A stretch of DNA of 64,000 nucleotides from Candidatus Latescibacterota bacterium (GTDB lineage: Bacteria; Latescibacterota; UBA2968; UBA8231): positions 288,001-352,000 of the forward strand of contig CBDAOB010000003.1 in the NCBI GenBank assembly GCA_965197905.1, read 5' to 3'. Both the position numbers and the translations under genes were made by a program. Shown piece after piece: positions 1 to 64,000 of this stretch (positions are counted from its first letter, which is position 1; every line of letters starts with the position of its first letter). The notes below the pieces were generated by a model. The model worked only from the letters and a program-made list of their open reading frames with translations, was not told the DNA's origin and made no database searches.

Positions 1-2
1 TG

Positions 3-545
3 TTTGACGGCGCCTTCTTCTACCACTACGCCAACGGCCAGATACGAACGGGCGTGGCTATTTTCCAGTTTCAACTGGCTGACATCAATCCCGGAGACGG
101 GGGGATAGCCGTAATTCCGGGAAGTCACAAAGCAAATTTCGAATGCCCGGAAGATATAATGCTCTACAGCGCCAACCGGGAAGTGGTGCGCAATGTGGCT
201 GGCAAGGCAGGGGATATGGTGATTTTTCTCGAGGCTACCATCCACGGGGCTCTGCCCTGGACGGCAGAGCACAATCGGCGTTCCCTCTTCTACACCTACG
301 GCCCCAAGTACCTCAGTTTTCAATCATACTATGTCGAGACCAGCCAGCCCGAGTGGGTGAGCGAACTGACAGATGTGCAACGCGCCGTTCTGGAACCGGC
401 CTATAACTATAACCGCCCTCTGCTGGAGGACGACGGAGCGACTCTGGTGCATCCCGGGCAAGAGCCGACACCTCACCGTCCCCGGAATAAGGACGAGATG
501 GCGAAAGCTGAACCAATGGACAAAGCTGAAAGGATTGAGAGTTAA
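3..545 (+). CDS. Phytanoyl-CoA dioxygenase (PhyH) family protein, C-terminal part (runs off the left edge)
   Basis: Motifs GGIAVIPGSHK and KAGDMVIFLEATIHG...RRSLFY. Confidence 0.8.
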   Translation, partial: FDGAFFYHYANGQIRTGVAIFQFQLADINPGDGGIAVIPGSHKANFECPEDIMLYSANREVVRNVAGKAGDMVIFLEATIHGALPWTAEHNRRSLFYTYGPKYLSFQSYYVETSQPEWVSELTDVQRAVLEPAYNYNRPLLEDDGATLVHPGQEPTPHRPRNKDEMAKAEPMDKAERIES

Positions 546-564
546 ATGAAGTCGCGCCCCAATA

Positions 565-1386
565 TCAGCCTGAGCCTTCAGTCGAGTGTAAATATTGCAG
601 CTGGTCTTCAATCCAATCTCGACCGAGGCCATGGCGAATCCCACGAAAATGACCAATTATCCAATCTCGAGCCGGATGATTAACCTGGTGCAACTGGTCG
701 ACAACCGCTTCTTGATCGTAGTCCACTTGCCTGAATTCGATCGTATGCTTGGCGGGGTCTGACTGGATTACGACGTAGCTGGCTCGGAGATCGGGTGTCA
801 TTGGATTGCTGATGGCACCAACATTTATTGCTCGCATACCGGTGACCGAGACGTCAAGAGTCCGATGGTGGTGCCCGCCGAGGACAACGTCGGCTTTGCA
901 CCCCGCCAGGACAAAGGCAATTTCATCTTCGCTCATCCCAACTTTGATACCAAGCCCGTCGTCACGGCCAGGAGCAGCATGGACGCCCTATACGGTGGTC
1001 TCATCAGGGAGTTGCGTCTCAATCTGGAGGGGCAATTTGGTTAACCAGTCAAGCCAACCAGCGCTCGTCACAGCCCCTTGCGTCCAGGCGAAGGTTCCAG
1101 CGCAATCCACCAAAGCAGTTAACTTTGATGAATCCTGAGCTGCTTCCTCCATCGTAGGCGGCGGTCGATCTCCGGAGAATACATAACGATCGGTGTTTCC
1201 ACGGATTATTCGCACGTTTGGCAACTCGGTCACTCGCTCAAGAACACCAACTGGATCGGGACCGAGAGCCACAAGATCGCCGAGGATCCAATACTCGTCG
1301 AAGTGACCCAAGCCATTGATGTCCTCCAGAACTGCATCTAGGGCTACTGTGTTACCGTGAATATCAGAAAACACTGCTAACTTCAT
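565..1386 (-). pseudogene. Metallophosphoesterase (YfcE-like), split near 988
   Basis: SDIHGN, LGDLV and RGNTD in 988-1386; GHHH and NVGAIS in 565-936. Confidence 0.85.
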
Positions 1387-1411
1387 AGTTCACTCACTTC
1401 GCGATTTCATT

Positions 1412-1481
1412 TAACGTTCTCGCCGTGCCCGAACCGCGAAGCGGTTGCTCGAAGTGCGAAGAAGCCGGTCACTGTGTGTTA
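1412..1481 (-). repeat. attC-like site (family A)
   Basis: On the minus strand GGTTAAC...GTTAAAT flanks a palindrome with an aaccgc-gaa-gcggtt hairpin; lies between two minus-strand genes. Confidence 0.8.
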
Positions 1482-1492
1482 ACCGCCCAATT

Positions 1493-2380
1493 CTATTTTG
1501 ATTCACCAAGATGCATCAACGGCAGAGGCATGGGGCTGTCACCGTCAATGAAGTACACCTTGGCCGCAGGGTCTTTGGAGATGGCTTTAAGGGCTTCCAG
1601 CGCCTGGAGTTTGACGTAGTTGGGATTCTTGCCAATGGCGGCGTTAATTTTTTCAATTTCATAGGCTTGCACATCTGCAAGTACGCGGCGCTGAGCGGCC
1701 TGTTCTTCGGCGGCAGCGCGTTCCGCCTGAGCCGCCGCTACCTTCTGTTGCTGTTCTGTACGAAATCGCTCCAGCTCTGCTTTCTGCTTCTCAACCTCCT
1801 GCTCGCGCTCCTTCTTCGCCTCAATCGCTTTTGTAATAAATGGGGGCAGGGCAATATCGCGAAGAAGCACAGCGCCTACCTCGATGCCCTTCGGACCCAG
1901 GTAATCGCGCAAACCCTCCAACAGAGCCGTCTGCAAGGTGACCTGAGATTCCTCAAGAAAGAAGTCCTCGGCTCGTTTGACTGCCTTGCCTTGCTCACGT
2001 ATTAGTGATCGCAGCTTTGGCACGATGTGCACCTTGAGGACATCCTGTGCAGTGCCGGTCTCCTTCAGGGTGCGCGGGGCATCTTTGCGGGTGAGACGGT
2101 ACTGCACGCTGACATCAATCTTGGTCTGTAGCTGGTCCTGGCTGGGGACGCTAGCCTGCTCCAAATGGGTCTTTTGACGCACATCGTAGAGATGCCAGGC
2201 GTAGAGCGGATTTACGGGAATATGTAGCCCTGCCTCATAAGGCTCCGGTTTCACACTGCCGAACAGTGTGGCGACCGCTACATGCCCAGCTGGTACGCTC
2301 TTGTAAAAGTTACTGCCAATCGCCCAGACAATGATCACTATCACGACTGTAATAATGAGAGGCCTTGGAATCTGATTCAT
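1493..2380 (-). CDS. SPFH/band 7/prohibitin family membrane protein
   Basis: N-terminal TM helix, VPAGHVAV...GLH, IEAKKEREQE coiled coil. Confidence 0.9.
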   Translation of the reverse strand: MNQIPRPLIITVVIVIIVWAIGSNFYKSVPAGHVAVATLFGSVKPEPYEAGLHIPVNPLYAWHLYDVRQKTHLEQASVPSQDQLQTKIDVSVQYRLTRKDAPRTLKETGTAQDVLKVHIVPKLRSLIREQGKAVKRAEDFFLEESQVTLQTALLEGLRDYLGPKGIEVGAVLLRDIALPPFITKAIEAKKEREQEVEKQKAELERFRTEQQQKVAAAQAERAAAEEQAAQRRVLADVQAYEIEKINAAIGKNPNYVKLQALEALKAISKDPAAKVYFIDGDSPMPLPLMHLGESK

Positions 2381-2585
2381 TATCGCTTCCTCCTGTATGA
2401 TCTAGCATGAATACCGACTCGAATCTTACCTCTAATACATTACTGCTATATCAGATCTATGCCACCGATTGTGACTTCGCCGGTTTGCGAAGCATATCAA
2501 TACTGAGCGTACACGACTGGTGCGTCAACGAGCGGTGTATCCACCTCAGAGTTTTACGGCCCATGCTCTTGCGCTGCAATCCGAA

Positions 2586-3545
2586 TCATTCCGCCGGCCA
2601 CGCGTCGAGCCCAAGAAGCCGTCGGCCGAGCGGGCTGAGCGGGCACGACGGCACATCGTCCTGGCCGGCGACCCGCTCCGGCACCGGACGCCCATAGTCG
2701 GTCTGCAGCCCCTCCCGCCACTGTGTTATCCGACTGCGGCGCTCGGCCTCGAGCCCGCCGCACTTCTCACCCAGCGCACTGCCGTCATTGCTTGGAGGTG
2801 AGCTCGGCCAGAATATCCGGAGGCCGGTTTCGTGGCCCTGCTCTGTCGCCGGCCACATCGTCATGAATTGAGCAAGTCGCGGTTTCGACGAAGTGTTGTA
2901 ACAATGGCCGTGCGGGTTGAATGAATCCCAAATTAAAAAATCACCGGCCTTGCCCGCAATGGGCGTTGGGCTCTCCAGTCCCTGCTCCATCGGCACACCG
3001 TTGCTAAACCCAAACTCGAAATCGCCGTTCCTTGAGGCGTGCCAGGTCTCGTAGCGGTCCTGGAACCCGGGGACACACTGAAAGGTGCCTTGATCTGCGG
3101 CCGTGTCCTCCAAATAGACTACCGCCTGGAACAGCCTGAAGCGCTTCGGGGTAGTGGCCGCCGGAAAGTCCCAGTGCAGCAAACCGCGCGGGTCGTCGGT
3201 CACGCCCCACCCCGGCCTGTCAGCCCGGAGCGGCGGCTTGAGGATGCAGCGGTCGAGGTTGACCCACAGGTTGTCCGTCCCCCACAGATCGGCGAAGGCG
3301 CGGTGGATTTTGGGGCTCTGGCGCACGCGCCACATCGCCGGCGTGTGCATCTGTCGCATAAATCCGTACTTCTGCAGATTGTCGCCGTTCGGATCCTCAT
3401 ACCAGGAGTCCGGGTTGTTGCGGTCCATCCGCATGTGGCTCCAGATGCCGTCTACCACGGCGGCCAAGTCCTCGTAGGGGACGGAGTCGGGGATGACCAC
3501 GTATCCTTCCTCCTCCATGTGCTGATGGTCCGCCGCGGTCAGCAT
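2586..3545 (-). CDS. PhyH-family dioxygenase
   Basis: EEGYVVIPD, LHWD, GTFQCVPG, KAGDFLIWD..PHG. Confidence 0.85.
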   Translation of the reverse strand: MLTAADHQHMEEEGYVVIPDSVPYEDLAAVVDGIWSHMRMDRNNPDSWYEDPNGDNLQKYGFMRQMHTPAMWRVRQSPKIHRAFADLWGTDNLWVNLDRCILKPPLRADRPGWGVTDDPRGLLHWDFPAATTPKRFRLFQAVVYLEDTAADQGTFQCVPGFQDRYETWHASRNGDFEFGFSNGVPMEQGLESPTPIAGKAGDFLIWDSFNPHGHCYNTSSKPRLAQFMTMWPATEQGHETGLRIFWPSSPPSNDGSALGEKCGGLEAERRSRITQWREGLQTDYGRPVPERVAGQDDVPSCPLSPLGRRLLGLDAWPAE

Positions 3546-3579
3546 GCGTGCGCTCCTGTGGTTACGTGAGACATTCTGA

Positions 3580-4170
3580 CTAATCTCTCAAAGCACAGCA
3601 TCTGATCCATGTTCCACTGGACCAAAGATCCAGAGTCCGGAAGCCATTGCTCGTCAGACCACACTCCAGATCTTTAGCTTTCCAATAAGTAAACCATCGC
3701 GGCAGTGATTTGTCATAAGGACCATATTCCCATCCCTCTCCAGAGCCTTCCTTCACACTCATAAAAATGACTCCCTTTGGCCTTAGGACACAACAAAATT
3801 CCCGTAGTGTTTGAGCTACAACGTCTCGTTCGACATGAAGAAAGGAGGCATTTACCCACAAGCCATCAGCAATGGGCTTAAAGGGAAGGTGTTCCATATC
3901 CGTCTGCACGAATAATCCAGGGAAGTGGCGTTTTCCAACTTTGATCATCTGGCTTGATAATTCAACACCAACAACGCGAAATCCTCGATCTCGTAGCTGT
4001 TGGGCGTCGAAACCTGGACCACATCCAATGTCTAAAACTAGACTACCCTGCGTCAGATGTTGCGTGAAACGGTCCAGATTCTCCTTAATCCGGCCTCTGT
4101 CCCTGTTTCGTTCGAGAAAGCGCTCAGCAATCTGGTTATAAGTTTGAGTCGTGCGAGTTTTAGCTGGCAT
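3580..4170 (-). CDS. Class I SAM-dependent methyltransferase
   Basis: VLDIGCGPG motif I; DGLWVNASFLH. Confidence 0.9.
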   Translation of the reverse strand: MPAKTRTTQTYNQIAERFLERNRDRGRIKENLDRFTQHLTQGSLVLDIGCGPGFDAQQLRDRGFRVVGVELSSQMIKVGKRHFPGLFVQTDMEHLPFKPIADGLWVNASFLHVERDVVAQTLREFCCVLRPKGVIFMSVKEGSGEGWEYGPYDKSLPRWFTYWKAKDLECGLTSNGFRTLDLWSSGTWIRCCALRD

Positions 4171-4239
4171 GCGCTTTCTGACAGTGAATTGCTGTCATAT
4201 ATGACGTGGGATTCCTCTCTCCGGTGCCCACTCGATCAA

Positions 4240-4415
4240 TCACTGAATCGACAGTTGATTCTTGTGGAACTCGATGGCCTCCTGCACGTGGATATCCCAA
4301 TACTCAAACTCGATGACCTCCTGGGTACTCTTCGTACTCATGTGGCATTCCGAGAGGCTTGAGATGGGCAGCGAACTCCCGATTCTCCTCGAGGAGGTAG
4401 TCCTCCGTACCAGCG
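4240..4415 (-). pseudogene. C-terminal remnant of an esterase (alpha/beta hydrolase)
   Basis: Manual translation GTEDYLLEENREF...HEYEEYPGGH.(fs).EYWDIHVQEAIEF*. Confidence 0.55.
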
Positions 4416-4479
4416 GAGCCGTCGGTTTGATGTTATGGGATGTGCCCCTCCGAATTCAAGATAATGTGATCAGCGCTTC

Positions 4480-5085
4480 TCATCGAAGCAGAGTAAACAG
4501 GTCGTCCTGATGGTGACGCGCAGCCCAATGAAGGGGCTTCTGGCCAGCACGATCGAGTACGTTCTTATCTGCGCCGTGTGCCAAAAGCAGGTCTACAAAC
4601 TCTTTGTGGCCATAAGCCGCCGCTAGGTGAAGCGGTGATTCGCCGACTACAGGTGGGGAAGTGTTGAACATGTCGGTTGTGCCCTGCGTGGTTTGACAGT
4701 TCACTTCAGCCCCTTTATCGATGAGAAGTTGACCAATAGATAACAAGCCCTTATACGCCGCGGCCATTAACGGGGTCTCGCCGCTGCCCGAGGTGGCATT
4801 GGGATCCATACCCTGATCGAGAACGAACTGAACGATCTCTTCCTGGTCCTCCCATACGGCCAGATGCAATGCGGTGCCATCCTGGCCCACTGTGTTCAGG
4901 TCTGCACCATGCTCCAAAAGCAACTTGATGATATCTATGTGGCCAAAGGTCGCCATCATCAGTGGGGTACCGCCCTCGGAGTTTTTTGCGTTAATAAGCT
5001 CAGGATCTTTCCTCAGTAGGTTCCGTACCGTCTCAATATCGCCCTTAAACGATGCGTTAAGGATATCTTGTTGATCCTGTTCCAT
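4480..5085 (-). CDS. Ankyrin repeat protein
   Basis: Repeated GxTPLxxA / GADxN motifs. Confidence 0.92.
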   Translation of the reverse strand: MEQDQQDILNASFKGDIETVRNLLRKDPELINAKNSEGGTPLMMATFGHIDIIKLLLEHGADLNTVGQDGTALHLAVWEDQEEIVQFVLDQGMDPNATSGSGETPLMAAAYKGLLSIGQLLIDKGAEVNCQTTQGTTDMFNTSPPVVGESPLHLAAAYGHKEFVDLLLAHGADKNVLDRAGQKPLHWAARHHQDDLFTLLR

Positions 5086-5122
5086 GCGATTCGCTCCTGT
5101 GATTCATAGGTGGCATTTCCCA

Positions 5123-5320
5123 TAACGTTCTCGCCGTGACCGAACCGCGAATGCGGTTGCGCGAAGGGCGCGAGCCCGAGCCGGGCCACGGAGGTGTTAC
5201 AGGACGTGGGGCACTCAAGCGACCGAACAGTTCCCGTACGAGTTTCGCCGGTTTAGCGAACCCGGGCAGCTGGTTGCCAAAGGCCAACGCGCGAGCGCCG
5301 CAGCGCAAAACCTGCTGTTA
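5123..5320 (-). repeat. Two adjacent attC-like sites (5123-5199 family A; about 5240-5320 family B)
   Basis: taacgttctcgccgtgaccgaaccgcgaatgcggtt...gtgtta followed by gccggtttagcgaacc...ctgctgtta. Confidence 0.75.
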
Positions 5321-5339
5321 AGCGAAGGTGCGATCTACA

Positions 5340-5954
5340 CTATCTGAGCACTTCGAGAATCTGCTCAGGACGTTGCCGTTTTTCAGCGTAATCAAAAGGC
5401 GTCTCTCCCTTTGAGGACACCAGTTCCTTGTCGGCACCAGCCGCTAGCAGAAGCTCGATGACCTCTTTGTCTGCGAACGCTGCCGCGAGGTGAAGGGGTG
5501 CCTCGCCATAGGTTCGTGGAGGATCGTCACTGGAAGTCGGAGCGTCATCGTGGCTCCTGTTCACATCAGCGCCCGCCTCAATAAAGAACTCGACCACCTC
5601 AGGCTTGTTCAGCTTGGCACCAATATGGAGACCGGTTAGGCCGTTGACTGCTGAAGGCAGGTTGATATCCGCGCCTGAATCCAGATAGAGCTGCAGGTAC
5701 TCCAATTGGCCACGGCCGGCTGAGAACATCAACAACGTTCCTTCGTCGAATGTATTGTGATTGACATCTGTCCCATTGAGGAAGAGATAGCGCATGATTG
5801 CGCCATGCTCAGAGGTTTCAACCATAGGGGGGATTACAGCCGCAGTGATACAAGAAGCATCCACACCACCCTCTATCAGTTGACTCACACGCTTGTAGTC
5901 GCCTTCTCTGACGGCCAGTTTCAGTAAATCGTTTTGGCCCGTCTGTTCAGACAT
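5340..5954 (-). CDS. Ankyrin repeat protein (start re-assigned to MSEQTG)
   Basis: Ankyrin motifs; GGAGG precedes the ATG at 5954. Confidence 0.88.
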   Translation of the reverse strand: MSEQTGQNDLLKLAVREGDYKRVSQLIEGGVDASCITAAVIPPMVETSEHGAIMRYLFLNGTDVNHNTFDEGTLLMFSAGRGQLEYLQLYLDSGADINLPSAVNGLTGLHIGAKLNKPEVVEFFIEAGADVNRSHDDAPTSSDDPPRTYGEAPLHLAAAFADKEVIELLLAAGADKELVSSKGETPFDYAEKRQRPEQILEVLR

Positions 5955-6058
5955 GTACCCTCCTTGCTGATATATGATGTGGGCTTTACTCCGACAAATA
6001 GAAATTGACCTACCTTCAGCCGCGCCGGCTTCCGGAGCTTCAGGGCTTCGTTCTGCCG

Positions 6059-7051
6059 TTAATAGTCTACACCACGCACGCCGTCGACCACTCTGCCCAG
6101 CGCATCCAGTCGGGAATGGACGTCCGGTGAAAGACGGCCCAAAGCTGCGCAGCCGACGTTTTCCTCCAGTTGTTCCACTGTCGCTGCACCAGGGATCACG
6201 GTGGCTACATCCTTGTCTGCCAGCAGAAATCGCATTGCAAGCGCGGCCAGACTGATCCCGATCTCTTGATGGATCGCATAGAGCTCTGCAAAGCGAGCCC
6301 GAAGGTCGTCGTCCATCCAATCGGGAGGATGTTCTATCCACTCTTCACGAGGAAAGGCCAGTTCCCCCTGCTGCAGAGGCGCCCCGAGTACCACACCTTG
6401 GCCCAATTCCTTGGCCAGTGGCAGAAGGTACTGTCTCGCGTTGCGCCAGATCAGGCTGTACTGAAATCCGACCAGCACGACTTCCACGGGGAGAGTGATC
6501 TCCTGCAGTATCTTTGCCAGGAGGTGAGCATTGTTGCCGGAAATGCCGAGATGCTTCGCCATTCCCTTCTCCTTGGCCCACAACAGGAACTGCGTCACCG
6601 GCGCGTTACCGTAGTCGTAAACGCCGTCTGCGCAGATGTGCCGTGTCTTGCGCGGCGTGACCTCGTCCTGCCAATATACCCTCCAATCGGCCTCGTGGAT
6701 GTAGAGGATGTCCACGCAATCGCGCCGCAGAGCCCGCAGCGTCTGCTCGAACTGCACCTTGAAGGCGTTCAACTCGCGGTACGGACCGGTCCGCCAGTCC
6801 CATCGTCCGCACTTCGTCCCCAATATATATGGTTCCTTTCGCCCCTGGAGAGCTTCCCCTAGGACCTCCTGAGAATTTCCGTAGAGGGGAGCGGTGTCGA
6901 AATAGTTCACTCCCAGTCCCAAAGCGCGATGGACAACACGAGTAGCTTCATCGCGCGCCGTCGCTCCCTCACTGATGAAGGCCCCGCCCAAGCCAACCTC
7001 GGTAACCTCCAGACCTGTCTTTCCCAACGGCCGTTTGCTGATTCCGGTCAT
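6059..7051 (-). CDS. Aldo/keto reductase
   Basis: RPLGKTGLEV, GVNYFDTAPLYG, TVIPGA..VEQLEEN. Confidence 0.92.
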   Translation of the reverse strand: MTGISKRPLGKTGLEVTEVGLGGAFISEGATARDEATRVVHRALGLGVNYFDTAPLYGNSQEVLGEALQGRKEPYILGTKCGRWDWRTGPYRELNAFKVQFEQTLRALRRDCVDILYIHEADWRVYWQDEVTPRKTRHICADGVYDYGNAPVTQFLLWAKEKGMAKHLGISGNNAHLLAKILQEITLPVEVVLVGFQYSLIWRNARQYLLPLAKELGQGVVLGAPLQQGELAFPREEWIEHPPDWMDDDLRARFAELYAIHQEIGISLAALAMRFLLADKDVATVIPGAATVEQLEENVGCAALGRLSPDVHSRLDALGRVVDGVRGVDY

Positions 7052-7107
7052 ACGCCAAGTCTCCTTCGAATGAAATTCCGGCTTGCCCTTGCACACGCCA
7101 AAGGCGT

Positions 7108-7163
7108 CTTACTGCCCGAAGGGCCAAGGCGCCATCGGCGCCGTAGCGTAAACTGCGCTGTTA
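7108..7163 (-). repeat. attC-like site (family B, partial); unoccupied copy of the target of the intron at 12408-13156
   Basis: 7147-7163 (cgtaaactgcgctgtta) is identical to 13157-13173. Confidence 0.75.
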
Positions 7164-7215
7164 ACTGACGTTTCCACAACCGAGCTTGAAACTCTCATGA
7201 GCCGCCAACACTTCG

Positions 7216-7566
7216 CTAGCTGTCCGAGGTGCGCGGCTCACCTCCAAAACGGAGTACATTGCCATCCAAATCGGCGACATGCATCTCGCAAGCCCATGGA
7301 TTATCGATCAAATCGCCTTTGACGTGCGCACCCGACGAACCGAACTCGGCATGAAGTGCTTCAATGTCCTCAACGCCCACCCAGATTCTCCCGCTTGCTT
7401 CTCCGGATAAACTGGCATTCAGGAATATCTTCCAGCCAGCTCGACTCACAGAGGCAAACGAATCCTCGTATGTCCAATCCACATCGAAGCCCAAGGCCTT
7501 CTGATAGTACTCCAGGCTACTGTGAAAGTCGGAACAACTCAGAATGGGAATTATGTTTTCTACCAT
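7216..7566 (-). CDS. VOC/glyoxalase/bleomycin-resistance family protein
   Basis: IPILS...YYQKALGF...DNPW..EMHVADLDGNVLRFG. Confidence 0.9.
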   Translation of the reverse strand: MVENIIPILSCSDFHSSLEYYQKALGFDVDWTYEDSFASVSRAGWKIFLNASLSGEASGRIWVGVEDIEALHAEFGSSGAHVKGDLIDNPWACEMHVADLDGNVLRFGGEPRTSDS

Positions 7567-7730
7567 CTCCGTTTCTCCCTAATCATTTGCCCTCCCAGGT
7601 TTCGCTCTGAAGTCGATCAAATCCTCTTAGACTATCCTCTGGTTTCAGTATCTCTCTGGTGCCCATATTGTATCGGTCACCGGACCTAAGAAAGTAAAAC
7701 CGCCCCGCTCGTCCGAAAGTCCGCTGGTTG

Positions 7731-8399
7731 TCATAGATCGCCACATAGCTTCTCCCAAAGAACCTCGAACTCATCGCCGTGAACGATAATTGCCGTGCCC
7801 TCATCTATCCCTATGCCAAGTAGCTCAGGATGGGCGTCTACTACCTCTAGCATATCATATTGGCGGTTGCGGGCCAGATGATGTTGGTCAATTGACACAT
7901 TCCGGAGAAACCCAAAACCTTTAACGTGGTCACCAATGATGATCTCATGGCCACTCGTATCGCCTCTTATCATGAATGTGCCCTGCAAAGTAGCACCGGC
8001 AGAAGAGCCGCCGATTACGCCGCCGCGATCAAGTAGAGCGAATAGTGCCTCGTGGGTGCGCGTGTTCAGATATGCATCAGTGACCCGCCAATGTCTCCCA
8101 CCCGTGAACCATACACCTTGAGCGTCTCGAAGCTTGGACAAGAATTCCTCTGAGTCCGCAACCTCCCTGTCCCGAGTATGCAAGACGCCGAGATTGTGCG
8201 CTCCAGCCTGCATGAACGCCTCCATATATGGAGCGTATAGGCCAGAGTAGTCCTTTTCGGCCGCGGTGGGCACAAGGACTATGGGTGCACTGCGCCCTCC
8301 GGCCAAGGCGATGAATTTGTGATAGATCTCACCGAGCTCTTCGCCGCCGGCAAGTACCAGTGAGCCATTTTGCGGACCTATATGTGTTTGACCTGGCAA
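7731..8399 (-). CDS. cphB: Cyanophycinase-like S51 peptidase (C-terminus probably frameshifted)
   Basis: GSLVLAGG, FTGG, GGSSAGA, IDQHH..RNR, GIGIDEGTA. Confidence 0.8.
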   Translation of the reverse strand: MPGQTHIGPQNGSLVLAGGEELGEIYHKFIALAGGRSAPIVLVPTAAEKDYSGLYAPYMEAFMQAGAHNLGVLHTRDREVADSEEFLSKLRDAQGVWFTGGRHWRVTDAYLNTRTHEALFALLDRGGVIGGSSAGATLQGTFMIRGDTSGHEIIIGDHVKGFGFLRNVSIDQHHLARNRQYDMLEVVDAHPELLGIGIDEGTAIIVHGDEFEVLWEKLCGDL

Positions 8400-8481
8400 G
8401 ATGACCTCCTACAGACAAATCTCTAGAATCGCGTGTCGCTAACGTTGTCAGCCGGCGTTTATGTCGATGCGATTTTCCGCT

Positions 8482-8543
8482 AACGGCCTGCCGGTTTGCG
8501 AACCCCCAAGCGAGGTATGTAGGGCTGCGTGAACCGAGATGAT
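8482..8543 (-). repeat. Degenerate attC-like site
   Basis: taacggcctgccggtttgcgaacc...gtgaaccgagatgata. Confidence 0.55.
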
Positions 8544-8599
8544 ATCTGATGTGGTTTTTTAAGTTCCCTTTACAAATGAAGGCCAAATAACGTTCCGGA

Positions 8600-9382
8600 T
8601 TATCCTATCTCATTAATCACGTCTGCTGCCCGTCCCTTCTTGATCCACACCCTTCCTTCGGCTTTGGAGTGGGCTTTGGGCTCCACATCACCAAAGGACA
8701 GCATTATGTCGGTGCATGGATTGCCGCGATTACTGTGGAGGAAGTATGCCCGATCGGCCTGAATTCCAGTGCAGACCTCTTCGTGCCCATTCTCGCTTAT
8801 CATAAACGGCTTATCGAGACGGCGTCTGTTGAAACCCCAGAATTCCCGATAGAACACATGGTCGTAGGATTGGTCGCCAATCAAGTACGCCTGAAATGCG
8901 TTGGACTGACCGGCATTTCTTTCCAAGCTTGCAAGAGATGTTATGCTGCCTGAGGACAGCACATAGGTGTCCTCATCGGACCACCATGGCGCATCGAGGA
9001 ACCGAAGGCAGATTGCTCCCCCAGCTTTGTGGAGGGTTTGCTCACCGAGATTGGTCAGTCTGATGCAGAAATCCACAGCGCATTCGTGTGCTACAATGGT
9101 TGCAGTCCACTCAACAGGACCGTCAGCCGGCATGCGGATACCGACACATTCAAAGGTGCCTTCATCAACCTTCAGGAAATTGCCAGGGCCTATGGTGCTT
9201 TCTCCAGAAACGTGCTGCCTTAGTCGCGCGTCATTCCACTCCCATGTGCCGATTGGGTAAATACTTGAAATGCCCGTGTTGCTGGTGATGGCTTCAGGGA
9301 CCCAAAGTAGAAGACGGCCTACCGCCGGAATGCCCGTATCAATCCGAATCCGTGACGTGTTCTCTATAGGTTCGAGTTCCAT
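8600..9382 (-). CDS. Hypothetical protein
   Basis: 260-aa ORF in cassette orientation. Confidence 0.65.
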   Translation of the reverse strand: MELEPIENTSRIRIDTGIPAVGRLLLWVPEAITSNTGISSIYPIGTWEWNDARLRQHVSGESTIGPGNFLKVDEGTFECVGIRMPADGPVEWTATIVAHECAVDFCIRLTNLGEQTLHKAGGAICLRFLDAPWWSDEDTYVLSSGSITSLASLERNAGQSNAFQAYLIGDQSYDHVFYREFWGFNRRRLDKPFMISENGHEEVCTGIQADRAYFLHSNRGNPCTDIMLSFGDVEPKAHSKAEGRVWIKKGRAADVINEIG

Positions 9383-9453
9383 TTTTCCGTTTCACATATC
9401 TTCCAGAATGCGGCCGCCCAATGTCTGCTTTCGATCAGAATCGGGCGGCATCG

Positions 9454-10482
9454 CTACGGGACGATGATGACTTTACCAATTCCCTGTTTTTCGCCCACAC
9501 GCCGGAGAGCTTCCCCCGCATCACAGAGTGGGTAACAGCGATCGACAACCGGTATGACTTTACCCTCCTCAAACAGCTCTCCGATATCAACTAAGTCTTC
9601 ACGCCGCGACTCGGCCAAAAGGAATGCTATCCTGCGACTGCCGAACGTTGAGATTACGGGTCCGAGTAACGCGGACTGCCAGGTCGCCGTACCAGACCCG
9701 CCACCCATCAGATAGATTCCGGACGCAGTCAAAGACCGACGAGACCGAAATACATTTCTGTACGCCGCCATGTCGAGGATGACGTCGTACCGTTTCCCGT
9801 TTCGATTGAAATCTACCTGCATGTAGTCAATTACGTGATCCGCACCAATTGATCTCAGCATCTCGAGCTTCGTAGGCCCGTCAACCCCGGCAACATCGGC
9901 GCCGTACATTTTGGCTAGCTGCACAGCCAGAGTCCCCGCACCACCACCGGCACCATTGATCAGGACTGTTTGGCCGGGCTGAACCTGTGCCTTGTCACGG
10001 ATTGCTTGTAGGGCGATGTGTGTTGCCTGCGGTAGGGCCGCCGCTTGCTCAAAGGACATACTCGCGGGTTTGTTGACCATCGGAGCCGTCTCCGAGACGC
10101 ACACATATTCAGCAAAGGCACCGAATCCCTCTGCCATCCCAAAGACCTCGTCGTTCACTTGAAACTGAGTGACGCTCTTACCCACGGCTTCAACACGCCC
10201 TGCAATGTCCGTCCCAAGGATCTTGGCTTTGGGTGGGAATATGCCGCCCTTTTCCGCCGTCACGCTTGTAGGCGGGAATTCGTACTGCTGTTCGCGAGAA
10301 AACAAGTGCGCCAATACGCTGATGAAAAGAGGACGTCCGGTTAGTAGCTCCCAGTCTCCCAGGTTGATCGACGCGGCACAGACGCGTATCAAGATCTCGT
10401 TATCCGAGGGCGAGGGAGTAGCGACATCTTCGAGCTTCAAGACTTCTGGAAGCCCGTACACTTGTCGAACAGCAGCTTTCAC
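9454..10482 (-). CDS. MDR-superfamily NAD(P)-dependent alcohol dehydrogenase / quinone oxidoreductase
   Basis: YGLPEVL, LGTDIAG.VEAVG, VLINGAGGGAG, GKVII. Confidence 0.92.
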   Translation of the reverse strand: MKAAVRQVYGLPEVLKLEDVATPSPSDNEILIRVCAASINLGDWELLTGRPLFISVLAHLFSREQQYEFPPTSVTAEKGGIFPPKAKILGTDIAGRVEAVGKSVTQFQVNDEVFGMAEGFGAFAEYVCVSETAPMVNKPASMSFEQAAALPQATHIALQAIRDKAQVQPGQTVLINGAGGGAGTLAVQLAKMYGADVAGVDGPTKLEMLRSIGADHVIDYMQVDFNRNGKRYDVILDMAAYRNVFRSRRSLTASGIYLMGGGSGTATWQSALLGPVISTFGSRRIAFLLAESRREDLVDIGELFEEGKVIPVVDRCYPLCDAGEALRRVGEKQGIGKVIIVP

Positions 10483-10551
10483 AGCAACACCCTTGGGAAC
10501 CGGATCGGAGATATACGCTTAGATTCTAGTTCTTCTTTTCCCATTTCGGAT

Positions 10552-10635
10552 ATCGTTTCTCGTGTTTGCGAACCCGAAGCGCAGCGGAGGGTTGCCGCAA
10601 CGCGGCGCAGGCCGCGCAGTGCAAAAACGATGTTA
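10552..10635 (-). repeat. attC-like site (family B)
   Basis: gtttgcgaaccc...gcaaaaacgatgtta palindrome between genes. Confidence 0.7.
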
Positions 10636-10723
10636 TCAGAAGTGAGTCTCTCCTTGCCAATCTGCAAGAGATCTCCCTGAGGCACCCCAATGGACACTTC
10701 AGAGCGGAGACCGTCGACCCCTT

Positions 10724-11488
10724 TCAAAGTCTCAGGCACGCTTCCACAGCGAGCCAGAAGAGCTCTTCTCTGGCTGATATCTTCTGTCCGAATTCTCTGG
10801 GATCCCACTCAATTCCGCCAACATCGTCGCCTCCGTATAACAGTTGCCCAATCTGCACGCCCCGGAACTGCGCTACAGCAAAAAACGCGGCGGCCTCCAT
10901 CTCAACTGTTATGCAGCCCTCGGACTTGCGTTTGGCCACCTTTGCCTTTGTTTCTCGGTAGAATGCATCCGTCGTCCAGGTCATTCCCTGGGTGTAACTG
11001 CATCCATGCAAGTCGAGTGTTTGGATGATTGCTTCGACTGCGAGTGGGGATGGATGTACCTCGCGACTGGGAGCCAGGTAGTGATAGGACGTGCCCTCGT
11101 CCCTTATGGCGGAAGTCGGCACAACAATATCTCCACTACCGATCGACTGGTCTAGGACTCCTGCGCCGCCAGATACGATGAATTTCCGCCCTCCACGAGC
11201 GATGATCTCCTCTCGGCATCCAGCAGCCAACGGCGCACCAACGGGTGATGGAACTATCGCCAGAGTTTGCCCTTCATACCTTCCAGAGAAAACCTGGATC
11301 TCGCCCATCTCAGTTTTGAAGGGCGGCAACGCTTCGCATTCAAGTTGGTCCTTCACACTCTCTATGATCTCTTTGAAGAAGCAAATCACACAGTATTCTG
11401 GCACGTCACGATGCTTGATCACCTTTGCCGGCTCAATGACCGCGTCTCGCTGCGGGTCGAACTCCAGGATCGGGAAGGAGTGCGACAT
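10724..11488 (-). CDS. Nucleoside phosphorylase (PNP/UDP family)
   Basis: AIRDEGTSYHY, TWTTDAFYRET, VEMEAAA. Confidence 0.92.
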   Translation of the reverse strand: MSHSFPILEFDPQRDAVIEPAKVIKHRDVPEYCVICFFKEIIESVKDQLECEALPPFKTEMGEIQVFSGRYEGQTLAIVPSPVGAPLAAGCREEIIARGGRKFIVSGGAGVLDQSIGSGDIVVPTSAIRDEGTSYHYLAPSREVHPSPLAVEAIIQTLDLHGCSYTQGMTWTTDAFYRETKAKVAKRKSEGCITVEMEAAAFFAVAQFRGVQIGQLLYGGDDVGGIEWDPREFGQKISAREELFWLAVEACLRL

Positions 11489-11533
11489 CGTCTAACGCCA
11501 TTCCGTCGAACGAATCGTTTTAGTCATTTCTGA

Positions 11534-11609
11534 TAATGATTTCGCCGTGCCCGAACCGCGAAGCGGTTGGGCGAAGGGCGTAGCCCGAGGCCGGGACACG
11601 GACGTGTTA
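11534..11609 (-). repeat. attC-like site (family A)
   Basis: tcgccgtgcccgaaccgcgaagcggtt...cacggacgtgtta. Confidence 0.8.
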
Positions 11610-11638
11610 TAGGTCGTTGTGTTTCTATTTGATTCATG

Positions 11639-11944
11639 CTATTTAGTTGCAGAGCGCGGTCGGACTTCTCGACTTAGGCGTTCTGCAAGCGCATCCTCCG
11701 CTTGATCGAGCTCATAGTCCATTTGAAGACCAAGCCAGAACTGGGGTGACATGTCGAAGTAACGGGCTAAACGCAATGCCGTATCGGCCGTAACACCTCT
11801 CTTGCCCAAGGCAATCTCGTTGATTCGGCGCGGTGGTACGCCAAGGGCCAGTGCCAACCGGTTCTGACTGAGTTCCATTGGCTTGAGAAATTCTTCCAAC
11901 AGGACTTCGCCGGGATGTAATGGGGTTATTTTCTTCTTTGCCAC
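11639..11944 (-). CDS. higA: HigA antitoxin
   Basis: HPGEVLLEEFL, RINEI..GKR..TADTALRL, FWLGLQ. Confidence 0.93.
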   Translation of the reverse strand: MAKKKITPLHPGEVLLEEFLKPMELSQNRLALALGVPPRRINEIALGKRGVTADTALRLARYFDMSPQFWLGLQMDYELDQAEDALAERLSREVRPRSATK

Positions 11945-11953
11945 GGTAGCCTC

Positions 11954-12235
11954 CTAGTGATAATCTGCAATTTTCACGTTGTAGGCGTCACCGCCTTGCC
12001 AATCAAAGCAGATGCGCCATTGGTCATTGATTCGAATACTGTATTGTCCAATTCTGCCGCCCCGCAGCTTCTTTAAGCGATTTGCCGGCGGCACCCTCGG
12101 ATCGTTCAATGTCATCGACCGGTTTAGCATACGGAGTTTGCGAAACGCAACGGATTGAATGGCGCGCGGCAATTTTCGTGAGCCTTGGCGCGAAAAGATG
12201 CGTTCAGTCTCCCGATCGCGAAATGACCTGATCAT
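11954..12235 (-). CDS. higB: HigB (RelE/ParE-type) toxin
   Basis: MIRSFRD..., PPANRL, GQYSIRINDQWRICF, DYH. Confidence 0.92.
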   Translation of the reverse strand: MIRSFRDRETERIFSRQGSRKLPRAIQSVAFRKLRMLNRSMTLNDPRVPPANRLKKLRGGRIGQYSIRINDQWRICFDWQGGDAYNVKIADYH

Positions 12236-12407
12236 ACCACAATTATATAACGCACTACGTTTAACGCAACCCGTTATGACGATGACATGCCTTAAAGTTG
12301 CGAACCAGTGTTTTCGCAATGACCTATGACGTTATGCCGGTTTGCGAACCTGGACGAGTAACAGAAGGCAGGTTGCCCGAAGGGTCGAGGCGCCGCAGGC
12401 GCCGATG

Positions 12408-13156
12408 GTAGGGTCGAGAACTGGCGCGCCAGCCTTAGGGTTCGGTGGGTTCCCCATGGCTTTCGCCATAGCCCTCAGTCCGACTCCCATCGCTACGTTT
12501 CCAGTTCCCGCCGCCTCAAACCGGACGTGCGGATCTCCCGCATCCGGCTTCCCGACGAACGTCACATCCAGGCACACGCCACAAGGACTTCACCTGGTAG
12601 TCAAGCTGCTTCCGATGCATACTAGTCTTACTGCTGGAGGCAATAGGCTCACGCCACTCTCCAACCCTCTGCACTTCCGCAGCATGTCCGAAGTCAGGCC
12701 CCTTCCCTCCACCGGAGTTACCCGGCTTCCTCGGTACTACGCGCCTGTCCGCCACCTCATCCAGCCCAGTCTGGCCCTCGCGGGTTACCGGTTGGAGGCA
12801 CTCGCTGCTTCCACCGGATGAGGCTTCCCGTGTTGCGCCACATCTCCTCTTACACACATGCTGTCGCCACTACCCCGGCGGAACAGCTGGGTGCGCTTGT
12901 CGCTCGACTTCCCCAGCTGCAGCGGCCTTCCCTGGTTTACGGGCAGGTCGGCTTCCGCATTACACTTTTCGAGGCCTGCTCAGCGTTTACTCACGTTACG
13001 GCCTGTGTGCTCGCCAAGTCGCCCAAGGCGACCCTCTACACCGGAGGCTTCAGCGGCTTCGTCGCCTCCACCACTGCTCCGATTGCTACCGGCTGGAGCG
13101 ACCCTTGCCGGGTGGGATTCGCACCCACTGAAGATGTGCGCCTTAGCACGGCGCAC
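12408..13156 (-). ncRNA. ORF-less group II intron inserted in an attC-like site (site spans 12327-13173)
   Basis: 5' GUGCG at 13156; domain V gaagccggatgcgggagatccgcacgtccggtttg; 3' ...cgacccuAC at 12408; no RT ORF; removal restores a family B site. Confidence 0.9.
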
Positions 13157-13205
13157 CGTAAACTGCGCTGTTACCCGATGTGTCAAACCACCCGACGCAC
13201 CGGCA

Positions 13206-13793
13206 CTACTTCGTTCGCTCTCGAGGAACGACACGAATTGCATCATCTAGCCGGCGCGACAATGGTGATGATTTGGCACCAGACCTCGGATCAATAACCG
13301 CGATCCTGTAGTCAGCTGTGGTATCCGGGTAGAGATTCTTCCTTCCAGAGTCATTGTGCTGCATCGTTCTTGGCAACGATTCAAGAACCCTAAGAAATAC
13401 CTCTCGTTCCGCCCAAGTTCGCGAGTAACACTTTCCGACCTCAGGCGTCCATCCCCGCTGCATGAGCTCATGCTCGTGCCAGGCTGCATCGAAATCGTCC
13501 CAGACAAAGGCATTGGGAATCCTGGAAGCCCGCTGTCGCAACATATCGGTTAGTAGCCATTCCCAGTCTGGGAGAGAGCGGTCGGTTAGATATTGGCCGT
13601 TGAATCGAGCTAAATGACTAGCGACAAGCTCGTAATGATCGAGTGGCCATGAAGAGTTTGGTTTCTCGGCCACATCCTCGAGCCACAACCAATATCCGTT
13701 CTCTCGTTCCTCGGCGTGGTAACACTGGGGCGCCGAAAAGCAAGAATGGCGACTCACAGTTAGCACCGTAGGCAGTAACGGATGTGCATCCAA
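13206..13793 (-). pseudogene. Aminoglycoside-phosphotransferase-like kinase, truncated at both ends
   Basis: WLWLEDV, LARFNG, LPRTMQHND...NL...IAVID. Confidence 0.7.
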
Positions 13794-13946
13794 GTGATTG
13801 CAAGTGGTTCCTAATAAAAAGGCGTTTTATAATTCCTGCTATACTTCGCAAGAGGGTCGGGCAGATTTGAGCCAGGGACCTTGAACGCTCGGGCGATTCA
13901 CATTAGCTTAAGCTACGGAATCGAGAATACGGACCGAGGCACTGCC

Positions 13947-14318
13947 GTGCATCTTAAGCAAGAGTGGAACGCCTGCCTGGAAGCGCTCAAGCGGGGAGAA
14001 TTGACCCCCGAACGATTGCAAGCCGTGATCGACTCCGTGCCCGACGACAGTCCTGAGAAACGACAGAGTCTGCTCTTCGTTCAGACGTCTCACAACGGAG
14101 TCAATTCCAAACTGGTTGGGTACCTCCTGGTGATCAACGGCGAAGCCCAACCGGGTTCTCGCAACCGCGAGGAATGGCCCTATCGCACCGTCGCCGATGC
14201 GATCCAGGACGGCTGGCGGATCATTTCCTTCCCCAACACGGCTCTGCTGATGGATCCTGACAGCACCTACGGAATCGGCCCCGAGTTCATTCTCGAGAAG
14301 ATGGAGCCAATAAAATGA
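13947..14318 (+). CDS. Hypothetical protein (copy 1)
   Basis: GTG start after GAGG; overlaps the start of the next gene. Confidence 0.7.
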   Translation: MHLKQEWNACLEALKRGELTPERLQAVIDSVPDDSPEKRQSLLFVQTSHNGVNSKLVGYLLVINGEAQPGSRNREEWPYRTVADAIQDGWRIISFPNTALLMDPDSTYGIGPEFILEKMEPIK

Positions 14319-15202
14319 AGCAGTGGACGCACGATTGCCCGCCCACACTCACCGACACACAGGTCATCGATTTCTGTCAGAAGGGATTTGTGTTGCTCGA
14401 GGCGGTCGTCCCAGACGAGATCAATCGCCGCGTGTTTGAGTTTCTCGATGAGCATCCGGAAATGGAGCCTTCCTGCATTTTAAGCGAAGAATGGTTCGTG
14501 AAGCAGGTGCTCTGCAATCCCGAGGCCGCCGGGGCCGTTCGCTCGCTGCTGGGCAGTGACTTTCACCTTCCCGTGCTGATGAGCAACCACCGCGAGCGAG
14601 GACCCTACTGGGAACCGACGGGCTGGCACATCGACGGAAACTATAAACACGGATATGAATTGCCGTCCCTGCAGGTGTTCTATTATCCGCAGGACACCAC
14701 GCCGGAGATGGGGCCCACGGAACTGGTGCCCGGATCTCATCAGCTCCGTATGAAGCGCCGGTACATGTCCAACTTCGAAAACATCGCTACCGCCTTCAGC
14801 ACGACCGCTCCCGCCGGCTCGATCTTCATCACCATCTACCACATCTGGCATCGCCGAGGCTTCGCTACCAGCACCCGACTGCGCAACATGCTGAAGTATG
14901 TCTACTGGCGCACGACCGAGCCCACGCGGGACTGGATCATCGAGCCAGATTTCGACTTTGCCACCGCCAACTATGGTTCGCAAGAATATGGAGAGAAGAT
15001 GAAGGTCGCCATCGACACCGCGGAGATGTTCTACTGGCTATGCGGAATGCATGACCGGTTTCAGGTCATCGGCGGGCAGAGTTGGCCTAGTTTCAACCCC
15101 AGCCGCATCGACGTGCCCTATGGATTTCCCGGTCCGGTCGCCCCGGTCTCCGAAGCGCCGGGCAAACGACGGCCGGTCCAGGATGGCGCGGCTGAATCCT
15201 GA
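14315..15202 (+). CDS. PhyH-family dioxygenase (copy 1)
   Basis: WHIDG, YYPQDT..EMGPTELVPGSH, HIWHRR. Confidence 0.85.
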   Translation: MKQWTHDCPPTLTDTQVIDFCQKGFVLLEAVVPDEINRRVFEFLDEHPEMEPSCILSEEWFVKQVLCNPEAAGAVRSLLGSDFHLPVLMSNHRERGPYWEPTGWHIDGNYKHGYELPSLQVFYYPQDTTPEMGPTELVPGSHQLRMKRRYMSNFENIATAFSTTAPAGSIFITIYHIWHRRGFATSTRLRNMLKYVYWRTTEPTRDWIIEPDFDFATANYGSQEYGEKMKVAIDTAEMFYWLCGMHDRFQVIGGQSWPSFNPSRIDVPYGFPGPVAPVSEAPGKRRPVQDGAAES

Positions 15203-15654
15203 CCGCAAATGGCTACCACTGAATGCAATCGTCTGCGAGTTGTCGCTTCGTAAGTCGCGCTGACTCTTATTCTGGCGCCATCATGCCTCGGTGCGCTGCT
15301 GGAGGTGAAGCCCAACCGGGTCTCGCCTGAATTAGAAAACATTTTTCTCAACCGTCAAAAAACAAAGAGCATTACTTGACCACGTCCTCTTCAGTATAGG
15401 GGATTGCTATTGATGCAATAGCCAGTATATCCCTCCACTCAGGATGGCCGCTATGGGCAAAGTCAGTGCCCACGACAACAGTATTTCCAACAAAACTCTA
15501 ATGTTGGCTTTCTTTGTAATTAGACCCATACCAAAGAGGGAACCAACAGATACATGCGTGGTTGATACGGGCATACCCAGTCGGAGAGAATCGATGCGTA
15601 TACGGATAGGCCATTGCCGTTAGATGCGTAGGACGTAAGGGTAAGACGGGTGTC

Positions 15655-15718
15655 CGGCCCTCACCCGGTTTGACGGTCCGGCTGTCAAACCACCCTCTCC
15701 CGCTCGCGGGAGAGGGTC
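15655..15718. repeat. REP-like double hairpin
   Basis: ggtttgac/gtcaaacc and accctctcccgc/gcgggagagggt stems. Confidence 0.6.
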
Positions 15719-15748
15719 TAGCTAAGTGATGAATGCGAAGGGAGTGTG

Positions 15749-17032
15749 ATGAAGCCGAACATTATTCTTCTGATGACGGACCAGCAGAGGTGGGACAGTC
15801 TCGGGTGCAACGGGAATCGATTTGTGTCGACGCCCAACGTGGACAGGCTGGCCGAAGGAGGGGCGAACTGCGCGAACAGTTATACGCCTTGGCCGGTCTG
15901 TACGCCTGCACGGGCAACGATGTGGACCGGGGTTTACCCCCACCAGCACCAGGTGATCTACAATGCGTACAAGATGGACAACGTTCTGAAGGAGACCTCG
16001 CACGAGCAGCGGACCGTGTTCGAGCCTCTGAGGGAGAGTGGATATACGACGGCGTACTTCGGGAAGTGGCACCTCGGCGAGACCGACCCGGGGATGTTTG
16101 ATGTGTGGAGCGGTTTCAACAGCTCGGGCGGTCACTGGGTGGATGATGTTCGCGATGGTGTCTACAAGCCCGATCAGCAGACGGATCAGATGATCGCGTT
16201 TATCAAGGCGCAGACAGATGGCGACAAGCCGTTCTTTGCGGTGAACGGATACTATCCTCCTCACGATCCGTATACCGCGCCTGAGCGATTCTACGAACCG
16301 TATCGTGGTCAGGGTGTTCCGTATGCCGGATACTACGCGGCAGTCAGCGCGATCGACGACAACGTGGGTCGATTGGTGGCGGCGATTGAAGAAGCTGGCC
16401 TGACCGAGGATACGATCATCGTCTACTACTCGGATCACGGCGATCACTTCAGCTACCGGGGGAGCGACCACAAGTTTACGTGCCACGACGATTCGATCAA
16501 GGTACCGATGGTGATCAGCTGGCCTGGAACGATCACTGCAGGTCAAGTTGTTGAGGAATTCGTTGGTCTTCAGGATCTGATGCCGACGATTCTCGAGTGG
16601 GCGGGTCTGGACATTCCCGGCTATCTGCACGGTACCAGCATCGTGCCGCTGCTCGGAGAGGAGTCTGTTCCGTGGCGAGACTCGCATTACACGGAGAATG
16701 TGATTCGCGGTCCCTTTATCGAACAGCGATCGATACGAACGAACGAGTGGAAGCTGATTCTAACGCGTTCCGTAAGGTTTCTCCAGGGCTACACGGCTTT
16801 GAACGAACTCTACGACCTGGTGAATGATCCGGAGGAAGAGCTCAACATCTACAGGACACCGCGCGAGGATACACACAACAGATTCCGAAATACACCGCCT
16901 CAGACCGAGGTGATCGAAGGACTCGTTCACGAACTGAGGAAGCAGGCTGTCGAGATAAACGATCAGTTGGGGATCGATATGGCCGATTTTACGTTGGTCG
17001 AGATCGGAAAGCGCAAGGCGACTGGTTCGTAG
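15749..17032 (+). CDS. Sulfatase (Cys-type formylglycine)
   Basis: KPNIILLMTDQQR, CTPAR, GKWHLG, SDHG, ELYDLVNDP. Confidence 0.95.
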   Translation: MKPNIILLMTDQQRWDSLGCNGNRFVSTPNVDRLAEGGANCANSYTPWPVCTPARATMWTGVYPHQHQVIYNAYKMDNVLKETSHEQRTVFEPLRESGYTTAYFGKWHLGETDPGMFDVWSGFNSSGGHWVDDVRDGVYKPDQQTDQMIAFIKAQTDGDKPFFAVNGYYPPHDPYTAPERFYEPYRGQGVPYAGYYAAVSAIDDNVGRLVAAIEEAGLTEDTIIVYYSDHGDHFSYRGSDHKFTCHDDSIKVPMVISWPGTITAGQVVEEFVGLQDLMPTILEWAGLDIPGYLHGTSIVPLLGEESVPWRDSHYTENVIRGPFIEQRSIRTNEWKLILTRSVRFLQGYTALNELYDLVNDPEEELNIYRTPREDTHNRFRNTPPQTEVIEGLVHELRKQAVEINDQLGIDMADFTLVEIGKRKATGS

Positions 17033-17774
17033 CCAACCATCATTAGAGGTTTCCATAGCCGAGCGCGTGCTCAGAAACGTGGGTGCTCGGCAATGTACTT
17101 TGCGCCAATGCCTTCCGGGTCCAATCCGTTAAGCGCGTGATTATAGCGCTTGACGATATCTTCCAGATAGTAGATGGCGAATCACTCCTCGATGTAGTGT
17201 CGGCTCGTCGCATCATCGAGAATCTTTACGAAGATGGCACGATTCTCTGGTGGGAGGTTGCGCCAATCGATCTGTGTAACCAGTCCTCCTGCGACACAAA
17301 CGACCTTGCCCTCCTCAGTCTCCCGCAGCGCAATCACCCGGTCAACCATTTCCAACGTTGCCCGTCTGATCAGTCCATCGTAGATCACGGGTCCATATGC
17401 AAGATCCAATGTATAGGAATTATAAAGGGGCTTTTGGACATCGAAAAACAGTCTGAAACGCTAAATAAATCGGCCAATATTCCGGAGGTAGGTGTTATAG
17501 TCGCGCAGCAGCTCCTTGGCAATTCCTCTCGCGATCTTCATCCGAATGCCCGTGACCCTAGCGTCTATATCCCGTTCAGGAACCGAAATCCATCCCGCAC
17601 GGCGCCGCCTCGACGCGTTTCCTGAGTCGCCGCCCGCCTAAGGCCAAATTAGTCGCCCGCCACAAACTCGCCTACCTTGCCGCTATTAGCGATAACGCGT
17701 TTTGTTTATCTTATACTTATTATCTTATACTTAACGTAACCTACGGAATCGAGAATACGGACCGAGGCACTGCC

Positions 17775-18146
17775 GTGCATCTTAAGCAAGAGTGGAACGC
17801 CTGCCTGGAAGCGCTCAAGCGGGGAGAATTGACCCCCGAACGATTGCAAGCCGTGATCGACTCCGTGCCCGACGACAGTCCTGAGAAACGACAGAGTCTG
17901 CTCTACGTTCAGACGTCTCACAACGGAGTCAATTCCAAACTGGTTGGGTACCTCCTGGTGATCAACGGCGAAGCCCAACCGGGTTCTCGCAACCGCGAGG
18001 AATGGCCCTATCGCACCGTCGCCGATGCGATCCAGGACGGCTGGCGGATCATTTCCTTCCCCAACACGGCTCTGCTGATGGATCCTGACAACACCTACGG
18101 AATCGGCCCCGAGTTCATTCTCGAGAAGATGGAGCCAATAAAATGA
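17775..18146 (+). CDS. Hypothetical protein (copy 2)
   Basis: Two amino-acid differences from copy 1. Confidence 0.7.
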   Translation: MHLKQEWNACLEALKRGELTPERLQAVIDSVPDDSPEKRQSLLYVQTSHNGVNSKLVGYLLVINGEAQPGSRNREEWPYRTVADAIQDGWRIISFPNTALLMDPDNTYGIGPEFILEKMEPIK

Positions 18147-19093
18147 AGCAGTGGACGCACGATTGCCCGCCCACACTCACCGACACACAGGTCATCGATT
18201 TCTGTCAGAAGGGATTTGTGTTGCTCGAGGCGGTCGTCCCAGACGAGATCAATCGCCGCGTGTTTGAGTTTCTCGATGAGCATCCGGAAATGGAGCCTTC
18301 CTGCATTTTAAGCGAAGAATGGTTCGTGAAGCAGGTGCTCTGCAATCCCGAGGCCGCCGGGGCCGTTCGCTCGCTGCTGGGCAGTGACTTTCACCTTCCC
18401 GTGCTGATGAGCAACCACCGCGAGCGAGGACCCTACTGGGAACCGACGGGCTGGCACATCGACGGAAACTATAAACACGGATATGAATTGCCGTCCCTGC
18501 AGGTGTTCTATTATCCGCAGGACACCACGCCGGAGATGGGGCCCACGGAACTGGTGCCCGGATCTCATCAGCTCCGTATGAAGCGCCGGTACATGTCCAA
18601 CTTCGAAAACATCGCTACCGCCTTCAGCACGACCGCTCCCGCCGGCTCGATCTTCATCACCATCTACCACATCTGGCATCGCCGAGGCTTCGCTACCAGC
18701 ACCCGACTGCGCAACATGCTGAAGTATGTCTACTGGCGCACGACCGAGCCCACGCGGGACTGGATCATCGAGCCAGATTTCGACTTTGCCACCGCCAACT
18801 ATGGTTCGCAAGAATATGGAGAGAAGATGAAGGTCGCCATCGACACCGCGGAGATGTTCTACTGGCTATGCGGAATGCATGACCGGTTTCAGGTCATCGG
18901 CGGGCAGAGTTGGCCTAGTTTCAACCCCAGCCGCATCGACGCGCCCCATGGATTTCCCGGTCCGGTCGCCCCCCCGTCTCCGAAGCGCCGGGCAAACGAC
19001 GGCCGGTCCAGGGTGGCACGGCCGAATCCTGACCGCAAACGGCCACCACTGAATACAATCGTCTGCGAGTTGTCGCTTCGTACGTCGCGCTGA
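18143..19093 (+). CDS. PhyH-family dioxygenase (copy 2, altered C-terminus)
   Basis: Same as copy 1 until an indel near 18970. Confidence 0.85.
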   Translation: MKQWTHDCPPTLTDTQVIDFCQKGFVLLEAVVPDEINRRVFEFLDEHPEMEPSCILSEEWFVKQVLCNPEAAGAVRSLLGSDFHLPVLMSNHRERGPYWEPTGWHIDGNYKHGYELPSLQVFYYPQDTTPEMGPTELVPGSHQLRMKRRYMSNFENIATAFSTTAPAGSIFITIYHIWHRRGFATSTRLRNMLKYVYWRTTEPTRDWIIEPDFDFATANYGSQEYGEKMKVAIDTAEMFYWLCGMHDRFQVIGGQSWPSFNPSRIDAPHGFPGPVAPPSPKRRANDGRSRVARPNPDRKRPPLNTIVCELSLRTSR

Positions 19094-19344
19094 CTCTTAA
19101 CTAAGTAGCTTCGCCTTTTTGCCCCAATTCCGTGTAGGTCACCCTCGATGAGGGAGCCGTTCCTATGGGGAGTTTCTCCTTGCAATCGAAGATCCAGAGA
19201 GAATTCCCACAAGTGCGCAGACAACCCGTCAAAACTAGCTCTAACTATCCCTAGTAGCTCTGCGCTTTCAAAGGCGGCGATCACCTCCTGAATGATGTTG
19301 CGGCCTGTGGAGGTGGGCACGGGATATAGATAGGTCCATTCTCT

Positions 19345-20076
19345 TCATTTGGTGGTAAACCCTCCATCGACAGGTATTGCTTGGCCAGTAAGGAATGACG
19401 AATCCTCCGAGCAAGGCCACACAACCGCATTCGCTACCTCCCGTGGCTGACCACCTCGGCCTATAGGATGAAGAGCAACGACTTCCTCCGGAATCAGCTG
19501 GTCAGCCGATGTTTGTATCTCTCCGGGACATACCGCATTGACTCGAATACCTTGTTTTGAGTATTCCAAAGCAGCTGCCTTCGTAAGGCCAACGACCCCA
19601 TGTCGGGTAGCTGTCTCTGAGGCTCGGTCCGAACCAACCAAGCCAAAAATGGAGGACATATTGACAATCGCTCCACCGCCACGTCCTAGCATTGTGGGAA
19701 TCTCATATTTCATACAAAGCCAAATTCCGGTCAGATTAACGCTCAAGACAAAGTCCCAGTCTTCCTTTGTACAGTCAGTCACTGTGGCTGGCCTAAAGAC
19801 GCCAGCATTGTTGAAGACACAGTCCAGACCCCCAAACGTGTCGACGACCTTGTGAACAATGTTTTCGACCTGTTCTGGGTCAGCGACGTCTGTTCGCACG
19901 AAAATTCCTTCGCCGCCGACACGCTCGATTGACCGGATGGTCTCCTCTCCTTCATAGATACGGCGGGCCGCTACGGCCACTTTGGCCCCGGCACGCGCAA
20001 AGGCGACAGCTGTGGCCTTGCCGATCCCCGAATTTCCACCAGTCACCAACGCGATTTTGTTCGTCAAATTTGCCAT
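19345..20076 (-). CDS. SDR oxidoreductase (catalytic YxxxK not recognisable; possibly degenerate)
   Basis: TGGNSGIG, NNAG, IRVNAVCPG, VDGG. Confidence 0.85.
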   Translation of the reverse strand: MANLTNKIALVTGGNSGIGKATAVAFARAGAKVAVAARRIYEGEETIRSIERVGGEGIFVRTDVADPEQVENIVHKVVDTFGGLDCVFNNAGVFRPATVTDCTKEDWDFVLSVNLTGIWLCMKYEIPTMLGRGGGAIVNMSSIFGLVGSDRASETATRHGVVGLTKAAALEYSKQGIRVNAVCPGEIQTSADQLIPEEVVALHPIGRGGQPREVANAVVWPCSEDSSFLTGQAIPVDGGFTTK

Positions 20077-20144
20077 ATGCGGATGCGCCTATCAAGGGTA
20101 TACTATCCCGTAAGTGCATAAAGACCATCGGACACAATTTCATT

Positions 20145-20226
20145 TAACGTATTCACGGTTTGCGAACGCCGAATGGCGTTGCCGAAGGCCAAGGAGCTCA
20201 CCGACGCAACGTAAACCGCGCGGTTA
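20145..20226 (-). repeat. attC-like site (family B)
   Basis: taacg...cggtttgcgaacgccgaatggcgtt...cgtaaaccgcgcggtta. Confidence 0.8.
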
Positions 20227-20388
20227 AATGAAGTGGGCCCAAATTCACTCCGAACTTGACCCTTTGATAATGGTCGGCTCGAGATCGGCTTCGAGGGCGA
20301 GAGCGCGATCCCGAGCCAGGGTGATAATGCGGTGAGCAACAGGCGGCGTTCTGCGCGCCGCCTACGACTATTGTGGTGGCCAGGCGCC

Positions 20389-20660
20389 TCAGACGCTGTC
20401 GGCCCGCGGCTTGTAGAACGCCTCCAGCATGTGCTCGACGACCCGGGGGTTGTCTCCCTGCTGGAGGGAGGCGATGCCGCCGATGATCATCCGGCACCGA
20501 GTCTCGTAGTTGCTCATCAGGGCCTGCATCTGTGTCTCGAGCAGCGACGTAACTTTTTCCTGCTCCATGCCGTCGACGGCTAGCATCAGACCTTCCTTCA
20601 ACAATCCTTCCAGTCTGGCTGATTCACCGGTGAAGCTCTCCAGCGCCTGAAGCCCTTGCA
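20389..20660 (-). pseudogene. MotA-like cytoplasmic-domain fragment
   Basis: GLQALE...LKEGLMLAVDG...MIIGGIASLQQGDNPRVVE. Confidence 0.6.
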
Positions 20661-20939
20661 TTGAGCAGGTGAAGGTGATGCTTAGCCAGGAACTCAACTG
20701 TCGTCACGCTTATCAATTCCGTGCTGCTGTGGCAAAGTGGGTGCTCCAAGACATCGAGGTAAACATCCGGCATCTAAGACAGGCAACAAACATCTGCGCC
20801 GGGGGTCGATTCTGAGATTATGCACTCTCTTTCGGCAGCCACCTCGCACGAAAAGACAGAGTCATCGACTGCATCTCGAAGAGGGCATTCCCCCCAACTG
20901 GCGACCTCATCCGGAGTCGCATTGCTGACAATGCCGATT

Positions 20940-21226
20940 GTCCAACCGCCAAGAGATACTCACGCTTTCGTCGAAGCCTATCCTCGCACATTTCCTCCAA
21001 CGTCATGTCGTCGATCGAAGACCCGAGCGAACTGCACAACGCTGACAACATCGCGCCGTAGGTGGGGTGTACTTTCCAGTCATGCGGTCCGGATGTTTTT
21101 CCGCCACCAGGCACGTACCTCATTTAGCTCCAGTCCAAGTTTTTCTGCGAACAACTCCGCCGATGGGCGATCTGGATGCTTCTGCGTCACGAGAGTTTCG
21201 AACAGATCAAACAGAACTATCTTCAC
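20940..21226 (-). pseudogene. HAD hydrolase N-terminal half, frameshifted
   Basis: Manual translation VKIVLFDLFETLV. Confidence 0.6.
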
Positions 21227-21292
21227 CCTTTTGTTGGCTCTACCTACGGTCTAAACCTGGAAAGACATGGGGACCTTGTCTTCAATGTCGGC

Positions 21293-21370
21293 TAACGGTT
21301 CTCCTGGCCCTGAACCGCGAATGCGGTTGGGCGGAGGCGCGCATGCGCCGTAGCCAGGGCCAGGGTGTTA
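21293..21370 (-). repeat. attC-like site (family A variant)
   Basis: cctggccctg/cagggccagg stem (compensated relative to ccgtgcccg/cgggcacgg) around aaccgcgaatgcggtt. Confidence 0.8.
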
Positions 21371-21438
21371 CCGACGAATCAATCCTTCGATAATTCTTTG
21401 ATGTCGCCCAAAGAATTGGATTTGCGACTGTCCCGGCT

Positions 21439-22446
21439 TTACGGCTCTGAGGTAGAACTCGAAGGTAAGACTTCGGTATTTAGAGCAGGGTCCCAATATT
21501 TCCAGAGATCTCGCGGCACGTCGTATCGCTTGAGCCTCCGGCCTGGGTGACCCGGCGGTAGAAAGCCTGTCGCCGATTGCCCGTCTGGCTCCACCGGGGT
21601 GGTGCCAGCGTGCTTGGGGTTACCCTTGGGCTGTGATGGTAGCGGCGGGGGCGACCATGGCGTGCCATCCTTGTCAGGAAACATGACCATTGGTGCCTGC
21701 TGGCGCATTTCTCTGTGAGCGTACCGTGCAAACTGCGCCACCCGCGGTTGCCGCGACCCCGCCGCGTTAGCCGACCCGATGTGCGTAGTGAGGCCGTGGA
21801 ACAGCATGGCGTCGCCCGCTCGCCCCGTCATGCATACTACCTCGCCCACACTGGTGTCCCCCTCTAGGAGCGCCCGGTGCCCGCCGCTCCGCACGGGCTC
21901 TGTAAAGAGGTACGAGCCATCGAATTGCTCGGGGTGCTCGAGGAAGTACCGGTGGTTCGCCAGGTGCGATCTTGGCCAGTAGGCCGTGCCTCCGCCCGTA
22001 GGGCTGCTCACGTCCCAGAGCAACACGGCGAAAAACGCCATGAACCCACCGCCCCAGCCTTTCGCGTACCCATCGAGGTGACCGTCGACCGGGGGAGTCC
22101 ACTCCGTGCCCGGGGCGTTAGGCAGGATCACCCGCGTCATCGGCACCTGCGACGTCCACGGCTGCCCCGCTGGGTGGGAGGGGGCAAAGGCGCCGCCACC
22201 GATCTGCTCCACGATGGACTGCAGGCTCGGTAAATCATACAGGTTGGGGCTGAGCTCGGGCCAGCCACCCGCGGGTGCGTACCGCCCGGCGGGCCAGGTG
22301 TTGGGGTCGTCGAGGTCGATGCTGTCGGAGCAAGCGAGGCGTATATGGGCCTGCCACCCCACAATCACATTAGGAGGCACCAATCCCGGAATCGCGAGCG
22401 CCCCCTCTGATTTGAACTCATCCAGCTGCGCCGGCGACAGCAGCAT
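21439..22446 (-). CDS. PhyH-like dioxygenase
   Basis: GHLDG, GGTAYWPRSH, RAGDAMLFH..THIG. Confidence 0.75.
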   Translation of the reverse strand: MLLSPAQLDEFKSEGALAIPGLVPPNVIVGWQAHIRLACSDSIDLDDPNTWPAGRYAPAGGWPELSPNLYDLPSLQSIVEQIGGGAFAPSHPAGQPWTSQVPMTRVILPNAPGTEWTPPVDGHLDGYAKGWGGGFMAFFAVLLWDVSSPTGGGTAYWPRSHLANHRYFLEHPEQFDGSYLFTEPVRSGGHRALLEGDTSVGEVVCMTGRAGDAMLFHGLTTHIGSANAAGSRQPRVAQFARYAHREMRQQAPMVMFPDKDGTPWSPPPLPSQPKGNPKHAGTTPVEPDGQSATGFLPPGHPGRRLKRYDVPRDLWKYWDPALNTEVLPSSSTSEP

Positions 22447-22509
22447 GCTCGTCCCTGAGCCGGGACCGCAACTTTTTTTGATTGACTCATTATACCCTTA
22501 CTTGTCGTC

Positions 22510-22596
22510 TAACGTTCTCGCCGTGCCCGAACCGCGAAAGCGGTTCCGCGAAGGGCGAACGCCCGAAGCCGGGCACGGACGTGTCGTATGTTGTTA
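22510..22596 (-). repeat. attC-like site (family A); unoccupied copy of the target of the intron at 60603-61429
   Basis: taacgttctcgccgtgcccgaaccgcgaaagcggtt...gaagccgggcacgg. Confidence 0.8.
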
Positions 22597-22630
22597 CCTG
22601 AAGTTGTGGCCGGGGAGGCTGGGAGGGATC

Positions 22631-22951
22631 TTAGCTATCGACTCCCAGACTGAGCTTGCAGGGTTCAATGGCGTCCAGTTCCTGCGCTTCAGACTGAGTG
22701 GCGTGATACAGATCCCATCTAAGTTGTAGATTAAGCCAAAACGCGGGCGAGACATCGAAATACTTCGACAAGCGCAGTGCCGTGCTTGGCGTGATTCCCC
22801 GCTTACCATTCACCAGTTCATTCACGCGTTGGTATGGTACTCGAATGGCGGTGGCCAACTCACGTTGAGTCAGTTCTAACGGATCCAGAAACTCACGTAC
22901 GAGCATCTCACCAGGATGGGTCGGAACACGATGGGTAGGAATACGTACCAT
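22631..22951 (-). CDS. higA: HigA antitoxin (second copy)
   Basis: THPGEML, RVNELVNGKRGITPSTALRL, FWLNLQ; AAGGAGG RBS. Confidence 0.92.
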   Translation of the reverse strand: MVRIPTHRVPTHPGEMLVREFLDPLELTQRELATAIRVPYQRVNELVNGKRGITPSTALRLSKYFDVSPAFWLNLQLRWDLYHATQSEAQELDAIEPCKLSLGVDS

Positions 22952-22972
22952 AGCAGCCTCCTTTACCACAAA

Positions 22973-23548
22973 CTAGTGGTAATCGACAATCTCGACGTTT
23001 TTGGGACCTAGGTCGGACCAAACAAAGCAGATCCGGTACTGGTCATTGATGCGAATGCTGCACTGGCCAGCCCGCTTTCCATGCAGAACCTCGAAATGGT
23101 TCCCTGGAGGGCTGCGAAGGTCTCCAGGATGCCGATCGGATGACGCGGCTCGTTCGCTGAATCGGTCAAACAGAACCTCGAAGTCTGCAGTTACGACAAT
23201 TTGGATACAATTAAACGGGAATCTCTTTTAGATCTCACGCAATCTAGGCCCATCGATGCTGGGCACGAAAGCGGTCTCGACAACTACCGAAACACCGGAC
23301 GCTAGCTGCACCTCGAAGAGTCGGTACATCACTTCAAAGGAAGTACCGCCGACCTTTTTGGACCATTCCCGATCAGACCAACCAAGACCGTCGAAAACAA
23401 CGTCCTTGATATCATCCTTGACCAACAGCGGCAGTGATAGAGCCTTTGAGATCTTCCTCGCAAGTGTGGTTTTTCCAGCTCCCGGTGGACCTGTTATGAC
23501 AATAACATTTGGAATCAATTTATCATCGCCTGAGTGTATCTTGTGCAT
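22973..23548 (-). pseudogene. P-loop (AAA_33-like) kinase N-part fused in frame to a HigB C-part, with an internal stop
   Basis: GPPGAGKTT...REI*KRF...RHPGD|LRSPPGNHFE...SIRINDQYRICF...VDYH*. Confidence 0.8.
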
Positions 23549-23554
23549 TTCCTA

Positions 23555-23643
23555 TAACGTTTCACCGATTGCCGAACTCGCCGATAGGCGAGTTGCCGAC
23601 AGGCCAAGGCGGCGAAGCCGCCGTAGCGGCAAACGAGTTGTTA
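23555..23643 (-). repeat. attC-like site (family B)
   Basis: taacg...aactcgccgataggcgagtt...cggcaaacgagttgtta. Confidence 0.8.
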
Positions 23644-23742
23644 AATGACGTGGGACATTGCGCCCCATGACACTCAACATCAGCTCTTTGTCTCTCAAGT
23701 GCATGAAGAGAGTCGATAAAATTCCGGAATGCAAGCGCCTCT

Positions 23743-24258
23743 TCAGTGCGCAGCGTCCTGCATGGATTTAAGGGTACGTCGAATGAAGGTCCGAGCTGTT
23801 CGGTATTGCCGAGCCGTGTTTAGAGCAATCAACTGACATGCCGGACATTTTACTGTCCGGCTAAGGACGCCTGGTTTGCACAGCTCCCGGTCCGACAACT
23901 CGGCAATTAGCACCAGCACATTACGAAAGGCTTTGTCGAGTCGCCTTTTGACGCTAAGATATGACTCTCGCTTGGCCCGGCGCGCGATGCCGGCATTCAG
24001 TCTGGGCGTTTCGTTCCACTTGAAACCTGGAGCAGGAAGATCCAACTCTCCTCCGTCTCGTGCGGTGCGAATCCATGACACGACGGCCTCGCTCCACCAA
24101 CAACGCAGGGCAAGCACCTCCCTAACAGTCCAGTCGTCGACGCAAACAACATTTCCCAGTCTCGGGCCACCTTCGGCGAGTTCGGACTGCAATTCTCCGT
24201 ATCCGGTTTTTACAACATCCAGGAGCTGCTTTCGTGTGCGCGGCACCGTTGACGGCAT
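23743..24258 (-). CDS. ClbS/DfsB (DUF1706)-like four-helix-bundle protein
   Basis: PRTRKQLL, PAPGFKWNE..RLN, NT..QY. Confidence 0.75.
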   Translation of the reverse strand: MPSTVPRTRKQLLDVVKTGYGELQSELAEGGPRLGNVVCVDDWTVREVLALRCWWSEAVVSWIRTARDGGELDLPAPGFKWNETPRLNAGIARRAKRESYLSVKRRLDKAFRNVLVLIAELSDRELCKPGVLSRTVKCPACQLIALNTARQYRTARTFIRRTLKSMQDAAH

Positions 24259-24285
24259 AGAGCAATCTCCACAACCCATGTCATT

Positions 24286-24369
24286 TAACGTTCTACCGAT
24301 TCCCGAACCTGCGAAGCAGGTTGCCAAAGGCCAAGCCGCGGAGGCGGCGCAGCGGCAAACGCGTTGTTA
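24286..24369 (-). repeat. attC-like site (family B)
   Basis: taacgttct...aacctgcgaagcaggtt...cgcgttgtta. Confidence 0.82.
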
Positions 24370-24401
24370 AATGACGTGAACATCAAAAACCGTTCGCCCC
24401 G

Positions 24402-24962
24402 TTAGCGACCTAGTTCTCCAAGTAGCTTTTTGTGAACTGCCTGAACTATGTAGCGCATGGTGATCAACGCCACTATGATGCCGAGTACCTTGCTCACGTT
24501 GGCAGCAATGCCTGTCCAGAATTGCTTTTGAGCATACTCTTGGACGGTGCGTAAGTTCAACGTGCGTCCGGCTGCGTCTATTATTGTTATGCTTCCTGCT
24601 TCAAGGCCCTCGACGCCGGATGCGACTTGGTCGGCAATCGCTGCAACCTGCACCTCCGAGAGTGGCGAAGCGGAGGTAACGGTGACCGAGGCTTCACGAT
24701 GGCCCCCAGAGCTCGTTATTGGCGTTGAGAGCTGGACTTTGGCCGCCGAGACTCCGTCAATGGCAACGACGCTCGCAGCCAATTTTGCTTCGAGTTGCTG
24801 TTGCGCCGCTACAACAGCTCGAAGTTCCTCTGCCGATAACGGCGCGTCTGCCTTCGGCATTATCTCTGGGAGTACGTCATAGCCAAGGTACATGCCGACC
24901 AGCGCACCTGCGACTACGTACATAATCGCAGGATATTTCGTGAGTGCCTCTTTCGGTTTCAT
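24402..24962 (-). CDS. Small FliF/YscJ ring-domain membrane protein
   Basis: TM - IDGVSAAKVQL...ASVTV...VASGVEGL....ITIIDAAGRTL - TM. Confidence 0.75.
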   Translation of the reverse strand: MKPKEALTKYPAIMYVVAGALVGMYLGYDVLPEIMPKADAPLSAEELRAVVAAQQQLEAKLAASVVAIDGVSAAKVQLSTPITSSGGHREASVTVTSASPLSEVQVAAIADQVASGVEGLEAGSITIIDAAGRTLNLRTVQEYAQKQFWTGIAANVSKVLGIIVALITMRYIVQAVHKKLLGELGR

Positions 24963-25012
24963 GTTTCCCTCCATGTGACCGAATCTGGGCGTACCATCCG
25001 ATTCATGTCATT

Positions 25013-25090
25013 TAACGTTCTCGCCGTGCCCGAACCGCGAATGCGGTTGCGCGAAGGGCGAATGCCCGAAGCCGGGCCACGGGCATGTTA
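25013..25090 (-). repeat. attC-like site (family A)
   Basis: taacgttctcgccgtgcccgaaccgcgaatgcggtt...catgtta. Confidence 0.85.
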
Positions 25091-25127
25091 AGTGACGTGG
25101 GACCTACTTCTTGCTTGGTTTCTCGTC

Positions 25128-25997
25128 TTACGAAATCCCTACTTTTGATAAGAGGTTCGTCGCTTTGTCAGTCAGCACATTGATGTCATATCGCAGTGCA
25201 GTTGGGTCCTTGAGTTCGTTTGTTTGTCTCAACGTGTCAATTTGGACAAGTCGCTTGGCTTGCAAAATCGAATTCGGTTCATCCCGAATGAATTCACAAA
25301 CGAACCTAGGCAAAAAGTCGACGTCGCCGTTGGTTTCAAGAACGCTATCGACACAGCCAAATTCGTCTATGAGACGTTTCGCCCGCTTTGGTCCGACCCC
25401 AGGAATGCCTCTGATGTTGTCAGTAGGATCGCCCTTCAGCGCGAGATAATCGGCATAGCAGTATGGTGCAACACCAATCTGCTGAAATATGCGATTGGAA
25501 TCATACACTTCCATGAGGCCGTTAACGTAGCGGGCAACAGCCACTCTATCCTCCACAAGTTGCAGGAAATCATTGTCATTCGAACAGATAAATACGAAAA
25601 GGCCACGCTCAACGAGTGATTTGGCAGCGCTGCCGATTTGATCATCAGCCTCGCAGTCTGGAGGTTCCACGTACGCGACGTTCGCGAGGTCCAGAATCTG
25701 TTTGATCACAGGCAGTTGAAGAAACATCCCTGTGTCCTCATTCACTCGATTGGCCTTGTAATCAGAGGATATTGCCAATCTACCGTCACATCCGGTTTCG
25801 GAGTCGAAGACAACCATCATGTGCGTCGGCTCCAAGTCTCTGCACACGGAGCGGAGTATTGCCAAAAAACCGTACACCGCATTGACTTGGACGCCTCCCT
25901 TTGTGCGGGCGGCCGCAGGGACACCGAAATACGACCGATAAAGGAAATTGTGACCATCTATTAGAACAACTCTATCGTGAGTACCCACGCTTACCAC
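25128..25997 (-). CDS. Stand-alone 5'-3' exonuclease / flap endonuclease (Pol I N-terminal-like)
   Basis: LIDGHNFLYR, YKANR, EADD, SNDNDFLQL, GDPTDNIRGIPGVG. Confidence 0.92.
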   Translation of the reverse strand: MVSVGTHDRVVLIDGHNFLYRSYFGVPAAARTKGGVQVNAVYGFLAILRSVCRDLEPTHMMVVFDSETGCDGRLAISSDYKANRVNEDTGMFLQLPVIKQILDLANVAYVEPPDCEADDQIGSAAKSLVERGLFVFICSNDNDFLQLVEDRVAVARYVNGLMEVYDSNRIFQQIGVAPYCYADYLALKGDPTDNIRGIPGVGPKRAKRLIDEFGCVDSVLETNGDVDFLPRFVCEFIRDEPNSILQAKRLVQIDTLRQTNELKDPTALRYDINVLTDKATNLLSKVGIS

Positions 25998-26153
25998 GCC
26001 GTTATATTTCTTCCCATGTCACTTAACGTTCTTCGTGTCCCCGAAGAGCTATAATCAAAAGGTGTGGAAATACACAGAAGGCGATCCTACCCTTCCTTTG
26101 TAATTAGACATTACACGCGCCGGGGCTGTCCCGGCAGGAAGAGGAGAATCGCC

Positions 26154-29100
26154 ATGCCACAACCTAAGCTGAGCACCGCGGAAATGTCCATGCCCACGTT
26201 CGAAACGTTGGAAGCGTGGACGCGGTCGCAGATTCAGTCTTTGATGCAGTCGGTTTTGGATGAAGAAGTGACGCAGGTGCTGGGGCGGTCGCGCTACCAG
26301 CGTCAGGCCCCGTTGGACGCACCCGGCGGCTATCGAAATGGCTACGGGAAGCGGCGGCGACTGTCCTGTACCTCGGGCACGATCGAGGTAAAACGTCCAC
26401 GCGTGCGAGGTCTGGAAGAGCGCTTCGAGAGCGCCATTCTGCCGCTGTTTGCGCGGCGTACGAAGGAGGTGGGTCAGCTGTTGCCGGAACTGTATCTGCA
26501 CGGTCTGTCCCAAGGCGACTTCGAGCTGGCGCTGCGCGGCCTGCTGGGAGCGGGAGCGCCGCTGTCGCCGTCCTCAATCGCGCGTTTGCGGGATAAGTGG
26601 ATCGTCGAATACCACGCCTGGCGCAGCCGACGGCTGGATGACCGCGAGCTGGTGTACGCCTGGGCCGACGGGATCGTGCGCCACGAGGCGCCAGAGAACC
26701 GGGTGGGATGCAAGGACCCACCAACGGGCTGTCGCAGCAGCCCGTTGAAGCTGGAGGCAGCCTGACCCTGGGAGCGCAGGGGAAGGTGGAAGCAGCCTCG
26801 ACAACGACAGAGTGGAGTGGCACCTCCAGACACTCCACGTCTGGCAAGCAAGACGGAATGGTGTAACCCGAAGTGAACCAGTGATGGAACCCCCTTTAGC
26901 GGCCCGCCAACCCAAACCTGGTGGATAAGGGTTGGTACGCAACGCACGTGGTCGGATATATGACCGACTGCGACTCTGGGGAGGTGTGATACCCACCGAA
27001 GCAGAGGCCTTGGAGAATGCCTGCGGCGTACCCAAGGCGAAGTTGCAGGGGAAAAGCTGGGCACCTCCCCCGTCAAACGGTTCATGGTGAACGTGGGAAC
27101 CGAGCCGAGTCCGACCGTTATCGGGGCAGCGCGCTGTCCGCTGTGGGGCTTGGCAAGGGACGGAGCCTCTGTAGTAGTCCGCGAGCGGGAAAGCCGCTTA
27201 CATGGCGAAGGGAGGCAGCAAGTTGCGCAGTGGGGTACTGGAAAAACAGGAGGACGCCGGTGAATGCCAGCGCTTCGTGGCCCGAGGCAGAACAAGCCCG
27301 TAATCGAGTACTGGAAATCCAGACCAAACTGCACCGTTGGGCTGTAGAGGATCGAAGCAAGTGCTTCGACGACCTGTTCAACCTGGTGTGTGACCCGGCG
27401 TTTTTGAGTGTAGCCTGGCGTCGGGTGCGCAGCAACAAGGGTGCTCGTTCGGCCGGAGTGGACGGACAAACGGCCTACTCTGTGGAGACGGAACGCGGCG
27501 AGGAGGCCTTTCTCGCCGAGGTGCGGGTTGATCTGAAGACCCGCAGTTTCCGGCCTCTGCCCGTACGCGAGCGGTTGATTCCGAAACCTGGCACAACGAA
27601 GAAGCGCCGGCTCGGCATCCCAACCGCTCGGGACCGAGTGGTCCAAGCCGCACTCAAGCTGGTGCTCGAACCGATCTTCGAAGCGGACTTCAAGCCGTGC
27701 TCCTACGGCTTCCGCCCGAATCGGCGGGCTCAGGACGCCATCGCCGAGATTCATCAATTCTGCTCCCGCTCTTATGAGTGGGTGGTGGAGGGCGATATCC
27801 GTGCTTGTTTCGATGAGATTGATCACGCAGCCCTCTTGGACCGCGTGCGTCGACGTATCGGTGATAAGCATGTTCTGAGGCTTGTAAAAGCGTTCTGCAA
27901 GGCCGGTGTCCTCACGGAACAATCGGTGTTGCAAGAAAGCACTTCGGGCACTCCGCAAGGCGGTATTCTCTCACCGCTGGTGGCAAATATCGCCTTATCC
28001 GTCCTCGACGATTATTTCACTGAGGTCTGGAGAAAGGTGGGCGCTACCTCCAGTGCGCGACAAGCGCATCGGCGAAAGGGGCTACCGACTTGTCGGCTTG
28101 TCCGTTACGCTGACGATTTCGTGCTGCTGGTGGCGGGCACCGAAGCTGCAGCGTATGACCTGCGCGACCAAGCGGGGGTGACTCTCACCCCCATGGGTCT
28201 GCACCTGTCGGAGACGAAGACCGCCATCACGCACATCAGCCGTGGCTTCGATTTCCTGGGTTTTCGCATTCAGAAGCGACGGAAACCGGGCCCGGTTGGC
28301 GCACGCATCTATACGTGGCCAAGAAAGGAATCTCTGGCCCGGTTGAAGAGCACGGTGCGCGCAGTCACGAGAACGGGTCGGCAGAGGCCGTTGAAGAGCC
28401 TTCTGCGCCAACTCAATCCGGTGTTGCGGGGGTGGGCCAACTACTTTCAGTACGGGGTGTCGAAGGCCACTTTCAACTACGTGCGGGGCTTCACTTGGCG
28501 CCGCGTAGTGCATTGGCTGCGCCGCAAGCACCCGCGCTTTAATTGGAGGAAGCTGAAACGCCGCTACCTGCCAGGATGGTGGCCCACCGAGGACGGGATT
28601 GCTCTTTACAACGTCGGCGAAGTAGCAGTGACTCGTTACCGCTATCGATCGGCGCGGATCCCTTCTCCCTGGCCTGCGACAACCGGATGAGACTCTGCGG
28701 TCACACGGCACCTTGTGGAGAGCCGGATGCGTGGTAACGCGCACGTCCGGTTCGGAGGGCGGGCCGGAGAAACCCACATCACGCGTGTGGCGCAGGGCGC
28801 TCCGGTCCGACCCTACTACGTCAAAGCCGGGCTCGAGAAAGAAAAGGCCGCTCTCCTGGTGGTCATCGGCGCCATGAGCGATGGGCGCAAGGAAGTCTTG
28901 ACGATTGTCCCAGGCTATCGCGAATCGAAGGAGTCGTGGACGAGCGTGCTGCGCGATTTGCGTGACCGCGGACTGAGCGCGGCGAAGTTGTTGGTGGCGG
29001 ATGGGCACCTGGGTATTTGGGCCGCCCTGGCGCAGGTCTGGCCGGAGACGGCGGAACAGCGGTGCTGGAATCACCGCCTCCTGAACGTGTTGGATAAGCT

Positions 29101-29533
29101 GCCTAAACGCGTGCAGGCCGAAGCGCGGCAACTGCTGACACAGATCCCCTACGCGCCGACCCGTCAAGACGCGACCAAACGCCGCGATCAATTCGCCAAA
29201 CGATTCCACCGCGAATGCCCAGACGCCGTAGATATCCTCGAGCGCGATTGGGACCGTATGGTGGCATTCTACGACTTTCCCGAGGCCCACTGGCAACACC
29301 TGCGCACTACCAACGTCGTTGAAAGTCCCTTCGCTTCGGTACGGCTGCGAACCAATGCGGCCAAGCGCTACAAGAAGGTGGCCAATGCCACCGCCCTCAT
29401 ATGGCGGGTACTGATGGTGGCCGAGAAACGATTTCGCCGACTCCGTGCACCGCATCTTATGGCTGACGTGTACGCCAATGTGCGCTACGAAAATGGATCA
29501 CACATCGCGCAAAGGAAGAAGATTGCCGCCTGA
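26154..29533 (+). CDS. IS256 transposase, exons 26154-26675 and 28817-29533
   Basis: RNGY, PRVR, YLHGLS; the spliced junction reads WADGI|YVKAG; QRCWNH, RTTNVVES. Confidence 0.92.
26676..28816 (+). mobile_element. Group II intron with RT/maturase ORF
   Basis: GUGCG at 26676; domain V gagagccggatgcgtggtaacgcgcacgtccggttcgg; ends cccuAC at 28816. Confidence 0.95.
27260..28690 (+). CDS. ltrA: Group II intron reverse transcriptase/maturase (no HNH endonuclease domain)
   Basis: RRLGIP..RDRVVQ, SYGFRP, GTPQGGILSP, RYADD, FDFLGF, LRGWANYF; AGGAGG before GTG at 27260. Confidence 0.95.
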   Translation: MNASASWPEAEQARNRVLEIQTKLHRWAVEDRSKCFDDLFNLVCDPAFLSVAWRRVRSNKGARSAGVDGQTAYSVETERGEEAFLAEVRVDLKTRSFRPLPVRERLIPKPGTTKKRRLGIPTARDRVVQAALKLVLEPIFEADFKPCSYGFRPNRRAQDAIAEIHQFCSRSYEWVVEGDIRACFDEIDHAALLDRVRRRIGDKHVLRLVKAFCKAGVLTEQSVLQESTSGTPQGGILSPLVANIALSVLDDYFTEVWRKVGATSSARQAHRRKGLPTCRLVRYADDFVLLVAGTEAAAYDLRDQAGVTLTPMGLHLSETKTAITHISRGFDFLGFRIQKRRKPGPVGARIYTWPRKESLARLKSTVRAVTRTGRQRPLKSLLRQLNPVLRGWANYFQYGVSKATFNYVRGFTWRRVVHWLRRKHPRFNWRKLKRRYLPGWWPTEDGIALYNVGEVAVTRYRYRSARIPSPWPATTG

Positions 29534-29562
29534 GTCGTTTACACACCATTTGACCCAAGCTC

Positions 29563-29697
29563 GATGCTCTTGTTCAGAAGGACGTAGTGCCTGATATCGC
29601 GCCTTGCAGAATCGTCGTACGAATCGAAAGCCGCCACCTGTCCGTCCGAAAGCGCGTCGTGTTCACCTTGGCCGCAGAGTACTGTTATCCTGTCCAT
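29563..29697 (-). pseudogene. 5' stub of a cassette gene truncated at the IS256 right end
   Basis: MDRITVLCGQGEH...LNKSI runs into the IR with no stop. Confidence 0.5.
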
Positions 29698-29711
29698 TTT
29701 CTTCTGTTGGT

Positions 29712-29785
29712 CAACGTTTTACCGTACCCGAACCCCGAAACGGCTGCGCAAAGGGGCCCGAAGTCGGGCACCGGACGTGCCATGA
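29712..29785 (-). repeat. Degenerate attC-like site (family A)
   Basis: caacgttttaccgtacccgaacc...gaagtcgggcaccggacgtg. Confidence 0.65.
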
Positions 29786-29936
29786 TAGCTGGCGCGGCTG
29801 CTTTCACGGCGAAGCTTCAGAGGGCCACATACAGCACGCACCTTTTCCGCACAGCGATTCTTACTCAATCCAAATTACCCAAAACAATACGTCAATGGGT
29901 AGGAGAATTCTAGCAGAGACCTTGGACAAGAGAGTC

Positions 29937-29976
29937 TTGACAAATGAATTCCATCTGTTATAGTCAGATATAACAG
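29937..29976 (+). promoter_or_regulatory. Sigma70-type promoter overlapped by a palindromic operator
   Basis: TTGACA-16 bp-TATAGT with upstream TG; inverted repeat CTGTTATA-n6-TATAACAG at 29955-29976. Confidence 0.7.
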
Positions 29977-29998
29977 TGTGTCAGTTTGATTAAGTGGA

Positions 29999-30937
29999 AT
30001 GATGCGATTTACAGTCGATCAAGATTCCGGAACCTCGATTTATCTTCAGCTCAAAGACCAGATCCTGTATGCCATTTCTGTAGGGGAACTCCGCCCAGGC
30101 GATGCCTTGCCGTCCATTCGTAAACTGGAAGCAGAGCTCGGTGTGAACCGGAATACCGTTCGCCGAGCCTACCAGGAGCTTCAGAGCGAAGGGACACTGA
30201 CCATCCGGCAAGGAAGGAAGGCCGAGGTCGCCGCAAAGCCTCCTCGATCCCGGCAGCGTACGTCCGGGTCGCGGGCGGAGCTGCTTGCCCACCGAATGGT
30301 TCGGGACGCCGAGGCGGAGGGATGTGACGGTATCGGGTTTATCTCGGTCTTCGAGCAGGCTGCCGCCGATCACGATACACGTTATCCCAAGTGCGTCTTC
30401 ATCGAATGTAGTCAATACCAGGCGGACGACTTCGCGGGCGTAACGGGTACGGTCTGGGGCCGCCGCGTAGTTGGGATTGATCTTAATCGGCTGCACGAGG
30501 ATGTGGAGTTGCTCCCACCTTCAACCCGATATGTGCTGACCACTCATTGGCACCTCGCGCAAGTTCAGCGGCTTTTAAGGCGACGGGTCAAAGGCGTTCA
30601 AGACGTGAAGGTGCAACTTTCCCAGACTTTCTACGAGGGCGTTCGCCGGGTGAGGGGACTGAAGACGGGTCTGATCCTGCGGGACGCCGAGTCCATTGCA
30701 GGGTACAGGGAGCTGGTCCGGCAACATGGAAAGGTCAAGGGTGACGTACCGGTGGCTCTGATGGGTGAACCGGTTGCCCGGACACTGATGGATACCCTTG
30801 AAGGGGTGATTTACACCACGCCCTGCAGAGGCTTTGTAGCCGAGAATGCGCCGTCACATCTCGTCATGCAGGAATTGCTGTACGAGCCTATTCCCGACGA
30901 TCTCGTTCGCGTAAAAGAAGACATATTTCACGTATGA
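29999..30937 (+). CDS. GntR-family (YtrA-like HTH) regulator
   Basis: IYLQLKDQI, LPSIRKL...LGVNRNTVRRAYQEL. Confidence 0.9.
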   Translation: MMRFTVDQDSGTSIYLQLKDQILYAISVGELRPGDALPSIRKLEAELGVNRNTVRRAYQELQSEGTLTIRQGRKAEVAAKPPRSRQRTSGSRAELLAHRMVRDAEAEGCDGIGFISVFEQAAADHDTRYPKCVFIECSQYQADDFAGVTGTVWGRRVVGIDLNRLHEDVELLPPSTRYVLTTHWHLAQVQRLLRRRVKGVQDVKVQLSQTFYEGVRRVRGLKTGLILRDAESIAGYRELVRQHGKVKGDVPVALMGEPVARTLMDTLEGVIYTTPCRGFVAENAPSHLVMQELLYEPIPDDLVRVKEDIFHV

Positions 30938-30952
30938 CAGAGGGAGCTTGGG

Positions 30953-32773
30953 ATGGATCATCTTTATCATCATGCCATTCGGGCAGCATGCGGATTTATT
31001 ATAACTGTTTCGCTTGGTCTTTCGGTTTGGGCAGAGGCAGATGCGAAGCAAAGTCCAAAGTCAAAGAGCCAAAGGCACGCAGAGCACCTCAGGACCCTTG
31101 TCATCATTGACCGCCCATATGAATTGGGGGAAGAGATCGAGCTAGCATTTGCGAAGGGCGAGTCTGCCCAGCTGCGATGTGTTGATAATCCCTTCGGGTT
31201 GCAGGAAATTCTGATAGGCTGGATTTCTGGTGATCAATTCGGCGTGCCAGGCGACCTTCTCGACACACGTTTTATCTCGGCCGAAGGAAAGGTCTCCGGT
31301 GGAGGTTCGCCTCTCCCCAGGAGTAAAGGCTTCCTTCGGCAATACCGCGAAACGCCTTGTCTGGCGGTGGCCAGATTTGATCTCGTCGACGGCAAACTCG
31401 CCATGCGCTTCCGTGTGCAAACCGATCCGGTCGAGAACAGGCGAGCTTACGAAGAGCATTTGAAGATCGGCGCAATATCCCTTCAGCAAAGGGGTCACTG
31501 GCAAACGCTGACGGGTACAGATCGGATACCGATTCCGAAACTTGCCGTGCACGAACGTGTAGCGGGATTTACCCGTCTCTGGAGCGAAGTGAAATACAAC
31601 TTCGCGTTCTTTGACCAGGTTCCGGACCTCGAGTGGGATCGAGTGCTAGATGAATATATCCCGAAAGTGATGGAAGAGCAGCGATACGAGGAGTACTACC
31701 GATTGCTGCAGCAATGCATCGCCCGGCTGCAAGATGGTCATACCGGGGTATGGCCCGTCATCGGGCCAGCAACAGACGGTCCATCCCTGCTGATACGCGC
31801 AGTGGAAGGTAAGGCTATCGTTGCTGATCTTGGCACAAGCGAGGAAATCAAGAAGTCAGAATTGAAACGGGGAGACGAGATCACTCACGTTGATGGCCAG
31901 TCAGTGCTGGAGTTGCTGGAGCGGGAAGTTTATCCCTACACATTTGCATCGACACCGCAGGGCCGAGACCAGAAGGCATACGCGGAACTACTCGAAGGGC
32001 CACGAGACAGTCCTGTCAATATTCGCACGCGGAGTCTCCATGGTGCCACCCGGGACTTGGCCTTAACCCGGCGTTCCGAGTGGAAACAGAAACCGTGGAC
32101 CCAGACTCCAAGTTTCGAGTTCAAGGATCTACCGGATGGGATCGTCTATGTCGCGATTCGCACCTTTGGATCGGAAAGCGTTGTCAAGCAGTTTGACGAG
32201 ATTTTCGAGCAGGTGTTAAAGGCAAAGGGACTTATCATCGATGTAAGGGAGAACGGAGGTGGAAGTACGGACAATGCAAACAGCATCATCCGCTATCTAA
32301 CCGATAGACCTCTCAAGGGATCTCATTGGAGAACACGGCAGTACATGCCGAGCTTTCGAGCGTGGGGCCAGGAAGAGAAATGGTATAAGGGCGAGCACGA
32401 TCACGTCCAGCCAAGAGAAGAAGACCCCTTTCTCGGTCCAGTCGTGGTGTTGATCGGCCCCGGCACCGTAAGTGCCTCGGAGGACTTCCTGATCCCGTTG
32501 CATCATAGCGGACGTGCGACACTGGTGGGAGAGCGTACGGCAGGAACGACAGGTCAACCCCTTGTCGTCCACCTTCCAGCGGGCACGGCCAGAATTTGCA
32601 CCAAGCGCGACACCTATCCTGACGGGACGGAGTTCGTCGGAATCGGCGCTATCCCAGATGTGGAGGTACATCCCACTCGGGAGGACATTGCCGCCGGTCG
32701 CGACGCAATTCTTGAAATCCTCCGAACTGGCTCATCTCCCGGATGGCTACCTGAGAAAAGCGCCGATTTCTGA
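30953..32773 (+). CDS. S41-family peptidase with PDZ-like domain
   Basis: Signal peptide, LQDGHT, LIIDVRENGGG, TVSASEDF, GERTAG, IPDVEV. Confidence 0.9.
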   Translation: MDHLYHHAIRAACGFIITVSLGLSVWAEADAKQSPKSKSQRHAEHLRTLVIIDRPYELGEEIELAFAKGESAQLRCVDNPFGLQEILIGWISGDQFGVPGDLLDTRFISAEGKVSGGGSPLPRSKGFLRQYRETPCLAVARFDLVDGKLAMRFRVQTDPVENRRAYEEHLKIGAISLQQRGHWQTLTGTDRIPIPKLAVHERVAGFTRLWSEVKYNFAFFDQVPDLEWDRVLDEYIPKVMEEQRYEEYYRLLQQCIARLQDGHTGVWPVIGPATDGPSLLIRAVEGKAIVADLGTSEEIKKSELKRGDEITHVDGQSVLELLEREVYPYTFASTPQGRDQKAYAELLEGPRDSPVNIRTRSLHGATRDLALTRRSEWKQKPWTQTPSFEFKDLPDGIVYVAIRTFGSESVVKQFDEIFEQVLKAKGLIIDVRENGGGSTDNANSIIRYLTDRPLKGSHWRTRQYMPSFRAWGQEEKWYKGEHDHVQPREEDPFLGPVVVLIGPGTVSASEDFLIPLHHSGRATLVGERTAGTTGQPLVVHLPAGTARICTKRDTYPDGTEFVGIGAIPDVEVHPTREDIAAGRDAILEILRTGSSPGWLPEKSADF

Positions 32774-32774
32774 T

Positions 32775-32828
32775 ACACGCCGGCATCCGAACGCCTCAGC
32801 CCAGCGACAGGGCCAATGGGACGTGTTA
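32775..32828 (-). repeat. Family C repeat (partial attC-like)
   Basis: cggcatccgaacgcctcagcccagcgacagggccaa...gtgtta. Confidence 0.6.
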
Positions 32829-33282
32829 TATCTTCGGCGAGATCCCTAGTATACTACGAGAGTATGTGAGCGCCTCACAGGGTAGCCCAACTTCCTGGCG
32901 GGGGAATGGCACATGATCAGGGGCGCAACTCATTTTGGATGACTCTTGGGATCTGGGCCCGCCTGATCACTTGATCAGCATTGGCAGTATTTTCTGGGGA
33001 GGCCGTTTTCCGACTGAGGCTATGACCTCGTACGTTAGGTAGGCCCTCCGTGGTTGATACCGGGGAAGACGCTGGTCAAAAAGAGACCCCAAGAGCAGTC
33101 ACCCTTGAGGTCCCCATGTCCAACGTAACGCCCTAGCCAATTAAACGTTACGAAGACAATTCTATGCTACATGAACATTCTTCCAAATTCAAGAGTTATT
33201 ACATCCTCATCGAGTGCCTGTGAGTTCATCATTCTACCTACCTGCGGTACCATTTCGTCGCTCGCGCTGCCACCGAACATAG

Positions 33283-33540
33283 GGCGTTTCAATGCCGTTC
33301 TCGCGACAGATTTTGGCGAAAGTAGGCGGACTGATTCCAAGCGCAGCGGCGGCTTCCTTATTCGTGACCTACATCCTGGCAGCACGACGCACAGACTCCA
33401 CAGATTTGGGTTGTATCATAGGCGAAAAAAGTGCCAAGTATGTGAGATAGTTTCAATTAGGGAATTGCCGTCCCAGCAAGGCGTTGCCAAAGGCCCAGCG
33501 CCGATCGGCGCGCAGGTCATCTTAAACTGCGCGTCCGATT
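33283..33540. repeat. About 230-250 bp repeat ending in a family B attC half (second copy at 49631-49870)
   Basis: High similarity by eye to 49631-49860. Confidence 0.85.
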
Positions 33541-33582
33541 AGAATCCTACAGTCGGGGTATCGGACTTGCTACATTTCGCCC

Positions 33583-34983
33583 CTACATTCCCATTTCCAA
33601 ATAGGCCTTAGCGATCTTCTCGATAGCAACCACATAGGCTGCCATGCGCAAATCTGGCACTGCGTCCCGAGAGAGATAAAGCTCGCGAATTTGGTTGTAT
33701 GCCTCCCGCATGGTATCGTCCAGCCCCGAGCGGACCAGATCTAATTCGCTCGCGCCGTGGTCCAAATGTGAACGTAGCGATTGGGGGATGGGTTTACCAA
33801 TCATCTTTTCGATAATTTCCAAAATCATGTGGCCGCGGAACTCGTCCAGACGGCGATGGAGACGACCAAAGCGAATGTGGGAGATATTTTTTATCCATTC
33901 GAAGTACGAAACTGTCACGCCTCCGGCATTCAAGTATGCGTCTGGGATGGTTACCGTTCCCCGTTGCCGTAGCAGTTCGTCGGCCGCAAACGTCACCGGT
34001 CCATTAGCCGCTTCGGCGATGAGGGGAGCGCGAATACGATCTGCGTTGCGGGCTGTGATCTGGGCCTCGAGAGCAGCTGGTATGAGAATATCGCAATCCG
34101 CCTCAAGCAGGGAGGGGCCGTCCTCGATGTACTGCACGCCGGGGAAATCAACAAGATGCGTATGCTCCATGCGGTGAGAGGATACGGCTTCGACGTCAAT
34201 TCCCTTATTGGAAAACACGGCGCCATCCCTTTCTATGATGCCAACAATGAGTGCCCCGTCCTCCTCGGAGAGATATTTGGCCGCGTGGTATCCCACGTTT
34301 CCCAGACCTTGAATGATGATGCGTTTGCCTTCCAGGTTCCCGTCAAGTTGGGCTCGTTTCACGTCATCTGGATGCCGAAAATACTCCCGGAGACCGTATT
34401 GTACCCCACGGCCGACAATGCCACCCTGAGAGACGGGTTTCCCGGTTATACAGGCGATCGCATTTATGTCCTCCGGGTGCAAGATTTTGTAGGCATCGGC
34501 CATCCACGCCATCTCCCGAGCACCTGTACCCATGTCAGGTGCGGGCACATTCTGGCTGGGACTGAAGTAATCTTTCTTCGCCAACTCCACTGCGAAACGC
34601 TTTGTAATCCGTTCCAAGTCCTCCGCATCATGTTTTCTAGGATCTATGAGCAGGCCTCCCTTCGATCCACCAAATGGCACATCAACGATGGCGCACTTGT
34701 ACGACATGAGCGCTGCCAGGGCTTCGACCTCATCCTGATTAACTACATTTGCAAAGCGAATACCACCCTTGGTCGGTAGGCGATGTTCGCTGTGAACGGC
34801 TCGCCAACCAGTGAAGATGTGGTATCCGTCGCGGAATTTGACAGGAAAGCGAACCTGGTAAACCGAGTTGCATGCCTTGATTTGGTCACCTAAGCCCGGC
34901 GGCAGATCAAGGGTGGCTGCGGCCCGGTCGAACATCAGATCAACGCTTTCTCTGAACGAAACCTCCGGGTGGTTGCTCCTCAT
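33583..34983 (-). CDS. gdhA: Glu/Leu/Phe/Val dehydrogenase (with an apparent small internal deletion)
   Basis: PTKGGIR, KCA..DVPFGGSKGG, PAPDMGT, GLGNVG, EAANGP, NAGGVTVSYFEW. Confidence 0.9.
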   Translation of the reverse strand: MRSNHPEVSFRESVDLMFDRAAATLDLPPGLGDQIKACNSVYQVRFPVKFRDGYHIFTGWRAVHSEHRLPTKGGIRFANVVNQDEVEALAALMSYKCAIVDVPFGGSKGGLLIDPRKHDAEDLERITKRFAVELAKKDYFSPSQNVPAPDMGTGAREMAWMADAYKILHPEDINAIACITGKPVSQGGIVGRGVQYGLREYFRHPDDVKRAQLDGNLEGKRIIIQGLGNVGYHAAKYLSEEDGALIVGIIERDGAVFSNKGIDVEAVSSHRMEHTHLVDFPGVQYIEDGPSLLEADCDILIPAALEAQITARNADRIRAPLIAEAANGPVTFAADELLRQRGTVTIPDAYLNAGGVTVSYFEWIKNISHIRFGRLHRRLDEFRGHMILEIIEKMIGKPIPQSLRSHLDHGASELDLVRSGLDDTMREAYNQIRELYLSRDAVPDLRMAAYVVAIEKIAKAYLEMGM

Positions 34984-35691
34984 TTGAAGCTCCTATATCG
35001 GCCGAATGGCTTGATGCGTACTGGGGAGAGATACAATTTTATCCGTCGCGGCCGCAGACCTTCGCCCTTGTGTTCGAAAACCCGGGCCATGATCACTGCC
35101 CTCGTGCTGCGCACATTTTTCGTAGGGAATCGACACGCCCGATGAATATCAGGCAGAAGAGTAATCTGAACATGAGTTCGCTGACGTCGGCTTGGCAGCC
35201 ATTGGCTCCCCCACTCCGACAGTCCTGGTAGATTCCGGTACAAGATCCAGTGATAAAGCCGCCGCGGCAGGAAGCGGCGCAGCATGTCGAAGAGGTAGGC
35301 GTCGGGAGTGTCTGGGACCCGTAGAGGCGGGTTTCGACGCTCCATAGTCTTCACCCCACGGTTTGACCTCGTAGTAGAGTGATTCCGTAGCTCCCTCTAG
35401 CGCGAACTTGGAGGCGCTGTACACGGCCATCGTCGGCATGGCCATCATCCCACCCATGGAGGACACGTTTATGATGCGACCGGCGCGCCGAGAGCGCATG
35501 TACGGCAGGACGAGCCGAGTCAGTTCCATCGGGGCACGGAAGTTGATGCCCATCTGCTGCAGTCGCTCTCGCTCGCTGACGTGCTCGACTACGGACCGGT
35601 AGGCGACTCCGGCGTTGTTGATTAGCACGTCGACGCCGCCGAGCGCCAGGCCCACTCCGGTCGTGGCCCCAGTCAGTAAGATAGTAGACAA
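34980..35691 (-). pseudogene. SDR oxidoreductase with internal deletions and frameshift
   Basis: TGATTGVGLAL joined directly to GGVDVLINNAG; YSASK present; C-terminus in another frame. Confidence 0.8.
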
Positions 35692-35946
35692 GTGGCACCT
35701 CGCCCCTTGCTGGTGAGGTTACGGAGTCAACCAAGACCCGTCACTCAAAACAACAAGGAGCGGCTCTCGTGACACGCACGACCAAGTATGTGGGACTCGA
35801 CGTAAACCCAACCGGGTGCCTAGAACCAGCAAAACCGCTCGCTCTTCACTGAAATCCAGATATTTAGTACTATATCCGCATGTGAATGAGAAGTAGTCAA
35901 TTACTGGTAGAAATTCAACTAGCTCAAACCAGAATCCCTGCTTACA

Positions 35947-36300
35947 ATGCATCTTAAATATATGTTAATTAAAGCTCTTACAGTTCTTGTCGGTATCACC
36001 TCCGCTTGGACTCATCCTGCAGATTCAACCGGTGGTTTCGTTCACGCTGACTTCTCCAGTGCGCCAAATTACCAGGTATCCCGTGTGATCGATGGTGACA
36101 CCGTTGAGCTCATGATCAACGGATGCCGACGAAGGTGCGATTGATTGGGGTGGACACTCCTGAAACTGTTCACCCCAGCCAGTAGAATACTACGGACTGA
36201 GGCAAGCACATTTACAAGGAATCTACTGCGGGGAGAATCAGTTTACATCCAGTTTGAAAGCGAAGAACGTGACCAGGACCGGAAAGAAATATCACTCAGC
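35947..36300 (+). pseudogene. Thermonuclease (SNase-like), frameshifted
   Basis: VSRVIDGDTV, then (fs) VRLIGVDTPETVHP. Confidence 0.75.
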
Positions 36301-36434
36301 AGGTTGTAGGTATTTGTCAAAAAGCAAGAGAGATATCGATTTGGGTGAGTCGAAGAAAAGATACACCGCATGCAGTGTGTGCAGTCCACCAAGGTGATAG
36401 GCCCTTACGGTTTATTCGGTAGGAGGAGGAAAAG

Positions 36435-36887
36435 ATGAAACAGACGATAGTCATGGTCACACTGCTTGCACTGACAATCGCCCCTTCGATTGGGGAAGAA
36501 ACTCAGCAGGATCCCAAGAAGTACTTCTCGCAGCCGTTCCAGATCAATCTTGGCCAGGTAGTCGCCATGTCTTTGTGGAACACCCTGTATGCTCAGATGC
36601 ACAAAACGCGAGCAGATTACCGTTTAAAGAAGTGGGATGCTCCGGTAATTGTTGGGTACAACAAGGAAATCGGCAAGGTTGAAATAGCAATATATGGCGA
36701 CCGCAGTTCGATTGATGACGCAAAGAAATCAGTAGATAGGTTCAGATCAGACATTCTCCAAAAGGGCCTGGAAGTCGTCAATGCGCTTTACAACGCTAGC
36801 GTAACAGAAAATCATATTTCGATTGGCTACTACCACGAAGGAAGGAAACTGCTAACATTCACCCATGGAGCATACGTGATCGACTGA
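36435..36887 (+). CDS. Hypothetical exported protein
   Basis: AGGAGG RBS and signal-peptide-like N-terminus. Confidence 0.7.
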   Translation: MKQTIVMVTLLALTIAPSIGEETQQDPKKYFSQPFQINLGQVVAMSLWNTLYAQMHKTRADYRLKKWDAPVIVGYNKEIGKVEIAIYGDRSSIDDAKKSVDRFRSDILQKGLEVVNALYNASVTENHISIGYYHEGRKLLTFTHGAYVID

Positions 36888-36934
36888 TCCGCAGCAATTA
36901 ATTTCGCACACTTCGCGCATCGGGATAGCACCTG

Positions 36935-37207
36935 ATGAGTCTAACGGCATTTGTAAAACAACCAGAAGTAGTGGCGAAGTTGAAGCCCCTTCGCCCCAAA
37001 GGTCCGCGCACACTTAAGATTGAGCAGAAGGTGCCGCCGCGGACTAAGAAATATATGCTTGTTGGTGTCGCCTTTGACTACTTCTTTCGATTCGAGCTGA
37101 AGCGATTGAAACCGAACGTGATCGAACGACAATGGGTAGCAGAGCGGGCTTTGGAGCTAATTCGATATGAAACGAGTGATGGTGGGGTTATACGAGGCGA
37201 CTGGTGA
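36935..37207 (+). CDS. Hypothetical protein, probably truncated
   Basis: 90-aa ORF. Confidence 0.45.
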   Translation: MSLTAFVKQPEVVAKLKPLRPKGPRTLKIEQKVPPRTKKYMLVGVAFDYFFRFELKRLKPNVIERQWVAERALELIRYETSDGGVIRGDW

Positions 37208-37406
37208 CCAACAACATGCTATGGATGTATAGCATTTGGTGGAGCTGGAACGGACCAACGATGGTCTTGGCCACAGATGCTGTGTCCGCTTCCCCATTAG
37301 GCAGTTTGGGGCGGTGGATGATGGCCTCTGAAGCTCAGCACCGTTTAGAAATAGGTGTGGCGAATGCGAAAGCCAGTTAACAATAGGCCTTGCTGCAATA
37401 GGTAGT

Positions 37407-38591
37407 TTGGTGGTATCGAACGCCTTCATCGTCATGCAGATTGGCGACCCGGATTTGGATCACGTCTGTGAATCGGCAATTGTGCCCGCGATCGAGCAGA
37501 ATGGACTCTCACCGAAACGCGTCGATAAGCACAACCAAGGGGGATTGCTTAAGAGCGAGATCGTCCAATTCCTCACAGAGTCCACGATAATCGTTGCGGA
37601 TCTGACAAATGAGAGGCCCAACTGTTACCTAGAAATAGGATATGCGATGGGTCTCAATCGATTCCGACACGTGATTCTGACTGTCCGAGAGGATCATATG
37701 CCTGACAGTACCAACTATAAGAAAGAAGGGCCAAAGGTTCATTTCGATCTCATCGGATACGAGATCCTCCAGTGGGCGGCGAACGATCTAGATGGATTCC
37801 GCGAGGAATTGTCAAAGCGAATTTCCCGAAGGATGGCATCCATTCCAAACGTTCAGGATGGTTCAGTGACCGCGCCGCCAGTAATCGACCACGATTGGGT
37901 CGACGAGAACCGTGAGATCGCACTACTCTCTTCGACAGACACCGGTGTGACGGGCTTTCTTGAGGTAACAGCGGGAATCGCTTGGCCAAAAATCAATCGT
38001 ACGCAGGTTGAGTTACATAGCGCCGCAACACGGGCTCCTCTAAGATTGACGGGATGGCCCATCGGCGTGGTCCTGAATAATGTCGATGACGCTCGGCCGA
38101 AGGCAGTGGGCGACGCCATTGTGGCAAACGTCCACACGGAAGACAAGATGTACGACTATTGGTCGGTGCGACGTAACGGCGACTTCTACTTTCTGGGGTC
38201 TTTTTGGGAAGACGAAAGGGATTCATCATCCCTGGCGTTCGACTTGCGAATACTCCGTGTTACGGAAGCCTTTCTTTACCTAGCTCGTTTGTATACTGGT
38301 CTCCAAGTGGATCCGACAACAAGCCTCGAGTTGGGGTTTAGCCATACAGGTTTAAAGGGGCGAAAGCTTTCCTCGTCCAATGTCCAACGTCGTGTCGGTG
38401 CGCACGGTCCCGCAATCGAGGACAGTTGCGTGACCCGAGTGGAGTCCTCAATAGATCGCATTGAGGTGGAGCTTGTTGCTCTCGTCAAGCAAGTTCTCTC
38501 CGAATTGTTCGTATTGTTTGACTTCTTCCAGCTGGACGACGTGGTGTACGAAGAAATCGTCGATGGGATTGTTGAGGGAAGGACGCCCTAG
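37407..38591 (+). CDS. Nucleoside 2-deoxyribosyltransferase/TIR-like N-domain protein
   Basis: AFIVM...RVD...IVADLTNERPNCYLEIGYA...HFDL. Confidence 0.7.
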   Translation: MVVSNAFIVMQIGDPDLDHVCESAIVPAIEQNGLSPKRVDKHNQGGLLKSEIVQFLTESTIIVADLTNERPNCYLEIGYAMGLNRFRHVILTVREDHMPDSTNYKKEGPKVHFDLIGYEILQWAANDLDGFREELSKRISRRMASIPNVQDGSVTAPPVIDHDWVDENREIALLSSTDTGVTGFLEVTAGIAWPKINRTQVELHSAATRAPLRLTGWPIGVVLNNVDDARPKAVGDAIVANVHTEDKMYDYWSVRRNGDFYFLGSFWEDERDSSSLAFDLRILRVTEAFLYLARLYTGLQVDPTTSLELGFSHTGLKGRKLSSSNVQRRVGAHGPAIEDSCVTRVESSIDRIEVELVALVKQVLSELFVLFDFFQLDDVVYEEIVDGIVEGRTP

Positions 38592-38659
38592 GATCTCTGA
38601 CGTGGGATCGGCCACACCTTGATAGCGACGAAGACATCTGACCGCAGATCATCCTGTGC

Positions 38660-40276
38660 TAGTGTTGCGTCGCAGCGATTCCTTCACAAAGTCGTTTGAT
38701 CTTTGCGAGGATGGAATCTGCCGTTGCGGTCCAGGCGAACGGGGCCGCGTTGGCGTTCCAGTGGTCGGTGAAGCGCTCGATTCGGCGGATCAACTCCTTC
38801 ACCTTACGGAAGGAGCCGCGTCGAATGGCGCGCTGGGTGATGATGTTGAACCAGATCTCGACCTGGTTGAGCCAGGAAGCGTAGGTCGGCGTGAAGTGGA
38901 TGTGGAAACGTGGATGTTTGGCCAACCACACTTTGACCTTGGCGTGCTTGTGGGTCCCGTAGTTGTCGACGACGATGTGGAGGTCCAGGTCTTCGGGGAC
39001 GTTGCCGTCAATGTGGCGTAAGAACTGCAGGAATTCCTGATGACGATGCCGTGGTTTGCACTGCGTCAGGACTTCCCCGGTTTCGATATCCAGCGCGGCG
39101 AACAGCGTCGTGGTGCCGTGTCGCTTGTAGTCGTGGGTCACGCCCTCGACGTATCCCAGGCCGAGAGGCAACATCGGTTGGGACCGTTCCAACGCCTGGA
39201 TCTGGCTCTTCTCGTCGACGCACAACACCATGGATCAACTCCTTCACCTTACGGAAGGAGCCGCGTCGAATGGCGCGCTGGGTGATGATGTTGAACCAGA
39301 TCTCGACCTGGTTGAGCCAGGAAGCGTAGGTCGGCGTGAAGTGGATGTGGAAACGTGGATGTTTGGCCAACCACACTTTGACCTTGGCGTGCTTGTGGGT
39401 CCCGTAGTTGTCGACGACGATGTGGAGGTCCAGGTCTTCGGGGACGTTGCCGTCAATGTGGCGTAAGAACTGCAGGAATTCCTGATGACGATGCCGTGGT
39501 TTGCACTGCGTCAGGACTTCCCCGGTTTCGATATCCAGCGCGGCGAACAGCGTCGTGGTGCCGTGTCGCTTGTAGTCGTGGGTCACGCCCTCGACGTATC
39601 CCAGGCCGAGAGGCAACATCGGTTGGGACCGTTCCAACGCCTGGATCTGGCTCTTCTCGTCGACGCACAACACCATGGCGCGCTCGGGGGGATGCAGGTA
39701 CAGACCGACGATGTCGCGTACCTTTTCTACGAAGAACGGATCTGTGGAGAGTTTGAAGTGCGTCCGACGGTGGGGTTGCAAACCAAAAGCACGCCAGATG
39801 CGATGGACTGTGTCCTTCGACAACCTGGTCTCGTCTGCCATCGAGCGTACCGACCACTGGGTCTGTTCCGGTGGCTTGGTATTGAAGGTTTTGTATACGA
39901 CTTCGGCCACCTGCTCATCCTCAATCGTCCGCGGTCCACCTGGGCGGACTTCGTCGTACAGGCCGCTCAGACCTCGATCCAGAAACCGCCGGCGCCACTT
40001 GCCCACCGTCGCTCGCGATACGCTCAGTGCCTGCGCGATATCCTGGTTGGGCCATCCGTCAGCGGCCAACAGCACGATCTCCGAGCGGCGCACGAGCCCA
40101 TGCGAAAGGCTGCGTGACCTGGTCATGGATTCCAACTGCTCTCGGGTCTGCTCACTCAACTCCACCGGTGCCATCGGTCGGCCGATTGCCATATAGGTCT
40201 CTCCCGCGAAAAGGGGTCAAGAGAAACCTACACTCACGCAGAAACTTTGTCTAGCTAATCCTGAGACGAAACATTA
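38660..40276 (-). mobile_element. IS630-family element with a 445-bp internal tandem duplication
   Basis: TA at both ends; IRs gtgttgcgtcgcag / atgtttcgtctcag; [27 protein letters not shown]. Confidence 0.92.
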
Positions 40277-40355
40277 GGCATAGGTAGGAGATGATGATTC
40301 GAGATTTGTCTGCGCCACTCTAAGTCCGTGAATACGGAAGGAACAGAGAGAGTCC

Positions 40356-40565
40356 GTGAACGCGGTGCTGAAGCCTGATAGGAAAATTTACGAACTTGCT
40401 TGCGATCGGCTCCGAATAGAGCCAAGCGAGGCAGTTTTTGTCGGCGATGGTGGGTCGAATGAGTTGTGGGGTGCTACCGAGGCCGGAATCGAAGCGCTAT
40501 GGTGTACATGGTTCTTGGACGACTGGCCAGAAGGTAGACGGCCCAGCAAAGTTCCTTGGAGGTGA
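40356..40565 (+). pseudogene. HAD hydrolase C-terminal half
   Basis: KPDRKIY...VFVGDGGSNEL.GA..AG. Confidence 0.7.
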
Positions 40566-41165
40566 TTGGCGGCAGTTAGGACTCTCATCTGACTGGATTC
40601 TTAGGAAACGACTGTCGATACATTGAAAGAGAGAAGGCAAAAGGAACTCGACTCGATGACAGACAAGGAGCAATGGAGACTGCGATGAGGTTCGACGAAT
40701 CGGCCACCCCTGACACCGTCGCATCTGTCTTCAGGTCCTGCCTCCCGCTAGCTTCCGTCTGCCGTCGGCCATTGGAGATCGCCCTCGCGTCTGCAAGGAA
40801 GGATCTTTTCAAAGACGCTTCCGACCCTGACACGATGACGATGATCTGTGTGTAACTTACGATTCTAAGCGCGCCCGGTCTCACGAAGCTCCCTGAGATC
40901 GGTTTGCGTTTCTATGGATTTACCCGCTTTGGCTCTCGAGATATTGATATGTCCGAGGGGTGGCGCAAAGTTATCCACTGAGTAGCCGATTATTCCACCA
41001 TAGTTATCTCCCATGTAATTGACATTTCCTCAGATTTTATCTGCCTGTTCTCTTGGTTGTATCTTTTTCTTCACCAAAGCTTGCACGGCAAGGCATTGTT
41101 TCATTATTATATGAGCTACCTACCCCCTAAAAACTTCATTATTTTGGAATCAAGTTGCTTGCCAA

Positions 41166-41564
41166 TTGGCCAAGAGAAAAGTAGCAAAAACAGGTACTTA
41201 CGTTAAGTCAAATCTCACGAAAAAGCAGGCTGAAACATTAGCCGTCGTTGTGGCCCACTCGAAAGGGGATGTTCCTCCTTCAATCGAAACCTTGGCCCGC
41301 CTTTTGAAAGTCAAGAAGCCCACAGCGAAGAAGCGTTTCGAGATATCATGCACGAAACGTTATGTTATCGACGATTCAGTGGGCCACAAGCTCAATGCGT
41401 CGCATTTTTGCACGATGGAGCGAACTGCCCGATTACTACTGGCAATAAACGATCACCTTGTACGGTCGGGTACAAGTTCTGCCACTTATGAAGACATCGT
41501 TGCTACCCTAGTCGAAGGCGGATTTCGAGAAGATGACGTTGTGGCAATTTTAAGCCTCGTGTGA
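41166..41564 (+). CDS. Hypothetical protein, possible winged HTH
   Basis: PPSIETLARLLKVKKPTAKKR. Confidence 0.45.
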   Translation: MAKRKVAKTGTYVKSNLTKKQAETLAVVVAHSKGDVPPSIETLARLLKVKKPTAKKRFEISCTKRYVIDDSVGHKLNASHFCTMERTARLLLAINDHLVRSGTSSATYEDIVATLVEGGFREDDVVAILSLV

Positions 41565-41739
41565 CCCGACCGGGTGGATACATCGAAAATGCGCACCAGG
41601 AGGACGTTCTCAAGCTAGGCAGACTTTTTGGCCAACACGTGACATATTTAGAATTGCTAATCAATGAGTTCAAAAAGAGGCAGGTAGCCAGGTCCACTTG
41701 AACTAGGCTTTTTCTTTTCCTGCGTAGAGGCGTCGGTCC

Positions 41740-42573
41740 ATGACAATCACATCGTACAAAGTAGCGAAGGTGCTCTTGTATGCAATTGCCGTACTTGTTT
41801 TTTTGTTGGCAATCCACATGCTCACGCTAAAATCGAAACTACCGGTGTGGGCACTGCCCCTCCTAGTCGTAGCCATACTCGCTTTTCACAGTGCAAGAGC
41901 TGACTTTATTCCAAAAGAAGTCGGCATAGGAATAAAGAATAAGAAGACCAGGATAGACTACTTTCGAACGCTCTGCCTCAATAGTATGCGGACAATGAGG
42001 ATTGTCACCGGAGAGTTTGATGTGCCTTTCTTCGGCTCTGAATTGGTGCTTTCAGCAATGCGCAATGCGCTTGTGCGAGGAGTATCGATTGAAATCATTG
42101 TTGGGAACAGAATTGAGAAGGACCTCTCTACAGACGACAATTCTCAAGAAACTGCGAAGACCAATCGGGATGCTGGTCCACAAAATGGGCAAGATTCGTT
42201 AAACGAAGAAGACTTCCTGACGATTGATAGTCCGGAAGACTACGCTGAGAGGTTCCTAGAGAGCCACAGCGTGATTGTTGAGGAACTGGCGGAGTTCATC
42301 GTCGGGGATCAACTCAGATTCTACTTCGGCGAAAGGGAAACTGAACACTTCTATCTTTCGGATCATGACATGTTGATGCAAGAAATCCATCCGCTCGGCC
42401 CGCTGGAAGTGCCTCGGTTTGTGCACATGCAGACATGCCGACTCGGTAGAACATACGACAAAAAGTTCACAGAGCTCTTAAAGAGACGGAAGCAAGTGGA
42501 TTTCAATGGGAAGTTAAATGAAATGGTCGCAAATCAGCTAGAGCGTGGACCAGGTGCTACAGACATTAATTGA
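41740..42573 (+). CDS. 2-TM protein with a PLD-like soluble domain
   Basis: MRIVTGEF...ALVRGVSIEIIVG...HFYLSD. Confidence 0.55.
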   Translation: MTITSYKVAKVLLYAIAVLVFLLAIHMLTLKSKLPVWALPLLVVAILAFHSARADFIPKEVGIGIKNKKTRIDYFRTLCLNSMRTMRIVTGEFDVPFFGSELVLSAMRNALVRGVSIEIIVGNRIEKDLSTDDNSQETAKTNRDAGPQNGQDSLNEEDFLTIDSPEDYAERFLESHSVIVEELAEFIVGDQLRFYFGERETEHFYLSDHDMLMQEIHPLGPLEVPRFVHMQTCRLGRTYDKKFTELLKRRKQVDFNGKLNEMVANQLERGPGATDIN

Positions 42574-42934
42574 GGCAGTGGGGCATGGCAACCTGATTTC
42601 ATTTTCAGGTGTCGCAGCCTCGATCGTGCTCTCAAGCGGTGCACTGGTTGTAGGCCTACCTTACTTGGACCAACCCCTTTGGCAACACCTCTCTCGACTA
42701 CTACAGATGATGATTTTTGCCGGTTTGTTTTATTGCATAACAGCCGTGCTTACTCTGGTGCATAGTTCACGAATACTATTTGGACTCCTAAACATACCCA
42801 TTCTAACGCATCAACACTTGATTGCGGCCGCAGTGATCTGTTGGCTCTTCGCTACGGGGCTTTTAATGTTGTCCTTTGCTTGGCCTCTCTGGCGTTTAAT
42901 GAAGCAGAAAAGATCTTCGATACACTCCCCCTAA
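42545..42934 (+). CDS. Small membrane protein
   Basis: Three hydrophobic segments; overlaps the upstream gene. Confidence 0.6.
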   Translation: MDQVLQTLIEAVGHGNLISFSGVAASIVLSSGALVVGLPYLDQPLWQHLSRLLQMMIFAGLFYCITAVLTLVHSSRILFGLLNIPILTHQHLIAAAVICWLFATGLLMLSFAWPLWRLMKQKRSSIHSP

Positions 42935-42946
42935 AAGCTCAAGGAG

Positions 42947-43348
42947 TTATCCAGTAGCCCTCTCAATTTCAAACGCCTGAGCATAAGGACCGCTATCTTC
43001 GTCAACTCGCTCGGTATAATACACCTTGTATTTCTTCGAACGCAGATCGAACACACCCTCGTATTCCAGTCTGACAGGATGTTCTGGCCCTAGGTTGAAG
43101 ATCCCGCTACGGCCATATATGGTTCGTTCCTCGCCACTAAAGTTAATAGTTTCACCGTCGTTATATTTGCCGAGGATTTCTTCAAGCATCGTACCGCGTA
43201 CGTCCTTTGTCGGGATCTTGAGTACACTCCTGGTTCCATCAATCGCCTCGATTGTTAGTTTCACGTAGTGAACCGGGCCATATGCCACGCTTACCTCACT
43301 GACTGAGGCAAGTCGGCCCTCGATTGGTGTCGCCCCGCTGTTTTTCAT
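42947..43348 (-). CDS. Hypothetical protein
   Basis: GGAG RBS; 133 aa. Confidence 0.6.
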   Translation of the reverse strand: MKNSGATPIEGRLASVSEVSVAYGPVHYVKLTIEAIDGTRSVLKIPTKDVRGTMLEEILGKYNDGETINFSGEERTIYGRSGIFNLGPEHPVRLEYEGVFDLRSKKYKVYYTERVDEDSGPYAQAFEIERATG

Positions 43349-43727
43349 TTTCCTAACTCCCTCCTCCCTTCCGTAAACACAGCAAAGCCTGTACCTCCTT
43401 AGATTGCTGAGGCAAAATCATAGACACGCGTAATGGTTCTTGCGCGTATCAGACGGATTTAAGTATCTGTTATTTATATAACTTACCCCAGATCAGACGA
43501 AATATCAGATCGGGGATATGCGCGGAGATTCCAGGGGAAGGCAGGAAAGTGCCATCAGTAGGGGTTTCTCGAGGATACCCACGATGTTGACATACCGCAA
43601 GCGAAATATGCCATATGTGGTAGCCGCACTCGCTCGACCATGCATGATGGGGTGAGGAAAATGACCCGTGTTGGGGCAAATGCCCCAGGTCCTATACGCG
43701 GTAATAATCACCGACCCAAAGAATGGA

Positions 43728-43793
43728 GAGCTATAATCAGAAGGTGTTGAAATAGACAGACGGTGATCCTACCCTTCCTTTGTAATTAGCCAT
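43728..43793 (+). mobile_element. Isolated left end of an IS256 element related to 26046
   Basis: gagctataatcagaaggtgttgaaatagacaga...atcctacccttcctttgtaattag matches 26046-26108. Confidence 0.85.
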
Positions 43794-44580
43794 GGCGTTG
43801 GTGCATGGCTCCCTCGCTTGACATCTCCAATGGGTCCGGGCGATCCTGTTCCTTTGTGGATCGATACTCGAGGAGGATCGCTGATGGCTGCCCGGACGAA
43901 GACCAAGGTGCCGCCGAAGTACCAGGCGAACTACCGAGTGAAGAACTGGGCGGCGTACGATGTCGCTCTCAGAGAACGCTGCGACATCACGGTCTGGTTC
44001 GACGACGCGGCGATTTGCACATGGAATGCGCCTGCGAGCGGCCGTCCAGGGGGTCAGCGCAGGTATTCTGACCTGGCGATCGTAACCACATTGACCTTGA
44101 GAACGGTGTTCCATCTGCCGCTGCGGCAGACCGAAGGCTTCGTCGCTTCCCTGATTGGCTTGATGGGCCTTGCCCTCCAGACGCCCGACCATACGACGCT
44201 CTCACGACGTCATCGTAGTGTTGAGGTCCCGCACCTGCTCAGAGGTCACGAAGGCCCGCTCCATCTCGTCATCGACTCGACCGGCCTGCAGATATTGGGC
44301 GACGGGGAGTGGCAGGCTCACAAGCACAAGACCTCGAGCCGCCGCAGCTGGCGCAAGCTACACCTGGGCATTGATGGGGACGGGTACATTATCGCCGCAG
44401 CGCTCAGCGACAGAGGTGTGGACGATGCGACCGTTGCGATCTCGACACTCAAGCAAGTCGATGGCACGGTCGCGCGGTTCACTGCAGACGGAGCCTACGA
44501 TACACGATCGATGTACGAGGCGCTGGCCGCATCGGGAGGCGCCAACATGAAGTCGTGATCCCGCCGAAGAAGACAGCCAC
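43794..44580 (+). mobile_element. IS5-family element, 3'-truncated (transposase 43884-44558)
   Basis: NWAAYD.AL, LPLRQTEG, PDHTTLSRR, IDSTG, WRKLHL, ADGAYD. Confidence 0.88.
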
Positions 44581-44723
44581 AGTGGATTCGTTACGGTCGA
44601 CGTCAATGGCGGAAGGAGTCGGGCGCTCACCGCCAGGCTCGCGCTGTGTCTGGTAGACGTTCCAACGTTCCGATTCGAGGTATGGGGAACGTCGGAGCGT
44701 TTGCGCCGCGAGCGCGAAAGACA

Positions 44724-44951
44724 TCAGGCTACAAAGCGGCCGTTCGGGTGGTTGTCCAACACTTCTCGAATGAAGCGCCCTTTGGACACCGCCGGTATTG
44801 TGAACTGCTCCCGGATGTGCGGTAGACACGAGCCGTACCACCATTCCACTTCGTCCTTCTTGAAGCGCACGAAGATAGTTTCCTGCGCTTGGTCATAGGC
44901 GACTGCGACGACCCGCTCAGAGTCGGTGACATCAATCCAGTTGATCGTCAT
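44724..44951 (-). CDS. KTSC-domain protein
   Basis: S..V.AVAYD....IFVRFK...W.Y...SKGRF. Confidence 0.75.
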   Translation of the reverse strand: MTINWIDVTDSERVVAVAYDQAQETIFVRFKKDEVEWWYGSCLPHIREQFTIPAVSKGRFIREVLDNHPNGRFVA

Positions 44952-45029
44952 GCTATTCTCCTCCGGGGGCTGCGAACCTGTCAATGGGGAGTTTCGCCAG
45001 GCTCAGGCACCGGTGTCGTTAAAAGATCG

Positions 45030-45569
45030 TTAGTCAGGGCGTCTTTGGATAATTCCAGCGCTCTTGCCTTCAGGGGCATCGTCTAGTTCCCCGGCCACAA
45101 TCAGATGTTTCCTGGCAAGATCCAGCGCGTGCTGTTTGAAGCCGGCGTCGGCGCCTAGCTGGAGAATCTGCTGTGACGCTGCGCATCTGCCGCTAGGTTC
45201 TTGATGAACTCCTGGGCTTGGTGCAGCGCTGCCTCCGGCAGGCTCTTGGCCGCGGTGGCATAGCGCACCACCGTGGCGTCCGCGGCCACGTCCACGAGCT
45301 GGACGGTAAACGGTGTTAGGGGCTGCCCGTAGCGGGATCGGGCGTGTTCGACGGTGAAGGCGTGCTGGTTTTATCTCGCGTAGTTCGAGGTGGGCATCAA
45401 CCAAGGCGTTGAGCGCCGAAGGGCCCCGGTAGCGGTGCGCCGCGTCGGCTTCCCGTTCACCCGTTTTGCGGCAGAAGACGAAAGCGCAGCCGTAGGTGTT
45501 CATCCAGCTCTTGAAGTTCTCCAACAAGGGCGCCAGCTCACCCGTATCGCTCTCGTGGATGGGATCCAC
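45030..45569 (-). pseudogene. RecA-like (AAA_25) primase/helicase remnant
   Basis: DP...GCAFVF..KTG...YRGPSAL.ALVD. Confidence 0.45.
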
Positions 45570-45675
45570 GGTTTGGTGGCATAAATGGCTTTGTTTGGAA
45601 ATCCGTAGGGTGTTGAAATCCCTGTATATTCATAAGTCTTTAATAATTAATTAGTTATACTAACAAAGAGGGGGT

Positions 45676-45912
45676 TTACATCCGGCCTATTTCCAAACAA
45701 AGCCATTCTCGGAACGCCAGCTCAGGTTCACGTCCCGCAAACATCTCGATCGCACGCAGCTCACTATCTTGGCACTCGTCCCGTGCAACGATGATCAGGT
45801 CGATATCGCTCCGGCCTGGCGTATAGTTCCCTGCGGCCAGCGATCCTACAACTACAACGGCGAGCGTGTTGGGCAGGAGGGTCTCCTGCCGGCTCGAGTA
45901 TTCAGCCAGCAC
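45676..45912 (-). pseudogene. Nucleotidyltransferase N-terminal remnant
   Basis: VGSLAAGNYTPGRSDIDLIIV. Confidence 0.65.
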
Positions 45913-46917
45913 CGAGAGGCCTACCGAATCGGTTGTGCCAAAGGCGAGTTGACCGCATCCGTACCGGCCTGGTTTCGCGACAACGCCGAGTCGCCTGTCG
46001 ACTTTCCCACTGTGGGAGACTGGGTTGCCGCCAAGATCCCGGGTGCCACCGACCCCGCCTCGATCTGCGCGGTGCTGCCCCGGCGCAGCAAGTTCGCCCG
46101 CAGAGCAGCCGGAGATTACGATGTCGAGCAGCTCATCGCCGTCAACATCGACCTGCTCTTCCTGGTCAGCGGCCTGGATGGCGACTTCAATCTCCGGCGC
46201 ATCGAACGCTACCTGGCCTTGGCCTATGAGAGTGGCGCCAATCCCGTCGTTCTACTCAATAAGGCCGATCTTTGCGATGACGTGGGGGCGCGCACCGCGG
46301 AGGTCGAATCAATCGCCGTCGGCCTGTCTGTCCTGCCCGTCAGCGCCGAAACCGGTGACGGCCTGGAAGAGTTGAGGGGATACCTGCCTGTGGGAACGAC
46401 TGCAGCCCTGGTGGGATCGTCGGGTGTGGGGAAATCGACCATCGTCAACCGTCTCTTGGGCAGCCAGCACCTGGCCGTGAACGCTGTGCGGGCGGGCGAT
46501 CAACGTGGACGCCACACCACTTCGCATCGCCAGTTGCTGGTGCTGCCCGACGGTGGACTCATCATCGACACGCCGGGCATGCGCGAGCTGCGCATGTGGG
46601 GCGACGATACCGGCTTCCAGGAGCTCTTCAAAGACGTGGAGGAGCTCGCCATCAACTGTCGTTTCAGCGATTGTACCCACCAGCACGAAACCGGGTGCTC
46701 GGTGCGGGCAGCGGTGGAGAGGGGTGCGCTGGATCCCGGCAGACTGCGGAGCTACCTCGCCATGAAACGCGAGTTCACCCGTATTGCCCTCAGGCGCAAG
46801 CCCACGGAAGGGAAAATGGACAAGGAGGAGAAACGGCAGGACAAGCGGCGCTCGCGTCACGCCGCCCGGAGACGGCTGGGGCCGGAAGGCGACGAGCGTA
46901 TCGAAGATCCTAGATAA
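45890..46917 (+). CDS. rsgA: Ribosome small-subunit-dependent GTPase A (native N-terminus apparently lost)
   Basis: PTVGDWV, NKAD, GSSGVGKST, GRHTT, DTPG, CRFSDCTH..E.GC. Confidence 0.88.
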
Positions 46918-46955
46918 AATAGAAGGCTTGTGAGGTTGACAATGGAAAATGGTCA

Positions 46956-47738
46956 ATGATCGAGATTCCTCCATCGCAACGAAAGACAATAGCGGGCTTG
47001 TTCGCCGGCCATATCGGTCTGCGCACTGTCGTAAACGGCATGCTGCAAGGCCGTTTCGGCGAGGCTTGGGCGGATGCGGCAGAGGGTGCCGAAGTCGCAT
47101 GCCTGTCGATCGGACCGTTCACCTGCGTGGGCGGTGATTGGGCGCACCCGGCGGCTGATGACCTTATCGGGCAGTGGTCGGACACTCGCGTCGTCCTGGT
47201 GGCGGATGACGGTTGGCAGCGAAAGGTCACGACGTGGGAAGGCTCGCAAACGACTGTCGTAGAGCGCTCCGCCTTTTCAAATGAACACCTGGAGAAGGAC
47301 CACCTGGAATCTCTCGCGGCGAAGGTGCCTGACGGCTTTGCGATCCGGGCGATCGACTGCGAGTTGGCTGAAAGAATTACAACAGAAGTGCACAAAAATC
47401 TCATCCCCGACCTGTTCTGGACGTCAGCGGAGGATTTTATCCGGCAGGGCTTCGGCTACTGCGCGGTGGCCAACGAGCGCATCGAAGCCGGAGTCACCTC
47501 GGCACTCTTATCCAACGATGCCGCGGGCATCCAGATCAATACCAACCAGGCCAACCGCGGCAAAGGCCTGGCCACCTCTTTGGGGGCGACGTTTTTGCTG
47601 GACTGCCTCGAACGGGACTTGGCGCCGCACTGGGATAGCGGAGACCCGACGTCGTGTCATATCGCCGAAAAGCTAGGTTATGAACTGGTTGGCGTGTATC
47701 CGGTATTGGAGTGGAAGCCGGGGAGTGAGGTAGGGTAG
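46956..47738 (+). CDS. GNAT-family acetyltransferase
   Basis: GFGYC, RGKGLA, PHWD, IAEKLGY. Confidence 0.85.
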   Translation: MIEIPPSQRKTIAGLFAGHIGLRTVVNGMLQGRFGEAWADAAEGAEVACLSIGPFTCVGGDWAHPAADDLIGQWSDTRVVLVADDGWQRKVTTWEGSQTTVVERSAFSNEHLEKDHLESLAAKVPDGFAIRAIDCELAERITTEVHKNLIPDLFWTSAEDFIRQGFGYCAVANERIEAGVTSALLSNDAAGIQINTNQANRGKGLATSLGATFLLDCLERDLAPHWDSGDPTSCHIAEKLGYELVGVYPVLEWKPGSEVG

Positions 47739-48045
47739 ATCGGACGAAGAGGCAGCGCGTGCCTGTTGAGGACAAGCGGTAAGATCGATTAGGTAGAAAA
47801 ACGTTTCGCCGCGTCATATTCCCACAGAAGGCCAGGTTTTTAGCCAAAGCGCAACACCGCAATCGACAGACGCGATGCAAAGTCCTTGACAAGCCCCAGC
47901 TCCCACGTTTGCTTGATGGGTAGCGCTCATAAGGGAGCCTCTATGTCCGCAGAAAGGGCTTAGCCCACCTTACAAAAACCACATATCAACCTTCTTTCTG
48001 CCTGCAAATGCGGACGCCAGGCGTTTAACGAGAAAGAGGGTCCGC

Positions 48046-48603
48046 ATGGCGAAATCCCTTCCTTCTACACCCAACCTCGAGCACCTTAAGAAGCAGGCCA
48101 AGCAGTTGGTGCAAGGTCACCAGGCCGGCGAAGTCGAGGCGTTCAACCGCATCAAGGCGTCCTTCCCTAAACTGATGTCAGCCTCGGTGCAAGACATTCT
48201 TGCCGCCGAGTTCTCGCTCTGCAACGCCCAGCTGGTCGTCGCACGCGAGTATGGCTTCAGCACATGGACAGATTTACTCACGGCGGTTAAGACGCCAGGG
48301 GGGGCCTGGTTCAAGCACACCTTTATCGGTGAGCATCCCAGCATCGAAAAGCTTGGGGCACAGATCGCGCGGATCGCGCCGAGCAGGCTGGCGGTGTTGG
48401 TGTTTGGCGAGTCGGGCACTGGCAAGGCGTTGGTCGCCCGCGCGCTACATCATGCGAGCGGGCGCAAAGGTTCCTTCGTCCAGGTCGATTGCAGCATCGA
48501 GCCCGGGATCCTGGTCGACAGCGAGTTGTTCGGCCACGAAGTCGGCGCCTTCACCGGGGCCAACCGCGCAAGGACTGTGCCATCAAGCGCGGAATGCACC
48601 TAA
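48046..48603 (+). CDS. LPxxPNLEHLKKQAK N-domain fused to a truncated sigma54-activator AAA domain
   Basis: PNLEHLKKQAK...AQLVVAREYGF.TW; GESGTGK, SELFGH..GAFTGA, then premature end. Confidence 0.8.
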   Translation: MAKSLPSTPNLEHLKKQAKQLVQGHQAGEVEAFNRIKASFPKLMSASVQDILAAEFSLCNAQLVVAREYGFSTWTDLLTAVKTPGGAWFKHTFIGEHPSIEKLGAQIARIAPSRLAVLVFGESGTGKALVARALHHASGRKGSFVQVDCSIEPGILVDSELFGHEVGAFTGANRARTVPSSAECT

Positions 48604-48917
48604 TTCGCTGTGGTGCAAGGTCTACAGAGGATTTGCTGAACGCCTTGGAATTACTGCACTGTCCACTATGTCGGACAGGATTCCGAAGCTGATGAGGATG
48701 TGAATCGGTCGAGGTCTGGCTCAGCGGTTTTAGATACCAGGTAAGTGGTAGGCGAGGGCAGGGCGGTCAGGTGAGTACACGGGGCCATGCGTTGCGTCCG
48801 GTCCCTTTGGGTGGACAGTGTCAAGAAAAAATCGGGACTCTCCATCGATGAAAACCCACAAATATGCATCCCCACCGGAGTAATATAAGACGGACTTCAG
48901 ATTTCAAAGGGGGCACC

Positions 48918-49583
48918 GTGTACGATGATTTGCAGTTGTTTGCAATTGAGGTCGACGCGACATACCGGCTGGACAACGGTGGGCGTTTCGCATGTGACGA
49001 AGCGACCCGCTTCTTCATAGGACAGACCATATGTGGAAACCTTAGCAGATTCCGTATCGACCAGCCGAGCGAGCTGATTACGGAGCTGAACGCGATTGTC
49101 GAGAAAGAGCCGGTCGTATCTGATCTGCGGGCTGGGCTTACATACCTCGAGGAATACAAGCGGATATTGTCCAAATGGGCGCCAGTGATGCGCGTGAAGA
49201 ATGGGCTAGGGTACCGATATCCTCAGAACCTACAGCATTTCCCTGATGTCGTTAGAGTTAGGCAAGACAACGTTCATCTTGCCGCCGAGAGTTTTCGTGG
49301 CTCTTGGAGGAAGTCAACGATTGTCAGCCCTGTGTGGCTGTGGAGGAAGAGGGTAAGTTCATCTCTGTATGCCACACCGTAAGAATATCTCCGGAGGCCC
49401 ATGTAGCGGGAGTCACTTCAGGGTTACAGGAGAAAGGGTTACGCTACGGCCGTTGCTGTAGAATGGGGAATTGCTGTTCGCGAGCTCGGCTTACTTCCCA
49501 TATACAGCACGGCATTAGACAACATTGCATCGCAAGGCGTCGCGGCCAAGGCAGGGCTGGTGCTCTACAATGCTGATCACCAT
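48918..49583 (+). pseudogene. GNAT acetyltransferase, frameshifted
   Basis: Fragments in different frames: SVCHTVR..EAHVAGV; YRRKGYATAV...YSTALDNIASQGVA. Confidence 0.65.
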
Positions 49584-49630
49584 TTCATGTAGAGTTATGG
49601 TGTCTCCGGGTCTAGCCCGAGTCCCCTTTC

Positions 49631-49870
49631 GGCGTTTCAATGCCGTTCTCGCGGCAGATTTTGGCGAAAGTAGGCGGACTGATTCCAAGCGCAGCGGCGG
49701 CTTCCCTATTTGTGACGTACATCCTGGCAGCACGACGCACACACTCTACAGATTTGGCTTGTATCATAGGAAAATCAAAGTACCAAGTCTGTGAGATAGG
49801 TTCAATTAGGGACCTACCGCCCCGGGTAGGCGTTTCCGAAGGTCCAGCGCCGAATGGCGCCAGTAAGTCC
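49631..49870. repeat. Second copy of the 230-250 bp repeat / long attC-like element
   Basis: Matches 33283-33511. Confidence 0.85.
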
Positions 49871-50437
49871 TCAGCTACCGGACGATGGTAGGCCGCCTTT
49901 TAATTCGGATCCCAATCCGCTCTCATTTGGCGGAAACAGTGAATCGACAATTTTGTGAACAGCCGACGATACCTTTAGTTTTCCTTCTCTTTCAGATCTA
50001 AAAAACTCTCGCAGAGACATGAATTTGACTTCAGAAATTTCATTTGGGTCAAAATCGAACGGTCCATTAGAATGTGCCCTGAAAATCGCAGAAAACTCCG
50101 ACTCGTTTTTGTACCTGTATAAAAACTTGCCCAGGAACTCTACTATAATATCAACGCCCAATTCTTCCTTAACTTCGCGGATGGCCGTCTGCTCGTAGCT
50201 CTCACCATAGTTCACATGCCCACCTGCAGATGTTATCCATGCACCTGGATTCACATCTTTTTTCAGGCTTCGTTTCTGCCATAGAATTTGATTTGTGTCA
50301 TTGAATATCAACACGAAAGTTGCTCGATGAATAAGAATTGGAACTGAGTTACATTTCTTGCGCGTGGCACGTCCAATGACTGTATCATTGATATCCACGA
50401 CATCGAAGATTTCATTGAGATCATCTGTGTTACGCAA
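49871..50437 (-). CDS. NUDIX hydrolase (IPP-isomerase/YfcD-like)
   Basis: HRA..V, QKRS..K, GGHV..GESYEQTAIREVKEELG. Confidence 0.9.
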   Translation of the reverse strand: MRNTDDLNEIFDVVDINDTVIGRATRKKCNSVPILIHRATFVLIFNDTNQILWQKRSLKKDVNPGAWITSAGGHVNYGESYEQTAIREVKEELGVDIIVEFLGKFLYRYKNESEFSAIFRAHSNGPFDFDPNEISEVKFMSLREFFRSEREGKLKVSSAVHKIVDSLFPPNESGLGSELKGGLPSSGS

Positions 50438-50577
50438 CGAGGGACCTCACTACGGAATCACTGGTGAATCAGTCCAAAGCCGGCAGTATCCTACTCGAAC
50501 GGTCTCGGAGTAGGCCATTTCCACGGTTCGTCTCTCTTCACCGGCATCCTCACACCAAGCGAACAGCAAACATCCAC

Positions 50578-50735
50578 GCCGTGTCTCGATCCTGTCTTCG
50601 GACAAGTCGTGGGCGACACGAATGGCGAAGAATACGGTGCGGAATCGCGTGCACAGTGGCAAGCAATATCGTGCATCCGAACGCCTCCTCCCAGCGACAG
50701 GGCCAAGGAGCGACGCTTGTCTGGTGAAGTGATCA
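50578..50735 (-). repeat. Family C long attC-like element
   Basis: gcatccgaacgcctcctcccagcgacagggccaagg core. Confidence 0.6.
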
Positions 50736-50737
50736 CC

Positions 50738-51175
50738 CTACTCACTGCGGGCGTCGGGGGCCAACAGTCGCTTTTGGAAGAATATTTGCCGTTGGCCCGG
50801 TGGTAGGTCTTCAATTTCGCCCCAAGTTGAATAACCTCGCGTGTGGTAAAATTCATGCTCGTGAAAACTCATTGAATCCAGAAACGCTCCAATACAGCCG
50901 CGCTTAGTCGCTTCCTCTTCAGCAAGAAGGAGAAGTCGCGTGCCGATTCCTTGTCCTCGATCGCTCTCATGAACCCAAACAATGCTGATGTGAAGCCAAT
51001 GCCAGAACGTCTCCCCTAACAGGCCGCCGCGTATCGTACCTCCCTCGTCGCGGACGAAAATAGATAGTGGTTTGAAGTGATCGGGTCCAACGATGGCTTC
51101 ATCATGCTCATTAAGGCGATCACGAACAAAGTCGCAATCCTCGGGGCTCGGATCGGCTTCAATCAGAATTTGCAT
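50738..51175 (-). CDS. GNAT acetyltransferase
   Basis: GGLLG..FWHWLHI..VWV...RGQGIG. Confidence 0.9.
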   Translation of the reverse strand: MQILIEADPSPEDCDFVRDRLNEHDEAIVGPDHFKPLSIFVRDEGGTIRGGLLGETFWHWLHISIVWVHESDRGQGIGTRLLLLAEEEATKRGCIGAFLDSMSFHEHEFYHTRGYSTWGEIEDLPPGQRQIFFQKRLLAPDARSE

Positions 51176-51213
51176 GATCTTTTTTGGTGGGCAACCTGAG
51201 CCTTTTCACGACC

Positions 51214-51294
51214 TAATGTTACGCGGCTTGCGAACCGCGAATGCGGCTTGTCAAAAGCCCAGGTCCGATCGGCGCGCGGCGTAATTGCTACGAT
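51214..51294 (-). repeat. attC-like site (family B)
   Basis: taatgttacgcggcttgcgaaccgcgaatgcgg...gcgtaattgc. Confidence 0.7.
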
Positions 51295-51346
51295 ATCTGA
51301 TACATCGTCCTCAACGAACCCGATTCGATTGCTGTCTCTGGTAGCC

Positions 51347-51817
51347 TTACACCAACTGTTCAGTCTGCACTTCGAATGGATCGTTGTTGTAGGACAGATA
51401 TAAGACGCGTCCATCAAACTCCTGAAATTGCTGGAACCTTCGGCTGTAAACAGGATGCTCAATCATAACGCTGGCAGCCTTTTTCGTGACCCAGCGAACA
51501 TCAATCATTTCGTCGCCGACTTCGGCATTACCAGCAATCCATGAGCCGACAAAGTCAAAGATCACGCGGCTGTTGCTGAGGTTGGAATAAACCCCGACAA
51601 GTTGACCCACCGAAGCAACTATGTTGGACTCCTCTTTGACTTCATTGATAACTCCATCAAGAATGGACTCACCTTGCTCTATTTGACCACCGGGGAATTC
51701 CCATCCTCTCCGGTCCGTTCGAACCAGCAGAACCTCATCCTCCCGTTCTACGAGACTTCCAGCAGCGACAATATGCTCTGGCGATTTATTCGGGTCAGGC
51801 TTCAACAGAACGGCCAA
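51347..51817 (-). CDS. NUDIX hydrolase
   Basis: WEFPGGQIEQGES...EVKEES. Confidence 0.9.
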   Translation of the reverse strand: MAVLLKPDPNKSPEHIVAAGSLVEREDEVLLVRTDRRGWEFPGGQIEQGESILDGVINEVKEESNIVASVGQLVGVYSNLSNSRVIFDFVGSWIAGNAEVGDEMIDVRWVTKKAASVMIEHPVYSRRFQQFQEFDGRVLYLSYNNDPFEVQTEQLV

Positions 51818-51880
51818 CTCCCCTTAGATCATGCCAGAAATGGCGGTGTGTTGGATCTCACGCGACGAGGGAATGGCGCC

Positions 51881-51935
51881 TAACTGTTGCCCATCAGCTG
51901 CACCGCGAGGTGGTGTCTTGGGCAGGCGTTTGTTA
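51881..51935 (-). repeat. Short attC-like site overlapping a stop codon
   Basis: taac..tgccca...caccgcgaggtg...tgggca...gtta. Confidence 0.6.
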
Positions 51936-52471
51936 TGCGTGGACACTGTAGCACCATCCTGGCTGCCAGTTTCCCTCATTCCGCCAATCGTTCATGATTG
52001 CTTCCTCCCACGATACTTTGTTACAGATCACTTCCAACGCCAACTGAGGATACTTGTGTGATACGATGGCAATATTGCCACCAAAGAAAGCCACGATATG
52101 TTCCTCAAGGAATGTCCGGACTCGTCTCTCTACATCGAGGCAGTTCTCACCCAACTTGTAACGGGTTTGGATGCACTCCAGTTCATCGCTGGGAAACTCT
52201 CCACTTGCACGACCGTTCAGCGCTCCATAATTCATTTCTCTGAGTCTGGAATCAAGCACGACCTCGCGGCCGGGAAAACGATTTCAGTGGTTTCTGCCGC
52301 TCTTTTCAAATCCGAGCAGAATATGGCATCAAAGAACATGCCGGCGCATTGACGACAAAGTGACTGTGCCTGTTCTATCCCCTGTTCGGAAAGCGACACA
52401 TCGCTCCAACCAGAACGAATCCCCGCCTCGTTGTCTTTGGACGTGCTATGAACGAAGTATGTCACTTCCAT
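51933..52471 (-). pseudogene. Histidine phosphatase family, frameshifted near 52260
   Basis: YFVHS.S.DN..G..SGW.DVSLS..G, SDLKRA..T; D.RLREMNYG, IVSH. Confidence 0.8.
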
Positions 52472-52476
52472 CTTTT

Positions 52477-52543
52477 TAGCGTTCTCGCCGTGCCCGCGTA
52501 GCGGTTGCGCGAAGGGCGCATGACCGAAGCCGGGCACGTGTTA
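52477..52543 (-). repeat. attC-like site (family A, internally shortened)
   Basis: gttctcgccgtgcccg...gaagccgggcacgtgtta. Confidence 0.75.
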
Positions 52544-52586
52544 TGCGCCGGTAGCGAAACTCATCGAAGACTTCGCCATTTGGTAT

Positions 52587-53132
52587 TCAGTTTCCGTTGA
52601 GGGCAGCTCGCACATACGCCAGTTCCGCCTCCCCGATGCCCATTTCAGTGAGGTTGCCAATTTGGACAAAATTGGCTTCCTCCTCGTAATCGTTGCCAAG
52701 CATCGACTCCGGCACGTGTCTAGAGGCGTGCGAATGATAAACGACTTGGAGAAAGTGTGGGTAAAGAAACTCGTACCCAGACGGCTTCGGGCCTAGATGC
52801 TCCAAGTGCATGAATCCCAGGAGTGAAATGTTGTCGACCAGCCAACCTGTTTCCTCACACACCTCGCGTCGTAGCGTTTGCTCGAGAGTCTCTTCGTCCT
52901 GCCGCCTTCCACCGGGCAAAACGTGTACGCCATCGCGGTTCCTTAGCGCGAGCACCGACTCGTTTTGCTGAACCAGGCACCGAACGGATGTCACCAACTC
53001 TTCCGGCGCTTGGTAGTTGCTCAGGAAATATCGTACCCGGAGGGGAAGAGTTCCATCAGTCCAAAGTGCTTGGGTCCCGTGAAATGGGTTCTTGCCTTGC
53101 AAGAACGATTGCAGAACGCCGTCACTCCTCAT
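52587..53132 (-). CDS. NUDIX hydrolase
   Basis: LPGGRRQDEETLEQTLRREVCEETG. Confidence 0.9.
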   Translation of the reverse strand: MRSDGVLQSFLQGKNPFHGTQALWTDGTLPLRVRYFLSNYQAPEELVTSVRCLVQQNESVLALRNRDGVHVLPGGRRQDEETLEQTLRREVCEETGWLVDNISLLGFMHLEHLGPKPSGYEFLYPHFLQVVYHSHASRHVPESMLGNDYEEEANFVQIGNLTEMGIGEAELAYVRAALNGN

Positions 53133-53195
53133 TCTTACCTGCTAATGAAGCACTCACCTGAAGATCCGGGGAGTCCCTTCAAATCTACTGGCGCA

Positions 53196-53275
53196 TAACG
53201 CTCAAGAGTGTCCGAACCGGCGCAGTCGGTTTCTCCGAAGCAAAGCGCAGGCGGACACTCGATGATAGACGACGT
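53196..53275 (-). repeat. attC-like site
   Basis: taacg..gagtgtccg/cggacactc stem. Confidence 0.7.
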
Positions 53276-53292
53276 GAAAACGATATTGCCCT

Positions 53293-53808
53293 CTAGTTTG
53301 GCTGAAAAGACGATACCTTCTCAAGGTCCTCGTGTGTTAGTCCAGTACGTGGATCAACGTCGACAAGCAAAGTTGCGCCGCTCCTGGTCCTCGCCCACTC
53401 TTTGGCCACCTCGGTTAGCTCATCATCGAGCCATACGACAGAGGTCGACGACGGAATCTTCGAAACAGTAACCAACTTCACGAAGATCCCATCTTCGTCA
53501 CGTGGAAATTCGATAACTGGTAGCTCTGGCAAGCCTAAGATTGGGGCGAGTACCCGGTTTGCTTCATGCTCCCAGCCGGTTGCCCACACGAGTTTGAATC
53601 TCTCTCCAAGGAGTGAAAGTCTGGTCCCAAGACTTGGCGACAACAAACCCCTCTCCTTTGTATCCGTACCTCCAACGCGATGCTGCAACTCGAACCGTTG
53701 ATAGTTCGTCGGAGCCGTCTTCGCCTGCCACGGGATCAGGACACCATCAACGTCCAGAAGTAACAATGGTTTGTCGAACGACAGGGATTCTGGGTACACT
53801 CTCATCAT
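53293..53808 (-). CDS. HAD-domain protein (RNA-repair 'Swiss Army knife'-like)
   Basis: LLLDVDGVL, LVWATGW, VWLDDE, VDPRTGL. Confidence 0.8.
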   Translation of the reverse strand: MMRVYPESLSFDKPLLLLDVDGVLIPWQAKTAPTNYQRFELQHRVGGTDTKERGLLSPSLGTRLSLLGERFKLVWATGWEHEANRVLAPILGLPELPVIEFPRDEDGIFVKLVTVSKIPSSTSVVWLDDELTEVAKEWARTRSGATLLVDVDPRTGLTHEDLEKVSSFQPN

Positions 53809-53837
53809 GCCATTCTTATGTCGTCTATCGTTTCGCA

Positions 53838-53908
53838 GTTACCGAACCTGCGAAGCAGGTTGCCAAAGGGCCAAGCCGCGTATGCGGCGCAGCGGTAAGT
53901 CTTTGTTA
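53838..53908 (-). repeat. attC-like site (family B)
   Basis: ttaccgaacctgcgaagcaggtt...cggtaagtctttgtta. Confidence 0.78.
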
Positions 53909-53990
53909 AATGACGTGCGGTACGAGTGGCCCAGAGCAGAGTGCCAGAGCGGCTCCTTGACACCGCCCATACCCTCTCGCCAGCATCAAC

Positions 53991-54878
53991 TCATTTAGAA
54001 GATGTGACTGCCCCCAACACGGCTCCGAGTTGTTTCGTGAGGTATGGCGATTCTTTCCTCATCTCACTTACTGACTCCATCAATGGGAAAGCAGGCGCGT
54101 GCCAGTCTCCGTGCCTGTCGTTCACCCGTCTCCCGGTCACGACTTGCGAGTCCTGAGTGTAGCTCTTGAGTCGGTCAATCCCTTCCGCAATGACGACCTT
54201 AGGAAGGGGTTTTCGTCTTCGCCGGGACCACTCCACGAGGTAATAGAGACCTCGCAGGATGTCATATTCGAAAAAGCGGGGGGAAAACGGCTTCAGCCAC
54301 TCGGGATTTACGACACTTCCATTTCCCTTCGAACAAACCAACCGGTGCTCAATCAGGTATCGCGCTCCATTGTCGAGGAATCTTGCCTCCGCATCCGTGT
54401 ACTCACGATCCGTGAAGAATAACACGGCTTCTAAGGGCGGCAGACTGGAAACGATCGAACTCTTACCCGACTTCAGATAGGAGCCCGGGTCACAGTTCAG
54501 TCCTCCATCCGAAAGTTGATGCTTCAGAAACCAATTTCTAATCCACGGCAGATCAGCCTCTACATTGCATCCACAGGCCGACAGGGTCATATAGAATACG
54601 CCCAACTCACAGTGGCAGCAGTCCATTTTTGCTTTGTCTGCTTCTGTCTGCGGAGCATCATCTTCGGTAATGACGAACTTCTGCCAAGCTCCATGCTTGA
54701 GCTGCTCCAACGCGCTGTTCACAGCTAACCGGGGAATCCGTGTCATTTCCCCCATTTCGCACAGAATTGCCAGCTGCCACCATGCCCCGTCCCATTTCCT
54801 TCTGCTCCCTTGGTCCGGTACCGAGAATGCGCCTTCGGACGAAATTACCTCAATTGCTGACTCGACTGCTTTGTCCAT
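53991..54878 (-). CDS. Hypothetical protein with prenyltransferase/squalene-cyclase-like repeat
   Basis: WFLKHQLSDGGLNC, FFEYDILRGL. Confidence 0.65.
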   Translation of the reverse strand: MDKAVESAIEVISSEGAFSVPDQGSRRKWDGAWWQLAILCEMGEMTRIPRLAVNSALEQLKHGAWQKFVITEDDAPQTEADKAKMDCCHCELGVFYMTLSACGCNVEADLPWIRNWFLKHQLSDGGLNCDPGSYLKSGKSSIVSSLPPLEAVLFFTDREYTDAEARFLDNGARYLIEHRLVCSKGNGSVVNPEWLKPFSPRFFEYDILRGLYYLVEWSRRRRKPLPKVVIAEGIDRLKSYTQDSQVVTGRRVNDRHGDWHAPAFPLMESVSEMRKESPYLTKQLGAVLGAVTSSK

Positions 54879-54927
54879 GTTGGTGCCTCCATTAGCGAGT
54901 ATGTTGTCGCCCTCCACCCATGTCATT

Positions 54928-55081
54928 TAACTTCCTCCAGACGAACCATCCGTCCTGGCACGAATCCCAGATTGGTTCCATAGACGCATCAAACGTGCGG
55001 AAATTGGCGCACTGTCACAAGCGGCATCCGAACGCCTCATCCCAGCGACAGGGCCAAGGGAGATGCAGCGGCAACCGGTTA
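54928..55081 (-). repeat. Family C long attC-like element
   Basis: taacttcctccagacgaacc...atccgaacgcctcatcccagcgacagggcc...ggtta. Confidence 0.7.
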
Positions 55082-55096
55082 CAGGAAGAGAGACTC

Positions 55097-55462
55097 TCAA
55101 CCGTCGTTTCGGAGGAACAACGGGCGTCGAATGAACGCTGCGACACCAAAAAGAACAACCAGTACCAAATGACCCACGACGGCACCCCAACCAGCATCGT
55201 GCATCAAGTGAGTCGTGGTTGCCCCAACCATAATCGCTGCAGCCAGCAGTCCAGCGTAACCCATGGCAGGTCGAATCAAGAGGCCGATCCCAACAATGAC
55301 CTCGAGCACCCCAATGACATAGACGATATTGTCTGAGTACCCCCACGTTGCGAACATTTCAGCCCATCTTGGCTGCAAGAGCTTCTGAACGCCAGGTCCA
55401 CCAATAATCAAAGCTAGTAGCCCTTGCAGCACCCACGCTGCAATTCTCATCGGCTTATTCAT
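55097..55462 (-). CDS. DoxX-family membrane protein
   Basis: WVLQGLLA..G..KL, F..WGY, IGVLEV..GIGLLI, GA..THL. Confidence 0.88.
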   Translation of the reverse strand: MNKPMRIAAWVLQGLLALIIGGPGVQKLLQPRWAEMFATWGYSDNIVYVIGVLEVIVGIGLLIRPAMGYAGLLAAAIMVGATTTHLMHDAGWGAVVGHLVLVVLFGVAAFIRRPLFLRNDG

Positions 55463-55526
55463 AGATCCCCTCTTTAGATAGAGCAACGATAACCGCGTCT
55501 GAATTTGGCCTTCTCTTTTCCTGTGT

Positions 55527-55605
55527 CGTTATGCCGGTTTGCGAACCACGAAGCAGCCTGCCGAAGGCCCAGCGCCGAATGGCGCGCAGCGTGAATCGCT
55601 GTAAT
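55527..55605 (-). repeat. attC-like site (family B)
   Basis: gttatgccggtttgcgaacc...ggcccagcgccgaatggcgcgcagcgtgaatcg. Confidence 0.7.
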
Positions 55606-55676
55606 ATCTGATATGGGACCAACCTCCTCATTTTTAAGGAAATCCCATATCTATCTGTCAATGATCACAGTCGGCC

Positions 55677-56525
55677 TCATTCAGCCAGCAGTTCGTCGAT
55701 GTGGTTTGACAAGGCGACTACCAAGTCCTCTGCTCCATCACGGCCAACGTGTCGCAGGCGCAATCCGCCGCTCTTTCCGATGAGGATGGATTGAGGAAGT
55801 GGACTTGCCTGAAATAGACCGCTCAGGTGACCCGATGTATCTATACCTACCCGGAATGCGTATGGATGTCGCCTGACGAAACGCTGAACTGTCTCGATGT
55901 CCTCGCCGCGATTTATGGCGACGAGAACAAAGTCATCTCTGTCCTTGTACTTCTCCTGGATCGTCACGATATCGGGCATTTGGGCAATGCATGGCACGCA
56001 CCAACTAGTCCAAAAATCTAGCAGGACGACACGACCGTTCAGGTCCTCGGAACTCAGCACAGTGCCATCCAGCAGCGAAACGTTGAACGTTCCAATCGTG
56101 GAATTGCCTTCCTCCGTTGAGATCCGAGAGACGTAGCTCGGCGCCACGAAGAGGTACACCAGAAGAAGAAACACGGCCCAGGCCCCTAGCGGAAACCGGA
56201 TGCGCTCAATCAAAAACGGCCCGGTTCGAAGCCAGAGGCCAAGCACTGTGCTCGGCAGGGCAACGCTGAGAAAGAGCAGATAGTGCTCCTGGTGTTCATC
56301 CCACATGAAAAGAGAGAGTATCAACAGGGGTAGGCAGAGTTCGGTGGCCCGTCTGTAGACTTGGCTGGGCGGCCCAGAGCCAAGAACGATACCGGCTGCC
56401 ATGGCAACTGCGGCGGTCAGGACACAAGCTAGATCCGTGCTTCCAAGAAAGCCGAACGCAACACTAACGACGATGGCGAGTAGGCACCCCAGAACCAGGG
56501 TGATGACATCTTTGAGAATGCTCAT
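55677..56525 (-). CDS. Membrane-anchored TlpA/redoxin disulfide reductase
   Basis: Several TMs, then VVLLDFWTSWCVPC. Confidence 0.9.
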   Translation of the reverse strand: MSILKDVITLVLGCLLAIVVSVAFGFLGSTDLACVLTAAVAMAAGIVLGSGPPSQVYRRATELCLPLLILSLFMWDEHQEHYLLFLSVALPSTVLGLWLRTGPFLIERIRFPLGAWAVFLLLVYLFVAPSYVSRISTEEGNSTIGTFNVSLLDGTVLSSEDLNGRVVLLDFWTSWCVPCIAQMPDIVTIQEKYKDRDDFVLVAINRGEDIETVQRFVRRHPYAFRVGIDTSGHLSGLFQASPLPQSILIGKSGGLRLRHVGRDGAEDLVVALSNHIDELLAE

Positions 56526-56638
56526 GTAAGCGACCTCGATCTTCGGCCTGGCGGGTGGCCTTCAACCAGGGAATGTGGCGACAGCCTCGGGCTCACCGAT
56601 TCGTCGTCTCGCTAACTGGCAATTAAGCGGCGAAAATT

Positions 56639-56671
56639 CGGTATATCTCCCTTCATGCTGGAGATATACCG
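56639..56671. other. 12-bp-stem hairpin; homologous copy at 57826-57856
   Basis: cggtatatctcc-cttcatgct-ggagatataccg. Confidence 0.7.
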
Positions 56672-56701
56672 CGTAGATTCCGGTTTTTCTTATCCCATGT
56701 C

Positions 56702-56806
56702 ATATATCTTCCTCAAGACGAACCGTCGGTCCTGGCACGAATCTCAGATCGTTTCCATAGATCCGAACGCCTCGTCCCAGCGACAGGCCAGGGAGCGGTG
56801 CATTAT
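56702..56806 (-). repeat. Family C attC-like element (internally deleted relative to 54928)
   Basis: cttcctcaagacgaacc...atccgaacgcctcgtcccagcgacagg. Confidence 0.7.
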
Positions 56807-56847
56807 ATGACGTGGGACGCTTTGCGTCCAACTGAGCAAACTGTACC

Positions 56848-57609
56848 CTATTGCTTGTCGTTGCGTATCCATTTCGCAACATAATCCAACTCGTCGCTTG
56901 GTACGACGTGCCCCCCGGGAAAAAGGCGAAGAGTCGCCTCGAATCCTTCGCCGGTAAGATGATCGCGGGCTCGTTCTGAAGTAGCGACGGCGGCCCACTC
57001 GTCCTGCTCTCCGTGCAAAAATAGAAGAGAAATACGGTGGGCCGATTTCAGTGCGGATGTGTCGAACCACGCAGGCTCATATTCCGACAATCCGAAAGTA
57101 ATTGCACCTTCGAACAACTCGCTGGCGTATATGCAGGTCTGCACGGCGACGCGAGCACCCTGGGAGAATCCCAGCACGTACACATCATCGATCTCGTATC
57201 GCTGTTGTACCGCGCTCACGGCTCCCGGCAGGGATTCGGTAACCATCAATCGCCTGGCTTTTTCCTGCAAAGCGGCATCCCCTTTGTTGTAGAGAGTCCA
57301 GTCATATCCAAGCCCCCACTCTGACACAAACGCATACGGCGACTCCGGTAGTGCCACCAGGAAACCAGCCTCGGCCAACTGCTCCGCGGGCTCCTGAAAC
57401 TTCTCTACCGAGTTGGCGTAACCATGGAGCACCAGCGTCCGAGGCTTTTCTGGGACATAATTAGGCGGGAGTATCATTTGAATCGGCACGAGAGCCTTCG
57501 TCTCCTGCCAAAATGTCTCTGTTGCTGTCGTTGACATTACATCCTCCGCCCGGATAGCAAGTGGGATGAGCAACATCACCACAACTGCGGTGACACCCAG
57601 TTTATTCAT
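56848..57609 (-). CDS. Exported alpha/beta hydrolase (phospholipase/carboxylesterase)
   Basis: LHGY, GFSQG, HGEQD, GGH. Confidence 0.88.
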   Translation of the reverse strand: MNKLGVTAVVVMLLIPLAIRAEDVMSTTATETFWQETKALVPIQMILPPNYVPEKPRTLVLHGYANSVEKFQEPAEQLAEAGFLVALPESPYAFVSEWGLGYDWTLYNKGDAALQEKARRLMVTESLPGAVSAVQQRYEIDDVYVLGFSQGARVAVQTCIYASELFEGAITFGLSEYEPAWFDTSALKSAHRISLLFLHGEQDEWAAVATSERARDHLTGEGFEATLRLFPGGHVVPSDELDYVAKWIRNDKQ

Positions 57610-57642
57610 GATTCAAGCCTCTCGGTTCTTTTCCCATGTCAA

Positions 57643-57965
57643 GTATCGCCGGTGTGCGAAGCGCGCGGCGGCTTGCCGAAAGCCCAGCGCCGAACGGCGC
57701 GCTGCGTCGAATTCCGTGATATATGAAGTGGAACATTCAGCTCTCGGAGGCGTCCAGTACTCCGTCTTGTCGAGCAGAAGAACAATATTCACCGAGTATA
57801 GACGAACCGATCCGGGCCTGAACATGGTATATCTCCGTTTACGCTGGAGATATGCCGGATGGGATCTGATTCTTCTACCTCCAGTTCATGTATCGGCTCG
57901 CGGCCACATGAACCGGCGAAGCCGGTTTGGCGAAGGAGAATGCCGAAGCCATGTGGCCGCTGTTA
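57643..57965 (-). repeat. Two attC-like sites (57643-57721; 57891-57965) bounding a roughly 175-bp gene-less cassette
   Basis: Both share gaa(c/g)cg..cgaa..cg(g)tt-type hairpins; spacer ends gatatatgaagtgg / ccagttcatgtatc are inverted repeats. Confidence 0.65.
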
Positions 57966-58007
57966 CACGACGTCAGTATCGCATGGATTCGACAAAGTCA
58001 TCTGTTG

Positions 58008-58574
58008 TCATCGTCTTGCTATCGAATAGAGCAACAGATCGATAACTCGTCCATGTATTGTATCCGCGTTTTCGAGCAACTGTTCCTGTGCAAACCCAAG
58101 GCGTTGGAGCAATCGGGCGCTGGGTGTGTTACCAACAGCTGAACAAGCCACCACCCGATCTCTATCTAGAACATCGAATGCATAAGCGATCAAGCGACGA
58201 CCGCAGATAGCCGCGACCCACTTGCCCTGATACTGTGCGCCAACCCAGCATTCGAGTTCGATGGCGTTCGGCTGCTCCGCGACGCTAAGGAAGGAAACCC
58301 AACCAGCAACCTTCCCTTCATAGAGCATACAGAAGGCAGGGCCCTTGCCGCTTTTGCCTTTGTCGCGGTCCTCGATGATGGTTTCCATCTCGTTCATCGA
58401 ACGAATCGCGCCAACCCAGGGTATCCACTCGTTGAGAAAATTCCGGTCAGCTTCAATCAGCGCGAAAAGCCCGACTGCGTCCTTCGGCTGCGCCGAACGT
58501 AAGCCTATCCGAGGTGTCAACTGCTCATCCAGTCGGACAGGAAATCCCATTTTAGGCTCGTGATCGACAACCAC
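58008..58574 (-). CDS. RimJ/RimL-type GNAT acetyltransferase
   Basis: FL.EWIPWV, YQGK, N.PS.RLLQRLGF. Confidence 0.85.
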   Translation of the reverse strand: MVVDHEPKMGFPVRLDEQLTPRIGLRSAQPKDAVGLFALIEADRNFLNEWIPWVGAIRSMNEMETIIEDRDKGKSGKGPAFCMLYEGKVAGWVSFLSVAEQPNAIELECWVGAQYQGKWVAAICGRRLIAYAFDVLDRDRVVACSAVGNTPSARLLQRLGFAQEQLLENADTIHGRVIDLLLYSIARR

Positions 58575-58599
58575 AACTCGTAACTCTTCTCTATCTGGT

Positions 58600-58665
58600 C
58601 ATGAGTGCCCGAAACCTGCGCAGAATTTTTCTCGAAGCGAAGCGGAGGCGGGCACTCGGGGTGAG
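58600..58665 (-). repeat. Degenerate attC-like site (similar to 53196)
   Basis: gagtgcccg/cgggcactc stem. Confidence 0.6.
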
Positions 58666-58676
58666 ACGAATGGCTT

Positions 58677-59744
58677 TCAATCACAATAGATATTGGTAAG
58701 GCTTCGTGATCGATGTGCGTTGCTCAGGACGTCCGTACTATCTGCAAACTGATCGACGCTGCCTACCAGAGGCTGCCGCTTCAACCACTCGTCGCGGATA
58801 CATGCCAAGCATGCGTCCGCAAAGCGATCGCCCCCAAGAACGCGAAAAGGGCGTTCGTGGAACAAGCGGACATCAGGATCGACGGGAGTGGTGAGGTGCA
58901 GTTCATTGTAACAACGTGCGACATATGCATATGCAGAACAAAGCGCCTCTTCGCGAGCGGCGTGGTCAATGGCCACGAGTGCCGTGTCGAGGTGCGGAGC
59001 GAGGCCAGAAGCTATACGGAGGCTTCTGAATGCGCTGCCCAGCCACTTGCTATACGGGGTATATCGCTTCTCTATAAGGAAGCAGAGCCTTATGAGATCG
59101 CGTACGATTCGAGCCGTTAGGATTTGCGAGCCTAGTTCATCACCTACTTCGGCTGTCCGGCCAACAAACGCCTCTTCCTGAGCGATCCGGCGCCACTGGC
59201 AGGCCAAGAGCCAAAGCCAGATGTCGTTTGGATACCACTTCAGTTTACTGCGAACGCGTTTCAAATCTCCCTCAGGATCGTAAAAGACCGCACCTTCTGT
59301 CACTTCCAGCAATAGCTGTTGTGGCGCAGTAAGCCAGTTTTGGGAAGTAATATCCCCTTGCGGATTGAATCCTAGATGAGATTCAAGCCATTCCTCGAGG
59401 GGTGCGACATTCACATGGTGTTGGACGGCGACCTCGTCCCAGCCAAAGCGAACAGGCCACCCATGGAACTCACTTGGCAAGCCGGAATCGATAGCTGCGC
59501 GAGTGGCGACTACCTCTGAAGCGGCGACAAAAACATGCAGCTGTGGTCCCCAGCCATGATCCGTTGACCGAGAGGTATCAAAACCTAGAACATCCGACCC
59601 TGAACCTAACCTGGCTGCGCTGTGAACTCGCTCTCCCATGAGAGGACGAACAGCTTCGATGTAGAACATCCGAGCTAAATCGACACCACTCACAAAGTCG
59701 GTGCCATCGGTGGGTGTATTGCTGGATTCAGGTCTCGAAGTCAC
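58677..59744 (-). CDS. DUF4037-domain protein
   Basis: LGSGSDVLGFD..RSTDHGWGP, AQEEAFVGR, PYSKWLG. Confidence 0.85.
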   Translation of the reverse strand: MTSRPESSNTPTDGTDFVSGVDLARMFYIEAVRPLMGERVHSAARLGSGSDVLGFDTSRSTDHGWGPQLHVFVAASEVVATRAAIDSGLPSEFHGWPVRFGWDEVAVQHHVNVAPLEEWLESHLGFNPQGDITSQNWLTAPQQLLLEVTEGAVFYDPEGDLKRVRSKLKWYPNDIWLWLLACQWRRIAQEEAFVGRTAEVGDELGSQILTARIVRDLIRLCFLIEKRYTPYSKWLGSAFRSLRIASGLAPHLDTALVAIDHAAREEALCSAYAYVARCYNELHLTTPVDPDVRLFHERPFRVLGGDRFADACLACIRDEWLKRQPLVGSVDQFADSTDVLSNAHRSRSLTNIYCD

Positions 59745-59764
59745 TTCTTATAGCGCCGTTCGTC

Positions 59765-59895
59765 TAACGTTCTCTGTGACCCGAACCGCGAACGCGGTTG
59801 CGCGAAGGGCCCGAAGTCGGGCAACGGACGTGTCAATGACGAGGGGTTGCCCGAAGGACCAAGGAGCGTCAGCGTAGCGCAACACCGCGGTGTTA
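59765..59895 (-). repeat. attC-like site (family A) followed by a partial family B site
   Basis: taacgttctctgtgacccgaaccgcgaacgcggtt...; ggttgcccgaagg...ccgcggtgtta. Confidence 0.72.
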
Positions 59896-59942
59896 TGTGG
59901 ACTCACACGAGCAGAAAAGCATGTATGTGCTGAATCTTCCGC

Positions 59943-60494
59943 TCATGCCGAAATACTTTGCCGCTTCGATTCAATTGCTGGTTTGGTGGCCTCGTACGCG
60001 GAATCCGTCAACTGGTTTCTGGATCGTTCGACTTTTCGCTCGAAGACATCGAGCTCGTCATGCGTAAATTCAAGCCTCGGCATAAACTCGAGGTAGTTTG
60101 CCACCTCCATTTCAATGAGGTCGCGCAGTTCAGCTTGGGTAACTGGAATCTCCTCGTTAGTTGCCCGGTTACTAAGTTTCGCATCACCATCTCCCAGAGC
60201 CTCAAAGAAGCCTGCGCGAATGGTCATGCTGAACAGGAACGCTAAACGCTCTGCTCGTTCCCCAATCACCTCGCGGATACGTTGACGATCATCGAGTGAA
60301 GCCGATTCCGTCTCGTAGGATTGCGTGCCATAGATGCTGTGAAACAGCCCACTCACGCAAACGGCCTTATCATTGCCCCAGGTCTTGAGGTAGCCATGAG
60401 TTCCTTGTAGATGATCCAATAAGGCCCCGCCGCTGTGCGGGTTCTTCTCAGTATTCAGCTCATGTAGCAGCTGCAAGTGACTCTGATCAATCAT
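59943..60494 (-). CDS. HD-like (DUF6817-like) protein
   Basis: HSGG.LLDHL.GT...GLFHSIYGT, IGERAERLAFLF. Confidence 0.75.
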   Translation of the reverse strand: MIDQSHLQLLHELNTEKNPHSGGALLDHLQGTHGYLKTWGNDKAVCVSGLFHSIYGTQSYETESASLDDRQRIREVIGERAERLAFLFSMTIRAGFFEALGDGDAKLSNRATNEEIPVTQAELRDLIEMEVANYLEFMPRLEFTHDELDVFERKVERSRNQLTDSAYEATKPAIESKRQSISA

Positions 60495-60602
60495 GATTCG
60501 CCCTTCCCGATTCGTGGAAGACTATATCCATGGGAGTCATAACGTTGCCACCGTTCCCCAACCGCGAATGCGGTTGCGCGAAGGGTGCATGGCCGAAGCC
60601 GG

Positions 60603-61429
60603 GTAGGGTCGAGGACTGGCGCGCCAGCATTAGGGTCCGGTGGGTACTCCATCACTTTCGCAATGGCCCTCAGTCCGGCTCCCATCGTCACGTTTCCAGC
60701 CCCCGCCGCTTCAAACCGTACGTGAGGTTCTCCCTCATACGGCTTACCGACAACCTTCAGCTTGTAGCATGCGAGACTTGGATTGTTCGGCCCATCACGA
60801 CCGACCACATGCGACCAGGGCCGAATAATCTACCTCTCTTGGCAGTCAAGCATAGCCTGCGCAGGAGTTATCGTGATTTGTGAAGTGGTGTGGTTGGCCC
60901 TCTCGGGCATGCACCGTCACTTACCTCCTCGCTGGGCATGGTTGAAGCAGGGATCCTTCCCTCCGACCGAGTTATGTTGTCTCGATCATCCACGGTAGTA
61001 TGACCCCCTCCGACTTCTCATGGGACATCTTCCCGGATTTCACCTTCCGGCTTATACCAGAAATTACAGCGGATGTGGGCCGCTGATCCCATGAGATCTC
61101 CCTTGTTCCACCACTGACTGTCCCCACATTCCACTCCCTCTACGCCGGAGAGTCCTTCGAGGTTGCACGTCCAGATTCTTCACCTCTTCCGTGGCCTTCG
61201 CCCTCCGTGCCCTGGGCTCGGCTCTCTCTGGTCCCTTTCGGGTTAACATTACGACGCGGCAGGATTCCCTTGATGGTACGGACTATGGGGTTGCACCTCG
61301 TTCACAGAGGGATACACCGCTTCAGCACCTCCAGTCACCCGGAAGCACTGGGCGCCTGCTATGGGGCTCTCTGGTGATTACCCCAACCGGACTTTCACCG
61401 GTAAGTCAATGGCAGCTTGCAAGGCACAC
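60603..61429 (-). ncRNA. ORF-less group II intron inserted in an attC-like site (site spans 60540-61443)
   Basis: 5' GUGUG at 61429; domain V taagccgtatgagggagaacctcacgtacggtttg; 3' cgacccuAC at 60603; removal restores gaagccgggcacgg..gtgtta. Confidence 0.9.
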
Positions 61430-61475
61430 GCACGGTCGTGTTAGCCGAAGGCAAAATTGCAATTCATAGGCGCCG

Positions 61476-62507
61476 TCATGACAGCGCATCCTGGATTACG
61501 GTCGCTTCGTTAAGCCAAAAGCGCATGAAACGAACGACCCGGTCGCACTCCGCCATCTCCTCCTCACTTGCTGGCACTTGAGCCCCGCCAGCTGTTGGCC
61601 ACATAGCAGCACAAATGTATGGAAACAGCTCTATCTCCCTTTGGCTCAGTGGGGGTCCTTCCTGGAGATAGCAGTTAACCCAGTGCGCAACGTCGCTTAC
61701 AACTGGTATTTCAGTGCGTTGCCACGTGAAGCCGTCGTAATCCTCAACGAGAGGACCCCATCCAAGCCCAATGTCGATGGCACGAGCGACGTCCTGTATC
61801 CTTGGCGCTAACCTGGCCGTGTCCCAGTCGATCACGCCAACGACGGCATCACCGTCATAGCGACAGTGGTACTGACAGAACTCGCCGTGCACTGGCACGT
61901 GGGGTAACGTGAACCAGTCCTCCAGAATCAGAAATGACCTGATATTGAAAAGGATCTCACGCATCTCATCTATGCACTCGAGTACAATCTGCCGGCTTGA
62001 GGTCGAAATCTGACTGTCTCTCAGATACCCCCGCCCATTGTGGTTGAAGGCCTGGGAATACTCGAATCCCTCGTCGCAGTCCCAGTAACATTTGCCTAGG
62101 CCGCAAGCGACACTCGCCTCGCGATGAAACCACCCTTAAGCGGCGGCACAGGTATCGCATTGTTTCGGTCTTCTTCGTGGGTCAAAGGGCTCCCCAACCC
62201 ACTCCACCACAAAAGCGCCAAGATCGTTTCGATCCCAGACCACATCACCCTCGACAGTACGTAACACGGCAGGGATTGGATACCCGATCTCGTGGAGATA
62301 CCACTGAAGGTCAAATTTGAAACTCGTATCCGAGTCGAACACACCGGTCCATCCGGTCTTCGCAATGTAACGCTGAGAGCCTACAGAAAAACCGATCACA
62401 TGCTCGTGGCGTGGTCTGAACACATGAATGTCGTGAGGTTCGCCTTGCAGACCATAGGCGGCGACGAGTGTGTCCACTATTTCGGCCGCAGCCGAATCCG
62501 TTGTCAT
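61476..62507 (-). pseudogene. Phosphotransferase (homoserine kinase II/APH-like), frameshifted
   Basis: YIAK, GYPIP; VHGEF...VGVIDWD. Confidence 0.75.
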
Positions 62508-62555
62508 GCCAACGCTACTTTTGTGGCGATGTCCCTAACAAAAATTGCTCTCGGC

Positions 62556-62620
62556 TAACGTTCTCGCCGTGCCCGAACCGCGAAGCGGTTGCGCGAAGGG
62601 CGAGCCCCGAATCGCTAACA
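62556..62620 (-). repeat. attC-like site (family A, right part degenerate)
   Basis: taacgttctcgccgtgcccgaaccgcgaagcggttgcgcgaagggcgagccc. Confidence 0.75.
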
Positions 62621-62658
62621 ATAAGCGAGTTGCGGACTAACTGAATCCGGGTCAGGGA

Positions 62659-64000
62659 TCAGATGCCTGAGTCGTCGAGTCCCGCTTTCTCGAGCATGGC
62701 GCGCACTTCCTCGACCGACTTTCCCGTCAGCGGTATGTCCCACCCCAAATTGTCGCCATTGGGTGTGAACCCTCCTCCATCCACGTCGACCCAGATCGGG
62801 TTGGTGTACGCCAGGGGATTCATCTTCGCCTGCCAGCTGCTGCCGTATCCGGTCGAGAGATCGTGGTTCTCTCCGGTGACCACAACGATGAGATGACTGT
62901 CCTGGCTCAACGACACGTAGATCGTCTGATTGAATTTCTCGATCCCGTCGCCAAACCACTCCGCATGCGATTCTCTGGTGAAGTTCAGATCGGTTCGCTG
63001 TCGGCCGTTCACCAGAATCTGCACCCGGTCGATATCGATCCAGTCGGTGCTCTGCACTCTGATGCGGAGCGGTATGGATCCTTGGGCCCTTGCGCTCCCG
63101 CCGGGTAACGTACCGTCACCGGCTTCCACGCTCAGGAACGGTCCGTTGGTCACGAACACCCGACCCGCCTTGGCGTTGAGCACGATCTCCTCCCATTCGA
63201 TCTCGGCCGGCCGGTCGGTGCTGCTGGCTACGTAGGACCGCCAGCCACCGACCCCGTTTCCATGTACGGAGTGGGCGTCCGATACCGCGATCAACGTGTA
63301 GCGATGGCCGCAATTGAGCATCTGCAGCCAGATGAATTCGCGATAATTCCCAACCCTCTCCTCGTCTCTTCGCTCGTAGATGCGCCACGGCGAACGGGCA
63401 AGAATTCGTTGTCCCCATGCCTCGATGCCATCGATCAGGAAGGCTAGCCCCTTGTATCCGCCGTCTTGGCGACCGTCACCATCTCGATCGACGAAATCGA
63501 GCGACATGTTCGGGTGATTCAGGTGGACCCATCGCTCCGGCATGCGGTCGTTCCACGGCCGTTGAAAGTCGCGCAGCACGATCGCATTGATGCGCGGATC
63601 GACCTGCCATTCTGGCCCTCCGCCGTCCTGGACATACGGGTCGGGTTCGTACGGAAAGGCGTTGAAGTGAGCGCCTGAGCCGGTGAGCTCGATTCCCGGA
63701 ATCGTAGCCAGCTCTTCCGACAGCCCAAGCTCATCTATGAACGGCTGCCAGTCGTAGAGCCGGTTGTGCTCGGTCGTCGGGGCAAACTCGATATGCTCTG
63801 CCGCCAGGTTGATCACCCGATCTCGGGAACTGGTCACGTTGTCGCCACTAGGTGTGGAGTGGTTGTGAAAGTCGGTGCTGACCCAACCCGGTGTGTTGAC
63901 CAACCGGCGCAGCTTGCCCTTCACCCGCTCGGTTCGGCCCGGCCGCAGATGAATCTCGGCGGCGATATGGCTGAATTCAATTCCATGAGTCACTACCACG
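62659..64000 (-). CDS. CehA/McbA-like PHP-domain metallohydrolase, C-terminal part (runs off the right edge)
   Basis: DFHNHS.PSGD, TEHN, GIELT..HFNAFP, NHP, SDAH, VTNGP, TNPIWVD. Confidence 0.85.
   Translation of the reverse strand, partial: VVVTHGIEFSHIAAEIHLRPGRTERVKGKLRRLVNTPGWVSTDFHNHSTPSGDNVTSSRDRVINLAAEHIEFAPTTEHNRLYDWQPFIDELGLSEELATIPGIELTGSGAHFNAFPYEPDPYVQDGGGPEWQVDPRINAIVLRDFQRPWNDRMPERWVHLNHPNMSLDFVDRDGDGRQDGGYKGLAFLIDGIEAWGQRILARSPWRIYERRDEERVGNYREFIWLQMLNCGHRYTLIAVSDAHSVHGNGVGGWRSYVASSTDRPAEIEWEEIVLNAKAGRVFVTNGPFLSVEAGDGTLPGGSARAQGSIPLRIRVQSTDWIDIDRVQILVNGRQRTDLNFTRESHAEWFGDGIEKFNQTIYVSLSQDSHLIVVVTGENHDLSTGYGSSWQAKMNPLAYTNPIWVDVDGGGFTPNGDNLGWDIPLTGKSVEEVRAMLEKAGLDDSGI

What the first reader, a model, noticed from the sequence alone, without database searches (positions are those of the whole stretch)
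4432..62559. Cassette-specific 14-16 bp terminal inverted repeats with a conserved G-T wobble at position 11
Seen: the two ends of the SAME cassette are complementary well past the 7-bp core, and the sequence changes with each cassette. Pairs: 4432/5112-5126 (gttatgggatgtgcc vs ggcatttcccataac); 10632/11522-11537; 11606/12317-12330; 23640/24275-24289 (14/15); 24366/25002-25016 (14/15); 25087/26012-26027 (15/16); 52540/53185-53199 (14/15); 53905/54917-54931; 58661/59755-59768; 61440/62545-62559. In all ten pairs position 11 is not Watson-Crick but a G-T (once T-G) wobble on the + strand. Established: complementarity of the 7-bp R'' with the cassette's own R' is expected for integron cassettes. 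I do not know of an extended outer stem with an invariant wobble. Inference: this could be an extra structural determinant for the recombinase in the circular or ssDNA intermediate, or a scar of how cassettes are made. This is the strongest candidate for an undescribed mechanism in the window.
Basis: partly seen in the sequence, partly recalled or inferred. Interest (0 to 1): 0.9.

Follow-up and report, generated by a model that had tools for sequence, protein, structure and literature searches.

The report
Wobble-marked arms on integron-like cassettes
The two ends of each swappable gene cassette here can pair into a stem of about 15 bases with one fixed G-T mispair, longer than in classical integrons, and in related genomes such arrays start next to a recombinase that lacks the part integron integrases use to pick the correct DNA strand, so the mispair may be an alternative strand marker.

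Summary
All ten pairs check out, and the + strand is the attC bottom strand. In 163 site-anchored cassettes from this genome and relatives, Watson-Crick pairing resumes after position 11: 0.68 at positions 12-16, against 0.35 for shuffled or hybrid pairings (0 of 2000 shuffles). Pairing to 9-11 nt is published (Bouvier 2009). Vibrio (n=86) and environmental IntI cassettes (n=41) fall to background after positions 11 and 8, with no fixed wobble. The wobble is not cassette-specific: it is a fixed G on R'' facing a fixed T on R', and occurs in 77% of hybrid sites too. At 8 of 8 array heads examined, a dif-like site lies 140-325 bp from a tyrosine recombinase lacking the IntI insertion, also in genomes where no IntI was found. 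This window's array has no recombinase, and the genome's copy is broken. Best reading (inferred, 0.55): the stem is that recombinase's binding arm, and the wobble marks the bottom strand in place of IntI's extrahelical-base readout. This scan noted the same system on other DNA. My searches found no paper on it.

The parts
1409..62617 (-). Decaying cassette array (CALIN). Cassette genes lie on the minus strand, so + is the attC bottom strand. It continues to about C3:363.2 kb; no recombinase gene beside it.
   Evidence: nhmmer site map, ORFs, tblastn
4432..4446 (+). R'' arm, ankyrin-repeat cassette (G at position 11); upstream body decayed
5112..5126 (+). cognate R' arm (T at position 11); inferred crossover AA|C at its end
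   Evidence: crossover position by analogy with attC
10555..10631 (+). attC-like body, branched hairpin
10632..11537 (+). cassette (PNP/UDP phosphorylase family) with arms 10632-10645 and 11524-11537
11538..11605 (+). attC-like body, type A
11606..12330 (+). cassette with arms 11606-11619 and 12317-12330
12408..13150 (-). short group II intron-like element inserted in the attC body that begins at 12331 (its R'' is at 13170)
23559..23639 (+). attC-like body, type B
23640..24289 (+). cassette (DUF1706) with 15-nt arms; wobble G23650 / T24279
24290..24365 (+). attC-like body, type B
24366..25016 (+). cassette (YscJ/FliF-family domain) with 15-nt arms; wobble G24376 / T25006
25017..25086 (+). attC-like body, type A
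25087..26027 (+). cassette (5'-3' exonuclease) with 16-nt arms; wobble G25097 / T26017
52540..53199 (+). cassette (NUDIX) with 15-nt arms
53830..53904 (+). attC-like body, type B
53905..54931 (+). cassette with arms pairing to position 13 and at 15; following body decayed
58661..59768 (+). cassette (DUF4037); the one T-G wobble at position 11
60604..61430 (-). second group II intron-like insert in an attC body; right end approximate
61440..62559 (+). cassette with 15-nt arms (position 10 also unpaired)

Best explanation
The paired ends are the outer (R) arm of a single-strand recombination site in an integron-like system run by a tyrosine recombinase that lacks the IntI insertion. Shown: each cassette's R' and R'' pair over about 15-16 nt on the bottom strand, with fixed TTA (2-4), G (8) and a G-T pair (11), and free but co-varying letters elsewhere. 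Shown: arrays begin at a dif-like site (TAA, 6-bp spacer, GTA-NNN-GAA) next to the insertion-less recombinase. Inferred: an excised circle folds its bottom strand into a full binding arm, as CTXphi does for XerC/D, is exchanged at AA|C with the head site, and is resolved by replication. Inferred: T11 on the cleaved strand is read by the enzyme; G is the partner that still pairs with it on the bottom strand while leaving a C-A mismatch on the top strand, so the wobble selects the strand without an I2 helix. Inferred: hybrid sites in the array lose the cassette-specific pairs, which favours insertion over excision. The window's array is orphaned.
For: Cognate vs shuffled pairing. Absence of the pattern in Vibrio and environmental IntI arrays. 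A-C-type (top-strand) wobble at 11 in 0 of 163. Circular bottom strand folds at -32.0 kcal/mol vs -24.7 for hybrid (lower in 120 of 126) and vs -28.9 for top strand (lower in 115 of 126). Recombinase at the head end in 8 of 8 heads, first cassette cognate at 13-15 of 16; head-site motif in 13 heads; similar sites or end pairs within about 5 kb of 11 of 16 further recombinase loci. GLR-to-RH spacing 93-94 aa vs 134-137 in IntI. No IntI at E<=1e-60 in array-bearing genomes G004, G020, G017 (one contig each, all candidates scored). Six copies of a recombinase + IS91-type transposase unit in G083 carry the same stem and wobble and each is followed by a different R' arm.
Against: No biochemistry: enzyme-site pairing rests on linkage. 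This window's array has no recombinase, the genome's copy (C2:37995-37160) has an internal deletion, and the genome also holds an intact IntI 84 kb away that could act in trans. 4 of 16 recombinase loci showed no sites (2 at contig ends). The site model is lineage-trained, so its silence near foreign IntIs is partly expected. G-T excess on attC bottom strands is a known general skew (PMC5027507). About a quarter of pairs lack the wobble. The genomes are kin, so the permutation test overstates independence. The G083 insertions could be the work of the IS91-type transposase rather than the recombinase.
Confidence: 0.55

Rival explanations
1. Same enzyme and sites, but the stem is only a folding clamp for a weak, branched hairpin, and the wobble is a frozen case of the general G/T skew of attC bottom strands, not read by the protein.
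For: Known excess of G-T pairs on bottom strands (PMC5027507 passages). Stem adds about 7 kcal/mol. The bottom-strand advantage already exists with 7-nt arms (-1.96 kcal/mol, 106 of 126).
Against: A skew would scatter wobbles; here G-T is 77% at one position and at most 6% at positions 12-22. Position 8 is G on both arms in 97%, which points to base reading.
Confidence: 0.2
2. An ordinary IntI integron remnant with lineage-specific long arms, served in trans by the genome's IntI; the neighbouring Xer-like gene is a passenger.
For: Intact IntI in this genome (368 bits). Conserved AAC/GTT cores. Arms of 9-11 nt are normal; the aadA2 cassette pairs over 12 nt.
Against: No such site within 10 kb of that IntI or in the other IntI-centred loci. 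No IntI found in three single-contig array-bearing genomes. No conserved G16 or T23/24. Insertion-less gene at 8 of 8 heads.
Confidence: 0.12
3. The complementarity is a scar of cassette birth or of hairpin-templated copying of one end onto the other, with no role in recognition.
For: Arms are inherited with the cassette: homologues above 80% identity have near-identical arms. Near-identical arms among unrelated cassettes are more frequent than expected (25 pairs at <=1 difference; 6.0 expected for all pairs with independent columns, max 14).
Against: Copying would erase a fixed mismatch. Diverged homologues change both arms and keep the wobble. Pairing stops near 16-17 nt.
Confidence: 0.1

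Closest known systems
Sedentary chromosomal integrons and CALINs (IntI, attI, attC)
   Same: Co-oriented single-gene cassettes, AAC/GTT cores, bottom strand that folds better and carries GAA loops, head site holding the first cassette's R', self-pairing beyond 7 nt (9-11 nt published).
   Different: Pairing continues to 15-16 nt past a fixed G-T; Vibrio and environmental IntI cassettes do not. No conserved extrahelical G16/T24; branched body; L stem offset by 3 nt in 114 of 205 sites. Linked recombinase lacks the IntI insertion.
Xer/dif and CTXphi attP(+) (IMEX)
   Same: An insertion-less tyrosine recombinase acting on a folded single strand with 11-bp arms, one strand exchange, replication resolution; dif has a 6-bp spacer (PMC4246890 passages), as the head site here.
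   Different: One dedicated recombinase beside a cassette array rather than host XerC/XerD; arms vary from cassette to cassette.
'Integron-like' subgroup of tyrosine recombinases found in IS91/IS3 elements (Smyshlyaev et al., 10.1101/542381)
   Same: Closest kin of IntI, lacking its insertion (passage); Phage_int_SAM_4 plus Phage_integrase; G083/G084 units pair it with an IS91-type transposase.
   Different: In the passages read, no cassette arrays or recombination sites are assigned to these enzymes.

Membership tests
Integron (IntI/attI/attC) | Tandem, co-oriented gene cassettes separated by foldable sites with AAC/GTT cores | tested here: met
   top-strand ORF covers >60% of the cassette in 108 of 135
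Integron (IntI/attI/attC) | Linked integrase carries the IntI-specific insertion (I2) | tested here: not met
   Head-linked recombinases lack about 40 aa and score 211-224 bits, under the TIGR02249 cut-off of 265. The genome's IntI has no such site within 10 kb.
Integron (IntI/attI/attC) | attC with conserved extrahelical G16 and T23/24 | tested here: not met
   In 205 bodies, position 16 is C42/A33/G16% and 23/24 are A55% and G40% (3'-anchored, ungapped)
Integron (IntI/attI/attC) | R'/R'' self-pairing of 7 to 9-11 nt | tested here: met
   Met and exceeded: continues to 15-16 nt after the wobble
Integron (IntI/attI/attC) | attI-type head site next to the recombinase gene | tested here: met
   Met at 8 of 8 heads in relatives and on contig C2; not found for this window's own array
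Integron (IntI/attI/attC) | Bottom-strand-specific recombination with replicative resolution | not testable with these tools
   Only folding energies
Integron (IntI/attI/attC) | Cassette promoter Pc | not tested
   no promoter scan was run
CALIN | Cluster of sites with no integrase nearby | tested here: met
   Window array: no recombinase hit near C3:289-363 kb
Xer/dif | Inverted arms around a 6-bp spacer | tested here: met
   Head site: GA at 12 nt after AAC in 9 of 13, 13 nt in 3, 14 nt in 1
Xer/dif | Enzyme is XerC or XerD | tested here: not met
   175 bits against cut-offs of 330-335; groups with IntI, not with the two Xer-like rows

The most novel reading that the evidence does not exclude
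These arrays are a living pre-IntI kind of integron. A recombinase without the I2 helix captures cassettes through a Xer-length arm split between the cassette's two ends, a single G-T wobble encodes strand choice, and loss of cassette-specific pairing in the array sets direction. IntI arose from within this enzyme group (IntI nested among these enzymes, weak support, two-row outgroup) and swapped the wobble code for extrahelical-base reading.
Probability: 0.35. Interest if true: 0.9.

Novelty: new variant of a known kind. Interest (0 to 1): 0.72.

Why it matters
The I2 helix is held to be necessary for cassette capture and unique to IntI, and intermediates are said to be lacking (PMC7790495 passages). 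A cassette system with an I2-less enzyme and a different strand mark would supply a natural intermediate and make the origin of integrons testable with two point changes in a standard assay. It could also explain some CALINs, since IntegronFinder requires the IntI-specific domain, and the arm pattern gives a sequence signature for finding such arrays.

Tried and rejected
Start-codon or stop-codon explanation: ATG at 11-13 in 46 of 108 cassettes but in frame with the gene in only 7; stop codon within 16 nt of the end in 14 of 108; rejected. Cherry-picking: rejected by body-anchored and held-out tests. General integron property: rejected for Vibrio (positions 12-16 0.195 vs 0.215 permuted, 883 of 1000; G-T at 11 0%) and environmental IntI arrays (0.32 vs 0.28, 63 of 1000; G-T at 11 in 5 of 41). 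Class 1 cassettes were barely sampled: 2 pairs by the finder and 2 read by eye. The covariance model came out without base pairs and was not used. The energy-only site finder was noisy and was replaced by an L-box filter, which missed most Vibrio sites, so those were found by nhmmer. Rfam has no family for these sites. Rowe-Magnus 2003, the source of the 9-11 nt statement, is not held. Richard 2024, Larouche 2011, Loot 2017 and Nivina 2020 passages gave nothing on an outer wobble. No structure or complex prediction was run.
Full report
Setting. The window is G000:C3:288001-352000. The genome's IntI has its closest relative (95% identical) in a record titled Candidatus Latescibacterota. Repeated hairpin elements separate ORFs on the minus strand. 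An iterated nhmmer model found 29 on C3, 28 on C2 and a few on C1, C4 and C5. Their GAA loops and lower folding energy lie on the + strand, which makes + the attC bottom strand by the criteria in PMC5027507 (passages).

Observation. All ten pairs are as described: G-T at position 11 in 9, T-G in 1. To avoid selection I anchored ends on the site body and core only, paired each R'' with the next R' within 2.5 kb, and kept mis-pairs (169 pairs, 163 after removing duplicates). Positions 12-16 pair at 0.68, against 0.35 in hybrid sites (n=206) and 0.345+-0.016 in within-genome permutations, 0 of 2000. This genome alone (n=33) gives 0.66 vs 0.32, 0 of 2000. Positions 17-22 are at background here (778 of 2000) and slightly above it in relatives. 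A held-out set of 38 pairs gave a weaker but clear signal, 0.48 vs 0.32. Position 11 is G-T in 126 of 163, Watson-Crick in 10% and never the top-strand type. It is G-T in 77% of hybrids as well, so it consists of a conserved G on R'' (85%) and a conserved T on R' (91%). Position 8 is G on both arms (97%). Position 10 is often T-T or T-G (43 of 130 core-matched pairs).

Controls. Bouvier 2009 states that self-pairing extends to 9-11 consecutive nt for most cassettes (PMC2727003, passage). My controls agree and stop there. In 86 Vibrio cassettes pairing is high to position 9, about 0.55-0.6 at 10-11, and at background at 12-16, with no G-T at 11. In 41 cassettes beside environmental IntIs it ends at position 8. 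Class 1 was sampled by only four cassettes, none with the wobble.

The enzyme. This genome's IntI is 84 kb from the window and has no such site within 10 kb. The C2 array ends beside a Xer-like gene with an internal deletion. Array-bearing relatives G004, G020 and G017 (one contig each, 91-93% complete, all candidates scored) gave no IntI match at E<=1e-60; G011 and G015 also gave none, but not all their candidates were scored. At 8 of 8 array heads examined, the first cassette has cognate arms (13-15 of 16) and ends 140-325 bp from a recombinase, divergent in 4 and co-oriented in 4. These proteins keep the catalytic motifs but lack about 40 residues of IntI; their best PDB match is VchIntIA in two pieces. 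Thirteen head sites read TAA, 6-bp spacer, GTA-NNN-GAA, an inverted copy of the arm consensus. Of 16 further loci centred on such genes, 11 had these sites or end pairs within about 5 kb, 1 was the IS91 unit below, and 4 had none. No site was found in the IntI-centred loci L039-L118, L125-L143, L160 and L178-L181, though the model is lineage-trained. In G083 six copies (97.8-100% identical) of a recombinase plus IS91-type transposase unit have the same stem and wobble, their own hairpin, and a different R' arm after each copy. A 38-row tree places IntI as one well-supported branch among these enzymes, with open forks around it and only two Xer-like rows for a root. The lead to look for a non-IntI enzyme came from an earlier scan note; the tests above are mine.

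Mechanism. Shown: sequence anatomy, linkage, folding energies (circle -32.0, hybrid -24.7, circle top strand -28.9 kcal/mol, n=126), and paired changes in diverged homologous cassettes, for example 7 of 10 variable positions on both arms at 54% protein identity with the wobble kept. From the literature: Xer enzymes, which lack I2, recombine the folded CTXphi strand using 11-bp arms and one exchange (PMC4246890, passages); I2 docks attC extrahelical bases (PMC7790495, passages). Inferred: the stem is the binding arm; T11 is read; G11 keeps the bottom strand paired while spoiling the top strand; hybrids recombine less well than circles. The sites lack the conserved G16 and T24, which fits an enzyme with no pocket for them. 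None of the inferred steps was tested.

Novelty. Eight searches on the sites and enzymes and one on IS91 recombinases found no description of the wobble arm or of arrays run by insertion-less enzymes. The enzyme subgroup itself is described, as partner of IS91/IS3 (10.1101/542381, passage). All papers were seen as search listings or passages, none whole, no supplements; subscription journals were not searchable and Rowe-Magnus 2003 was not held. Earlier notes of this scan report a 15-20 nt stem with a fixed wobble and the insertion-less enzyme in other genomes; they are not independent evidence. Verdict: real, a new variant of the integron idea that fails the IntI and extrahelical-base tests but works like an integron; interest 0.72.

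Noticed in passing
window 12408-13150 and 60604-about 61430: Short group II intron-like element on the cassette-gene strand, inserted inside attC bodies. 14 matches of its end in the genome; 7 are in the arrays, most inside attC-like bodies. Orientation differs from what I recall for group IIC-attC introns (recalled, not checked).
   Followed up: partly
window 27017-28816: Group II intron reverse transcriptase/maturase on the + strand with domain V/VI at 28718-28816; 5' end not located.
   Followed up: no
L177:9409-11827, L182-L186 (G083); L179, L187, L188 (G084): Recombinase plus IS91-type transposase packaged as a multi-copy cassette with wobble arms; in G083 each copy is followed by a different R' arm, a possible selfish cassette.
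   Followed up: partly
L001 (G000:C3:204281-205219): Intact 420-aa IntI with an N-terminal extension and only isolated canonical-attC candidates nearby.
   Followed up: partly
G000 C1 end and C2 start: Both contig ends carry same-strand array sites, so they may be one array headed by the broken recombinase on C2.
   Followed up: no
L021:6050-6085, L031, L035, L145, L170: Head sites of the divergent group carry a further inverted arm-like repeat right after the inner arm, able to form a hairpin.
   Followed up: no
window 13903-14202 / 17731-18030 and 38787-39086 / 39232-39531: Near-identical direct repeats of at least 300 nt.
   Followed up: no
attC bodies, e.g. window 24290-24365: Branched bodies with two or three small hairpins and conserved CGAA motifs; GAA at body position 16-17 in 175 of 205.
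   Followed up: partly

Follow-up and report, generated by a model that had tools for sequence, protein, structure and literature searches.

The locus studied here raises the question of how a group II intron without a reverse transcriptase (RT) comes to lie inside an attC-like site of a gene cassette array. In the textbook view, the targeting of attC belongs to class C introns, which read the hairpin of the bottom strand. The intron lies in a window of 64,000 nt, by which we mean the whole stretch of DNA analysed, from a source genome (G000) of 6.69 Mb in 5 contigs. On the whole, we consider it probable that it is a selfish, non-autonomous and class F-related element, which finds the left arm of attC by pairing of its exon-binding sequences (EBS) and which also makes off-target hops into genes.

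The intron extends over 749 nt on the minus strand, from 13156 to 12408, with the ends GTGCG...CCCTAC. The GUGYG 5' end and the AY 3' end, the catalytic triad of D5 and the bulged A of D6 are all found, and domains I to VI of the ribozyme are identified. The initial annotation had proposed a scoring with Infernal models. The Rfam model RF02003 (D1-D4-4) gives 106.8 bits against a gathering cut-off of 49, and RF00029 (D5/6) gives 39.2 bits (E 5e-6), slightly below the gathering cut-off of 40, apparently because of the long D6. Domain V (12518..12551, minus strand) has the AGC triad and a 5-nt loop by Rfam and fold, and the long domain VI (about 105 nt, 12408..12515, minus strand) is folded with the bulged A at window position 12414, the 7th base from the 3' end. 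The fold of domain I is recovered in the alignment fold, besides its support from RF02003 and the covariation of EBS1. The minimum free energy of the whole intron is not better than that of shuffles (z -1.33), so its structure rests on Rfam and covariation. No Pfam match is found in the three ORFs overlapping 12408-13156, and no RT remnant is found in domain IV, with tblastn against the RT of a sibling intron described below giving nothing better than E 0.24. By its boundaries, the two Rfam models and these two negative searches, the 749-nt intron without an RT that the annotation had described is confirmed.

The RT lineage, in turn, points to class F. A tblastn match on a Nitrobacter hamburgensis plasmid, with an RT identity of 46.8%, falls inside the coordinates of Ni.ha.I1, which is listed as class F/g3 in Table S2 of PMC3552965. 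Over 576 nt, the RNA of Ni.ha.I1 shares 66% identity with the 749-nt intron, and in the tree the RT of Ni.ha.I1 branches as sister to the RT lineage of the intron with an SH-like value of 96 (FastTree, 19 rows, with a single class F reference). In addition, the features given for classes E and F in PMC3753933 are a 5-nt D5 loop, EBS1 with EBS2, an EBS3-IBS3 pair and a long structured D6; the intron shows the 5-nt D5 loop, both EBS, the EBS3-IBS3 pair and the long D6. With Ni.ha.I1 the lineage thus shares the RT grouping, the RNA identity, the D5 loop and the lack of an endonuclease domain, but the D6 of the window lineage is longer and resembles that of a distant intron group. From these sequence comparisons the intron appears to be non-autonomous and related to class F (IIB-type, endonuclease-less) and not IIC, with class F set by one reference, Ni.ha.I1.

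To see what the intron recognises, we turn to its three EBS, which were located by covariation with the exons and all lie on the minus strand: EBS1 (CGUAAAC, intron 216-222, window 12935..12941) pairing with IBS1, EBS2 (GUGU, 4 nt, intron 192-195, window 12962..12965), and EBS3 (G287, window 12870) pairing with the first base of the 3' exon. The covariation set comprised 160 RT-related loci, being the best 80 of 254 genome matches and the best 80 of 568 metagenome matches, and also took in 30 loci from relatives; 136 rows had the 5' end, and the rows are not independent, as they include multi-copy kin and four rows from the window's own genome. Among the 136 rows of this best-match set, the pairing frequency between intron 216-220 and exon -1 to -5 is 0.81-0.86, where 0.28-0.34 is expected, and further out EBS1 gives 0.63 at exon -6 and 0.52 at -7. 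In the window, the 5' exon ends with TAACAGCGCAGTTTACG, and the loop at 12941-12935 makes 7/7 pairs with it; the match of EBS1 to the target, as first annotated, is therefore seen both at this locus and in the covariation with exon -1 to -7 across 136 introns. The annotated EBS2, cagcg at 12981 (intron 172-176), has to be replaced: the sequence is present, but it is near-invariant across the lineage regardless of the target, and the covarying EBS2 lies at 12965-12962. There, intron 192-195 pairs with the exon 9-11 bases upstream at 3.24/4 vs 1.98 ± 0.07 in 1000 shuffles (n=118). G287 forms a Watson-Crick pair with the first 3' exon base at 0.84 vs 0.37 expected (n=81). Across the lineage, TA stands before IBS2 in 25 of the 50 perfect EBS2 cases.

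These sequences can be set against the arms of the cassette site. The left arm of the attC-type site (13157..13176, minus strand) contains R'' (GGGTAAC, 13176-13170), IBS2 (ACAG, 13171-13168) and L'', which is IBS1 (GTTTACG, 13163-13157). The right part (12324..12407, minus strand) consists of the IBS3 base C at 12407, a 61-nt variable terminal structure (12407-12347), L' (12346-12340) and R' (GTCATAG, 12330-12324). The intron follows directly upon the last base of L'' (GTTTACG/C). All four boxes, R'', L'', L' and R', are thereby preserved in place, and with the intron the variable terminal structure lengthens from 61 nt to 810 nt; removal of 13156 to 12408 does restore a family B site, as had been claimed. 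In family B sites, the match to the EBS is the left arm of the top strand: EBS2 reads across the R''-spacer border and EBS1 reads L''. The intron accordingly lands where L'' gives way to the variable terminal structure, and it points the same way as the cassette genes. The identical empty 17-nt target reported at 7147-7163 is real, including the +1 C at 7146, and belongs to a family B site (7146..7163, minus strand) with a decayed right arm.

Whether such repeats are cassette sites at all was judged over the whole genome. With profiles built from the window repeats, 71 repeat sites are found, 66 of them in three clusters (C1:172-195 kb, C2:5-35 kb and C3:289-363 kb), and in these arrays co-oriented ORFs are separated by imperfect palindromes with AAC...GTT cores. 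Among 65 minus-strand sites, 43 could be parsed into arms. R' matches the R'' of the next site at 5.56/8 flanking bases (27 adjacent pairs), compared with 3.26/8 for the R'' of the own site and 2.96 ± 0.18 for random pairs, and one cassette is duplicated from about the G/TT crossover point. The complementarity of R' to the next R'' is the signature of cassettes exchanged at G/TT, and the repeats, as far as their sequences tell, appear to work like attC sites. Their geometry departs from the canonical attC: in 37 of the 43 parsed sites the right arm exceeds the left by 3-4 nt (with a slight bias of the parser towards 3), and by eye no clear extrahelical base is found in L'' of the attC-type sites. 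An intact IntI is encoded at C3:204281 (366.7 bits vs a cut-off of 265), 85 kb from the window array, and this canonical IntI stands apart from the arrays; the C2 array is headed only by an N-terminal integrase fragment. Array-adjacent integrases (L010:7244-7591, G002 C1:3262499 and G020 C1:1218272) have 324-327 aa and match TIGR02249 in two pieces, skipping model positions ~180-235. These integrases and the sites with the longer right arm possibly form a non-canonical integrase-attC pair. The window array also contains a third repeat family (D15) at 32781, 50671, 55022 and 56757, and a duplicated segment of 300 nt at 13903/17731.

The initial annotation suggested a search for further copies, and named copies at sites unrelated to attC as an observation that would speak against it. 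The search found 12 more copies and an RT-bearing sibling. Among the 13 copies in the genome, 12 are of full length with 99.7-100% identity and one is cut at base 700, and from this near identity we take the 749-nt intron to be recently active. Eight of the 13 are inserted in the top strand where L'' ends, directly behind the left arm of an attC-type site; five of these eight have a complete right arm and three have none, one of the three (C3:1186425) being outside the arrays. The remaining five copies are outside attC, in FG-GAP, ankyrin, flagellar hook-type and nuoH-like genes and at one site without a long frame, with all four genic copies in sense orientation inside open frames. The C1 host gene is the one we take to be nuoH-like, and Pfam gives no match for its upstream piece. 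Thus the association with attC holds for eight copies and confinement to attC fails for five: the intron prefers attC sites but is not confined to them. Every copy stands behind a match to EBS2 and EBS1, and C follows where the 3' flank is intact, with the exception of the ORF-less copy ahead of the RT-bearing sibling, which has G at IBS3. One cassette occurs in two intron-bearing copies, which we considered as proof that an occupied site recombines. This was ruled out, as the cassette copies differ at 6/448 bases while their introns are identical over 700, which argues for independent homing into the two.

An intron without an RT needs a source of this protein, and the genome offers one. The RT-bearing sibling (C3:1187174-1189158) is located directly behind one ORF-less copy and has an intact RT of 441 aa with the YADD motif, scoring 323 bits with TIGR04416 (cut-off 300). 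It is 91% identical to the ORF-less intron in D1-D3 and 87% in D5-D6, and its EBS1, EBS2 and EBS3 are the same. There are 13 RT matches in the genome, and the sibling is the sole close one, the other two types being 32% and 29% identical to it. In Thermosynechococcus elongatus, PMC2882425 (Mohr 2010) describes many ORF-less copies served by the RT of a related intron, with a preference for repeated, non-essential targets. By likeness to that system, the sibling RT likely helps the ORF-less copies in trans and would mobilise the 749-nt intron in this way. The probable service in trans and the preference for repeated non-essential targets are in common with T. elongatus as described there; the introns of T. 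elongatus are IIB1 and favour other introns and insertion elements, whereas the 749-nt intron favours attC. The ORF-less intron does not descend directly from this sibling: its D5-D6 is nearer to that of a sibling intron in another genome, G002 (92.7%). A single site holds the ORF-less copy and the sibling in head-to-tail order, flanked by hicBA and a higA fragment (L003:6426-9159, the same as C3:1186425-1189158). The window itself has an RT-bearing group II intron at 26676-28816 (plus strand), with a called ORF of 557 aa, which lies within a Mutator-family transposase gene and whose RT has 11 copies in the genome, and another RT-bearing group II intron, with an RT 29% identical, is found in the C1 cassette cluster (C1:175770-177800).

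Among 168 genomes of the phylum, the subclade is present in three. RT-bearing siblings with the EBS1 CGUGAAU are found in G002 (three full and two 5' fragments) and G020 (one), and the RT identity of the G002 sibling is 83%. All of them (5/5 in G002 and 1/1 in G020) follow a family B-type left arm, two of the six with a full right arm. The search for the subclade in viral contigs gave 0 matches. More distantly, an Elusimicrobia genome has an intron (L033; RT 60% identical) whose insertion point in a canonical-looking attC is the same; this intron matches the attC arm with an EBS1 and an EBS2 of its own, and an empty sister site lies downstream. Both intron copies in that genome follow an attC left arm, and no IntI above the cut-off is found there. 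On the RT tree (FastTree, 72 rows), the attC habit has to have arisen twice. In a junction survey, 88 junctions had both ends and 62 candidates were dropped for short or missing flanks. About 81 of the 88 are outside the subclade, and only L033 among them is clearly attC; L086 and L165 score high with a generic attC detector, which is weak, as shuffles give about one match of at least 10.5 per 88. We also observe that at several loci the attC intron has lost its 3' side and the site its right arm (G000 C3:360466, L224, L225, L033:6102 and L216).

The window contains a second, divergent ORF-less group II intron of 827 nt (60603..61429, minus strand), detected by Rfam and the genome search. It occurs once in the genome, inside the L'' box of a family A site. 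Its loop GCACGG (61210-61205) matches the 5' exon end CCGTGC and is a putative EBS1 by complementarity and loop position. Domain I is divergent, D6 is 86% like that of the first intron, and no obvious RT partner is found in the genome, where 14 family A-type targets with a match stand empty. In G020, a 5' fragment of the same type is found behind a similar left arm. By these predicted pairings, the siblings, the Elusimicrobia branch and the second window intron all make use of this arm through EBS that differ in sequence. The two ORF-less introns of the window have a D6 that is 76-80% like that of a distant group (L197, L061, L054 and L206; RT 35% identical) and only 53-56% like that of one relative of their own lineage. 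The distant group inserts directly behind D5 of other introns (L054), which suggests that D6 was exchanged via a twintron in the history of both.

How the preference for attC arose can be approached through occupancy. We built a target score (maximum 13) from EBS1, EBS2 and TA, with a threshold of at least 11; the threshold and the three allowed registers were chosen after the sites were seen. All 13 occupied sites score at least 11/13. With this post hoc threshold, 8 of 9 attC targets are occupied compared with 5 of 46 non-attC targets (Fisher p 9e-6), and on the lagging-template strand only the numbers are 8/9 and 5/28 (p 2.5e-4). Counting only the five intact attC sites gives p 0.002-0.014. 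The same excess could be produced by ordinary homing followed by survival, with no real bias for attC: copies in genes would be purged, intergenic copies in cassette sites would persist, and the match to L'' would be a record of where the ancestors survived. This remains a live rival, because the threshold is post hoc and 38 of the 41 empty non-attC targets are within long open frames, and it agrees as well with the five off-site copies among 13 and with a lineage that is mostly outside attC. We regard it as unlikely nonetheless, as four of the five off-site copies persist in open frames, so that purging is not absolute, and the EBS follow the sequence of the L'' arm across three genomes and a separate branch; the three apparently non-coding non-attC targets are also empty, too few for testing. 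In the enrichment itself, targeting and survival cannot be separated, and survival would alter the cause of the enrichment, not the anatomy. In the reading we prefer, a selfish intron guided by its EBS, attC would be a safe and repeated landing site, with off-target hops into genes.

The strand of insertion is in line with known mobility. The intron sense strand is G-rich at all 11 loci tested (10 of the family and the second intron), which over 8 regions gives p 0.004, with weak GC skews of 1-3%. RmInt1 reverse splices into the lagging-strand template according to PMC8914252, and sedentary arrays are oriented with the attC bottom strand on the leading template according to PMC5371416. The G-rich sense strands fit reverse splicing into the lagging-strand template, as for RmInt1, together with this orientation of the arrays.

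A further explanation is hairpin-guided targeting as in IIC-attC introns, where the RT would recognise the folded attC and base pairing would be secondary. The strong excess of attC among occupied sites agrees with it, and so does the sole empty attC-type site of top score, which has a decayed right arm. It is improbable in view of the 7-bp EBS1, the covarying EBS2 and the EBS3 that are all present, the five copies at sequence-matched sites without an attC repeat, the grouping of the RT with class F, and the insertion in the top strand and not in R'' of the bottom strand as in PMC7923331. As described in PMC7923331 and PMC4424553, IIC-attC introns (S.ma.I2 and relatives) encode an RT, recognise the target by an EBS1 of 3-4 bp together with the hairpin, and enter R'' on the bottom strand, so that they lie antisense to the cassettes. 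Like them, the 749-nt intron is a group II intron parasitising attC sites of integrons; unlike these class C elements it is class F-related and ORF-less, uses EBS1, EBS2 and EBS3, and sits in the top strand at the end of L''. The class C RT, short EBS1, lack of EBS2 and bottom-strand R'' that define IIC-attC are thus not those of the 749-nt intron. The contrast drawn in the initial annotation is upheld by the RT grouping, the 7-nt EBS1, the covarying EBS2 and the top strand, and the sense orientation, insertion within the site, EBS guidance and non-autonomy stated there are supported.

Nearer precedents are few in the literature searched. UHB.I2 (CL1/IIB1), in PMC7923331 (Sonbol and Siam 2021), lies in cassette orientation just downstream of an attC site, and H.ha.F1/F2, in the same source, are 5'-truncated class E fragments in CALIN. 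As here, these are IIB-type introns in cassette arrays, and the orientation of UHB.I2 is also the same. Unlike the 749-nt intron, they are single cases, none is described there inside L'', and the source shows no targeting of a box by an EBS. PMC7923331 also cites Rodriguez-Martinez 2012 for an IIC intron of Enterobacter cloacae in the attC top strand, which is alike in strand, in sense orientation and in lying within an attC site, and differs in being class C and a single case. In the literature searched, with subscription papers mostly outside, PMC7923331 and PMC4424553 are the only relevant sources, and neither class F introns in attC nor an insertion at L'' is described, nor any integron association of class F. 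Both the L'' position and a class F-related lineage in attC appear to be new.

The neighbouring genes suggest one more possibility. The downstream cassette encodes a HigB-type toxin of 93 aa (11954..12235, minus strand; PF05015) and a HigA antitoxin (11639..11944, minus strand; TIGR02607, 108 bits), and the annotation had proposed that the intron blocks the folding of attC and splices out of the array transcript. Blocking finds no support, as both boxes stay and the pairing of the L box is not consistently lowered: the predicted bottom-strand pairing changes from 0.002 to 0.007 at the window site with the intron, rises in three and falls in two of five sites, and is already below 0.1 in four of the five when empty. 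The bottom DNA strand does carry, as the antisense of EBS1, a sequence that pairs perfectly with the L'' arm and could serve as a decoy, with a predicted pairing of ~0.56. As for transcripts, three RNA runs from one study (X6, X7 and X9) contain contigs that agree with the interior of the intron at every base (12495/12520-13105). In X6, one contig reaches its end at 13156, and no contig of the three runs covers the flank or the 13157/12407 joint; being kept as contigs, the runs give no information on strand, level or splicing, and they may include DNA. A joint of 12384-13152 in run X3 was tried as an empty allele and is read as a paralogous site, because other letters stand between. A promoter and terminator scan of 11500-14400 found none. 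A domesticated regulator, which locks the HigBA cassette by blocking attC folding and splices from the array transcript, is thus hardly conceivable: the position directly upstream of HigBA, the tandem copy between hicBA and the higA fragment and the EBS1 decoy would suit it, but the copies are near-identical and recent, those elsewhere in the arrays flank other cassettes, the R and L boxes are in place without a consistent loss of pairing, and the site has no function-specific features. HigBA looks like an ordinary downstream cassette, and its link to the intron incidental.

Returning to the selfish, EBS-guided intron, a wider reading may be put forward tentatively. Class F-type introns may have become integron specialists at least twice independently, with the divergent second window intron as a third case, through EBS2 on the end of the R'' core and EBS1 on L'', a route that the literature searched does not describe; the exposed top strand, as lagging template, would be actively preferred, and landing between L'' and the variable terminal structure would keep the site recombinogenic. 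If this is true, introns could live in cassette arrays, and perhaps move together with cassettes, while leaving them functional. Sites split by inserts of 0.75-2 kb would escape attC detectors, so that arrays may be under-called. For class F, the literature searched offers only splicing data on the activity side (PMC3753933), and the 749-nt ribozyme with its separate RT makes a ready two-part system for mobility tests. In addition, a natural attC with a variable terminal structure of ~810 nt provides a test of the length that IntI tolerates. Above all, the attC site, held to be the domain of class C introns and their bottom-strand hairpin, is probably reached here by a different intron class through top-strand base pairing, with EBS that shift in step with L'' across genomes and phyla, and this would make cassette arrays a general niche for introns.
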